Of a stretch of 64,000 nucleotides of DNA, positions 1-64,000 are shown piece after piece. How positions within the stretch are numbered: position 1 is the first letter of the stretch; the number at the start of each line of letters is the position of its first letter. The notes beneath the pieces were generated by a model. The model made no database searches. It saw nothing but the letters and a program-made list of their open reading frames with translations, and was not told the origin of the DNA. Source of the stretch: Mobula hypostoma (Eukaryota); assembly GCF_963921235.1 (NCBI RefSeq), contig NC_086097.1, positions 52,764,001-52,828,000 on the forward strand, given 5' to 3'. Position numbers and translations under genes: made by a program.

Positions 1-1416
1 TCTGTACCCTTTCAAACTTGTTTACATCTTTTCTGTAGGAGGGTAACCAAATCTGCACACAGTACTCCAACATCTTATACAACTTCAACATATCACCCCA
101 TCTCCTGTACTCAATACATTTATTTATGAAGGCCAATGTGCCAAAAGCTTTTTTATGACCCTGTCTACCTGTGACGCCACTTTCAATGAATTACGTACAT
201 GTTTTCCCAGATCCCTTTGTTCTACCACACTCCTCAGTGCCCTACCATTCACTGTGTAGGACCTGGCTTGTTGGTTCTAGCAAGGTGCAACACCTCGCAC
301 TTGTCTGCATTAAATTCCATCTGCCAGTTTTCCGCCCATTTTTCCAGCTGATGCAGATCCCTCTGCAAACCACGATAGCCTTCCTCACTATCCACTACAC
401 CCCCAATCTTGGTGCCATCCGCAAATTTGCTGATCCAGTTAACCCCATTATCATCCAGGTATTGATATAGATGACAAACGACAAAGCACTGATTCCTGTG
501 GCACACCACTAGTCACAGGCCTCTGGTCAGAGAGGCAACCCTCTACTACCACTCTCTGGCTTGTCCAACAAAACAAATGTCTAATCCAATTTACTACTTC
601 ATCCTAAAAGTCGAGCAACCATCTTGACCAGCCTACCACATGGGACCTTTTCAAATGATTGCTGAAGTCCATGACGACACCATCCACTTCATCTCCTTTC
701 CTGGTAACTTCCTCAAAGAACTCTAGAAGATTGGTTAGACATGGTCTACCAAGCACAAAGCCATGCTGACTATCCTTAATCAGTCCATGTTTATCCAAAT
801 ACTTGATATCCTGTCGCTAAGAATATATTCCAATAATTTTCCCACAACTGATGTCAAACTCACTGGCCTATAGCTTCCAGGTTTCTGTTTTAGGTCTTTT
901 TTTAACAGCAGATCAACATTGGTCATACCCCAATCCTCTGGTACTTCTCCTATCACTAAGGATGATTTAAATATCTCTGCTAAGGATCCAGCAATTTCTG
1001 CACTTGCCTCCCGTAGGGTCTGAAGGAAACTTTGCCAGACCCTGGGAATTTATCTGCCCTGATTTGCCTCAGGGTAGTAAGCACCTCCTCCTCTATAGTC
1101 TGTACAGGGTAGATGAAATTGATGCTTTGCCTCATTTCTATAGACTCTGAGTCCAATTCCTAAGTAAATACAGATACAAAGAATTCAATTAAGATCTCCC
1201 CCATCTGTTTTGGTTCCACACATCGATTACCATTCTGGTCTTCCAGAGGACTAATTATGTCCCTTGAATACTTTTGCACTGAACATATCTGTAGAATCCA
1301 TTAGGATTCTCCTTCATCTTCTCTGCTAGAGTGACTTCATGCTTTATTTTAGCCTTCCTGATTTCTTTCTTAAGAGTTCTCTTGTATTTCTTTTAATCCA
1401 TAAGCACCTGATTTGC

Positions 1417-1510
1417 AACACACATCAAAGTTGCTGGTGAACGCAGCAGGCCAAGCAGCATCTATAGGAAGAGGCGCAGTCGACGTTTCAGGCCGAGACC
1501 CTTCGTCAGG
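1417..1510 (-). mobile_element. 94-bp Penelope-derived mini-insert with hammerhead motif, nested in CR1
   Basis: 11-bp TSD acctgatttgc at 1406-1416 and 1511-1521; homologous to the terminus of the PLE at 9672-10897. Confidence 0.85.
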
Positions 1511-1513
1511 ACC
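1478..1513 (-). ncRNA. minimal type-I hammerhead ribozyme motif with intact core
   Basis: Minus strand GTC-CTGACGA-AGG GTCTCGG CCT-GAAAC-GTC/GAC: helix I GUC/GAC, helix II AGG/CCU, predicted cleavage between 1482 and 1481. Confidence 0.75.
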
Positions 1514-2545
1514 TGATTTGCTCTAGCTTCCCTATACCTGCCATGCACCTCCTTTTCTCTCTTAACTAGGGCCTCAATATCTTTTGAAAACCAAGGTTCC
1601 TGACACTTGTTATCTTTACTTTTTATTCTGACAGGCACACGCAATCTTTGTTTTTGAAGACCTCCCACTTACCAAGTACGCCTTTGCCAGAAAGCATACT
1701 TCTACATACTGACGAAGGAAACTTTCCTGAACACATTTGACAAACTCTATCCCTTCTAGCCCTGTGACAGTATGGGATTCCCAGTCAACATGTGGAAAGT
1801 TCAAATCCCCTTCTACGACAACCTTATGAATCTTGCAGCAGTCTGAGGTCTCTTTACAAATTTGTGCCTCTAAATCCCTCGGACTGTTGGGTGGCCTGTA
1901 ATATAGCCCCATTAACGTAGTCATACCTTTCTTATGTCTCAGTTCCACCCATGATGCCTCAGGAGTTGAGTTTTCCAGCCTGTCCTCACTGAGCACTTCC
2001 ATGACCTTTTCCCCGACTTGTAGCGCCACTCTTTTTTTCCTTCAATCCCTCCCACTGTGTCACCAGTAAAACAACGGAACCCTGGAATATTGAGTTGCCA
2101 GTCCTGATCCTCCTGCAACCAGGTCTCACTAATGGCTGCAATGTCACAATTCCAGGTGTTGATCCATGGCCCGAGCTCATCCGCCTTTTGTCCAATATTT
2201 CTTGCATTGCTCAGGACACTAGTTGCACCCTTGCTCAACCTTTTGATTCCTGACTTGGTCTGAGGTTTTACCAACATCTGTCTCCACAAGTTCTCCACTA
2301 ACTGTTCTGGCACCCTGGTTACCATCCCCCTGCAACCCTAATTTAATTTACTAATAAGTACTGTAGATTTTGTAATGAATTGAAATGCATTTTTGTACTG
2401 GTGCTGATAGCAACTTTCAGAAGGGTCTCAGATGAATACCTGAAAGGGATAAAAGTACTAGTAATACAGCTGAGGGACTAAATGAATTGACTTTTAGAGA
2501 GCTGACATGAGGAGTCCAAATAATCTTATTCTGTGCTATACAAAA

Positions 2546-5500
2546 AGGACTGGTTGCACTTGAATCCCAGGGGGACCAATATCCTGGCGGGGAGATTTGC
2601 GAAGGCTACTGGGGAGACTTTAAACTAGAATGGCTGGGGGGTGGGAATCAAATTGAAGAGACTAGGAGAGAGGAGGTTAGTTCACAAATAGAGAAAGCTA
2701 GTAGAGAGCGTATGAGGGAGGATAGGCAGGGGACAGAGAACAGGAGCACTCAGACCGAAGATGTAGGGGAGAAGGAAGAAAAAGATAACAAAGTTGTTTG
2801 CACCATTAGGGATAAACAGAGAGTAAGAGGTGGAGAGTTTCTAAAATGCATTTATTTTAATGCTAGGAGCATTGTAAGAAAGGTGGATGAGCTTAGAGCA
2901 TGGATTGATACCTGGAAATATGATGTTGTAGCTATTAGTGAAACATGGTTGCAGGAGGGGTGTGATTGGCAACTAAATATTCCTGGATTTCGTTGCTTCA
3001 GGTGGGATAGAATCAGAGGGGCAAGAGGGGGAGGTGTTGCATTGCTTTTCAGAGAAAATATTACAGCGGTGCTTTGGCAGTATAGATTGGAGGACTCGTC
3101 TAGGGAGGCTATTTGGGTGGAATTGAGGAATGGGAAAGGTGTAGTAATGCTTAGAGAGGTGTGTTATAGACCACCTAATGGGGAGCGAGAATTGGAGGAG
3201 AAAATTTGTAAGGAGATTGCAGATATTTGTAGTAAGCACAAGTTTGTGATTGTGGGAGATTTTAATTTTCCACACATAGACTGGGAAGCCCATTCCGTAA
3301 AAGGGCTGGATGGTTTGGAGTTTGTAAAATGTGTGCAAGATAGTTTTTTTGCAGCAATACATAGAGGTACCAACTAGAGAAGGGGCAGTTTTGGATCTCC
3401 TGTAGGGAATGAGACAGGTCAGGTGACAGAGGTATGTGTTGGGGAGCACTTTGGGTCCAGTGATCACAAAGCCATTAGTTTCAATATAATTATGCAGAAG
3501 GATAGGACTGGACCCAGGGTTGAGATTTTTGATTGGAGAAAGGCTAACTTTGAGGAGATGTGAAAAGATTTAGGAGGAGTGGATTGGGACAATTTGTTTT
3601 ATGGGAAGGATGTAATAGAGAAATGGAGGTCATTTATAGATGAAATTTTGAGGGTACAGAATCTTTATGTTCCTGTTAGGTTGAAAGGAAAGATTAAAAG
3701 TTTGAGAGAGCCGTGGTTTTCAAGGGATATTAAAAACTTGGTTCAAAAAAAGAGAGAGATCTACAATAAATATAGGCAGCTTGGAGTAAATGAGGTGCTC
3801 GAGGAACATAAAAAATGGAAAAAGAATCTTAAGAAAGAAATTAGAAAAGCTAAAAGAAGATACGAGGCTGCTTTGGCAAGTAAGATAAAAATAAATCCAA
3901 AGAATTTCTACAGTTATATTAATAGCAAAAGGATAGTGAGGGATAAAATTGGTCCCTTAGAGAATCAGAGTGGACAGCTATGTGCAGAGCCAAAAGAGAT
4001 GAGGGAGATTTTGAACAATTTCTTTTCTTCGGTATTCACTAAGGAGAAGGATATTGAATTGTGTAAGGTAAGGGATACAAGTAGGGTAGTTATGGAAACT
4101 ATGACGATTAAAGAAGAGGAAGTACTGGAACTTTTAAGGAATATAAAAGTGGATAAGTCTCTGGGTCCTGACAGGATATTCCCTAGGACCTTGAGGGAAG
4201 TTAGTGTGGAAATAGCAGGGGCTCTGACAGAAATATTTCAAATGTCATTAGAAACAGGGATGGTGCCGGAGGATTGGCGTATAGCTCATGTTATTCCATT
4301 GTTTAAAAAGGGTTCTAAGAGTAAACCTAGCAATTATCGGCCTGTGAGTTTGACGTCAGTGGTGGGCAAATTGATGGAAAGTAATCTTAGAGATGGTATA
4401 TATAATTATCTGGATTGAAAGGGTCTGATTAGGAACAGTCAACATGGATTTGTGCGTGGAAAGTCATGTTTGACAAATCTTATTGAATTTTTTGAAGAGG
4501 TTACCAGGAAAGGTGATGTGGGTAAAGCAGTGGATGTTGTCTATGTGGACTTCAGTAAGGCCTTTGACAACTTTCCACACAGAAGGTTAGTTAGAAAGGT
4601 TCAATCGTTAGGTATTAATATTGAAGTAGTAAAATGGATTCAGCAGTGGCTGGATGGGAGATGCCAGAGAGTAATGGTGGATAACGTTTGTCAGATTGGA
4701 GGCCGGTGACTAGTGGTGTGCCTCAGGGATCTGTACTGCGTCCAATGTTGTTTGTCATATATATTAATGATCTGGATGATGGGGTGGTAAATTCGATTAG
4801 TAAGTATGCAGATGATACTAAGATAGGTGGAGTTGTGGATAATGAAGTAGGTTTTCAAAGCTTGCAGAGAGATTTAGGCCAGTCAGAAGAGTGGGTTGAA
4901 AGATGGCAGATGGAATTTAATGCTGATAAATGTGAGGTGCTACATTTTGGTAGGACTAATCAAAATAGGACATACATGGTAAATAGTAGGGCATTGAAGA
5001 ATGCAGTAGAACAAAGGGATCTAGGAATAATGATCCATAGTTCCCTGAAGGTGGAATCTCATACAGATAGGGTGGTGAAGAAAGCTTTTGGTATGCTGGC
5101 CTTTATAAATCAGAGCATTGAGTATAGGAGTTGGGATGTAATGTTGAAATTGTACAAGGGATTGGTAAGGCCAAATTTGGAGTATTGTGTACAGTTCTGG
5201 TCACCAAATTATAGGAAAGATGTCAACAAAATAGAGAGAGTACAGAGAAGATTTACTGGAATGTTACCTGGGTTTCACCTAAGTTACAGAGAAAGGTTGA
5301 ACAAGTTGGGTCTTTATTCTTTGGAGCGTAGAAGGTTGAGGGGGGATTTGATAGAGGTATTTAAAATTATGAGGGGGATAGATAGAGTTGACGTGGATAG
5401 GCTTTTTCCATTGAGACTAGGGGAGATTCAAACAAGAGGACATGAGTTGAGAGTTAAGGGACAAAAGTTTAGGGGTAACATGAGGGGGAACTTCTTTACT

Positions 5501-5726
5501 CAGAGAGTGGTAGCTGTGTGGAATGAGCTTCCAGCAGAAGTGGTTGAGGCAGGTTCGATGCTGTCATTTAAAGTTAAATTGGACAGCTATATGGACAGGA
5601 AAGGAATGGAGGGTTATGGGCTGAGTGCAGGTCGGTGGGACTAGGTGAGAGTAAGAGTTCGGCACAGATTAGAAGGGCCGAGATGGCCTGTTTCTATGCT
5701 GTAATTGTTATATGGTTATATGGTTA
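2546..5726 (+). mobile_element. CR1-clade LINE with near-complete but frameshifted ORF2 (APE+RT) and 3' tail
   Basis: ORFs 2712-3377, 3579-4418, 4452-4709, 4688-5644 (GVPQGSVL, YADDTK); 3' UTR ends in (ttatatgg)n. Confidence 0.95.
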
Positions 5727-6414
5727 AATATGATTTATATCAACTTCTACTGTATATATAAAGAAGAAAATGGATTAAATAATTTCTTACAAATAAGAGA
5801 GCTATGGTGTAAAAACAAATTATAGGATAACTGCCATTATTGTTCTATTGTTATAGAAGCTTATACTGTTGGAAATTATATCAGAATTTCATAATCACTC
5901 ACCCTGTGAATCATAAATTGTGTAATTTGTTTTAAGTATACCAATTATGAGCTGTTATTAGTAACTATATAGACTAGACTTTCAGCTTCCCCTCCATTCT
6001 ATGGCTGTATCCTTCTGAGGAGTTATCTAATCCGTCCAAAAGTAAAATGTTCAACAATTTTTCTCGGAAATGAAAAAAAATTATCAACAGGAAGAAGTTT
6101 GGTTCATTGCCACAGTTAGCAATTTTGTCCGTTGAAAATTTATTTATAGATTCCTTCTTAATGGATTGATATTAGGCACATTCTGTCATTAGTTTAACTA
6201 TTTGTTAACATAATAGTTGTAGCTGCAGTTGTAGAGAAAACATGCTTACAAATTGAATTGAAAATAAGTTTCTAAGGAATTCTGCACCTACACCATCTCA
6301 GTGCAAGCTGTGTGTGGTGCATGACATAGTGAAAACGGTACAACTACTAGATCAAGAAACAAATCCACAGCATATGTGAACAGAGGTAGGTTAACACACC
6401 AACTATAATTTAAA

Positions 6415-6507
6415 CAATACACACAAAATGCTGGAAGAACTCAGCAGGCCAGGCAGCATTCAAGGAAAAAAGAACAGTCGACGTTTCGGCCGAATCCCTT
6501 TGGCAGG
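6415..6507 (-). mobile_element. 93-bp Penelope-derived mini-insert with mutated hammerhead core
   Basis: 13-bp TSD act(a/g)taatttaaa at 6402-6414 and 6508-6520; core reads CTGCCAA instead of CTGANGA. Confidence 0.8.
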
Positions 6508-7176
6508 ACTGTAATTTAAAATCAGAAATGCAGAAAATAATAATGAATGGTTTTTAAATAGGATTAAAGGAATCAGAAGACAAAGATAAAGACAGAATTA
6601 ACTTTTCAGTCACTTAGCAGAACAACAGGAGCAGTGACCAGATTGCAGAAATTAATTTGACATAAAACAACACTTAACTTATTTACTGCCTGTTACACCA
6701 GTGGCGTTTTGGGCAAGAATGAAAATTCTCCATCTCAACATAGAGCAAGACTTAACTACTTACTGCCCATTACACCACTGGAGATGGGGCTGTAATGAAG
6801 GTCCTCAGTCTCAACATAAAACAAGATGAGAAACATAACTCATTTAAAAAGGAAGTAGAAGACGAGAGATCCAAACAAGTTCCTGAAATGTGTGGTTTGG
6901 CTTGGGCTGGAGGTAATACTATAGAAACATTCTTTAAGCTGGTTTCAAACTGCCTTGAACTCTCTACGCTTGAATTGTGAGTGGTCACTTGCTGCCTGAA
7001 TTCATGGTGATACTGACTGATTTTTAAGGGAATAATACGATAAGGGGCCCAGATGAGAGTGAAGTTGAGATCAAGGAGTGGTTATGACATTGAGCTGGGG
7101 AGCATGAAACAACATTAGGGGCTGAAATGTCCCACACCTGCTCCCGTACTTGATTTTCTTCTTCTCCTTTTTGCAT

Positions 7177-7961
7177 GGTGGTATGGACAGGGGAGATGAT
7201 GGTGGTATGGACAGGGGAGATGAAGGTGGTATGGACAGGGGAGATGATGTGGTATGGACAGGGGAGATGATGGTGGTATGGACAAGGCAGATGATGGTGG
7301 TATGGACAGGGGAGATGATGGTGGTATGGACAAGGCAGATGATGGTGGTATGGACAGGGGAGATGAAGGTGGTATGGACAGGGGAGATGATGGTGGTATG
7401 GACAGGGCAGATGATGTGGTATGGACAGGGGAGATGATGGTGGTATGGACAAGGCAGATGGTGGTATGGACAGGGCAGATGATGGTGGTATGGACAGGGG
7501 AGATGGTGGTATGGACAGGGGAGATGATGGTGGTATGGACAAGGCAGATGATGGTGGTATGGACAGGGGAGCTGATGGTGGTATGGACAGGGGAGGTGAT
7601 GGTGGTATGGACAGGGGAGATGATGGTGGTATGGACAGGGGAGATGATGGTGGTATGGACAAGGCAGATGATGGTGGTATGGACAGGGGAGATGATGGTG
7701 GTATGGACAGGGGAGATGATGGTGGTATGGACAGGGCAGATGATGTGGTATGGACAGGGGAGATGATGGTGGTATGGACAAGGCAGATGATGGTGGTATG
7801 GACAGGGGAGATGATGGTGGTATGGACAAGGCAGATGATGGTGGTATGGACAGGGGAGATGAAGGTGGTATGGACAGGGAGATGATGGCGGTATGAACAG
7901 GGCAGATGATGGTGGTATGGACAGGGGAGATGATGGTGGTAGGGACAAGGCAGATGATGGT
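7177..7961. repeat. 24-bp G-rich minisatellite (GGTGGTATGGACAGGGGAGATGAT), about 33 units
   Basis: Visible tandem array with variant units (aaggcag, agggcag, gatgaa, shortened units). Confidence 0.97.
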
Positions 7962-8779
7962 AGACTTCTGGGCAGACAAAACACCATGGAATTCTGTGGC
8001 TCCTGTTGGCAAGATTTTTGTGAGGACCTGACTATGATGAACTTTCTTGTGGAGTATTTAACTCCGATAAGATTAATTTGCCCGTGGCAGCATTTCTATT
8101 GCCATCACCATTTTTGGCCCAGGCTGATGAAAGTTACACTCGGTTTGGCATGGGTCAGTCCAGGATTTTTGAGTGTTGTATCTCCAATGCTATCAGGTTT
8201 ACAATTACTGAAATGTGTAGAAAAATGTTTTTTTTTCAGCAGCTGTACCATGGAAGACCTAAAAACTACTGTAAATTACAACAATAAATTTCAAATGTGC
8301 CTTTGGTGCTGTTACCTGTAAGGTTATCATTGCACCTGTGAATAGACATAGTTATATATAAGGCAATGTGATAACAAACTTGAATGATTAGATTTTTCTA
8401 CACGAAAATACTGAGATTCATTTCACCATAATATCTGGGAGATCCACCAACTAATCATTTGAAATAAAAGTTTATTTATTCAACTAGTAGTTGAATAAGT
8501 TCTTAGTTGCTCCAGCATGTTATGCGTGTGTTGTTCAAGATTTCCAGCATCGACAGAATCTCTTGTGTTTATAATATTTCAACCCCAGATTGTTGCTTGA
8601 CAGGAACTACCACTGTGTCTCAAGGGAATTCGAAAGGATCCACATATATTTGAAGACCAAGGTTCCATAAAACAAAGGGCAGGACCTGAAGAGCGGATGG
8701 CAGGAGAAAGAGCCAACTGACTGTTTAAACAATGTCAAGACCACCTGCAATGTAACCATCTAGTGACCCTTCCCACCAA

Positions 8780-9335
8780 GATCCAAGATCAGAAGAAAGC
8801 TCTCAAGCGCAGATGGTAGTGGAGGATCACAGGAAGAAGCACATTGCACATTCTCATCAACGAAATTATCTCTGATGCATGTTTTCTTAGATCCATCCCT
8901 TAGCAAACTATTAACAATATCTCAGCCTGCAAGAGGTTGAGATAATGTTCTGAAAGCTCAAAATATCGAGGTCACTGGGGTAGACTAAATCTCCAAAGAG
9001 CTATTCAAACATGGCAGGAAAGTATATCTGGTGCAAGCTTATAGCCTCATGTCCCTCATCTGAGAGGCTTGGAGCACAACAGGGGATTTTGGAGACTATA
9101 ATAGTGACCAACCTCAAAAATGGAAATAAGACTAGTTGTCCGCAAAAGGGAAGACTAGCTCAAGGCTTCTCCTACGCTAATGACTACCACTGATATGAAG
9201 AATTGCTCCCAGATCTGCACTGCCAACTCTTCCCAAGAGGAGACACAAGAGATATGATATTCAGCACACAGCATACCAAAGAAAATACAGTGAGCAGTGT
9301 CAACCACTGTACATGGCATTTCTTAACTTCATTGG
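8780..9335 (+). mobile_element. highly degenerate RTE-like LINE remnant
   Basis: Relic of a DMIF...EQCQPLYMAFL-like RT motif near 9250-9335. Confidence 0.4.
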
Positions 9336-9479
9336 CCCCCTCAGAAATTCATTACCATTCTGAGTTTGCTGCATGATGCCAGGCAAGACATGGTTCCTCC
9401 ACAGATACAATCAGTCTGCAGATAGGGGTGGAACAGTCCATATCATCAATCCAAACCTTTGCTTCTTCTTCCTTAGTGC

Positions 9480-9670
9480 AATATTACACTTCACCTCCAA
9501 CAAGCTTCCTGCTGGAGTGGACTCGGATAAGGCAAAGGGAAGAGGTGTGTGTGACATGGCAGTTCTGTTGAACTCGTGCTCCCCTGACATGGAACACCTA
9601 ACAGTCAAAATGCTGTCCATTCTATCTTCCTCGGGAGTTCTCCTGTGTAATCCTGGCTGCAGTGTATATA
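9480..9670 (+). mobile_element. Rex1/Babar LINE endonuclease fragment
   Basis: Frameshifted CSPDMEHLTVK..PFYLPREFSCVILAAVY motif. Confidence 0.6.
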
Positions 9671-9671
9671 C

Positions 9672-10897
9672 AGACAAGGAAAGATCTGCAGGTGCTGGAA
9701 ATCAAAGCAACCCACACAAAATGCTGGAGGAACTCAGCAGGCCAGGCAGAATCTATTGGAAAAAAGAACAGTCAACATTTCAGGCCGAGGCCCTTCAGCA
9801 GGACTGGAGAAAAAAAAGGTGAAGAGTAGATTTAAAAAGTGAGGGGAGGGGCAAGAGAAACACAAGGTGAGAGGTGAAATCTGGAGGGGAAAGGATGAAG
9901 TAAAGGGCTGAGAAGTTGATTGGTGAAAGAGATACAGGGTTGGAGAAGGGGGGGTCTGACAGGAGAGATCAGAAGAAAGAAAAGATGGGAGGAGAACAAG
10001 CGGGAGTCAACGGGCAGGCAAGGAGATAGGTTGAGAGAGGGAAACAGGAATGGGGAATGGTGAAGAGGTTGAGGGGTTAATTACCAGGAATTCGAGAAAT
10101 CGATGTTCATGCTATCAAGTCTCCTAACCTACGCTGGGTCTCACCGATATACAGGAGGCCACACCGGGAGAACCAGATACAGTAGATGACCCCAACAGAC
10201 TCTCAGGTGGTGTCACCTCACCTAAAGGGGCTGTTTGGGGCCCTGAATGGTAGTGAGGGATGAGCTGTAGCGGCGGGTATAGCACTAGTTCCTGTTGCAA
10301 GGATAACTGCCAGGAGGGACGGACGGACTAGGGAGTCACATAAGGAGCAATCCCTGTGGAAAGCATAAAGTGTCGGGGGAGGGAAAGATGTGCTTGGTGG
10401 TGAGATCCCGTTGGAGATGGCGCAAGTTGTGGAGAATTATGTGCGGGACACGGAGAATGGTGGGGCGGTAGGTGAGGACAAAAGGAATCCTGTCCCTGGT
10501 GGGGTGGCAGGAGGATGGGGTAAGAGCAGACATGTGTGAAATGGAAGAGATGCAATTGAGGGCAGTGTTGATGGTGGTGGAAGGGAAGCCCCTTTCTCTG
10601 AAAAAGGAGGACATCTCCTTCATTCTGGAATGTAAAGCCTCATCCTGAGAGCAGATGTGGCAAAGACGGAGGAACTGAGAGAAGGGGATGGCATTTTTAC
10701 AAGTAAAAGGGTGGGAAGAGGCATAGTCCAGGTAGCCATGAGAGTCTGTGGGTTTAAAATAGACATCAGGAGATAAACTGCCTCCAGAGAGAGAGACAGT
10801 GAGATCGAGAAAGGGGAGGGAGGTGTCAGAAATAGACCAGGTAAATTTGAGGGCAGGGTGGAAGTTGGAGGCAAAGTTGATGAAGTCGACAAGCTCT
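9672..10897 (-). mobile_element. 5'-truncated Penelope-like element (RT C-terminus, GIY-YIG endonuclease, 3' terminus with degenerate hammerhead)
   Basis: ORF 10336-10905 (FHPALKFT..LPFLD..VYFKPTDSHGYL..SSHP..IPFSQFLRL); VIYCIWFSRCGLLYIGET at about 10135-10190; CTGCTGA..GAAATGTT at about 9770-9805. Confidence 0.9.
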
Positions 10898-11187
10898 GCT
10901 AACACGAGAGGGCACCATTTTAAGGTGCTTAGAAGTAGGTACAGAGGAGATGTCAGGGGTAAGTTTTTTATGCAGAGAGTGGTGAGTGCTTGGAATGGGC
11001 TGCTAGCGGTGGTGGTGGAGGTGGATACGATAGGGTCTTTTAAGAGACTCCTGGACAGGTATATGGAGCTCAGAAAAATAGAGGGCTATGGGTAACCCTC
11101 AGTAGTTTTTAAGGTAAGGACATGCTCAGCACAGCTTTGTGGGCCGAAGAGCCTGTATTGTGCTGTAGGTTTTCTATGTTTCTATGT
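10898..11187 (+). mobile_element. CR1 3'-end fragment
   Basis: TRGHHFKV..FFMQRVVSAWNGL; ends in (tttctatg)n. Confidence 0.85.
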
Positions 11188-11654
11188 ATAGGGAATAAGA
11201 CTCCATAGTGAAAATATGATGATGGGGACTAGAGAATTTGAAATTGTTGAAAAGATCCAGAGTGTGTGAAGTGTCATGGATGTGCTTTGTTAGGTTGCCA
11301 GTTCTGTATGAATGTCACAATATAATTTCACGTCCTTCCACAGTCCCACCTTTCATTCCCACTGAAGTTTATTCCTTGATTCTTTCAAATGTAATTGCTC
11401 TAACTTCACCAGTATTGCATCCAGTACTAAGGTCCTTTCTCTCGGAATTTCTTAGCCTCTCTTCTGAATTCTCTGTCCTTTTAGGTGTTCATTAAAAATA
11501 CTCTACGTTGTTTTAAAAACTGGAGAAAATGCTGTTGTAGAAGGGCCGGTAGTGTCTGTGGTAAGAGGAAGAGTTCCAATGACTGCATCTTGACACAATT
11601 TGACAGCTGCTTTTCTCCCCACAGATGCAAATTACCTAACTTCCTCTTTGTTAT

Positions 11655-12240
11655 AAAATCACAGAAGCAGGTCCTTTGGCCCATCTAGTCCATGCTGGAA
11701 AAATGTAAAGAGTCAACGTTTTGGACTGAGACCCTTCTTCAGGACGTCCTGAAGAAGGGATTCAGGCCAAAACATCCATGGTTTACTCTTTTCCATAGAT
11801 GTTGCCTGGCCTGCGGAGTTCCTCCAGTATTTTGTGTGCGTTGCTCAGGATTTCCAGCAGCTGCAGATTTTCTCATGTTTGCGCTAGTCCATACTGGTTT
11901 TCCAACTACCTGCACCTGGTCTGTAGCCCTCCATTCCTCTGAAACATACCTATCCATTCTTCTCTTAAATGCTACAATTGAGCAAGCCTCCACCAATTCC
12001 ACTGACAGCTGGTTCCACAATCTCGTCACCCTCCGAATGAACGAAGATTCCTCTTAAATATTTCACCTTTTACCCTAAACCTTAGCTTGCATGCATTCAT
12101 AATCTATACCTTCATAATTTTGTGCAGCTCTATAAGATCTCCCCCTCATTCTCCTGTGTCCCAAGGAATAAGGTCAACCTATCCCTGTAACTCAGGTTCT
12201 CAAGTCCTGGCAACATCAGTGTAATTTTCTCTGTGTTTTC
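11655..12240 (-). mobile_element. CR1 3' fragment interrupted by an inverted PLE mini-insert (11699-11883)
   Basis: RLWNQLSVELVEACSIVAFKRRMDRY; insert flanked by TSD ctagtccat(g/a)ctgg. Confidence 0.75.
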
Positions 12241-13109
12241 CAAAATTCTCCCTTTTCTGCAGCTAGACTGTTTTTTAGTTCTAATAAAGAGTCTGCAACT
12301 TGAAACATTAACACTGTGATGCTGCCTGAGTGACTGAATGGTTTGCCTTTTCCACTTTTATTTTAGATATCCAGCATCTCCAGTTTCGAGCCCTGTCTAA
12401 TTTGTTATTTCAACTGGAAAGTGATTTGTTTGGACATAGGCCAATTTAAGTAAATCAGAAATGACTTACTCCAGTGTTAAGTGCTTTTAACTGCCAAACA
12501 CCATTCCAGCAATTATCTTACTAAACAGAAACAAATAAAAGAGACAGAAATGCAGTACCCAGCAGATTGTAAGTATTGTAGATAGGGAAACTGAATTAGC
12601 ATTAACCTTATTATTCAAAATGTTCTGAAATTACAGCTATGTTCCTACAGTGTTTATAATTTTTAAAAGCATTATTTTTAAAATGCTTATGAGAGCAGAC
12701 CATTCGTGAATAAAATGTGATTTGATATGCTTCCATTTGTTTTAATGGAAGTATGTGGGATTAAACTGTTACTGAGCAGAAATGATAGAGAAGTTTGTGA
12801 TTAATTAAAATGGCAGCTCTATGTGGATAGTTATTGACTCTAGGGCTGGCCAATGAACTGTCCACACAATTCCAAAATCTCACTATGAGTAATGTCAGAG
12901 GGAAGCATTGTCAATTTCACAGGAAATACTTACCCTGAGATTTTTGGAGACTTTGATCTTTCCTTAGGTGCACTTCTGCCTAATGTTATTCTTTATGCCA
13001 CATTGCCTACCGAGCGACATTACCATTAATATTCTGGAGGGAAGGAAGTGTGGCATATGATCGCTAGTCATAGAGGGTGAGAAATCACGCTGCTCTCAAG
13101 CTGATTTAT

Positions 13110-13222
13110 TAAACATCAACTGTTTATTCCCTTCCATAGATGCTGCCTGACTTGCCGAGTTCTGTCAGAATTTTGTGTGTGTTGCTCAGCATTTCCAGCA
13201 TCTGCAGAATCTTTTGTGTTCA
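13110..13222 (+). mobile_element. PLE-derived terminal fragment lacking most of the hammerhead
   Basis: catagatgctgcctgac...tttgtgtgtgttgc...tttccagcatctgcagaatc homologous to the other copies. Confidence 0.7.
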
Positions 13223-13744
13223 GGATCAAAATATTTACCACTTTTACATTTCCCACATATAGTTGCATTATCACTTTGAAACAGGGTCCCTAAGAAAACT
13301 AGGGAGGTTTATTTTTGTGGGTTAGAAAGAAGCTTTTGCATATAAAGTGAAAATTTCCCAGATCGACTTTTGAGCAGATTTCAAAGGTCCTTCTATGCAC
13401 AGCTGGTTAGGCCATGAGACGAATGGTATGGTACACTTTTACCAAGTGAGCCCCCTTTGAAGCATGTCGATTCAAATATTGCTCATGCAGATATTAAGAA
13501 GGAAATAGATGTGAAAAAAGCAAAGAAAATTGTTTGAAAAATATGAAAAATCAGTCTCCAAGACACATCTTGAGAGTCTGTTTCCTGGAATACTGAAATA
13601 GAACAAGAAAAATTCACAAATACTCTCAAGAGGACAAAGTTAAGCGGGATGTTAGTGGCCAACATATTAAATTCTGCTACAGAACAGAACAGTGCTCAAC
13701 ATTGGGATTACTATTACTTGAATTGCAAATACACTTGGACTAAG

Positions 13745-16700
13745 ATGTTAACTGTCCTGTGCTATCACTGGGGGATCATCAGTTGATCTGCCACCTGTTT
13801 TCAGGAGTTTCAGCCCCCTCCTGATCAAGACTCCCTCGAGGTGGTGGGCCAGCAGTGCTAAAGCACCACCTCCCACTGGTGAGCTTAAAAACTTGGCATC
13901 TGCCTCTATCAGAGTTGTTGGTCGCTTCTATCCAACAGATAGTCTACTCTTCAGGTGTCTATGCAACTACTGAAGGGTTTGCAAGATATGTATACACTGT
14001 CTGACTATCTGCCCCTCTGGACATACTTGGTCCACACCCATGCTGATCCTTTCTCTGCTGCCTCAGCTACAGCTCTGCTGCTTGACTTGATCTCTCTTCT
14101 AGAGAAGCCAAGTTCATGCAGCCACTTCTGGAAAGTGAACACAATAAACCCACTGCAGCCTACTTCGAATGGATAGCATGAGACCTTCCACCCTCTGTCT
14201 CTGCACTCTGATCTTAATTCTGCATACTTGGTTAACTTACGCTCATGGGCTTCATCAATGTTGTCTTCCCAGGGGACTGTCGGTTCACCAATAACCACTT
14301 CTCGACTGGTGTCAGACCATACGACTATATCTGGATGCAAAGTGGTGAAAGCTATTTGCTCTGGGAAACAGCTTTTCCCATCCAGGTTGGCCTTGACACA
14401 TCAATCATTGGCTGAAGAAAGTATGCTTGATCGTGGGCTTGCACTGTACATCCTTGACTTGGAGCCTTCTTTCACAAATGATATGCGATGTTCTGTGCAG
14501 CATGGGGCATGAGATAAGTTATGCTGCAATACTCTCTGCTCAGCTGCTTCTGTTACAACTTTGAGAACATTGTTATGTCTCCAAGTGTACATGCCACTGG
14601 AAAGATTGACTCTGCATGCACTCAAAATATGTTGAAGTGTTCCCTTCTCACCACAAGCAGCACACCTGTCTGTCTTATCTTCATACCAGGTGCTGAGGTT
14701 GGCAGGCGTTGGGAGCAGGTCGTACACTGCTCTGCATAGAAAAGAAATGCGGAGCAGTTCCATCTGCCACAGAATATTCCAAGATAGATGTTGTTGTTCA
14801 ACACTTTCCCACCAGGCCCAAGCCCCTTGTTTGGCCAGGCCGGCTGTGTTAGCTAACCTCTTCTCCTCTTCTACCTTTCGTATTTCTTGCGTTACAAGCT
14901 CACGGCGCTCCTTACCTGTAGAAGATGACCACCACTTGTGGGTTGTCCATCCAAGTCCCTGGCAGCCTAGCTGGGTAGCCCCAACCATCTCCTTGTGCTT
15001 CAATCTAGGCTCTGCCTCATCGACTGCTACATGGGCTGACCACTTCCTGCCTGATCCGACATCTGCCTGGGTGTTCTTGATGACAGGGTCTTTTGAGTCT
15101 CGAAGCACCAAGAATGATCTTACCTTGGCTACCTTGACCTCTTCAACAAGGGATTGCACTGGGATGGTAAGCTTTGTCTGGCTACTGTGGATTGCAGCAC
15201 TGGTGAGGCTGCTCAGTACTCCATTTCTTCACATACTTGTTGATCTTCTGTTCCATTGCCTCAACATGGGACATTGCCACTTCATAGACAGTTAGTGGCC
15301 ACATTATCCGTGGCATCAGTCCGTACCGCAAGCACCACAACTTCAACTTGCCAGGCAAGCCACACTTATCAACAGACGTCGGACCTCTGCTGATCTGTTC
15401 TCCTGTCTCTTGAGCCCTCTTGGTGCCTCCCAGCTCCTCTGTGTACCATCGCCTGAAGCTCTTAACTGGTTGGTCCTGAATGGATGGAATCTCCTCTCCA
15501 CAAAGGGTGAAATGAAAGTCAACCAGCTTTCCTCTCCTAAGAACAAGGCTCCTTGACTTCTTGGTCTTGAACTTCATTCTTCCCCAATCCAGTAGCTCTT
15601 CGAATCTATATAGTACACTTTCCACTGCCTCCGTGCTAGGATCCAAAAAGGTGAGATCATCCATGAACGCTCGTATTGGTGGTAACTCCCCTCCGCCATC
15701 AAGTGCAACACCTGGTCCCACTGATTCTACAGCCCTCACAATGACCTCCACGGCTAACACAAAAAGGATGGGTGAAATCACATATCCCATTGGGATTCCA
15801 ACATCCAATCTCTGCCACCTAGTTGTAAACTGCTAAGTGGAAAACCTCATCCGGAAATCGTTGTAGTACTGCATAACAAAGTTCCTCACCTTAGCAGGAA
15901 TCCATAGGAATTCCATCGCAAACTCAATCAGGGCCTGGCGAACAGAACCATATGCATTTGCAAGATCAAGCCAAACTACAGCCAGATTTCTTCTCAACCT
16001 TTTCGACTCCTGGATTGTATGCCTGGTATGTTCAAAGCATACCGGGAAGCCTGGTATTCCTGCCTTCTGCACAGATGTATTTACCAATCCATTCTCTATC
16101 ACAAATGAAAAAATGCTTTCTGCTAGAATGCCAAACATAATCTTCCCCTTTACATTCAGGAGTGAAATTGGTTGGAACTGATTCAATGTAGAAGAATTCT
16201 CTTCCTTTGGGATGTATACTCCTTCAGCCTCACTCAATGACAAAGGAACAACACCTTGTCTCCACACCACCTTTAACAATCTCCACAAGTATTTCCTCAG
16301 CTGTTCATACTTCTTGAACACCTTATACAGCACTCCATTAGGTCCTGGCACTGAGCCTGACCTTGCCTTTCTGATGAACCATTCGACTTCTGCCAATTTG
16401 GGTTCTGACAGATCGAGCTTCACTCCTGGCTTGGTAGGCTTCAAAGCCCTGAAATGTCAAGCAAAGGAGCCTCCCGCTGTTCGTCAGAGTAAGTGCTTGC
16501 CAGGTGATCCTCAAGTTCTTGTTGAGAGATGTTAAGCTGCCCGCTCTTACTTTGTTCAAACAATTTCTTTGTGAACTAGTGAGGGTTCTCAAAGAATGAC
16601 TTTCTTGCCTTCTCTCTCTTTTTATGTTGTGACTCTGCACGATGGAGTGATGCTAGCTTTAATCGAAAATGCTCTCGGAGATCAGCAAGCCCTGGCTTGT

Positions 16701-17293
16701 CACCCTCACTTGCTACCTTCCACCTCTGTCTCAACGATCTAAGCTCTCTCCTCAGCCTACTAATCTCCTTCTGGCACCTGCTTGGTGTCTGTGTAGGCTT
16801 TGCTTTCTTCAACTCAACCAAACCAAACTGGTACTTTCTAACATCGTAAATCATATCGCCCATCACTTCCAACTTTCTCTTTGATGTTCCCATGAGAGTG
16901 TTCTCCAACATCATACTGATATCCTCATCAAACACACGCCAAGCCGCCTCATCTGCCATTGCTGGCCACTTGACCTTCCTCTTCTTACCTCCACCTCCAT
17001 CATGCGAAGGATCTACCTGGTCACTGTGGCCTGAGACCTGGGTTATCTCTTGTCTGACCTGGAGTATGATGACTCTCTCCAGAGGGAATCGCTGTGGCTT
17101 GTGAATCAGTGGTCGAAAAGACCACATCATCTGTGCTTGGTGAAGTAATCTTATCTTCATCCACTAGGATGGAATAGCACCTCAACTTTGCTTGGTGGAC
17201 TCATAAACTTTTAATGCTGGAAAACGCTCTCCCACACCAACACACTGGACATTCAGAGAATCTTATCCTAGCTCTTGGTCGTAGTCGTTCCCT
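13745..17293 (-). mobile_element. near full-length, frameshifted HERO-clade non-LTR retrotransposon (restriction-like endonuclease)
   Basis: N-terminal CWCGRAFSSIKSL*VHQAKLRC finger; RT (WLDLANAYGSV, PIRAFMDDLT); CAACGEKGTLQHILSAC finger; RHNNVL; PDIVVW..E.TVPWE..ERKLTKY endonuclease. Confidence 0.88.
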
Positions 17294-18032
17294 GTAATTA
17301 ATATTTTATATTCTTTTTTAAGGGATTGAGTTTCAGTTCCTTGCTCTTTTTCTTCTTTGGATTTGACATGTTCCAGATTATTTATATATACATATATCAC
17401 AAATCATTTGTGTATGCCCACACAAAAATAATTAAAATACCTTCCTAACTCTAACAATGTGTTTAGCTGGAGACATTTGGGAGAAAAAATAAACAGTAGT
17501 TTGAGTCCGCCAGCATATTTGCTTCCTATCAGAAGACCGCATAATGTCACTGCTGACAGAGTCACTGCTTCACAGCTGCAGCAATTCTGGTTCAATGCCA
17601 GTTTTCCCCAGATGGGTGATCTCAAACACTCACAATCTCAGGATATGGAATAATGCATTCAGGAATGAGTGTTATGGCTTGGTGTTTGGTTACACTCCTG
17701 CAAAGAGCTCTCAGATGTCTTAATAAGTTAGGAATATTGGATAAATGCAACATTACAGCATTACAAATAGAGAAAGGAAAAGTTTTGTGCTAACTAATAC
17801 CAGTAAAATAATGAAATGGCTATACCTCTCATTCTCGGTACTTGGACATAAAGAAACATCAGTGCTAGATCAGCAATTTTGTAGTTGTCAACTTCAAAGT
17901 AAAGTTTACAAAATCCCATATAGCATGCTGCAACAGGTTTGAATCTAGACCAAAATATCCAGGATTGTTCTTTTCTCTCTGAAGCGAAGGTATATCTTTC
18001 AAAAAATAAAAAAAACTATATAATAGAATAGT

Positions 18033-18216
18033 CAACATACATCAAAGTTGCTGGTGAATGCAGCAGGCCAAGCAGCATCTGTAGGAAGAGGGTCTCGGCC
18101 TGAAACGTCGACTGCACCTCTTCCTACAGATGCTGCTTGGCCTGCTGCATTCACCAGCAACTTTGATGTATGTTGCTTGAATTTCCAGCATCTGCAGAAT
18201 TCCTGTTGTTTGCGTT
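18033..18216 (+). mobile_element. PLE-derived insert with a perfect 59-bp inverted repeat
   Basis: TSD taatagaatagtca at 18021-18034 and 18217-18230; arms 18033-18091 and 18117-18175. Confidence 0.88.
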
Positions 18217-18717
18217 TAATAGAATAGTCATATGCTTTCTTAATAAATACTTCTATTTCCCATGACATGGAATTGATACTGAAACCATAGCTTAAGTACT
18301 GTACATGATAAAGTGAATAGGTTAACAATATTTTTTTAGGTATGGTTGTTCAATGCAATGCAATGATTGCTGATATTTTAATGACCACTGGTTGACTGAT
18401 TCAATTCCATTCCAATTTATTGCTAAATCACTTCTATGACAACCTTTACCAACAGACTTTTGTGGCAATTAGGTTTAAAACTGTTATCATCAGCATGCAC
18501 TAAAGTCATTAACATGGCTTTGCTTGCTAATGAATGACAAGTTGTGAAATGAGGTTGGCAGGACCAGCCTGTCGCACTCAGTTAACTCCTCTTAGGTTTG
18601 AGGGTATCTTGTTACCACTGAGGTTTTGAGGAGTCTCACATTCTTGAGCAGGAGGATGGATAAAAAGCTAGGCATGAATCTGTGGATAAAGCTTCTTTGC
18701 CTGAACCTACACAAACA

Positions 18718-18720
<3 letters not shown>

Positions 18721-18762
<42 letters not shown>
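18721..18762. repeat. (TG)n microsatellite
   Basis: About 21 perfect TG units. Confidence 0.97.
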
Positions 18763-18767
<5 letters not shown>

Positions 18768-18899
18768 ATGAAAGACTGAGAAAGTAAGTGTGTACCTTCT
18801 AACAGACTAAAGATAACCTAGTTTACTACATTACATAGCTGGTTTGGATACCCTGTTAAAACCCAGTTATATGATAACAATGATGATTTCGTAGCAACT

Positions 18900-21800
18900 T
18901 GAGAAGAGGAACCGGGTTACAGGCACTGAGCAGGGGTGCGTGGTGCAGAAGAGAAAGAGAGGGAAGGGAGCTGTAGTGATAGGGGACTCGATGGTGAGGG
19001 GAACAGACAGGAGATTCCGTGACGTAAACAGGACACGCGGATGGTATGTTGCCTCACAGGTGCCAGGGTCAGGGATGTCTCAGATCGCGTCCACAACATT
19101 TTGGAGAGGGAAGGGGAGTAGCCAGATGTCTTGGTATATATTGGTACCAATGACATAGGAAGGAAAAGCAAAGAGGTCCTGAAAAGAGAATTAGGAGAGC
19201 TAGGTAGAAAGCTGAGAAGCAGGACCTCCCGGGTAGTAATTTCCAGATTGCTGCCTGTGCCACGTGTCAGTGAGTGTAGAAACAGGATGACTTGGCAGAT
19301 AAATGTGCAGCTGAGAAGCTGGTGCAGGGGACAGGGCTTCAGGTTCTTGGATAATTGGGATCTCTTCTGGGGGAGGTATGACCTGTTCAAAAGTGACGGT
19401 TGCACCTGAACCCGAGGGGGACTGATATTCTTGCAGGCAGGTTTGTTAAGAGTTATTGGGGTGGGTTTAAACTAATTTGGCAAGGGGTGTGGGAACAGGA
19501 GTGAAGGGACTCAGGATAGGATGGATGGTGAAAAAGTAGCAATAGCATGCATTCAGATTGTCAGGAAGGCCAGGCAGGTGGTAGGACTTAATTGCAGCCA
19601 ATAGGCCGAGAATCAAATCATTAGGGATGCAGAATCACAAAGGACAGCAAATACAGTACTCAAGGTGTTGTTTCTAAATGCGTGTAGTATAAGAAATAAG
19701 GTGGATGATCTTGTTGCAATATTACAGATTGCCAGTTATGATGTTGTGGCCATCACTGAATCGTGGCTGAAGGATGGTTGTCGTTGGGAGATGAATGTCC
19801 AAGGTTACACGTTTTATCGGAGGGATAGGAAGGTAGGCAGAGGGGGTGGTGTGGCTCTACTGGTAAAGAATGGCACCAAATCAGTAGAAAGATGTGACAT
19901 AGGATCAGAAGATATTAAATCCTTGTGGGTTGAGCTAAGAAACTGCAAGGGTAATAGGACTGTGATGGCAATTATATACAGGCCTTTCAACAGTGGCTGG
20001 GCTGTGGACCACAGATTACAACAGGAAATAGAAAAGGCAAGTCAAAAAGGCAATGTTATGATAGTCATGAGAGATTTTAACCTGCAGGTTGATTGGGAAA
20101 ATCAGGTTGGTAATGGATCTCAAGAGAGTGAGTTTGTTGAATGCCTAGGAGATAGCTTTTTAGAACAGTTTGTCGTTGAGGCAACTAGGGGATCAGCTAT
20201 ACTGGACTGGGTGTTATGTAATGAACCAGAGGTGATTAGGGAGCTTTAGGTAAAAGAATCCTTAGGAACCAGTGATCACAATATGATGGTGTTCAACTTG
20301 AAATTTGATAGAGATAAAGTAAAGTCTGATGTAGCAGTATTTCAGTGGAGTAAGGGAAATTACAGTGGTATGAGAGAGAAGTTGGCCAAAGTAAATTGGA
20401 AGGAGCTGCTGGCAGGGATGTCAGCAGAGCAGCAATGGCGTGTATTTCTGGGAAAAATGAGGAAGGTGCAGGACATGTGTATTCCACAAATGAAGAAATA
20501 CTCAAATGGTAAAATAGTATAACCGTGACTGACAAGGGAAGTCAAAGCTATTGTAAAAGCAAAAGAAAGGGCATACAACAAAGCAAAAATTAGTGGGAAG
20601 ATAGAGGATTGGGAAGTTTTTAAAAACCTACAGAGAGCAACTAAAATATTATTAGAAAGTAAAGATGAAATATGAAAGTAAGCTAGCAAATAATATCAAA
20701 GTGGATAGTAAAAGATTTTTCAAGTACGTTAAAAATAAAGAAGAAATGAGAGTGGATATAGGACTGCTAGAAAATGAAGCAGGAGAAATAATAACGAGGG
20801 ACAAGGAGATGGCTGATGAACTAAATGATTATTTTGCATCAGTCTTTACTGTGGAAGACACCAGCAGTATGCCAGATGTTGTAGTGTGTGATGGAAGAAA
20901 AGTGGGTGCAGTTATTGTTACAAGAGAGAAGGTTCTCAAAAAGCTGGAAAACCTGAAGGTACATAAAGTCACCCAGACCAGAGGAACTGCACCCTAGGTT
21001 TCTGAGAGAGGTAGCGGTAGAGATTGTTGTGGCATTAGAAATGATCTTTCAAAAATCATTGGACTCTGGCATGGTGCCACAGGACTGGAAAATTGCAAAT
21101 GTCACTCCACTCTTTAAGAAGGCAGCAGAAAGAAAATTATAGACCAGTTAGCCTGACCTCAGTAGTTGGGAAAATGTTAGAGTCAATTGTTAAGGATGAG
21201 GTGATGGAGTACTTGGTGACACAGGACAAGATAGTACAAAGTCAGTATGGTTTCCTTCAGGGGAAATCCTGCCTGACAAACCTATTGGAATTCTTTGAGG
21301 AGATTACAAGTAGGATAGATAAAGAGGATTCAGTGGATGTTGTATATTTGGACTTTCAGAAGGCTTTGACAAGGTGCCACACATGAGGCTGCTTACCAAG
21401 TTAAGAGCCCATGGTATTACAGGAAAGTCACTAACATGGTTAGAGCACTGGCTGACTGGTAGGAGGCAGCGGTGGGAATAAAAGGATCCTTTTCTGTTTG
21501 GCTGCCAGTGACTAGTGGTGTTCCGCAAGTGACGGTGTTGGGACCACTTCTTTTTATGCTGTACATAAATGATTTTGATGATGGAACGATGGAACAAGTT
21601 TGCAGATGATATGAAGATTGGTGGAGGGGTTGATAGTGTTGAGGAAACAGGTAGGATGCAGAAGGACTTTGACAGATTAGGAGAATGGGCCAGAAAGTAG
21701 CAAATGAAATACAATGTTGGAAAATGCATGGTCATGCACTTCAGTAGTACTAATAAATGTACGGACTATTTTCTAAATGGAAAGAAAATCCAAAAATCTG

Positions 21801-22525
21801 AGATGCAAAGGGACTTGGGAGTCCTTGTGCAGAACACCCTAAAGGTTAACTTGCAGGTTGAGTTGGTGGTGAGGAAGGCAAATGCCACGTTAGCATTCAT
21901 TTTGAGAGGTCTAGAATACAAGAACAAGGATGTGATGCTGAGGCTTTATAAGGCACTGGTGAGGTCTCACCTTGAGTATTGTGAACAGTTTTGTGCCCCT
22001 CATCTTAGAAAAAATGTGTTGGCATTGGAGAGGGTCCAGAGGAGGTTCACAGGATGATCCAGGAATTAAAGGGTTATCATATGAGGAACATTTGATGGCT
22101 CTGGGTCTGTACTCGCTGGAATTCGGAAGGATAAGGGGGATCTCTCTGAAACTTTTCGAATGTTGAAAGGCCCAAACAGAGTAGATGTGGAAAGGATATT
22201 TCGAATGGTAGGAGAGTCTAAGACAAGAGGGCACAGCCTCAGGATAGAGGGGCGCCCTTTCAAAACAGAGATACGGAGAAATTTCTTTAGCCAAAGGGTG
22301 GTGAATTTGCTGCCACGTGCAGCTGTGGAGACCAGGTCATTGGGTATATTTAAGGTAGAGATTGATAGGTTCTTGAATGGACATAGCATCAAAGGTTATG
22401 GGGAAAAGGCCGAGAACTGGCATTGAGGAGGAGATAGAAAAAAAGGATCAGCCATGATTGAATGGCGGAGCAGACTTGATGGGCCAGATGGCCTAATTCT
22501 AATCCTATGTCTTATTATCTTATGG
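18900..22525 (+). mobile_element. degenerate CR1 LINE with ORF1 SGNH-esterase remnant and ORF2 (APE+RT)
   Basis: VVIGDSMVRG and YIGTNDIG esterase motifs; ITESWL; CLTNLLEFFEEIT; FFSQRVVNL; tcttat-type tail. Confidence 0.92.
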
Positions 22526-23355
22526 AGCATGTATCCCACTGAGAGGAAAATTATCCAAACCCACACCTACCATTAAGTCAGGTCAATATCTGGATGAGGA
22601 ACTGGAGGGATGGGTTAGTAAATTTGCTGATAACACAAAGGTTGGAGGTGTTGTGGATAGTGTGGAGAGCTGTCAGAGGTTACAACAGGACATTGATAGG
22701 ATGCAAAACTAGGCTGAGAAGTGGTAGATGGAGTTCAACCCAGATAAGTGTGAGGTGGTTCATTTTGGTAGGTCAAAGATGATGGTAGTATCAATGGTAA
22801 GACTCTTGGCAGTGTGGAGGATCAGAGGGATCTTGGGGTCTGAATCCTTAGGACACTCAAAGCTCCTACGCAGGTTGACTCTGTGGTTAAGAAGGCATAC
22901 AGTGCATTGGCCTTCATCAATTGTGGGATTGAGTTTAACAGCCAAGGAGTAATGTTGCAGTGATATAGGACCCTGGCCAGACCCCACTTGGAGTACTGTG
23001 CTCAGTTCTGGTCGCCTCACTACAGGAAACCATAGAAAGGGTGCAGAGGAGATTTACAAGGATGTTGCCTGGATTGGGGAGCATGCCTTATGAGAATAGG
23101 TTGAGTGAACTCAGCCTTTTTTGCTTGGAGTGATAAAGGATGAGAGGTGACCTGATAGATGATGAGAGGTATTAATCGTGTGGATAATCAGAGGCTTTCT
23201 CCCCCAGGGCTGAAATGGCTAGCACGAGAGGGCATAGTTTTAAGGTGGTTGGAAGGAGGTACAGAGGAGATGTCCGGGATAAGTTCTTTTTATGCAGAGA
23301 GTGGTAAGGGTGTGGAATGGGCTGCTGGAGGTGGAAACGATAGGGTCCTTTAAGA

Positions 23356-24506
23356 TAGCAGTCCCCAACCACCGGGCCACAAAGCATGTGCTACTGGGCT
23401 GCGAGGAAACGATATGAGTCAGCTGCACCTTTCCTCATTCCCTGACATGCCCACTGTTGAACTTGAATGCACGCGAGGTCATTACCCGCACATCATCCAT
23501 GTCTATGCGGGAAGAAGATCAACTCCTCGAGCTTGCAAATGATGACGGGCTGAAAAGTATATTTGACATAACATCTCTGCCGGCATTCTGGATCCAAAGT
23601 CAAGGCTAAATATCCTGAGATAGCCACGAAAGCACTGAAAACGTTGCTTCCATTTCCGACATATCTGCAATGAATGCAACAGAAACGAAATTGCGGAATA
23701 GACTGGACATAAGGAACCTCCTTCGAGTATCACTGTCTCCCATCACCCCTCGATGGGACCATCTTGTTGCAGGAAACAAGCCCAGGGCTCCCACTGATTC
23801 GGCGATATTGATGTGTTGCAATGATTTTATATGTTCATACAGGGAAAATATGCGCTGTGTGTTTAATATCCAAACGTTACTTAAAATGTTATGATGCTAT
23901 TGACTTATAAAACCATATAACAATTACAGCACGGAAACAGGCGATCTCGGTCCTTCTAGTCCGTGCCGAACACTACTCTCACCTAATCCCACCGACCTGC
24001 ACTCAGCCCATAACCCTCCATTCCTTTCCTGTCCATATACCTATCTATTTTTTCTTTAAATGATCATTTCGAACCTTCCTCTACCACTTCTACTGGAAGT
24101 TCCTTCAACACTTAGTTCAAGCTCCCCTGATAATTGACTTATCACTATATTCATGCGAGGAAAATATGCGCTGAGTGTTTAATATTAACTTTGTTAGATA
24201 AAACCTTTTAGAAATGAAATTGAGTGTATTAACCACTTATCACCTATATTCCGGTCGTGATTAACACCTCCCCCCGAACAGAATCGCCAAAAACGATTTG
24301 TAGAAAAAAAATCAGCACATACACGCATGCGCACACAGGTGCCCGCGCAAGGCTTCATGGTCATGGTAGTTTTTCCTCGGGGTAAACACAACGTATTTGA
24401 CTGCTACTCTTGTCTGTTGGCAACCCTACCCCCTCCCTCCGGGTCGGCCAGTTCGCAAGAATATTGTCAATAATAAACCAGTCCGCAGTGCAAAAAAGGT
24501 TGAGGA
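23356..24506 (+). mobile_element. non-autonomous hAT (Charlie/Buster-like) DNA transposon
   Basis: Left TIR-like tagcagtccccaacc; truncated right end gcaaaaaaggttgagga; transposase C-terminal relic EDQLLELAND..LPAFWI..KYPEIATKALKTLLPFPT..KLRNRLDI..LRVSLSPITPRWD. Confidence 0.8.
23910..24110 (-). mobile_element. CR1 3'-end fragment inside the hAT element
   Basis: Reverse-complement homolog of the 3' end of the CR1 at about 5520-5726. Confidence 0.85.
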
Positions 24507-25659
24507 AGGTAAGGACATGTTCGGCACAGCTTTGTGGGCCGAAGGGCCTGTATTGTGCTGTAGGCTTTCTATGTTTCTATAAGCTCAGTACAAATGTGAA
24601 ATGTGAAATAAGAATATGTTGATCTCAACAGTGAGTATACACATGACTATTATGATTCATTTTACCCTTGGGGTTTTGTCATACAACTACTTTTACAGTT
24701 TAGTCTGTGGAGCCATTGCCATAGTTGCATTTGCACAATTCTATGTAATTTATGCTTCCAACACAGTTCAGTGGAACACAACACTAAGTTTCAGTCTAAA
24801 TCATTGCCTTTCACTCCTAACCCTTCTGATTACATGAATATTGCCTTAACATAGAAAACTAATAGGAACAGAAACAGAGCAATTTCACCCTAGGAAAGTC
24901 CTTTCTGTAATATTCTCCTTTTTCTATTCAAATTAAACATATGCAATGAAGTCATACAAATTATATGCAGGCCTAATCATAAAATATTTATAATTTGCAA
25001 ATACAGTCCACTACTAAAGTATTCAACCTGTGCCTGTGAAACAATCATCATCTGGGTCACAATCAATTGCTTGTGTTCATCAGTATTTATAAAATTATTT
25101 TTGAAAGTCTACACATTTCCACAACTTCTATAGTGTGTTTGTTAAAATCTGAAAAATTGGCATCCCTTAGTGGGTTGAGCAGCATCTTCAGGTCAAAACC
25201 TTGCACCAGGAGATTGAAGACAGATCAGGAAATAAAGAGTATGTGTAACCATTAGCAAGACATTTTGAAGTGCCTTTGAGACTTGCTCTATATTACCTGC
25301 CGCCATATCGTCTTTTGCTTACACCTCACTGTTGCCCCCAGCCCAGATTGTAAACTGCTAACCCTTCACTCTCCTCCCCAACCCCTCAATTCAGAGGAAG
25401 GGATACTGATGAGAACTGTTAACGTTTTTCTTTCCACAGACGCTGCTTCACTAGCTGAGCTCTTCCAGGATTTCTGCTACTGCTTCCGATTCCAGCATTT
25501 TTCCAAAATGAGAACATATGTTACAAGAAATATCTGTTACAAGGAATGTATTACAAGGCCATCCAAGCAATGACAATAGCTTGAATGCAAAGGGCTGGAG
25601 TTCATTTTGCTTGTTTTTTTTATAGAAAATGCTAAATTGTTTTGCAAGGTTAATCTAAG

Positions 25660-25665
25660 TTTATT
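25660..25665 (-). promoter_or_regulatory. candidate polyadenylation signal AATAAA of txndc16
   Basis: First AATAAA I found on the minus strand, about 105 nt downstream of the stop codon. Confidence 0.4.
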
Positions 25666-25770
25666 ATGCAGTAGGTTACATGCTTTGCTATATAATATTC
25701 AGGTTCATATTACGTTATCCATCAAATAAGATAAATGATAACATGAGGAACTGTGAATTCTGCTCTCTTA

Positions 25771-26057
25771 TTATAATTCACTGTGCAGTTTATGCTGCGT
25801 CTTCTTGTCCTGAACTGGAGATCTGGGCAATGTCTTGGGCAAGAAATCTCCTTCAGGCTCTGCAGCTGATACTGTGTCATCCTCTTCCTCATCAGCATCA
25901 CTCGTCAGTTCTGCCTTGTCTTCTCCCTCACAGGCATCAACCTGCTTTGCAGAACTCGGTGTCCTCTGCTTTGCAAATCCAGGACGTACAGTATCCATAA
26001 TGGCCAGAAAGTCATAAGCAGTTTGTGGAGGTGTCCATTCCTTATCCTGCAGGAGAT
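25771..26057 (-). CDS. txndc16: txndc16 last coding exon (NLLQDKEWTPPQTAYDFLAIMD...acidic tract...HKLHSEL-stop)
   Basis: ttttgcag acceptor; EWTPPQTAYDFL matches EWKPPLPAYDFL; TAA TAA double stop; KDEL-like C-terminal HSEL. Confidence 0.92.
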
Positions 26058-26559
26058 CTGCAAAAGCAAATTTACAAAAGCATCAAACTGGTTCCAGATG
26101 TACTCTCATAATCACAATTTAGGATTTTCTTCTCGCCCTGCAATATGATTTTTTAACAAAGTTGGGAAATGTTTGTGGTGTTTAGTTCAGGACTTTCAGC
26201 GAGAGCAATACTGCAAAATTGGGGTTATTCTAGCTGGAAAGCCATTCACAGTCCAGAGCCTTAAGATATAACAATATGCCTCAGTATAAGCAAGTACATA
26301 GGGGAGATCCGGTAATAGAATCTCCCCAAAACTGTTATAAATATAGTGATCAATATGTTAAGTGACAGCCTACTGTACTGTATGTTAAACCACATCAGAT
26401 GGATCAATAGAGACTAGTATTTGTTTACAGAGTTAATCATACTTAATAGAAGTAAAATGATCAGTGCAGAATGAGAAATTTCTTTTAATAAGAAATGAAA
26501 ATGCAGAACCTCAAGGGCAGTGAGTTCCTGCTGCCATGTGTTAGTGAGTCCAGGAATTG

Positions 26560-27070
26560 ACAACAGGGACAGGTTGCATTTGGGCTTGAGGTAGACAAAA
26601 TCCTAGTGTTGAGATTCATTTCTGCAACCTGTGGAAGTTTAAACTAGATTGGCAGGGGTTTGGGGCTTGAGGGATGTCAGTGAGAAGGGTACATGCAGCA
26701 GCCGAAGAATGTAAGTCTAGCAATAAGGATAGGCATATTTTCAGTAAAAGGGCAGGTTGGACCACCATCTTAAATTGCAGCTCTTTCAATGTACATAGTT
26801 TGACAGGTAAGGCGGACGAACTGAGGGCATGCATTGCCTCCAGGGTCAGAAACACTGTGACCATAACATAAATGTGGCTGAGAGAAGGTCAGGACTGGCA
26901 GTTCAATATTCTGGGATACCAATGCTTTAGGTGTGACAGAGGAACTGAAGGAAATATGCCTTTTTTGATAAAGGTGGACATCAGTATAGTGTACAGTTTT
27001 GTCCATCCTTTCGTAGGAAAGACATTGTTAAGCAGGAGAGGGTGCAGAAGAGAATTACAAGGATGCGACT
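26560..27070 (+). mobile_element. degenerate CR1 fragment (APE region)
   Basis: FNVHSLTGKADELRA; WLREGQDWQFNILGYQCFRCDR. Confidence 0.7.
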
Positions 27071-27764
27071 AAGACTTTATCTTGACAATAACCTCAAGCA
27101 CTACCATGTATCTTTAATAACTCAGCAACCTGGGTATGTGCATGCTTAAAGATGCTACAACTCTTGAAAAAATAACACATCTATTAAGCAATTTAACTCA
27201 TAACCTGAGAATATTTCTCCAGGAGCACATCTATTAGATACCAACAGTTGTTTATTGCAAGTAAATGTTTTGATGCCTGCCAAATACAATCAGCTTTGAT
27301 AAAAATGCTGCAGCAAGCATTCGAAAACAGTCCCTCTTCAGCTTATTGTTCAAACACCTGCAGTCAGGCACATTAAGTACTATTAACATAAGTGAAAAAA
27401 TGATTTATCTTCTGGTTTAGTTTCATCTTCAAACTCATTTATAACACTGGTCAGTCTTTTATAATATTAGTTACTCTCATCGTTACTTTCAAACCTGAAG
27501 ATTTTGTACCTTTTTTTAATGAAAAGGCAAAAGTCTTAAAAAAAAGCATATGGCACATAGTTATGATTCATCAAAGAATTCATTGGAAGATACTTTCCAA
27601 AGTGTAATCTATTACTTCATGACACACAGCATGAAAGTTGGGATTTTCCTTCTGGATCCTGCATTTTTCAGACAAAGCTTGATTGGCTCTTTCAGCTTGT
27701 TGGGAAATTTTTTTTTAAAACTGTAATAACGTGCAATTGCATTACGCATCCAGTGCTGTCCATA

Positions 27765-27985
27765 TGGATCCTGCACATTTTCCCCTGTAGCTTTCGTCCA
27801 GTTTATTCCTGTGTCCCAAAGTTAATTTGCCACTGTAAATTGTTTCAAGTGACAGTCTGAGGAAGTGGATGGGAATGTGGAGTGAGTAAAACAAGTTAAT
27901 TAGTGTAAATGTGGGTTTGATGATCTGAATAAACTCGGTGGCCACAGAATCAGTTTCTGTGCTGTTATTATTCTATAACTCTACG
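27765..27985 (+). mobile_element. degenerate V-SINE-like element
   Basis: gttaatttgccactgtaaattg core and CR1-like tail; similar to the copy at 58470-58760. Confidence 0.45.
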
Positions 27986-28589
27986 ACTTATCATTCAGTT
28001 GCTAACACAAAACAAGAGAAGTGAGTTGCTGGTTCTGCAGAGTCAGTGGGATACTACAGCAATACTAAGACGAAATCTGTAAAACATGCCTCAGCAATTG
28101 TGACATGAAGGAATAAGTAGCTTCCTTCAGATATGTTATCTTCTCTTAGTTTTGGGTCATCCCTTATACAAGATATGATTTATAAATATCAGTCATAAAA
28201 GTACAATGAAAATAAAATCTAATTGTGCAGATGAATTAGTCGCTAATCTTAATATGGACAGAAGGTCTGTTTGCTGGATTTAATTAAATCAGTCTGTTGA
28301 AATTATAAATGAAATAGAACGCAAGAACAATCCAATAAACTAATGACATTAATTAAGTGTTGTATTGAGGCAAACTCACAAAATGATACACTAACAAACT
28401 TTGTGGTATAACTAGCTAGTAGTTTAATTGACACACAAGGAAGTGTAAGAAAGAATGCCTGTGCCTCGTTTGTCAATATGAACTTCCCTACTTCAACCCT
28501 GCTATCAACAGTTTTGTTCCAATTTTTACTTGGTCTGGAAAATCTATTTATTTGAGTTAGAATTTATTTTTTAAATTAATCTGGCAGCC

Positions 28590-28990
28590 AAATGCTAACA
28601 GCAGCTGACTCAGTTGGTTGAAACTCATGAATCAGTAGCTATGTTTGCAAGTTCCAATAAATGAGTATATAACCTAAGCTAGCACTGCAGTACAGCTTTG
28701 AAGGAATCTATCATTATCGAAATATCATTTTCCAATGAAATATTAAAACAACAGTGTTCATTTTAGTGAATAAAACAGATTACAAACATTATTTAGAAGT
28801 CAGCAGTGATTTTTCACTTCCCTGGGCTAAATTTCACCCCCCCCCCCCCCACCAATCAATGTCACAAAAGCAGATGAACTGGACAGTCATTTCCTTTTGG
28901 TTAGAGTACATAACTGCTGTTTGTTTGCTTGCAAAAATATTTTACAGTTTGTAAAGCAATTTGAGAAGTGAAGCAACCCAAGATGTTCCT
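28590..28990 (+). mobile_element. ancient Deu-domain SINE-like relic
   Basis: tRNA-like head (gctgactcagttgg) followed by blocks resembling my recollection of the shark Deu-SINE consensus. Confidence 0.4.
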
Positions 28991-29821
28991 ACTCCGTTTT
29001 TCTTCAACTGCCAGCATGTGTTTAAGACTCAGAATTGCAAAACTTGCAATACTATTTCAAAATTAACCCTTGGGACTTTCCTTGATTACTAAATCACAAG
29101 AATCTCGAAATAAGATTTAGTATCAGCAGTGCAACATAACAGCTTTAGATTGCAATGGCATTTCACAGGAGTGCTACTATGCTACTTAGGGATACACAAT
29201 GGCGAATAATCAAAAGGCAGGGTAAAGAGAGTGGGTTGTGGAAGAGATGCTATTGCCAATCCAAACTGATTAAGGTCTGCAAGTGAGGAAATAGAATTCC
29301 ATATAAAATAAAAATACTTTTAAAACTTCTGTTGACCAAATGGAACAGTCTTCCCCATCATTGTGTGAGTAGGGTTTCTGGAAATTAAAATCAAAGTAGG
29401 CAATGTTTTTCCTCATTGAATGGAATTGTGTCTGATTTGCAATCTAAATAAATATATCAATTGTTACTGCAAAACCCTTCAAGAAGATCTATTGCTTATT
29501 TTAAATTAACTTGCATGAATTGGCATTTGTAAATGGTGAATTAATTAAAGGCAAATTTCCATTCGCCAAACTGCCATAGAGCAGGGACACACTGGACTTA
29601 CCATTATTCCTTCCATTTATTTCTCTCCATTCAAATTAAAGGGGTTCATTGTTCCAATGCAAAGTCCAACTGATGAAAGTTTTGTTTTTAGGCAAAAGAG
29701 ATTTTCAATGCTTGGAGATTTTTGGATGTGAAGTAGGCAATCACTTCTGTTTGCAGATAGTGACAGAAATCTGTAACTCACTTCTGTGAATGCCAATCGA
29801 AGCTATGTCAATAGTTAATTT

Positions 29822-32800
29822 GGGGGGGGGCGTCACGTGATGACGTGGGATTGAGACGTGTAAATCCAGCTCTCCCGCAACAAATCAGTAAAGTACCGTT
29901 TAAACAAAACAAAGTTAATAAAATATTTTCTGAAAACTATTTATAAACTTTGTAAGACTACTTTACGATATGCCTCCTAAACCGCAACAAAAGAAGTCTG
30001 CTGTTGCGAAGCAGCCGCGAGAGGGGAAGAAAAAAGGGCCTACTGCAACGATGGAGCCTTGGACTCAGGTTGGATCTCCTTCGGTAGAACAGGGAGCAAT
30101 GGCGGTGGTAACGGGTTCTTCGAAGAAGGCACCGGAAATGCGTATGCGCAAAGAAGAGCGCATGCGCAAATCGACACAACGCAAACTACAAGAACCGACA
30201 GCCACTGCAATTAAAAATGACTCAGAATCAGAATTGGATTCTGCAGAGAACACAGATGAAGAAGAGGAGGAAGAATTGGAAGCGATTGGAATAAAGGAGA
30301 TGATAGAGACATAAGAGAGGCTATATTGCAATTAACGGCTGAACTACGAAAAGTAAGAGAAGAGCTTAGAGATACGAAGATGTGCTATAATAAAGTTATG
30401 GAAAGACAGGACAAAATGGATAAGAAGCTTCAAAAGATGGAAAGAGCAATGGGGCATATGAATGATAGAGTGGAAAAAACAGAAAATGATTTGCTTGTCT
30501 GGAACTCGGAAAGAAATCGACTCTTGGAGAAAGTGGATATGTTGGAAAATTTCAGTAGACGTAATAATATTAAAATTGTTGGTCTTAAAGAAGGTACGGA
30601 GGGAGAAAAAACAATAGAATTTTTTCAAAAATGGATCCCGGATGTTTTGCAAATGGAAGAGGAGGTTCGACCAATTGAAATTGAGCGGGCACATAGAGCT
30701 CTAAGACCAAAACCAAAAGATGACCAATATCCATGATCAATCTTAATAAAATTCTTAAGATTTCAAGACAAGGAAAGGATCCTACAGGCAGCTGCTCGAG
30801 CTGCCAAGGATAGAAAAGGGCCATTGATAATTAAAGGGCACAAAGTTTTTTTCTACCCTGATATAAGTTATGAACTTTTGAAGAGAAGGAAGAAATTTAA
30901 TCCAGTGGAAAAAACCCTATGGGATCATGGTTATCAATTTATACTGCGTTATCCTGCAACCTTGAAGATTTTTTTGCCTGGTGGAGAAAAGAGATTTTTT
31001 GATGACTACCAGGAAGCAGAGCAGTTTGTGCGAGATTTTCTGAATATTCACCAGATACAAGAACAAATCCAGGGGAGCGAGATAGATTGAAGATGAAGAT
31101 TGGGTTAAAGAATGGACTTGTTGGATTTTTGCAGCTGGATGAATGTATAAATATATTATTAATTATACGAGGGGGGTAAGAAAGATTAAAACTGGAGGAA
31201 TATTAGTTGGGAATAGTAACATTAATTTTGCCTATATATATATCATTTTTTTTTGTTGCGGGGGAGCTGGAAGAAGCACTGATTGATTGCTACGCTAACC
31301 ATGTGTGCAAGCGTGGCTTTTGCCACGACCCGTAAAATGGAGGGGGGTAGTGTTGTGTATCTTTTCATTCACAACATTAGTGGGGGGGTATTTTGTTTTT
31401 TCTTTTTTTGTATTCTTTCTATCTTTTCTTTTCTTTTTGCCTGGAAAGTTGGGAGGGAAACACATAGCAACATGGTGAAGTTTAAAGAGATTCCCCAAGG
31501 AACTATGAGAGTTGAGAAGATAAGTAATGTTTTAGATTGGAGTAACTTTATTAAGAATAATGACTAATTTATTGAATTTTTTGAGTTTTAACGTTAATGG
31601 GCTTAATGGACCAGTGAAAAGAAATAGAATCTTAACAAATATTAAAAAAATGAAGATAGATTTAGCTTTTTTACAGGAAACGCACCTAACAGAAACAGAA
31701 CATCAGAAACTAAAGAGAAATTGGGTGGGAAGTGTTGTTGCGGCTTCATTTAATTCAAAAGCGAGGGGAGTAGCAATTTTGATCAATAAAATGTTACCAA
31801 TTAGAATACAAAATGTAATAACTGATTCTGCGGGGAAATATGTGATTATACATTGTCAACTTTTTTCTGAATTATGGACTTTTATGAATATTTATGCACC
31901 AAACGAAAATGATGCAAAATTCATACAAGAAGCTTTTCTGAATTTAGCGGATGCACATGAAAAAATATTAATTGGAGGAGACTTTAATTTTTGCTTAGAC
32001 CCAGTCTTAGATAGATCAACCAAGGCTGTTATAAAATCGAAGGTAGTAAATTTAACTTTATCATTGATGAAGGATTTAAATTTGATTGATATATGGAGAA
32101 GAATCAATCCTAAAGAAAGAGACTATTTGTTCTATTCCCATAGACATAAAACTTACTCAAGGATAGATTTGTTTCTATTATCAATGCATATTCAACACAG
32201 AGTGAAAAATATGGAATATAAAGCAAGAACATTATCAGATCATTCCCCTTTATTAATGACAATAATAATGGCTGATAAGGAAGAAGTGGCTTATAGATGG
32301 AGATTTAATTCAACATTATTAAAACGTCAAGATTTCTGTGATTTTATGAAAAAGCAGATTCAATTTTTTTTTGGATACAAATTTTCATTCAGTGGATGAT
32401 AAATTTATATTATGGGATGCGATGAAAGCATATCTTAGGGCCAGATAATAAGTTATACGTCTAAAATTAAGAAAGAATATATGGCAGAACTAGATCAATT
32501 GGAAAAAGAGATTACAAAAATAGAAAAAGAATCTCAAAGATATATCTCAGAAGAAAAATGAAGACAACTTGTTAATAAGAAGTTACAATATAATACGCTT
32601 CAGACATATAGAACGGAAAAAGCAATTATAAGAACTAAACAAAGGTATTATGAGTTAGGTGAGAGAGCACATAAAATTCTTGCCTGGCAGTTGAAAACAG
32701 AACAAGCTTCCAAAACAATAAATGCAATTAGAACAAGGGCAAATAAAATATCTTATAAACCTCTTGAAATAAATGAAACTTTTAAAAATTTCTCTTCTGA

Positions 32801-34254
32801 ATTATATCAATCAGAATCTGTCTTGACAGTATGACAAATATAATAAATGTTCGACTTGGATTAGTACAATAGAATTTTTTACACCAATTATATATTACAC
32901 CACAAAAAATAAATAGATTAAATTCAAATCTATCTGATAAATGCTTTCGGTGTAATCAAGAAATTGGTACTTTTTTACATTCTACTTGGTCTTGTTTTAA
33001 AATTCAACCCTTTTGGATAAATTTAAGAGTCTTTCTTTCTTTCTTTCTTTTTAAATCTTTTTATTGAGTAAGTATACAAAAAAGGTAAGCCATATAAACA
33101 TTAATACAATGTTCAAGTATAATAAAATTCCAAAAGATAACAATACCAAAAAGAAAATACTACAAACAATGTAATTTAAGCATAAGAAACCAAGATAACA
33201 TAATAGTATACTAGATTTTATATATATCAATGGAAAAAAAGAAAAAAAAACCCAAAAAAAAAACCCACCGTGCAACTAACTAAAAGCAAAGCAAAGCAAT
33301 GGGCTAACTTGAAACCAAACAGAGTTAAACTTAAAATCACGTCCTCAATCCCGACCTCCATTAAAACAGTGAAAAAAAAACAAGAAGGGTAAATATTACA
33401 TTAAATGAAAATATCGAATAAAAGGTCCCCAAATCTGTTCAAATTTAAATGAAGAATCATAAAGGTTACTTCTAATTTTCTCCAGATTCAAACATAAAAT
33501 CGTCTGAGAAAACCAAAAAAAGGTAGTTGGAGCATTAAGCTCTTTCCAATGTTGTAAAATACATCTTTTCGCCATTAAAGTAAGAAATGCAATCATTCTA
33601 CGGGCTGAAGGGGAAAGATTACTAGAAATTTTAGGTAGTCCAAAGATAGCAGTAATAGGGTGAGGAGAGATATCTATATTTAATACCTTTTAGAAATAAT
33701 ATTGAAAAGAGTCTTATTGGAACAAATTACTGGAACTCAACTTCCACATAACCCTGTATTATTTCTATTAGGTGATATTGAAGGGATAAAACCAAAACTT
33801 AAATTGAATAAATATCAGAAAGAATTTATAAAAAATTGCATTGGCAGTAGCTAAGAAGACTATAGCAGTTACTTGGAAATCTGATTCGTATTTAAGTATG
33901 GATCGTTGGAATAATGAAATGGCTAGTTCTATTCCACTCGAAAAAATTACTTATAATTTAAGAGATAAATATGTAACATTTTTGAATATTTGGCGCCCTT
34001 ATTTACAAAAGATAGGATGGCATATTTAAGTGCTCCGATAAAGACCTTGGTCCCTTGGGGAAAGTAACGAATAATTATACCAAATTTATTTTGAATCCCA
34101 TGGAGCATGTGGAAACCTTCCAATACCCAGGCGGTTCTTTTCTTTTTTCTCTTTCTTTCTTTTTAGGTAGGACTATATATATGGGGGGGGGGAGGGTAGA
34201 TTTTATCTTTTCATGTATTCTTTTTGAAAACTCAATAAAAATTATATTAAAAAA
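29822..34254 (+). mobile_element. L1-clade LINE complete at both ends but lacking the RT domain; intronic and antisense to txndc16
   Basis: 12-bp TSD aatagttaattt (29810-29821, 34255-34266); 5' G-run; ORF1 29970-31090 (ENFSRRNNIKIVGL, IERAHR); APE from 31560; jump near 32820 to the C-terminal CFRC..GTFLHSTWSC; AATAAA and A-tail. Confidence 0.92.
33034..33706 (-). mobile_element. 3' fragment of a different L1 subfamily inserted inverted into the L1
   Basis: 9-bp TSD aagagtctt (33025-33033, 33707-33715); ORF 33396-33596 AKRCILQHWK..LEKIR..FEQIWGPF; AATAAA and (AAAG)n tail on the minus strand. Confidence 0.85.
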
Positions 34255-34832
34255 AATAGTTAATTTAGGATTTAAAAAACAGAGCTTCTTTAGGAGTTTT
34301 GTGGTTTTAAAAAATGAATGCATTTATTTAGATTGCAGATCAGTCACAATTCCATTCAATGAGGGAAAGCTTTGCCCATTTCCATTTTAATTTCCAGAAT
34401 TCCTATTGGTACAGGTTTGGGGGAAATGATTCCATTTGGCCAATAAAAGTTTTAAATGGAACAAGCCTTCCAAGTTGACCCCATTTGGAGGAGTCTGGTA
34501 TATCTTAATAATCAATCCTGGTAGACTAAGTGACTGAGGAAGTGAGTGCTTTAGGTATTGATACCCTCTTTCCCTCACAGACAACATACCCTCTGATGAA
34601 GGTGACCTCATTTCATGTATAATAGCCCTTGAACCCCAGAAGCAGGTGGCAGGAATTGGCAACATTCAGAACAAGTATGTCCTGGCCTTGTATCCAGCTA
34701 TCTCTCAGCTTACTGCTAGAGCTACACAGGAGCAAACAGAAGAGATGAGGATTTGGTGACAATATATGCCATAAAAAAAATTTAAGCATTGCTGATAATG
34801 TTTAGTTCTTGGAAAATAAGTATTTCACTTAC

Positions 34833-35023
34833 TGTTGGGTTCCTCCTGTCCCTGCTGCACCTTCTTTAGCCAGTGAAGCACATTCACCCTTGAAATAATC
34901 TGCCCTTCAGGAAATGCAAATACAAGGCTTCCAGAGCCAATCTTCACTAAGATGAGAGCTGGTAGCTGTGGAAGGTAGTTCAAGTATATTTGAAGAATCT
35001 CTTCTCCAACTTGTGTCTTTCGC
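34833..35023 (-). CDS. txndc16: txndc16 penultimate coding exon, 191 bp (RKTQVGEEILQIYLNYLPQLPALILV...VFAFPEGQ...LHWLKKVQQGQEEPN)
   Basis: caccaag acceptor, GTAAGT donor; resembles [26 protein letters not shown]...VFAFPSDQ...LWLKKLEAG. Confidence 0.93.
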
Positions 35024-35614
35024 CTTGGTGGTATAAAAATATAGTAAAAGTATTATTGATAAAATACCTTAACGGCAACACAATGAAAATGTTACATCTG
35101 ATTTATGCTATTAATGAAAAATGATGCTGGTTGCATACTTGAAAGTATTTAACACAGAACAAATTATTTTTAAATTGTTATTAATGAATAAACAGCAATT
35201 GTGATAATGAGATCTATTGGATTTTAGATGCACTGAACAGGTCACACAACATTCAGACTAAATCTATTACTTAAAAACTTTGATTAACAAATAGAAACAT
35301 TTTTATGGTTGTACACTACAACAACCAGAGCAAAGACTGTCACCATACCAGTGTAAGACGTCTTCAATCGGAATGACTCATTTAATTATCATGTAAGTAA
35401 AATGTAACTAAATCTATTCAATGATGGTCCTTATGTCAGATTTATAATTTATGCATCAGCTGTGTTAAAAAATTCTCATACCCAATGGAAACTCAGTAAT
35501 AAAAGATTTTAAAAATCAACAGATACACAGCTAATCGCTGTAGATTTTTTTTTGGGTTACATTCAGGCAATGAGATTTCTTTTCATGAATACTTGCGCTT
35601 CAGCTGATAAAGCA

Positions 35615-36180
35615 GGGAGTCATACAGCATGGAAGCACACCCCTATCCATGCTGACTGTGTTGCCCATTGAGCTAGTCCCATCTGCCTACATTTGACCCA
35701 CAGCCCTCTAAACCTCTCCTATCCGTGTATTTATCTGGATGCCTTTTAAATGTTGCTAATGTGCCCCCGCACCTCAACCAAAGTCACACCGCCCTTTGCA
35801 CAAATAAGTTGCCCCTGATGTTTCTTTTAAAAGTCTTGCCTCTGATTTTAAGTCCATGCTTTCTTGTTTTTAACATCCCCTCTCTAGGAAAAAGTCTATG
35901 TGCCTGCACCCTGACTATGCCCCTCTATGAGGTCATCCCCTTAATCTCCTACTTTCCAGAGAATAAAGTCCTAGTTGATGTAATCTCTTCTTGTCCAGGC
36001 AACATTCTGATAACTCTTTGGCACTCTGTTTATTTTAATAGCATCTTTCCTATAACAGGGAGACCAAAAGAGTACACAATAATCTGTGCTACATACCACA
36101 ACATAACTTCCCACCTCCTATTTCTCAGTGCCCTGATTGATGAAGGCCAGTACGTGAAACACCTCATTCACCACCTCATT
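35615..36180 (-). mobile_element. degenerate CR1 3' fragment
   Basis: Similar to the other CR1 3' ends in the window. Confidence 0.6.
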
Positions 36181-36184
36181 CATT

Positions 36185-38500
36185 AATAAATAAATCAATT
36201 ATAGTATATGTATATTGAATAGATTAAAAAACATGCAAAAAAACAGAAAAACTGTATATTAATAAAAGTGAGATAGTGTCCCAAAAGCAGGTCCATTTAG
36301 GAATCAGATGGGCAGAGGACAAGAAGCTGTTCCTGAATCACTGAGTGTGAGTCTTCAGGCTTCTGTACCTCCTACCTGATGGTAACAGTGAGAAAAGGGC
36401 ATGCCCTGGGTACTGGAGGTCCTTAATAATGGACGCTGCCTTTCTGAGACACCGCTCCCTGAAGATGTCCTGCGTACTTGATAGGCTAATACCCAAGAAG
36501 GAGCTGACTAGATTTACAATCCTCTGCAGCTTCTTTCGGTCCTGTGCAGTAGCTCCCCCATACCAGACAGTGATGCAGTCTGTCAGAATTCTCTCCACAG
36601 TACATCTATAGAAGTTTTTGAGTGTATTTGTTGACATACCACATCTCCTCAAACTCCTAATAAAGTATAGCTGCTGTCTTGCCTTCTTTATACCTTCATC
36701 AATATGTTGGGACCAGGTTAGATCCTCAGAGATCTTGACACCCAGGAACCAGCAACTGCTCACTCTCTCCACTTCTGATCCCTCTACGAGAATTGGTATG
36801 TGTTCTTTCGTCTTACCCTTTCTGAAGTCCACAATCAGCTCTTTCGTCTTACTGACGTTGAGTGCCAGGTTGTTGCTGCGGCACCATTCCACTAGTTGGC
36901 ATATCTCACTCCTGTACGCCCTCTCGTCACCACTTGAGATTCTACCAATAATGGTTGTATCATCAGCAAATTTATAGATGGTATTTGAGCTATGCCTAGC
37001 CACACAGTCATGTGTATATAGAGAGTAGAGCAGTGGGCTAAGCACACACCCCTGAGGTGTGCCAGTGTGGTCTTCCGGTTAGGAAGCCAAGGATCCAATT
37101 GCAGAGGGAGGTACAGAGGCCCAGGTTCTGCAACTTCTCAATCAGGATTGTGGGAATGATAGTATTAAACGCTGAGCTATAATCGATGAATAGCATCCTG
37201 ACATGGGTGTTTTTGTTGCCCAGGTGGTCTAAAGCCGCATGGAGGGCCATTGAGATTGCATCTGCCGTTGACCTATTATGGCAATAGGCAAATTTCAATG
37301 GGTCCAGGTCCTTGCTGAGGCAGGAGTTCAGTCTAGTCATAACCAACCTCTCAAAGCATTTCATCACTGTTGCTGTGAGTGCTACCAGGCGATAGTCGTT
37401 AAGGCAGCCTACATTATTCTTCTTAGGCACTGGTATAATTGTTGCCTTTTTGAAGCAAGTGGGAACTTCCACCCATAGCAGTGAGAGGTTGAAAATGTCC
37501 TTGGATACTCCCACCAGTTGGTTGGCACAGGTTTTCAGAACCTTACCAGGTACTCTATCAGGACCTTCCACCTTGCGAGGGTTGACTCTCTTTAAAGACA
37601 GTCTAACATCGGCCTCTGAGACAGAGATCACAGGGTCATCAGGTGTAGCAGGGATCTTCACAGCTGTAGTTATATTCTCCGTTTCAAAGCGTGCATAGAA
37701 AGCATTGAGTTCATCCGGTAGTGAAGCATTACTGCCATTCATGCTATTGGGTTTCACTTTGTAACAAGTAATGTCTTGCAAACCCAGCCAGAGTTGTCAT
37801 ACATCGGATGTCACCTACAACCTCATTTGAAATTGTCTCTACGCCCTTGAAATAGCCCTCCGCAGAGCATACCTGGCTTTCTGGTACAGGCCTGGATCGC
37901 CAGACTTGAATGCCACAGATCTAGCTTTCAGCAGACAACGTACCTCCTGGTTCATCCACGGCTTTTGGTTTGGGAATATGCAGTAAGTCTTTGTAGGCAT
38001 ACACTCATCCACACAGATTTTAATGAAGTTGATAACAACTGCAGCATACTCATCCAGACTCAAAGATGAATCCCTGAATACAGTCCAGTCCTCCGATTCA
38101 AAGCAGTCCTGTAGGCACTCCTGTGCTTCCCTTGTCCATACCTTCTTGGTTCTCACTACTGGTGCTGTAATCTTCAGTCTCTGCCTATACTCAGGGAGTA
38201 GAAGTACAGCCAGCTGATCAGACTTCCCAAAGTGAGGGCGTGGAATAGCACAGTAGGCATTCCTGATGGTGGTGTAGCAATGGTCCAGTGTGTTGTTTCC
38301 TCTGGTATTGCAAGTGATCTGTTGATGGTAATTGCTTAGTGATTTTTTTCAGACTGGCCTGGCTAAAATCTCCTAAAACAATGGTGAAGGCGTTAGGTTG
38401 CACTATTCGTGCATGTTGATCCCATTGGTCAAATCACCTAAAGCCTTATTGACATTGGCCTGAGGAGGAATGTATACTGCTACCAAAATAAACCCGGAAT
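36185..38500 (-). mobile_element. 5'-truncated Rex1/Babar-clade LINE
   Basis: [50 protein letters not shown]; 47-bp microhomology (tgt) deletion near 37065 relative to the copy at 48250. Confidence 0.9.
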
Positions 38501-38586
38501 TAAAACATCAACTCCTGAAAAAGGAGGTTCTTACTTTTCTGTCCATTAAATAAATAATGAATTTAATGATTGGATATTGAGAAGAT

Positions 38587-39500
38587 AGAAACCATAACCA
38601 TAGAAACCATAGAAACTACAGCACAGAAACAGGCCCTTTAGCCCTTCTTGGCTGTGCCAAACCATTTTCTGCCTAGTCCCACTGACCTGCACACGGACCA
38701 TATCCCTCCATACACCTCCCATCCATGTATCTATCCAATTTATTCTTAAATGTTAAAAAAGAACCCGCATTTACCACCTCGTCTGGCAGCTCATTCCATA
38801 CTCCCACCACTCTCTGTGTGAAGAAGCCCCCGCTAATGTTCCCTTTAAACTTTTCCCCCCTCACCCTTAACCCATGTCCTCTGGTTTTTTCTCCCCTTGC
38901 CTCAGTGGAAAAAGCCTGCTTGCATTCACTCTATCTATACCCATCATAATCTTATATACCTCTATCAAATCTCCCCTCATTCTTCTACGCTCCAGGGAAT
39001 AAAGTCCTAACCTATTCAACCTTTCTCTGTAACTGAGTTTCTCAAGTCCCGGCAACATCCTTGTAAACCTTCTCTGCACTCTTTCAACCTTATTTATATC
39101 CTTCCTGTAATTTGGTGACCAAAACTGAACACAATACTCCAGATTCGGCCTCACCAATGCCTTATACAACCTCATCATAACATTCCAGCTCTTATACTCA
39201 ATACTTTGATTAACAAAGGCCAATGTACCAAAAGCTCTCTTTACGACCCTATCTACCTGTGACAACACTTTTAGGGAATTTTGTATCTGTATTCCCAGAT
39301 CCCTCTGTTCCACTGCACTCCTCAGTGCCTTACCATTAACCCTGTATGTTCTACGTTGGTTTGTCCTTCCAACGTGCAATACCTCACACTTGTCAGTATT
39401 AAACTCCATCTGCCATTTTTCAGCCCATTTTTCCAGCTGGTCCAAGTCCCTCTGCAGGCTCTGAAAACCTTCCTCACTGTCTACTACACCTCCAATCTTG
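38587..39500 (-). mobile_element. young 5'-truncated CR1 LINE
   Basis: ORFs 38867-39445 and 38673-38864; (ctatggttt)-type tail. Confidence 0.92.
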
Positions 39501-39937
39501 TGTTAGTTCATCAAATAACTTAAGTCCTAATGACCTGAAATCTAGAATGAAAGTATTGGAAAGAAAAACCTCCATGAATAGAACAAGCTGGTGTAAAAGG
39601 ATCTAAAAATCACTGCTTGCATCTGTACTCTGCTTGGATGGATGACATTAGAATAAAATAATCTGAAAATGCATTTTGTTCAAGACACAAAGACATAAAA
39701 TCTGTTTCTTTTATCCCCATTGTTGCTGATTAGACACAATTGAACTAAATTTAGTTTTTCAGGTAAAATTTCAGCATTCTTAACTGATAACACACAAAAC
39801 ACATTTTACAGCTAAGGAGAACACTTATGTAGCTAAAGAACCAGCTTTTTTTTCCAATTTATTATAAAAATTAACAGGAATCAAGTCTTTGAATCACCTA
39901 ACCCAGTTAGGTTACTACGACAGAGGTTGCAACTCAC

Positions 39938-40104
39938 AGATCAATCCAGCATGTGGTATAATTCTTCGTATGTCTTAATTTGGTAAATTCTGCAAGTTCT
40001 TCTTTGGCTTTCTCAGTTACAGTGTCATCATCATCAGTAAACAGAATGAGTAATGGTTTCAGTGGTCGGTAGAAAGTAGGGAGATTTTCCACCGTGAGCT
40101 CAGG
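39938..40104 (-). CDS. txndc16: txndc16 internal coding exon, 167 bp (PELTVENLPTFYRPLKPLLILF...YTTCWIDL)
   Basis: tggtag acceptor, GTGAGT donor; strong similarity to PEITVENLPSYFRLQKPLLILF...CWLNL. Confidence 0.93.
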
Positions 40105-40619
40105 CTACCATTGAAAAACAATTTGTTAAATTATACGATTGCAAAGACTTGCAATCATTAATAACAGACAAAGTCTACCTATACAATTACTAATTTTCAG
40201 TTTTAAGCTGATTTCCCAGTGCCAATGATAAATGTGCTTTACACATTTAAACACATTTGCTAATATCAGAGCACAAATACAAAACCGAATGAAAGGTATA
40301 AATGTATTAAACTTTCAACGGATTCTGTTTCAATTCTCATTGCTCAATGTACGTAATATAACAATAGCAGTTAACTAGAAGAGGTAGATTTGTCAGTCCA
40401 TTTTGCTACTAGAGCCAAATTTTCATGGACTATTGGTTGACATATACTGACTGCCATTATCAAAGTGCGAACAAATTATTAACTATTAAATGACACTACA
40501 AATATTTATGTAAGTACATAATCAGAAACACAAATGACAAATTATAACGAGCAATAAAAATTGTTTGATATATTTTGAAATATTTTTAATTGAGTCTCTT
40601 TCTGACCAAGTAGATATAC

Positions 40620-40872
40620 AGGAAAAAGTCCCATGCAGTATTTCTGAAAAGGCAGATGTTCTGTTTGTCTCTTTGCAAAGATTGCTCAATCAGACACTAT
40701 CACCACAAATTTTTATCAGATAATTTACTCATTTGTTGATGTGGGACCTTATTGTATACTGCCTCGATTATGTCTTTACCTACATAACAATGACAGCACA
40801 ACTCAGCACTTGTAATACATTATGGGGTATCCTGAGGATGTGAAAAAGTATTACATAAATACAGTTTATTCT
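40620..40872 (+). mobile_element. 3' half of an ancient Deu-SINE-like relic
   Basis: gtgggaccttattgt...cctacataacaa...tcctgaggatgtgaaaaagtattacataaatacagt resembles the recalled Deu-SINE 3' tail. Confidence 0.4.
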
Positions 40873-41060
40873 TGCTGCAAAATTGGGAATTGACCAACTG
40901 AACCAAACCATTTTAAGGATAAAGCTAAATCATAATACAAGTCCTAAGTAAAAATCATAGCACTTAATGAAAATATAGAAGTGTGTTATATATGGTGCAC
41001 AGAGAAAACAACTGAATATAATCTGTTTAGATGTTAACATTTGGGAGTAAAAATACCTAC

Positions 41061-41199
41061 AAATCTTTCCAACATTGAACTTTTGATTGCAGATACAATC
41101 TCTTTAGCGTGAAATTTCTCAAGCTGAACTCCTTCTATGTGAGACTTCTCATGCTTCGCAAACACAAGAGCTGGTGGGACCACACCAAATCTCTGGGAG
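41061..41199 (-). CDS. txndc16: txndc16 internal coding exon, 139 bp (SQRFGVVPPALVFAKHEK...SSMLERF)
   Basis: tttcatcaag acceptor, GTAGGT donor; lies in ORF 41034..41228; resembles STKYAASLPALLLARH...DALLEMF. Confidence 0.88.
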
Positions 41200-41989
41200 C
41201 TTGATGAAAATCCAGCAATTAAAATCAAGAATGAAAATAAAGTACCGTTTATTGAACATAAGTAACTTCTATTTCTGAATTAAAATAAAACAGTGTTCCT
41301 CCCCCCCACCCCCCCCCACCCCCCCAGAGGATGTCATCAATGTGCCTTTCTTTATTCAATATATTGTACATATTTTTATACATCGTTTCATTTTTGAGAA
41401 TGTTTTAATCAAAATCATTCATACACAATTAACTGTAAAGCTAAAGAACAAAAACATATACATGACATTTTGAACAGAATTTAAAATCATTCTTTGTGAA
41501 ATATGCCATATTCTATAGGCAAATATTGGTCATAACTTCAAGACAGATAATACAGTAAAACTTTATAACCTTGCATGTTGTTCTTAAAATGCTGATTTTA
41601 CTAACTGCAGGCTGTATAAAAAAAACCTCTATTCGCAGCTTAATGAAAAATTGTAGCACATTTTGCCAAGGCAGTGACTGGCTGAGCCAGGGAGCAAATG
41701 CGACTCAGTTTACTACAGCAAGAGCTAGGAGCCAAATTGAATTCCATTGTGATGCAAAAAAAAACACAAAGCCATAAGCTCCACCCTTCATCTCTGCTGA
41801 AAGTTCACTGACCACATCCTGCCAGAGTTGCTTTCCCTTTCTCCACCAACTGTAAATACCAGCAGAGAAACAATTCCAAATATATTTTGATATTGTCCAA
41901 TTCACTGTTACTGCTTCTCAGGACCTTGCAGCACAGTAAAATTAAAACCAGAGATTATAGAGAACAACATACACAAAGTACTAAAATAA

Positions 41990-44900
41990 GACCATAAGGT
42001 CATAAGACATTGGAACAGAATAAGGCCACTTGGTCCAACAAGTCTGCTCCACCATTTCATCATGGCTGATTTATTATCCCTCTCAACCCCATTCTCCTGT
42101 CTTCTCCTCATAACCTTTGACACCCCGACTAACCAAGAACCTATCAACTTCTCCTCCAAATATACTCAATGACTTGGCCTCTACAGCCATCCATGGCAAT
42201 GAATTCCACAGATTCACCATCCTCTGGCTGAAGAAATTCCTTCTCACTTCTGTTCAAAATGGACATCCTTCTATTCCGAGGCTGTGCCTTCTCGTCCTAG
42301 ACTCGCCCACGGTAGGAAACATCCTCTCCACACCCATCCTAACTAGGTTTCAGTGAGGTTCCCCACTCATTCTTCTAAACTCCAGTGATTACAGGCCCAG
42401 GGCCATCAAAAGAAAACCCTCCGATGTTAACCCTTTAATTACCGGAATTATTCTTGCGAAGCTTCTCTGCACACAGTCTCCAATGGTGGCACATATTTTC
42501 TTAAATAAGGGGCCCAAAACCCCTCACCGTATTCTAAGTACGGTCTGACAATGTCTTATAATGCCTCAGCATCACATCCTTGCTCTTATGTTCTAGTCTT
42601 CTCAAAATGAAAGCTAAGACTGCATTTGCCTTCCACACCGCCAACCCAACCTGCAAGATAACATTTAAGTAACCCTGCATAAAGGCCTCTGAGTCCCTTT
42701 GCACCTCTGATTTTTTTTAATTTTCTCCCTCTATAGAAAATAATTTACACCTTTAATCCATCTACCAAAGTGCATGACCATACACTGCCCTACACTATAT
42801 TCCATCTGCCATTCCTTTGCCCATTCTCCCACTCTTTCTCAGTATTTCTGCAGACTCCCTAATTCCACCCATCCTTTATCATCTGCAAATTTGGCCATAA
42901 AGCTACAATTCCATCATCCAAATCACTGACATATAATATGAAAAGAAGTGGTCCCTACACCAATCCCTGCGGAACACCACTTGTCACTAGCAGCCAACCA
43001 AAATAGGCCCCTTTATTCCGACTCTTCACCTCCTGCCTATCAGTCAATCTTCTCTCCACGCTAGTAGCTTTCCCGTAATACCAAAGGCTCTCACCTTGTA
43101 AAGCAGCTTCAAGTGCAGCAGCTTGTCAAAGGCCTTCTTAAAATCTAAGCAAACAACATCCACTGACTCTCCTTTGTCTATCTTGGCTGTTATTTCTTCA
43201 AAGAATTCCAACAGTTTTATATGATTTGGCAAGATTTCCACTTAAGGAAACCATACTGATTTTGACCTATTTTATCATGCACCTCCAAGTACCCGGAAAC
43301 CTGATCCTTAATAATGAACTCCAACATCTTCCCAACCTCTGAAGTCAGGCTAACTGATCTATAATTTCCTTTCATCTGCCTTCTTAAAGAGTGGTGTGAC
43401 ATTTGCGATTTTCCAGTCCTCCAAAACCATTCCAGAAGCCAGTGATTCTTGAAAGATCATTACTAATGCCTCCACAGTCTCTTCAGCTATCTCTTTTAGA
43501 AGTCTAGGATGTAGCCCATCTGATCCAAGTGACTTTTCTACCTTCAGACTTTTCAGCTTTCCAAGTACCTTCTCCTCTGCAATAGCAATTAAGCTGACCC
43601 CTGACCCAACACTCTCAAATTTCTGGCATACTGTGTCTTCCACAGTGAAGACTGATGAAGTTCATTCACCATCTGTTTGTCCCCCATTACTACCTCTCCA
43701 GCGTCATTTTCCAGTGGTCCAATATCCACTCCCGTCTCTCCTTTACATTTTATATATCTGAAAGAACTTTTGATATCGTCGTTTGTATTATTGGCTAGCT
43801 TACCTTCATATTTCATCTTTTCTCTCTTTATTTCCTTTTAGTTCCCTTCTGTTGGTTTTTAAAGGATTCCCAATTTGGTAATTTTCCACTTTTTTTTGCT
43901 ATATTATATGCCCTTTCATTTCCTTTTATGCTGTCTCTGACTTCCCTAGTTAGACACAGTTGCCTCATTCTCCCTTTAGAATGCTTTTTCATCTTCGGGA
44001 TGTTTCTATCCTGTGCATTCCAAATTGCCCCCAGAAACTCCAGCCATTGCTGCTCTGCCATCATATCTGCTAGTGTTCCCTTCCAATCAACTTTGGCCAG
44101 CTCCTCTCTCATGCTTATGTAACTCACTTTACTCCACTGTAACACTGATACTTCGGACTTTAGCTTCTCCCTCTCAAACAGGGTGAATTCTATCATAATA
44201 CGATCACTGCCTCCTAAGGGTTCCTTTATCTTAAGCTCCCTAATCAAATCTGGTACATTACTCAACACCCAATCCCGAACTGCCTTTCCCATAGTGGGTT
44301 CAATCACAAGGTGCTCTAAAAGGCCATTTCAGAGGCATTCTGCAAATTCCTTCTCCTGGGATCCAGCACCAACCTGATTTTCCCAACCTACCTGCATATT
44401 GAAATCCTCCATGACTATTGTAGCATTGCAATTTTTATATCCCTTTTCTACCTCCCATTGCAATTTGTGTTTCACATCCTGGCTGTTGTATCTGCAGTTT
44501 CTTAACTCTACCACAAGGATTCTATATCTTCCGAACCTATGTTACCTCATTTATGCATCACCAGAGCCAACCATCCCTCCACCGCCTACTTTCCTATCCT
44601 TTCAATACTATCTGTATCCTCGGAGGTTATGCTCCCCAATTATGATTTTATGTCAGCCATGATTCAGTGATGCCCACATCATGCCTGCCAATATTGCCTA
44701 CATTGTTCCATATACTGCAAGCATTCAAATAAAAACACTGTCAGTGCTGTATTCATCAGCTTTTGCTGGTCCTTTCTCATAGTCTCACTACACAGTACAT
44801 ATACCAACTGACCCATCCTCATCCCCATCACTCCGGTTCCCTTCCCCTGCCAAATTCATTTAAGCAATCCCCAACAGCTCTTGCAAACTTGCCAGTGAAG

Positions 44901-45160
44901 ATATTGGTTGCCCTTCGGTTCAGGTGTAACCCGTCCTTTTTGCACAGGTCATACCTTCCCCAGAAGACATCCTAATGATCCATAAATATGAAACCCTGTC
45001 CCTTGCGCTGATTCCTCAGCCACGCATTCATCTGCCAACTCATCCTATTCTTACCCTCATCGGTGCGTGTCACAGGCAGCTATCCAAAAATTACTAGCCT
45101 GGAGGTCCTGCTTTTCATCTTTCTACTGAACTCCTTATATTCTCTCTTCAGGACCTCCTG
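41990..45160 (-). mobile_element. degenerate CR1 LINE (end of ORF1, APE, RT)
   Basis: ORFs 43044-44514 (LLEFFEEIT, DWKIANVTPLFKK, WVLSNVPDLIRELKIKEPLG); (tcttatg) tail. Confidence 0.9.
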
Positions 45161-45414
45161 AAGCCAGAATATAGGGAGTTAGGTAGAAAGTGGCAAAGTA
45201 GGACCTCCAGGGTAGTAATGTCTATTTCTCACACATATTCATGTGTCTTAGGCACTTTGACACACATTACAAAAAAATTGTGTTGGATATAGCGCTTGTG
45301 TACAATATAATACAAGGGAGGTCCTACCATGCAACATTTGAAATAGCAACAAACTATTACAGCATTTTGAATATGATTTATTGCACAACTTGAAAGTAAG
45401 TTAAAGTCTCAGGC

Positions 45415-46155
45415 CCTAAGATATAGGAGCAGAATTCGGCCATTCGGCCCATCGAGTCTGCTCTACTATTTCATCAAGGCTCATCCATTCCCCTCTCAGC
45501 CCATTCTCCAGCCTTCTCTCCATAACCTTTGATACCATGACCAGAACCTTCTCTCCATAACCTTTGATACCATGACTAATCAAGAACCTATATTTAAGAA
45601 CTCCACTTTAAATACTTTTAATGACTTGGCTCCAGAGCTGTCCATGGCAATGAATTCCACAGACTCACCACCCTCTGGCTAAATAAATTCTTCCTCATCT
45701 CAGCACTAAATGGATGGCCCTCTATCCTGACGCTGTGCCCTCTGATCCTAGACCCACCCACAATAGGAAACATCCTCTCCACATCCACTGCATCTCAGCA
45801 CTAAATGGATGTCCCTCTATCCTGACACTGTGCCCTCTGATCCTAGACGCACCCACAATAAGAAACATCCTCTCTACATCCACTCTATTCCAGCACTAAA
45901 TGGATGTCCCTCTATCCTGACACCATGCCTTCTGATCCCAGACTTACCCACTATAGGAAACATCCTCTCCATATCCACTCTATCTCAGCCTGTCAATATT
46001 CAATAGGTTTCAATGAGATCGCCTCTTATTCTTCTAAACTCCAATGAGCCCACAGCCATCAAATGTTCCTCATACGTTAACTGCTTCTTTCCAGAATCAT
46101 TCTTATTAATCCCCTCTGGACCTTCTCCAGTGTAAGCACATCCTATCTTAAATAT
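45415..46155 (-). mobile_element. CR1 3' fragment with internal tandem amplifications
   Basis: Homologous to 41990-42500; 95-bp unit x3 and 35-bp unit x2. Confidence 0.85.
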
Positions 46156-46248
46156 AGATCGCTAATCAAAGTTACAATATATCTCAAAATTCTAAGTATA
46201 ACCATAATCGTCATTTATCTGAAAAAAGAATGTTACAAAATGACTTAC

Positions 46249-46333
46249 AGATATGGATAGTCATTCCCTATATAACATCCAGTGGCCACAATGCCCCGCA
46301 GGGAATTAGCTGCCTTAATAAAATCAACATGCT
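46249..46333 (-). CDS. txndc16: txndc16 internal coding exon, 85 bp (EHVDFIKAANSLRGIVATGCYIGNDYPYL)
   Basis: tttttcag acceptor, GTAAGT donor; resembles KEDFSEAGNYLKGYVITGIY; phases fit both neighbours. Confidence 0.9.
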
Positions 46334-46460
46334 CTGAAAAAGATAAAGTCAGAGAATTTATGACAATAGGCCTACGAAGCCATCAAAATATTATTAAAAG
46401 ATAGTGCACAGAATTGCAATTAGATCTCAGGATATTGCTGATATAACTGTACACATATTA

Positions 46461-46975
46461 TAATAGGAAAGATGTCAACAAAATTGAGAGCGTACAGAGG
46501 AGGTTTACTAGAACGTTGCCTGGGTTTGATCTCCTAAGTTACAGAGAAAGGTTGAACAAGTTGGGTCTTTATTCTTTGGAGCGTAGAAGGTTGAGGGGGG
46601 ACTTGACAGAGATATTTAAAATTATGAGGGGGATAGATAGAGTTGATGTGGATAGGCTTTTTCCATTGAGAGTGGGGGAGTTTCAAACAAGAGGACATGA
46701 GTTGAGAGTTAAGGGGCAAAAGTTTAGGGGTAACATGAGGGGGAACTTCTTTACTCAGAAAGTGGTAGCTGTGTGGAATGAGCTTCCAGCAGAAGTGGCT
46801 GAGGCAGGTTTGATGTTGTCATTTAAAGTTAAATTGGATAGCTATATGGACAGGAAAGGAATGGAGGGTTATGGGCTGAGTGCAGGTCGGTGGGACTAGG
46901 TGAGAGTAAGAGTTCGGCACGGACTAGAGGGGCCGAGATGGCCTGTTTCCGAGCTGTAATTGTTATATGGTTATA
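46461..46975 (+). mobile_element. 5'-truncated CR1, same subfamily as 2546-5726
   Basis: ORF 46516-46899 nearly identical to the C-terminus of ORF 4688-5644. Confidence 0.95.
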
Positions 46976-47577
46976 TTCATCCATGTAGATTCTGTATAAA
47001 CACAAGTAAACCACTCTTTAAGGTTTCGTACTGCCAATTTTTTTTTCTCTTACTGTAATTTGAGTTTGGCAGTTAAACAATTTTAACGAACTAGCAAAGA
47101 CTCCAGATTTAGTAATTGTGATGTAGCAATTATGCTGAGACTAGCAACCCAGGGACTGTGAAATTAGATGCAAACAGAATGTTCCTCTGTTGATTTCTGT
47201 CCAATGATGGAAAGCTGCCTCCTCAGTTTGATCAGCAGTCCATGGGTCTCTTGATCAAGATTAAATGTTGGCTGTCAATACTGTCGGAATTCCCACCAGT
47301 AACTAGAGACAAGAAATTACTGTGACTTTCCCAGATTCGTCCATGCCTAGAGTACTACAGTGTACTTCAATCATTTCATTTGTCAGTCACCATTGGCAGA
47401 ACGGCCTAACGCATCACATTCAGTGATCAGTGACAGAAGTTAGAAGAATCAGCCAAAGATGAAGAACCTGAGAAGAATATTCAATAAGCAAAGCAACAGA
47501 GCGGTTACCTGGTGGTCCTGCTATTAAAAAGGAAAGGACATGTTCAAATAGAAAGAAAAAAAACTGCACATTAATCA

Positions 47578-48148
47578 TGTACGATAGTGAAACACTCCGG
47601 TTCTGTTGACCATGTTAGTCTAGGGAAGACAATCTCCGGACCAGCCAAACGTGTAAAATTGAGGCACGTGCCCACCCCAAAACCCACTATTTGTGTGGAT
47701 GCTGTGTCATTCGTTACCTTGTTACAAATGAGTGCTACAAAATAACAGACAGTACACAATTAAAAGATTTCGCTTTATAGTTCTTAATTTGACTAAAGGG
47801 TTAGTAAAGAAAGAACAAAAAAAGGGCCCATTTTAATGCAACAGTCTAATGGAGCTCACAGTTTCCCTGTCGCCGATCCTCCTTCGATCTCACCCTGGGC
47901 TTCGTCGAATCACAGCCCCACTCCTACAACCTCTTCCCTCCAGCATCTTCTCTCTTCATCCCCTTAACGAAAGCCCCAAGCCCAACCTTTGTGTCCCTCA
48001 CCAGAGAAACCTCCCCTTAATCCGATGGCACACAATTCTCCTATCTCTCATCCTCAACAGTAACCCAAACAAGCAGCTTGCAGAGAACAGCAAAAAAATC
48101 AAATACAGAACAAAATAACATTAAAAAAATATGGACCAGGGCATTACA
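47578..48148 (-). mobile_element. putative solo LTR
   Basis: TGTAATGCCC...ATCGTACA termini on the minus strand, 571 bp, non-coding; no clean TSD. Confidence 0.45.
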
Positions 48149-48249
48149 ATAGTAAGGTAGGATACAGTTTCAGTGTTTGGACTAGGGGTATAAATGATCA
48201 ATCTTGTGAAACAAGTTCAAAGCAAATTTCATCAGCTGAGGCATTTAAA

Positions 48250-49845
48250 TCAGGTTTATTATCACCAGCATGTGACATGAAATTTGTTAAGCAGTTCAGT
48301 GCAATAGATAATATAGGAGAGAAAAAAAACTAATAATAAATAAATAAATAAATTACAGTATATGTATATTGAATAGATTTTAAAAACATGCAAAAAACAG
48401 AAATACTGTATATTAAAAAAGGTGAGGTAGTGTCCAAGGGTTAAATGTCCATTTAGGAATCGGATGGCAGAGGGGAAGAGGGGAAGAAGCTGTTCCTGAA
48501 TCACTGAGTGTGTGCCTACAGGCTTCTGTACCTCCTACCTGATGGTAACAGTGAGAAAAGGGCATACCCTGGGTGCTGGAAGTCCTTAATAATGGACACT
48601 GACTTTCTGAGACACTGCTCCCTAAAGATGTTCTGTGTACTTTGTAGGCTAGTGCCCAAGATGGAGCTGACTAGATTTACAATCCTCTGCAGCTCCTTTC
48701 AGTCCTGTGCAGTAGCCCCCCCCCCCATACCAGACAGTGATGCAGCCTGTCAGAATGCTTTCCACGGTACAACTATAGAAGTTTTTGAGTGTATCTGTTG
48801 ACTTGCCAAATCTCTTCAAACTCCCAATGAAGTGCTGTCTTGCTTTCTTTATAACTACATCGATATGTTGGGACCAGGTTAGATCCTCAGAGATCTTGAC
48901 ACCCAAGAACTTGAAACTGCTCACTCTCTCCACTTCTGATCCCTCTATGAGGATTGGTATGTGTTCCTTCACCTTACCCTTCCTGAAGTCCACAATCAGC
49001 TCTTTCGTCTTACTGACATTGAGTGCCAGGTTGTTGCTGTGGCACCACTCCACTAGTTGGGATATCTCACTCCTGTACGCCCTCTCGTCACCACCTGAGA
49101 TTCTACGAATAATGGTTGTATCATCAGCAAATTTATAGATGATGTTTCAGCTATGCCTAGCCACAAAGTCATGGGTATATAGAGAGAAGAGCAGTGGGCT
49201 AAGCACACACCCCTGAGGTGCACCAGTGTTGATCGTCAGCGAGGAGGATATGTTATCACCAATCTGCACAGATTGTGGTCTTCCGGTTAGGAAGTTGAGG
49301 ATCCAATTGCAGAGGGATGTACAGAGGCCCAGGTTCTGCAACTTTCTCAATCAGGATTGTGGGAATGATGGTATTAAATGCTGAGCTATAGTCGATGAAC
49401 AGCATCCTGACATAGGTGTTTGTGTTGCCCAGGTGGTCTAAAGCCATGTAGAGAGTCATTGAGATTGTGTCTGCTGTTGACCTACTGTGACAATACACAA
49501 ATTGCAATAGGTCCAGGTCCTTGCTGAGGCAGGAGTTCAGTCTAGTCATAACCAACCTCTCAAAGCATCTCATCACTGTCGCTGTGAATGCTACCGGGCG
49601 ATAGTCATTAAGGCAGTTCACATTATTCTTCATAGGCACTGGTATAATTGTTGCCTTTTTGAAGCGTGGGAACTTCTGCCTGTAGCAGTGAGAGGTTGAA
49701 AATGTCTTTGAATACTCCTGCCAGTTGGTTGGCACAGGCTTTCAGAGCCTTACCAGGTACTCCATCGGGACCTTACGCCTTGGGAGGGTTCATTTTCTTC
49801 AAAGACAGCCTAACATCAGCCTCTGACACAGAGATCACAGGGTCA
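48250..49845 (-). mobile_element. 5'-truncated Rex1/Babar LINE
   Basis: [20 protein letters not shown]; close relative of 36185-38500. Confidence 0.9.
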
Positions 49846-50394
49846 TTAAAATTCAACTCATTAAAACTGTTATATAAATCTAATAAAATTAATAAGGGGT
49901 ATGAATTTACAAATTGGCATAAAATCCATCATGTTTACCAACACTCATTATGGAAGCAAAGTTACCATCTTTAACTTGGCCAATGCAAACCCTTGCCTAC
50001 ACTTGCATAGACTCTAAGCTGTGCTCAGAAGAAACTTAGTTCAGAGATATTTCAAGGGAAACAACAAATTCTGGCCAATCACCAAGGTCTAAAAACTGTG
50101 AATAAATAAACTTTTAAAAGAAACACAAGGTAATTTTGACAAAGACAAGCATTTCAAATTTAATAAGAAATAGTGAGCCAAATAAATGTTAGCAGAGATG
50201 GATGAAAAATGAGAATGGGATTTTGGTATGGAACAGATCTCAGGCAGTAGAGGTTTTGGACAAGCAGAAGTTCATTTATTGTGGAGTTTTGCATAGAATT
50301 AGAAAAATAAAAGCTAGAGACTACAAGGGTATAATTAAGTGTTTCAGTAATAATGGATCATTCATAAATCTGACAGCAGAGGAGAAGAAATTGA

Positions 50395-51540
50395 TCCTGA
50401 GTTGTTGAGTTTATATCTTCAGGCTCCTGAACCTCGTCTCTGATGGTAGTAATGAGAAAAGGACATGTCCCAGAGGAGGGTCCTTAATGACAGATGCTGC
50501 CTCTTTAAGCTGTCCTTGATGGTAGGGAGAGCTGTATCCTTGAAATATCTGCAGCCACTTGTGATCCTGTGCATTTGAAGCTCCATGTCAGGCTGTAACA
50601 CAACCAGTCAGAATGCCCTCCATCGGAGAGGGAGGAGGTGTTAGCAGCGCACCACGCACGCGCAGCTCTCCGGTGAAAATGATATCATATCCATTAAATA
50701 GGGGCCGTGGACAATTCTGATTTGACGGAGGCAGACGTGAAAGCACAGAGGAACATCTGGAGAAATTTCTGAAACGCCAGTTTGCTGCCATTGTTACTGC
50801 GCAATTGAGAATGTTCTGGAGGGAAGGCCTCAAAATCCCTGGCTTTGCCTGCTGCTGGCGACCAAGAATGAGGTTGAATCGTTCGGACAGAGATGGTACT
50901 CGGTGTCAGAGGGTTGATCGGAGGCTCGAAGTTTTCGGACGACTCAGAGTTGGACTGTGGCCGGGCATGGCAGGGAGAGTTTTCTTCCTTCTCCTGTCTG
51001 TGTGAGATGTGGGACTTTGAGAAACTTTGAACTCTTTTACTGTGCCATGGCCTGTTCTTCATCAAGTTATGGCATTGTTGCACTGTTGTAACTATATGTT
51101 ATAATTATGTGGTTTTGTTAGTTTTTCCAGTCTTGGTCTGTCCTGTGTTTTGTGATATCACACCAGAGGAATATTGTATCATTCCTTAACGCATGCATTA
51201 CTAAATGACAATAAAAGAGGACTGCGTGTCCTCATAATCTAATCTAATCTAATCATAGGCGTATAGAAATTTGCCAGAGTCTTTGGTGACGTAACAAATC
51301 TCCTCAGATTTCGAGCCACTGGCATGCTTTCTTCATGATGGCAACAATGTGTTCAGCCCAGAACCGACCTGTTGAGATGTTGACACCCTGGAATTTACAA
51401 CTGTTCGGCCTTTCCACCACTGGTCCCTCAATGAAGATTGGTCTGTGTTCTCCTAACTTCACCTCCATGAAGTGTACAATCAGTTTCTTGGTCTTGCTGA
51501 TGTTTATGTGAGATTGTTGTTGCAACGCCATGCAACCAGA
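50395..51540 (-). mobile_element. degenerate Rex1/Babar 3' fragment split by an insert at about 50623-51255
   Basis: MEGILTGCVTA on one side and NISKTKKLIVHF..VERPNSCKFQGVNIS on the other. Confidence 0.7.
50623..51255 (+). mobile_element. non-coding non-autonomous retroelement with (AATCT)n tail, copy 1
   Basis: GC/CpG-rich head; shares blocks and 3' end with 59085-59752. Confidence 0.7.
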
Positions 51541-51559
51541 GAAATTGTACCTGCTGTAG

Positions 51560-52090
51560 CCCTGTTGTACTCTCGGTGTTCTTGTGCATGAGTTACAATA
51601 AGTTAGCATACAGATGCAGCAAATGGTTGGGCAGGCAAATAGCATATTGCCCTTTATAACCAAATGACAGGTATTTAGAAATATGGAAGAATTTTTATGA
51701 TTGCACGGGAACCACGTGAGGTGTAGTTTTGATTTCCCTGTTAAGGAAACTATGTACTGGCATTGGAAGCAGTACAAGAGAGATTCATGAGTTGAATTCC
51801 TGTTATGAGAGGGTTGTCATATCAAAAGTGGCTGAAGAAGTTAGAACTATATTCTTTGTAGTATAGGAAAATGAGGAGTGGTCTTATTGAAAAGTACAAA
51901 ATTATGAGGATCATGACATCATAAGTGTTGAGATGTTTCCACTAGTAGGAGAATCACAAACAAGAGAACGTTGTTACATGAAAAGAGGACAGTCATATAA
52001 AACTAACTTGCTTAGGACTTTCTTCTTCAGGAGGATGAATAATAACAAGAATGTTCTATCCTGAAGGGTTGTCGTGGCTAGATCTTTGTG
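51560..52090 (+). mobile_element. old degenerate CR1 3' fragment
   Basis: gagattcatgagttgaattcctg...tttccactagtaggagaatcacaaacaagag. Confidence 0.55.
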
Positions 52091-52797
52091 GATAAAAACA
52101 GAAAATTCTGGAAACATTCAGTTGGTCAAGCAATAACTGTGGAGAAAGAAAGGCAAGTCTTGAAAAGAGCTCATGGGTTTTAAAGAGTCTTCAGAAAGTT
52201 ATGGAATGAATAGTTCACCACTAAAGAAGATACAGGAGTTTAAAGCACAGTAAAAAAATATGCAGGTTGTAAATTAGGCAATGAGGAGGAAAGTATGAGA
52301 ATCCGTTCTGAAAGCTCACAAGGATAACAAAAAGTAGTAGTGGATGTGAAATCGAAAAAGAATGGGAAATACTGCCATGATAGAGAGAGTCATCATTTCA
52401 AAACAGGCGTGGATTTTGACACTTTGCTGAGAATCAAACAGTACACAAAGATTACATACTATTGGGTTCAAAAAGCTAAGAAAGGGGTGGGATTTCTATT
52501 TGGTAATACAACATCACTGAACAATATCAGTGAAAATTAGCTGGCAACACGGTATCTGTAATATAACTTGAGTGGATGATCTGAGGTAAAGTTGAGGTCA
52601 TTGAAATACATATTGAATATACTGCTAAACCTGAGATTTATCTAGGATTTAGGCCATGCCATTTATGAAAGTTGTCTTTTGATTCTGATTTCTATTAGCT
52701 TGCCTTTAGGAAACAAAGCAAAGCTCACTTCCTGTGTTATGCTTGAATATGATAGTGATTATCTACTCAGTGAGTTCACTTGACGATTTATGTTTAC

Positions 52798-52922
52798 CTT
52801 TGTCCAGGTCTGGACTGAATAATCCTACAACAGAAACGTTCTGATACAGTTTGAGATCTCCACTTAGATAGGCTTCAATATCTTCTGTTGTTGTTAATTT
52901 GGCAGGATTAGCCAGCCTACTC
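52798..52922 (-). CDS. txndc16: txndc16 internal coding exon, 125 bp (SRLANPAKLTTTEDIEAYLSGDLKLYQNVSVVGLFSPDLDK)
   Basis: ttttag acceptor and GTAAAC donor; peptide resembles the recalled human TXNDC16 segment ...[28 protein letters not shown]; phase fits the next exon. Confidence 0.9.
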
Positions 52923-53958
52923 CTAAAATGAAGAACAAATGGAAAGCGTCAAACAATGCCAAGAAATCACAGAACTTGGTAAATCATTAATATTTGTAAA
53001 GGTGCCAGAATAATTGCAAACTATATAAACACTCAACAGTAAATAATAACAATCAAGTCGAACTTACTCAGCAAAGAAACTAGCCATATTTTTACTTGCG
53101 TTCCTGATGCAGTAAGCTAGTAGGTCTTATACAATACTTAGCTTTCAAACCATGCTTCTTACAAATCTAAACCTAATGATTATCTTAACCAGTCATATCA
53201 AATTCTTCAAAATAGAATATGGTGGAGAGATACCTTCTGATGAACACAATGGTGCAACAGATTTGCCATATTTGCAGAATTTAAACAGAAAAGTGGTTAT
53301 AGTAAGATCTGAAGCCAGTCATCAAATATAGTACTGAGCTACAGGTATATAAAAAGATAAGATAGAGATAACCAAACCATTTCTAAATATGGTCGGTTTT
53401 AGAGCATTCTGGAGAATGAATGCCGTCGAGAAGTTTAGGGAGGAAGTTCAGAGGCTTTGACAGCCCAAAATGTGGCCATCAAAGGCAGAGAGATCAATGA
53501 TGAGGAGTTTCAAAAGGTCATCAGTGCTGCAATGAAAATATCAGGAAAGAATATAGTACAAGATTACAAAGTTAGGCCACAGTGAAGTCATGGCAGATTC
53601 AAAAATGAGGATGCAAACATTAAAATCAAGTTAAACAAGCACAGAAATGATTAGTTTAATATTTTAAAGTTTAGAATAGGACATATGCCACTCCCATTTA
53701 GGGAAGGGTCAACTTCAATGGATGAAACATCTGGCTCAGGGAAACTGGAGACAAAGACTGGCAGGGTGCAAGGTTTCAGCTACAATGCACACGTATTCCC
53801 AGTGAGGGAGAAGTGTAGTAAAATTAAAGACAATTCTCCATGGAAAATAAGAGAGTACAAGATAGATGTCAGGTTGCTTTCATAAATGAGAACAAGAAGT
53901 GAAGCAAAAAAAAAATTAGAAGCAAAGAGAGAGCATGACAAAATATTGGCAGCAAATA

Positions 53959-54840
53959 TAGTGCCTTGAAGAATTATTCAGCTCCCAACCCTTTGTTCAT
54001 GTAAATGAGAATTACAGCTGGGGATTGTGAACAATTTAACTGAAATGTTTTATTTGTGAATCACCTTGTTTTCACAGTAGAGCCCAAAAAAATGGAAAAT
54101 TGTAAAGCATGAAAAATTTAAAATTCAAAAACTTAAATCTCAGCACTTCAAAAGTAGTCATCCCCATTTGCGCAGTACTTAGTTGAAACACCTATTGCAG
54201 CTATTACAGCCAGTAGTCTTTTTGGATTAATCTCTAATATTAGCTGTGCACAACATGACGGAGCAAGATTTGTCCATTCCTCCTTGCAAAATTGCTCAAG
54301 CTGTGCCAAGTTAGTTGGGGAGTGGAAGTGGACAGCAATCTTGAGGCCTTGTCAGAGATGTTTGATTGGGTTAAGATCAGGACTCTGACTGGGCGACTCA
54401 AGCACATCAATTTTCTTCAATTGAAGCCATTCCATGGTTGCTCTGACAGTATGCTTTGGGTCATTGTCCTGCTGAAAGACAAACTTCCTCTATAGTTCAT
54501 GCTTTCTGGCAGAGGCTAGCAGGTTTATATACAAGATCTCTCTGTATTTAGCAGCATTCATTTTCCCATCAATCCTGACCGGATTTCCAGTCCCTTCTGC
54601 TGAAAAACATTCCCATAGCATGATGCTACTTTGTAGTGGGGATGGTGTTACCTTGCTGATGTACAGTATTAGGTTTACGCTACATGCACCATTAAAAGAA
54701 AACATATCCTGGTTGTAAAGACTTTGCAAAGTGTCACTTAGAAAATACTGAAAAGATGTGGAAGAAGGGCTTGTGGTTGGATGAGATTAAAGTAGAATAC
54801 TGGTCTCAACACTAAGCAGTAGGCGTGGCATAAATCTACT
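53959..54840 (-). mobile_element. Tc1/mariner DNA transposon remnant
   Basis: TIR-like tagtgccttgaagaattattcag; minus-strand [40 protein letters not shown]. Confidence 0.85.
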
Positions 54841-55369
54841 TTAGGTCTGGATTTATGTTTCAAAATCATTGCATCTTGATTTGTAAAACTGGGCAACAGC
54901 AATGAACAATAATTTAGTTTGAATCACACTTAACCTATAACATGAAACTTTCAAGCAACCCCAAATGTTTTTTACTCAAATGCACAAAACAAAACTGCAA
55001 TTTTTCTACTGTGATTAGATCCCTGAAGGAATATGTTAATGTAATGTAATTATGTCAAGTAGACGGGAGAATTGAACATTCTTAACAGCTGTATATCCTC
55101 AGCATGCTGCACCCTTCAGATTATCAGCGACCATCAGCACTCTCTTAACATCCGATATGTTGAAAAATAGGCTGGGGAGTGTCGGAATTAGTAAGGTGAA
55201 GGACCTTTTAACACCAAAACCTCAAAACAATGCTAATCACTATGCTTCCCACCAAACCATCTAAAAAAAATCAGATATGACAAATTTTCCCAGAAAAGTA
55301 TTAGTACATCAGAGAAGTTAAGTAAATAAATGATTGTTTGTAGAAGTTCATGCCTCAAGGACATGCTCA

Positions 55370-56035
55370 AAAATGCTGCATCAATCATCAAAGACCCCAT
55401 AACCCAAGATACGCCCTCTTCTCATCGCTACTATTGAGGAGGAGGAACAGGAGCCTGAAGACACACACTCAAATTTTTAGGAACAGCTTCTTCCCCTTTG
55501 CCATCAGATTTCTGAATGGTCAATGAACCCATGTACACTACCACAATAATTTTTTTCTTTTTTGCTCTCATTTTGCACTACTTTTTTTTCTCATATACAT
55601 TTTCTTATTGTAATTTGTTTTAATTATTATGCAGTGCAATTGCCCACCATTGAGAACATCTACCATAAACACTGCCTGGGCAGGGCGAAATGCATTATCA
55701 AGGATGCACCTCACCCTTACCATGGACTTTTTAAACTCCGCTCCCATCTGGTAGGTGCTACAGGGGCCTCCGTTCCCACACCAGCAGGCACAGGAAGAGC
55801 TTCTTCCCTGAGGCTGTGACCCTGCTGAACCTCTCATCACAGCGCTAAGCAGTATTGCACCCATATTGTACTGTTTCAGTACTTTTATATCTGTGTGCTG
55901 TAGCACTTACTTTTTATTCCCAGTTATTTTGTAAATAACACTATTCTTTACATTTCTGGTTAGATGCTAACTGCATTTCACTGGCTTTGTATCTGTACTC
56001 GGCACAATGACAATAAAGTTGAATCTAATCTAATC
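55370..56035 (+). mobile_element. two abutting Rex1/Babar 3' fragments
   Basis: IIKDP/IIKDAPHP..LF relics; the second ends gacaataaagttgaatctaatctaatc. Confidence 0.7.
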
Positions 56036-56979
56036 GCACGGTACTGCTATCATAAAACAACATATTTAACTTGACTCTCTTCCTGACTTTTAGAGAATAG
56101 CAGATTATTTTCGATTTTAGCACTGGACATGCAAGTACACATCTTTATGGACAAGCTGATTGATTATGTTTAATTTGACCAACAAGATATAAAGGAAAAA
56201 TTCCCTCTAATTTAGAGCTTAGATGGAAAACACACTTTCTGATTATAAAGCATGCACAATAAAATAAAAAAAACTACCCCTTACGAGTCAGTAATTTCAG
56301 TATTGTTCCCTGGTTTTGTAGGAGAAAAATGTTTGCATTCTAAACTGCCACTTCATTCATTTTAAATACTTATGCATTTATCAGACTAAAGCACACAGGA
56401 TTTTTTTCTAAATCTTGTACAAGCCTGTATTTCTGATATTACCTATTCATTTTAATTGATGGTATCAGGGCATGTACAATTAGGTATTTGCAAAAACAAC
56501 GAATGCTTGGAATTCTTGGCTTTCCACTAAAGATTCCCATGGGTGAGTCACCCAAATATCTTAACACTACAGAATATGCAGTTTAATAAATTGGAATGCT
56601 TTTAATGACTGTTTACCTTTTCCTTTTAAACTCTGAAGAATCCTACAGTTTAGGTTAGAAACATCTTCATCTTTCTACTTGGACATGGGATGAAAGAAAT
56701 TGCAGAGCAGTGGTTTGTGAATCTGTAACTGGGACTTAACAACACAGCTGAAGAAGGTGACTGCCACTGGCAAATGATATCCTTTTCACAGTTTCTGTAA
56801 ACAAAGTTACTTTATTTTCCAAAAATGCCTCGTTAACAGAATTGCACTTTCTGGAAAGGATGCTCTAAACCTGGGTGTTGTCAACTGTGCTTCTAACTAA
56901 AGGGATGCTGCTGTCCAGTTTGCCAAGGCCAGTAGTTTTATAATATTTCCCTTAAATTATAACAGCATTGGAGATTTCG

Positions 56980-57842
56980 TTTGTTCAAAGGTTCATTCAT
57001 TATCAAAGTATACAACTCTGAAGTTCTTCTTCAGATAACCATGAAACCAAGAAAGAAAAGAATGGCAGCATGTTCACCAACCGCCAAATCCCTCCTCCCC
57101 GCACAAAAAAAAGAAAATAAAACAGAACAGGCACATCGACCCCCAAATCAACCTCCCCAACACACAAAAAAATTAGAAAGATTGGGCAAACCGAATATAA
57201 AAAACTATAGACTGAAACAAAATCTATAGTCCAAGTCCGTATCCAAGAGACAGAAAACCTGGGTAACATTCTCCAGGCATAGCAGCTGGCCTCTCCCCCT
57301 GAAGCAGCAGAGCGATCCCACCAGTAATCAAAAGCAGTCTCCCCTCTCCACAGCCGAGCAATCCCACATCGATCAAAAGGCAGTTTCCCCTCTCTGCTAG
57401 CAGAGCGAACCCACCAGTAATCAAAAGGCAGTTTTCCCCTCTCCATAGCAGAGAGATTCTACTGGTAATCAAAATGTGGATCACCTTCCACATTTACCTC
57501 GATGTTTCAATCTCACTCATCACTTTAATCAGTGAACAATGGAAGCTTTAATTGACAGAATGAACAAAGGAAGCCTTAATCGAACCTTGGCTTGCGCCCT
57601 GCAGCATTCTCACCACGACGTTCGTGCACGCTGCCTCTGCCTCCCGAAATCGTCTCGGAGTCTGCAGAGCGCTGAAACACCCAAATGATCTTTGAACTGC
57701 AAATCACAGGCTCTTACAGTTCCAGGATCACATTGAAGATGAAAAACAAATGTACAAGACAGAAAAGAAGTAAAATATATGGTTTCATGATCTACCCAGA
57801 AGATGTCAACCAAAGGAGTGTCATACGCAGGTGTCATCTTGA
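56980..57842 (-). mobile_element. non-coding retroelement-like insert with internal 45-47 bp repeats
   Basis: Minus-strand head caagatgacacc; tail tttgataatgaatgaacctttgaac; repeats at about 57284-57475. Confidence 0.5.
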
Positions 57843-58469
57843 ATAAGGATTGTATTTTTCAGTTGAAAAACAGGTACTGGATTATGTCCAAAATCATCCT
57901 TTCATGGCTGATGAAACAAAGGGTGGTTCCTTGTTTGCTAAACAATTTTGACAGATATACATCATAGCCACACAACTCACAATGAGTATTTTTATCTTCA
58001 GCATAGGAGAAGCCCTGCTGGAAACCCACTGTGGACAAGTTACAGTATGTGATAACCATGGAGCTTTCATTCTCTGAAGGTTGAGGCACTGAGTCAATGG
58101 TGGGTAAATAAAAAGAGAACATAGAAGAATACAGCACATGAACAAGCCCCCTGGCCCATAATGTCGTGCCGAACCAATTAAATTAGTAAGGAAAAGCCCA
58201 CTAAATTAATCCCTCTTGTCTGCACAAGATTCAAGCTTATTTACCATGTGTACACCAAAACCTTCAGTGAAGTGAACAACCAACACATCAGAGTGTGTGC
58301 TAGGGGCAGCATTCCAATGTCACCACACATTGTGGTGCCAACATAGCACGCCTACAATACTCAGCAGAACAACACAAAGCAAGCCCCTTTCCGTACTCCC
58401 ACCCACACATATACACAACCTTTTAATCAGTGTCCATATTCTTCCATTCTATGCACGTTCATCTTTCAC

Positions 58470-58760
58470 TTATTTGTTTAGAAATACACGGAACAGCCGC
58501 TTCTGGCCCAAAGCCACACCACCCGGAAACCCACCTATTTAACCCTAGCCTAATCACAGGACAACTTACAGTGACCAATTAGCCTGCTAACCACTGCACC
58601 TTTGTTCTGTGACAGTAAACCAGAGCACCCGGAAGAATCCCATGCGCACAGGAGAAGAACTGGCACACTTTCTTACAGAGGACGCCAGATCTGAATTCCA
58701 GCCTCTGTCGCCCCAAGCTGTAATAGCATTGTGCTAACTGATATGCCACTGTGGAGCCCT
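58470..58760 (-). mobile_element. tRNA-headed V-SINE-like element
   Basis: cagtggcatatcagttagcacaatgct head; ccgggtgctctggtttac and ggctaattggtcactgtaagttg blocks; nested among CR1 and Rex fragments (58118-58970). Confidence 0.65.
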
Positions 58761-59084
58761 TCAATCCGAGAACTTCCTGAATACCCCTGTCAGACTTGCC
58801 TCCACCCACCACGCCAGGCACCACATTCCAAACACCCACTACTCTCTGTTAACTAAAACATGCCCCATAGATGTCCACTGAAATTAGCCCCCTCACCTTA
58901 AATGCATAGCTTCTAGTGTTAGTCAATTCAACTCTGAGAAAATACTGGCTATCTACTCCATTTATGACTCTCACAATAAGGCCATAAGACAAAAGAGCAG
59001 AATTAGGCCATTGGGTCCAATGAGTCTACTCCACTATTCGATCATGGCTAATTTATTTTCCCTGTTAACACCATTCTATTGTCT

Positions 59085-59752
59085 GGTGGGAGGAGAAGAT
59101 GGTGGCGTGATGCAGCTCGCAGCGACCACTCCAGTGGTGATGTCTGTTATTTGTCAAGTACAGTGCCGTGCACAATCCTGATTTGATGGAGACGGACGTG
59201 AGAGCACGGAGGAACATCTGGTGAAACTTCTGAAACACCTGCTTCGCTGCTGCTGCTACTGTGTGGTCCAGAATCTCCGGAGGAGAAGGCCCCGAGTCCT
59301 CAGCTTTGCTTGTTGCTTGGTAGCCAGGGCGGGGTCGAAGCGCTCGACAGAGGATGGTGCTCAGAGAGGCTGGTCAGAGGCTCAAAGTTTTCGGACGGAC
59401 TCAGAGTTGGCTGCGGTCAGGCACTTCCAATGCATCGGCAAGTTGTCGGCGCTTGGAGGTTCATGGCAGGGAGAGTTTCTCCCTTCTGCCGACTGTGTTA
59501 GATGATGAGTCCATCGGGACTTTGAGACTTTTTTTTTTTAACAATGCCCATGGTCTGCTCTCTATCAAATTATGGTATTGCTTTGCATTATTGTAACTAT
59601 ATGTTATAATTACGTGGCTTTGTCAGTTTTAGTCTTGGTTTGTTCTGTTTTTTTGTGATATCGTTCTGGAGGAACATTGTATCATTTTTTAACGCATGCA
59701 TTTCTAAATGACAATAAACAAGGACTGAGTGTCCTCATAATCTAATCTAATC
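59085..59752 (+). mobile_element. non-coding non-autonomous retroelement with (AATCT)n tail, copy 2
   Basis: aagatggtggcg head; homologous to 50623-51255. Confidence 0.7.
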
Positions 59753-59795
59753 TTTCCCCCAAAACCTTGGATACACTTACTAATCAAGAGCCTAT

Positions 59796-61236
59796 CTGGG
59801 TGTATGTAATATAAACAGTGAACACTAGGTGATAATAATCATAAAAAAGAACAGACATGGCTGGCTACAACATCAAGGTAGACGCATTCCATTGCATAAC
59901 AGATGCTGAATCGACTGAGCAGTATTTTTAGCAAATGGAATGGCCAATGAAAAACAAGTACCAATTTTGCTCTGTGCACTGGATTTAAAGGCATACGGTT
60001 TGCCTAGAGGTTTAACTGCTTCACCCAAACCAGCTTAAATGAGCTTTGATGACGTTGTGAAAGTAATACAGGAGCATTTAGAACCCAAAACCATTGCTGA
60101 TTGCACAACACTTCAGATTCCATGAGTGAAATCAAGAGGAAGGTGAGTCCACTTCATCATACGTGGTAATATATCTGAGAAAGCCTCTGATATGTGAAAT
60201 CAGGCAGTTACTTGCGAAATGTGACTTGGGAAGGGTGCAAGCATTTGGCTTTTGAGTATAAAGAACCAGAATCTATGTGCGGGCATTAAGGTTATTGCAT
60301 GAACTTGAATTGAAAGCAAAAAGCTGCTTGTAAAAGTAGATGCAAAGACCAAAGCCCAGCTGGATGAATGGAAGGGCAAAAAGAAAGAAGTCAATGGAAA
60401 TAGGAAAACAGAAAATTTGTCAGATGATGTTGTGAATGTGAAAACCAAGAGGGGGAATCAGATCGTAAAGGGAGCAATAGAAGGATTCATAAAAATACTC
60501 CAGTGAACTAAATTTGCCTTCCCAAAATCAAGATGCACATCCTTAAAAGAAGAAAAAAAGAAAGGTGTGGGTGAAATAAGCGCTATGAAATGGAATAGGA
60601 TAAATGAGACCTAATTTCTTGAGAGATTAGCAATTTCAAAGATACTCACAAGAAACCATAAGAAAAAAAAGTGAGAAAAAGGAAGACAAGAAGTTGAAAA
60701 GGAGAGAAGCAAGGATCAAAGTAGATCCAGAGAGAAAAGGAGAAGAACGATGTCCAGAGCTGTCAGAAGAAAATTCCTGCAGTCCCAGAGTCAGTTCCTG
60801 CAAACACCACAGAAGAGGCCCCAGAATCCGAGATTGTTTCATAACCACAATTCTCACCTACCAAGCAGTGACCCCCCCCTTGTCAGCAAAGACATTATCC
60901 CTTTAAAGTAAGCAAGCTTCAACAGCAATTAAATCTTTAGGCCTGAAGAGGGCAGTTTAAAAATTTCCTATGCTGTGGATGCCTGTTTGATATTTGTAAT
61001 ATATAGTATACAGTGTATATAGTTGAGATGCATTCTACATTGAGTTGGAGTTTGCAGCAAAGTAGGGAGAAGTGTGTGGTATTTGAATAACATTGTCAAT
61101 ATATTGTTTGATTAAGCATTTTTGTTTAAATATTTCATTCTGGGTTATATGTTAAAATATGTGAATTACATACATGATACAACCATGTGATACGTGCACA
61201 GCTCGCTTCAGGTATAAACAACGTACACGCGTTATC
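59796..61236 (+). mobile_element. internally deleted Gypsy-type LTR retrotransposon remnant
   Basis: gag relic ANEKQVPILLCAL..AYGL..GLTASPKPA..IQEHLEPK; purine tract aagtagggagaag followed by a TG...AACA LTR; possible ctat TSD. Confidence 0.65.
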
Positions 61237-61604
61237 TCCCAGCTCCTTTGTTTCCCTTTCAATTAGTTTTTATGCTTTGGAGTTACAAAACATAACACTA
61301 TCAACTTCCACTTTAAACACAGCCATCTGTGGCAATGATTTCCACAGATTCAACATCTACCAGATCTCCTGTCAGTCTTTGCCATTCCAGAGAAAACAAC
61401 CTCTCCAATTTGCACATACATCTATCCCATGGAAGCATCCTGGTAAACCCCTTTTTCACCCTCTCCAAAGCCTCCACATCCTTCCTATAATAAGGCGACC
61501 AGAAATGAATGTAATACTCCAAATGCGGCTTTATAAAGCTGCAACATGTCATGTCTCTTGAACTCAGTTCCTTGAGTAATAAAAGTGAGCAAGTCACATG
61601 TATC

Positions 61605-62175
61605 AAACATGAGAAATCAAGAGTAACACACATAAAATGCTGGAGGAACTCAGCAAGCCAGGCAGCATCTATGGAAAAGAGTAAGCACTCAACGTTTCGG
61701 GCTGAGACCTTTCATCAGGATTGGAAAACAAGGAGAGAAGTCAGGGTAAGAAGGTGGGGTGGAAGAAGTACAAGATGGTAGGTGATAGGTGAAACTGGAA
61801 GAGAGGGAGGGGTGAATTAAAGAGCTGGAAGGTTGATTGGTGAAAGAGATAAAGGGCTGGAGAAGGGGAAATCTGATAGCAGAGCACAGAAGACTATGAA
61901 AGAAAGGGGAATGTGAGGAGCACCCGAGGGAGGTAATGGGCAGGTAAGAAGATGTGTCAGAGAGAAGCATGAATGGGGAATGGCGATGGGAGGGGACAAT
62001 TACCGAAAGTGCAAGAAATCGATGTTCATGCTATCAGGTTGGAGGCTACCCAGACGGAATACAACATGTTGCTCCTCCAACTTGCATTTGGCCTCATTTG
62101 GGCAGTAAAGGAGGCCACGGGCTAACATGTCAGAATGGGAATGGGAAGTAGAATTGAAATGGGTGTCCACCGGGA
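61605..62175 (-). mobile_element. Penelope-like 3' fragment with hammerhead motif
   Basis: Homologous to about 9672-10120; CTGATGA-AAGGTCTCAGCCC-GAAAC-GTT at 61687-61722. Confidence 0.85.
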
Positions 62176-62176
62176 A

Positions 62177-62515
62177 ACATAGAAAACCTACACCACAATA
62201 CAGGCCCTTCGGCCCACAAAGCTGTGCCGAACATATCCTTACCTGAGAAATTACCCAGGGTTACCCATTGCCCTCTATTTTTCTGAGCTCCATATACCTA
62301 TCCAGGAGTCTCTTAAAAGACCCTATTGTATCCGCTTCCACCACTGTCGCCGGCAGCTCATTCCACACATTCACCACTCTCTGCGTAAAAGACTTACCCC
62401 TGATATCTCTTCTGTACCTACTTCCAAGCACCTTAAAAGTGTGCCCTCTTGTGCTAGCCATTTCAGCCCTGGGAAAAAGCCTCTGACTATCAATGCCTTT
62501 CATCATCTTATACAC
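62177..62515 (-). mobile_element. CR1 3' fragment
   Basis: ORF 62261-62515; same subfamily as 10898-11187. Confidence 0.9.
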
Positions 62516-62569
62516 TTATCCGTAATTGTGCCTTTGTGGCAGATAGAGCGAAGGTGCTCAAGGAGGGAG

Positions 62570-63325
62570 ATTGAAAATCTCTCTCAATGTCAGTAAGACC
62601 AAGGAACTGATAGCAGACTTCAGGAGAGCAGTAACCATTGGAGGATCAGAGGTACAGAGAGTCAATAACTTTAAATTCCTGGGTGTCACTATCTCAGAGG
62701 ACCTGTCCTGGACCCATCATATAAACTTTATTGTGAAGAAAGCACGACAGCTCCTCGACTTCCTCAGGACTTTGCGGAGATTCAACAAGTCATCGACAAC
62801 CTTGGCAAACTTGTACAGATGTGTGGTGGAAAGTGTGCTGACAGGCTGCATTACAGCCTGGTATGGGAACACCAATGCCTCTGAGCAGAAAATCCTGCAA
62901 AAGGTACTGGATTCGGCCCAGTACATTACAGTTAAAACCCTCCCAACCACTAAGCACATCTACACAAAATATTGCCGTAGAAAATTAGCACCCATCACAA
63001 AGATCCTCACCACAAAGCCCATGCTCTTTTCTCACTGTTGCCATCAGATAGAAGGTACAGGTGCTTCAGGATTCACACCATCAGGTTCAAGAACAACAAG
63101 CTCTTGAACAAAAGAAGATAACAACACCCATTAGTCCTGACGAAGGGTCTTGGCCTGAAACGTCAACTGTACCTCTTCCTAGAGATGCTGCCCGGCCTGC
63201 TGCGTTCACCAGCAACTTTGATGTGTGTTGCTTGAATTTCCAGCATCTGCAGAATCCCGGTTGTTTAAGGACTCTTATCTTGTTATTTCATGCTCATTAT
63301 TTATTGCTATTTATCACTTGAATTT
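62570..63325 (+). mobile_element. Rex1/Babar 3' fragment interrupted by a PLE mini-insert (63131-63266)
   Basis: LNVSKTKELIADFRR..FKFLGVTISEDLSW. Confidence 0.85.
63133..63168 (+). ncRNA. minimal hammerhead ribozyme motif (intact core, one helix I mismatch)
   Basis: AGTC-CTGACGA-AGG GTCTTGG CCT-GAAAC-GTC/AACT; predicted cleavage after 63164. Confidence 0.65.
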
Positions 63326-63329
63326 ATTT

Positions 63330-64000
63330 ATTGCTGGAACATACTTGTCCTGAACTCTGTGCATTTGGTCTTGGACCCCCTCCACATGTCAGATGTGGAC
63401 TTGCCCAAAAACAGCTGTTCCCAATTAACTCTCCCTATTTTCTGCCTAATGCTCTCATAATTAGGTCCAGGCTTATCCTTATTCATAGCAACTTTAAAAC
63501 TTAAGGAGTTGTGATCACTATTCCCTAACTATTCTCCCACTGAAAGGCAGGTCGCCTGGCCAGGCTCATCCCAACACTAGATCCAGTATAGCTTCTCTTC
63601 ATGTTGGGACTATCTATATGTTGATTCCAGAAACCCTCCTGGATGAACCGAACAAATTTTACCACATCTAAACTTCTTGTATAAAGCAAGTGCCCGTCTA
63701 TATTAGGGAAGTTGAAGTCATCCCTGACATCAGCCCAGCTATTTTTACACCTTTCTCTAATCTGCTGGGATGTCTGTTCCTCAATGAGTTGTACCCATAA
63801 AGACCCAAGTGGATGAGCCCTCCTTTACTTCCCCTCTGAGTGCAGCAGTTGTATGGTCCTTGATTAATAATGCAACTCTACCCCTCCCACAACATTTACT
63901 TCCTTCCCCATCTTTTCTAAAACATCTAAACCCTGAAACATAAAGCACCCATTCCTTTCCCCCTTGCAACCAAATCTCTTTTGTGGCCACAACATAATAA
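63330..64000 (-). mobile_element. degenerate CR1 APE fragment running off the window end
   Basis: EIWLQGG..VSGFRCFRKD..GRVALLIKD. Confidence 0.75.

What the first reader, a model, noticed from the sequence alone, without database searches (positions are those of the whole stretch)
1406..63266. Dispersed family of hammerhead-ribozyme-bearing, Penelope-derived mini-retroelements (retrozyme-like)
Seen: at least eight related copies of a 90-185 nt non-coding unit (1417, 6415, 9672, 11699, 13110, 18033, 61605, 63131, plus faint relics near 8510 and 25410). The unit starts with (A)GTC-CTGANGA-AGGGTCTCGGCCY-GAAAC-GTC-GAC, which folds as a minimal type-I hammerhead with short helices I and II and a palindromic ACGT in place of helix III. 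Two copies are the 3' termini of longer PLE fragments, one with RT and GIY-YIG relics. Four short copies have their own 11-14 bp TSDs, so they inserted independently. Established: minimal hammerheads occur in PLE pseudo-LTRs and are thought to cleave as dimers. Inference: the PLE terminus has spread as a ribozyme-carrying non-autonomous family at roughly one copy per 8 kb here, including inside a probable txndc16 intron. I cannot tell whether it has been described in this lineage.
Basis: partly seen in the sequence, partly recalled or inferred. Interest (0 to 1): 0.72.

Follow-up and report, generated by a model that had tools for sequence, protein, structure and literature searches.

The report
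Penelope retroelement tails with hammerhead motif
These scattered 60-190-base repeats are the broken-off tail ends of a very abundant Penelope-like jumping gene of rays, carrying its already known small hammerhead ribozyme motif, mostly decayed; the kind is ordinary, and the one oddity is that several copies begin exactly at the ribozyme's edge.

Summary
The copies are real. All ten named loci were recovered, plus two fainter relics. Four have 11-14 bp target-site duplications, and two are ends of longer Neptune-type Penelope-like elements (PLEs). The minimal hammerhead is real but mostly dead: one locus (1478-1513) passes a full descriptor, two named copies lack the first core box, there are no compensatory changes, and 16 of 31 changes are CpG decay. 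It is not a retrozyme: no tandem units and no canonical hammerhead. The two fixed 3' ends, inverted arms and duplications are known PLE signatures. Short copies fall on both sides of the only well-supported tree split, two of them beside long copies, so they look like repeated by-products of the autonomous element, not one non-autonomous family. Residual interest: 4 of 7 short loci start at the ribozyme's 5' edge (P about 0.001-0.02, post hoc). My genome-wide test of this failed. The scan already noted this family, its tail and this edge in other windows of the same genome.

The parts
1415..1512 (-). Copy A: short PLE terminal unit, tail-less 3' end, 5' end at GTCC; young subfamily; lies inside an older LINE fragment
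1478..1513 (-). The only intact minimal type-I hammerhead motif in the window; predicted cut between 1482 and 1481 (GUC/GAC)
1406..1416 (+). TSD of copy A (partner 1511-1521), 11 bp exact, overlapping the element start by 2 bases
   Evidence: sequence
6415..6511 (-). Copy B: short, tail-less, 5' end at (CA)GTCC, first core box mutated; 13-bp TSD at 6402 and 6508 (1 mismatch)
8505..8573 (+). Copy I: 3' end with tail only, no hammerhead, no TSD found
9672..11300 (-). Copy C: long 5'-truncated PLE. Terminal unit 9672-9806 with tail and broken hammerhead core; about 280-nt pyrimidine-rich 3' UTR; GIY-YIG relic near 10110-10364; RT C-terminal part 10210-10899 (72% to P0001, E 6e-98); more RT at 11186-11296 beyond an inserted LINE 3' fragment (about 10898-11185)
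11696..11883 (.). Copy D: head-to-head insertion; inverted arm 11696-11745 (-) and forward arm 11746-11883 (+) both start at GTCC; both have the GAAAC box mutated; 14-bp TSD at 11685 and 11884 (1 mismatch)
12281..12386 (+).
   Evidence: E 0.033
13111..13220 (+). Copy E: starts about 7 bases before the predicted cut site, so no hammerhead; has tail; no TSD found
18033..18216 (.). Copy F: inverted arm 18033-18091 (-, tail-less end) plus forward arm 18089-18216 (+, with 41-nt tail); lacks the CTGANGA box; arms identical over 59 nt; 14-bp exact TSD at 18021 and 18217; young subfamily
25392..25498 (+). Relic J: old diverged terminus, 270 bases past the txndc16 stop codon
52098..52149 (-).
   Evidence: E 0.014
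61605..62176 (-). Copy G: long PLE end. Core letters kept (GUU triplet) but helix I damaged; 3' UTR; C-terminal part of the endonuclease 62003-62176 (72% to P0001, E 4e-21); cut by a LINE 3' fragment; weak continuation near 62530-62583; intronic, sense to txndc16
63133..63267 (+). Copy H: short, with 37-nt tail, 5' end at AGTCC; core kept, first pair of helix I lost by a CpG-type change; no TSD found; young subfamily; intronic, antisense to txndc16
25774..52921 (-). Host gene txndc16: six exons covering residues 521-850 (52921-52799, 46337-46248, 41255-41061, 40104-39937, 35022-34831, 26058-25774); earlier exons are not in the window

Best explanation
These are 3' termini (pseudo-LTR ends) of a very abundant Neptune-type Penelope-like retrotransposon of rays, inserted by the autonomous element's own RT and GIY-YIG endonuclease. 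Shown here: PLE protein relics upstream of two copies; a minimal hammerhead about 280 nt behind the stop codon; TSDs; two fixed 3' ends about 37-41 nt apart; inverted arms; at least two subfamilies. Taken from the literature: PLE RT starts inside its RNA at two sites that bound the 'tail', extends both target strands, and makes a product that shortens when the RNA is cut at its 5' end; the terminal unit is also present near the 5' end of the mRNA of a partial-tandem PLE. Inferred: RT started at these sites runs about 97 or 134 nt and stops at the 5' edge of the hammerhead, giving fixed-size cassettes again and again in different subfamilies. The stop is most likely the 5' end of the RNA (about 45%), or a stop or template release at the pyrimidine tract-CAG / helix I boundary (about 40%), or chance plus microhomology (about 15%). 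After insertion the copies are single, cannot pair with a second hammerhead in cis, and decay neutrally. The ribozyme is cargo of the parent element, not the engine of the short copies.
For: PLE identity: 18 proteins at E <= 0.001 among 830 candidates, the top ones from rays at 76-81%; tblastn map; CX2-5CxxC linker in 13 of 18 fetched proteins whose YIGET-type endonuclease motif my pattern matched, including 4 ray proteins (motif from PMC8557442). Two 3' ends: tail-less in A, B and the inverted arm of F; tail in C, D, E, F, H, I. In public contigs laid on copy C, the top-listed loose ends at the 3' side split into tail-like consensus (892+1373 in X1; 767+1090 in X5) and unrelated A-rich flanks (2014; 1631; agreement 0.37). 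Tree: A, F, H against B, C, D, E, G, I with bootstrap 100; fixed-start copies lie on both sides. By eye B shares a T-run with long C, and D shares two motifs with long G. Decay: 0 of 8 pairs with a two-sided change, 86.8% paired against 86.2% shuffled; 16 of 31 changes are CpG-type. 2 of 4 TSD-flanked insertions (D, F) have no intact core and B has a mutated one. PMC11167929 reports that hammerhead mutants do not affect PLE insertion in vitro.
Against: The three young copies (A, F, H) are all short and have no long relative in the window, so a young non-autonomous subfamily fits them. Support inside the older group is low (33-53), so B-with-C and D-with-G are not firm. The cause of the 5' edge is not shown: Inr-like words occur 9 times in 320 nt of C and 6 times in G, and in D. 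virilis Penelope the transcription start lies 46+75 nt upstream of the equivalent point (PMC2377424, PMC4209133). The terminal 80 nt drew about 9-10 times the summed contig depth of the best body bin in both DNA runs; the tool says this is no copy number, but it would also fit extra amplification of short units. Only 2 of 4 TSDs are AT-rich. Seven arms give the covariation test little power.
Confidence: 0.7

Rival explanations
1. A PLE-dependent non-autonomous family (SINE-like): short cassettes that start at the hammerhead edge are transcribed themselves and are re-copied by the PLE protein.
For: 4 of 7 short loci share one 5' end, P 0.005 under a uniform null and 0.001-0.017 under three others; A, F, H are 91-95% alike and all short; the terminal segment is over-represented in laid contigs (weak); non-autonomous PLE derivatives are known (MRC1, PMC8557442, passage).
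Against: Fixed-start copies come from both sides of the bootstrap-100 split; two length classes follow the PLE tail; F starts elsewhere although it is in the young group; no promoter or RNA shown.
Confidence: 0.15
2. Plain random 5' truncation. The shared start is chance, helped by microhomology between target and element.
For: E, F and I start at other places, and C and G are long; in A and B the TSD overlaps the element start by 2-4 bases; n is small and the test was made after seeing the data.
Against: D has both arms meeting exactly at this point with no target DNA involved, and H has no TSD overlap; P 0.001-0.017.
Confidence: 0.12
3. Non-LTR retrozyme: units are cut out by dimeric hammerheads, circularised and reinserted.
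For: One intact minimal motif with the ACGT palindrome; a 2026 preprint derives animal retrozymes from PLE pLTRs and found some in one chondrichthyan (10.64898/2026.07.22.740005).
Against: No tandem array of the unit among 9 TRF rows; no copy starts at the cut site; the sequence is not permuted at the cut site; the motif is minimal, not canonical; D's two motifs are on opposite strands; the modelled active dimer (-9.5 kcal/mol) is far above the best dimer fold (-28.7) (this energy model ignores the catalytic core).
Confidence: 0.03

Closest known systems
Minimal hammerheads (min-HHR) in pLTRs of metazoan PLEs (Cervera and De la Pena 2014, PMC4209133; parts 1-2 of 4 read)
   Same: Type-I core, no helix III, palindromic 15.2-16.2 positions, extra base before helix II, G10.1-C11.1 in the majority form; mostly single, dispersed and attributed to truncated PLEs; opposite-strand pairs; found in fish Xena, Poseidon and Neptune elements, with thousands of copies in coelacanth and Xenopus.
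   Different: Host is a ray, which the parts read do not mention; helix II is 4 bp, not the 7-8 bp of the schistosome form; no covariation seen in this small sample.
Endonuclease-bearing PLEs of the Neptune type (Craig et al. 2021, PMC8557442; Arkhipova et al. 2013, PMC3846280; passages read)
   Same: RT followed by GIY-YIG with CCHH cysteines and a CX2-5CxxC linker; strong 5' truncation; inverted 5' copies; optional 30-40-bp tail; TSDs of about 8-10 bp; solo pLTRs.
   Different: No full-length or partial-tandem copy in the window; TSDs 11-14 bp; a preferred 5' end at the hammerhead edge was not found in the passages read.
Poseidon PAc of Anolis (Frangieh et al. 2024, PMC11167929; parts 1-2 of 4 read)
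   Same: Two internal RT start sites bounding the tail; both strands extended (fits copy F, one arm from each 3' end); AT-rich targets; hammerhead roughly 85-125 nt upstream of the ends here, 111-118 nt from the ORF start there.
   Different: Other PLE clade; in PAc the ORF starts at helix II, whereas here no match of the unit to a PLE N-terminus was found (inconclusive).
Non-LTR retrozymes (Cervera and de la Pena 2020, PMC7229834, passages; Li et al. 2026 preprint 10.64898/2026.07.22.740005, parts 1-3 of 5)
   Same: Type-I hammerhead, non-coding, related to PLE pLTRs.
   Different: Retrozymes are tandem arrays of 150-450-bp monomers, with canonical hammerheads in the 2020 paper, expressed as circles; these are dispersed single units with PLE ends and mostly broken minimal motifs.

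Membership tests
EN+ Penelope-like element | PLE-type RT followed by a C-terminal GIY-YIG endonuclease | tested here: met
   Copy C maps to RT and linker/EN parts of P0001, copy G to the EN C-terminus; P0001 hits PF01541 at E 4.6e-4 (below the curated cut-off), P0013 hits RVT_1 and GIY-YIG above cut-off; the window's own EN piece scores only E 0.093
EN+ Penelope-like element | Optional 30-40-bp tail at the 3' end | tested here: met
   Two 3' end classes, tail 37-41 nt; both classes among loose ends in four public runs
EN+ Penelope-like element | Inverted 5'-truncated copies and TSDs | tested here: met
   Copies D and F; TSDs at 4 of 11 loci examined
EN+ Penelope-like element | Partial-tandem full-length copy forming direct pLTRs | not testable with these tools
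   None in the window; no genome held
Neptune clade | CX2-5CxxC linker between RT and EN (shared with Nematis, absent in Penelope/Poseidon) | tested here: met
   Present in ray relatives P0001, P0005, P0007, P0009; decayed in copy C
Neptune clade | Placement in an RT tree with named reference elements | not tested
   No named PLE references were fetched
PLE minimal hammerhead (min-HHR) | Core boxes, helix I, helix II with extra base, palindrome in place of helix III | tested here: met
   Copy A only; 1 hit, 0 in 100 shuffles; 3 of 7 arms keep the core letters
PLE minimal hammerhead (min-HHR) | Compensatory changes in helices I and II | tested here: inconclusive
   0 of 8 pairs in 7 arms, not above shuffles; the sample is small and made of decayed copies
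PLE minimal hammerhead (min-HHR) | Self-cleavage as dimer or with protein help | not testable with these tools
   Bench test; folding model favours inactive folds
Non-LTR retrozyme | Head-to-tail tandem monomers, each with a hammerhead | tested here: not met
   No array of the unit in the window; none among the 15 joints shown of 873 (858 not shown)
Non-LTR retrozyme | Canonical type-I hammerhead with helix III and loop contacts (2020 definition) | tested here: not met
   No Rfam hammerhead match at E <= 1; motif is minimal. The 2026 preprint also admits minimal motifs, but only in tandem
Non-LTR retrozyme | Monomeric linear and circular RNA | not testable with these tools
   Only contigs of guessed RNA runs were on offer
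Non-autonomous PLE-derived family (SINE-like) | Defined 5' and 3' ends | tested here: inconclusive
   4 of 7 short loci share the 5' end, 3 do not; two 3' ends; genome-wide test failed
Non-autonomous PLE-derived family (SINE-like) | Short copies form their own lineage apart from long copies | tested here: not met
   A and H group with F, B and D with long C and G, across a bootstrap-100 split; still open for the young group alone

The most novel reading that the evidence does not exclude
The ray PLE has a defined RNA 5' end (or RT stop) exactly at the hammerhead's edge, so internal RT initiation mints fixed 97- and 134-nt ribozyme cassettes as a routine product; in the young subfamily (1417, 18033, 63131) these cassettes are transcribed and re-copied as a PLE-dependent SINE-like family. 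That would be a visible first step from PLE terminus to retrozyme monomer in a vertebrate.
Probability: 0.15. Interest if true: 0.6.

Novelty: new member of a known kind. Interest (0 to 1): 0.25.

Why it matters
As it stands it is a ray example of something described in 2014: dispersed minimal hammerheads left by truncated PLEs. Its value is as a large natural data set. With over 130,000 contigs laid per DNA run in two organisms, the insertion ends could test the PLE mechanism in vivo: two RT start sites, extension of both target ends, and whether the 5' edge of the hammerhead marks an RNA end. If a self-propagating short subfamily exists, it would give a concrete route from PLE termini to retrozymes, which a 2026 preprint proposes on phylogenetic grounds. 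Nothing here suggests an effect on txndc16: neither intronic copy has an intact motif.

Tried and rejected
Whole-genome count: no genome held. Outside DNA: 0 matches in viral contigs, metagenomes (22, 42) and prokaryote genomes (43). Genome-wide 5'-end test: I laid four runs on copy C, but its private changes at about 9750-9800 broke the alignments before the edge at 9806. Depth fell 3.8- to 6.8-fold across the edge but rose above the pre-edge value 80 nt further on in all four runs, so it shows nothing; the tool also warned that not all joints and loose ends were counted in the two DNA runs. No RNA holder is on record (no RNA holder listed); two guessed-RNA contig sets hold the family, which is no evidence of expression. 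Ribozyme-made 5' ends: none of the copies starts at the cut site; E starts at least 7 bases before it. Spliced-RNA template: no shared upstream exon sequence precedes A, B or H; the only donor-like site in the 3' UTR region is at the stop codon. Inr as proof of a start site: rejected, too common in this UTR. Unit as ORF start: no match better than E 0.2 among 145 proteins, and no full-length ray protein was held. Rfam miRNA and scaRNA hits are hairpin or repeat artefacts below gathering score. The first-box column was off by one; core status was read instead. Papers: eight searches listed no description of this family in rays or of a preferred 5' end; Repbase, Dfam and most subscription journals were not searchable, and the preprint's supplements (which name its chondrichthyan and families) are closed, so 'undescribed in this lineage' is not established.
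Full report
Observation. A profile built from ten arms found 12 arms at 10 loci with E <= 3.2e-8, two more relics at E 0.014 (52098-52149) and 0.033 (12281-12386), and six hits at E >= 4 that I ignored. I label the loci A 1415-1512 (-), B 6415-6511 (-), C 9672-about 11300 (-), D 11696-11883, E 13111-13220 (+), F 18033-18216, G 61605-62176 (-), H 63133-63267 (+), I 8505-8573 (+), J 25392-25498 (+). TSDs were found at 4 of 11 loci examined (A 11 bp, B 13, D 14, F 14); 5 of 300 random pairs scored as well. No whole genome is held.

The ribozyme motif. Copy A has the full minimal type-I layout: 4-bp helix I, CTGACGA, one extra base, 4-bp helix II with a tetraloop, GAAAC-GTC, and the ACGT palindrome; the predicted cut is between 1482 and 1481. 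My descriptor found 1 hit in the window and none in 100 Markov shuffles; an exact pattern found A and H against 0.00 expected. Of the seven arms that span the motif, A, G and H keep all core letters; H has lost the first pair of helix I and G a later one; B and C have a mutated first box; both arms of D have a mutated GAAAC box. E, F and I lack part or all of the motif. Rfam listed no hammerhead family among 6 matches. No pair of 8 shows a two-sided change and pairing (86.8%) is not above shuffles (86.2%); 16 of 31 differences from the majority are CpG-type transitions. That is neutral decay, though seven arms give little power. Folding favours inactive forms: monomer -10.0 against -6.0 kcal/mol, dimer -28.7 against -9.5, in a model that ignores the core. 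Loose-end consensus from public contigs keeps the 3' half of the motif with CCC before GAAAC, apart from CpG changes, so the parent form has the usual G10.1-C11.1 pair.

What it belongs to. The stretch 10339-10899 (-) hits 18 proteins among 830 candidates, led by ray predictions at 76-81%. Mapping them back shows RT C-terminal part, linker and start of GIY-YIG in C, more RT at 11186-11296 beyond an inserted repeat, and the endonuclease C-terminus in G. Pfam on the window pieces is weak (GIY-YIG E 0.093), stronger on relatives. Four ray relatives carry the CX2-5CxxC linker (13 of 18 proteins tested), which PMC8557442 (passages) gives for Neptune and Nematis and not Penelope/Poseidon; I call it Neptune-type on that motif alone. 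The motif lies about 280 nt behind the stop codon, after a 75-77% pyrimidine UTR. The repeats that cut C and G and surround A are LINE fragments; 'CR1-type' is my recall and was not tested. The host gene is txndc16 (98% to a Mobula protein over the last exon); six exons for residues 521-850 lie between 52921 and 25774 and earlier ones are not in the window, so G and H are intronic if the gene is collinear. Neither has an intact motif.

The ends. 3' ends fall in two classes: tail-less (A, B, inverted arm of F) and with a 37-41-nt tail (C, D, E, F, H, I; G appears to have a tail with an internal deletion). Contigs of four public runs laid on C (140,308, 132,588, 13,969 and 8,562 laid) show the same two classes among the 24 loose-end rows shown (4,644 not shown): tail consensus in 892+1373 contigs and unrelated A-rich flanks in 2014 for X1; 767+1090 and 1631 for X5. 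This is the PLE tail (PMC8557442; PMC3846280, passages), which PMC11167929 (parts 1-2 of 4) traces to two internal RT start sites, with both target strands extended. F, with one arm from each end, fits that directly. 5' ends: A, B, H and both arms of D start at (A)GTCC, the 5' strand of helix I; E, F and I start elsewhere; C and G are long. Four of seven within 4 nt has P 0.005 under a uniform null and 0.001-0.017 under three nulls with nine copies. I set these positions by hand and tested after seeing them, and in A and B the TSD overlaps the start. The point is not the cut site, which is about 30 nt downstream. In C and G it follows a pyrimidine tract and CAG (CAA in G); PMC4209133 (parts 1-2 of 4) says the intron of D. 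virilis Penelope ends at the 5' end of helix I, and PMC2377424 (passages) puts the start site 46 nt before that 75-nt intron. It is also an Inr-like word (consensus recalled), but such words are common here. My attempt to test the clustering genome-wide failed (see Tried and rejected).

One family or by-product? A, F and H are 91-95% alike; the other copies are 65-82% alike among themselves. The tree has one strong split, A/F/H against the rest (100), with fixed-start copies on both sides; B joins long C at 53 and other nodes are 33-62 (J, K, L and the inverted arms left out). So the same start was made in at least two subfamilies, one of which has long members here. TSDs show independent insertion but not a non-autonomous life cycle, since any truncated PLE insertion can have them. 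Three of four TSD-flanked insertions have no intact core now, and F never had the first box. Against my reading: all three young copies are short, and the terminal 80 nt drew about 9-10 times the depth of the best body bin in both DNA runs, a figure the tool says is not a copy number.

Retrozyme? PMC7229834 (passages) defines animal retrozymes as tandem 150-450-bp repeats with canonical hammerheads, expressed as circles, and sets PLE minimal motifs apart. The 2026 preprint (parts 1-3 of 5; supplements closed) requires two consecutive units, derives retrozymes from pLTRs, and found cleavage in 1 of 9 elements tested. No tandem array of this unit occurs in the window. The label fails; 'PLE terminus that could seed one' is fair.

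Mechanism and odds. Shown: identity, ends, inversions, TSDs, decay. From the literature: internal RT initiation, the unit's presence at the 5' end of PLE mRNA, and no need for ribozyme cleavage in insertion in vitro. Inferred: RT started at either tail site stops at the hammerhead's 5' edge and so yields 97- or 134-nt cassettes in each subfamily (0.70 overall). Rivals: a re-mobilised short family (0.15), chance truncation (0.12), retrozyme (0.03).

Novelty. New member of a known kind. PMC4209133 already reports thousands of dispersed single minimal hammerheads from truncated PLEs in vertebrates. Eight paper searches listed no account of this family in rays, but Repbase and Dfam could not be searched. 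The scan's own notes show the same family many times in this genome, including the tail, the stop at the ribozyme edge and the same retrozyme idea set aside; these are unchecked notes, I had noted my reading before seeing them, and they are not counted as support. Interest 0.25.

Noticed in passing
window:18033-18175: The two arms of copy F are identical over 59 nt and share changes that A (3 differences) and H (5) lack: both arms came from one template, or were homogenised later. A perfect 59-bp hairpin that scores against miRNA models by shape only.
   Followed up: partly
window:11745-11746: Copy D is head-to-head with the junction exactly at the helix I GTC on both arms, which suggests fold-back or twin priming that both ended at the same template point.
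   Followed up: partly
window:10898-11185 and 62174-62458: Both long PLE copies are interrupted by 3' fragments of the same LINE family (88% alike over 285 nt); in C about 100 residues of RT are missing at the insertion.
   Followed up: partly
window:10083-10110: Copy C lacks the middle of the GIY-YIG domain by an internal deletion; copy G retains the end of that part.
   Followed up: partly
window:10054-10085 and 61996-62005: A donor-like GTAATT overlaps the PLE stop codon in C and G; a ray gene model (P0007) ends with PLE endonuclease sequence followed by other residues at this point, and several ray gene models (P0003, P0007, P0015) contain PLE protein, so this family is being annotated as host exons.
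   Followed up: no
window:7175-7961: Minisatellite of 33 copies of a 24-nt purine-rich unit.
   Followed up: no
window:29319-29465 and 34310-34456: 147-nt inverted repeats (78%) flank a 4.8-kb stretch that holds L1-like ORF pieces (29934-32399 on +, a 3' piece near 33000-34200); label from recall.
   Followed up: no
window:36305-37639 and 48468-49846: Two copies of a LINE-like RT element 12.2 kb apart, 88-93% alike, in txndc16 introns.
   Followed up: no
window:45696-45989 and 57305-57474: Short tandem arrays (95-nt unit x3 inside a LINE 3' region; 48-nt unit x3.6); none related to the PLE unit.
   Followed up: no
window:62547-63104: Open frame of a LINE-like element that hits Pfam ALKBH8_N (E 3.7e-7); copy H is inserted near its 3' end with no TSD.
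   Followed up: partly
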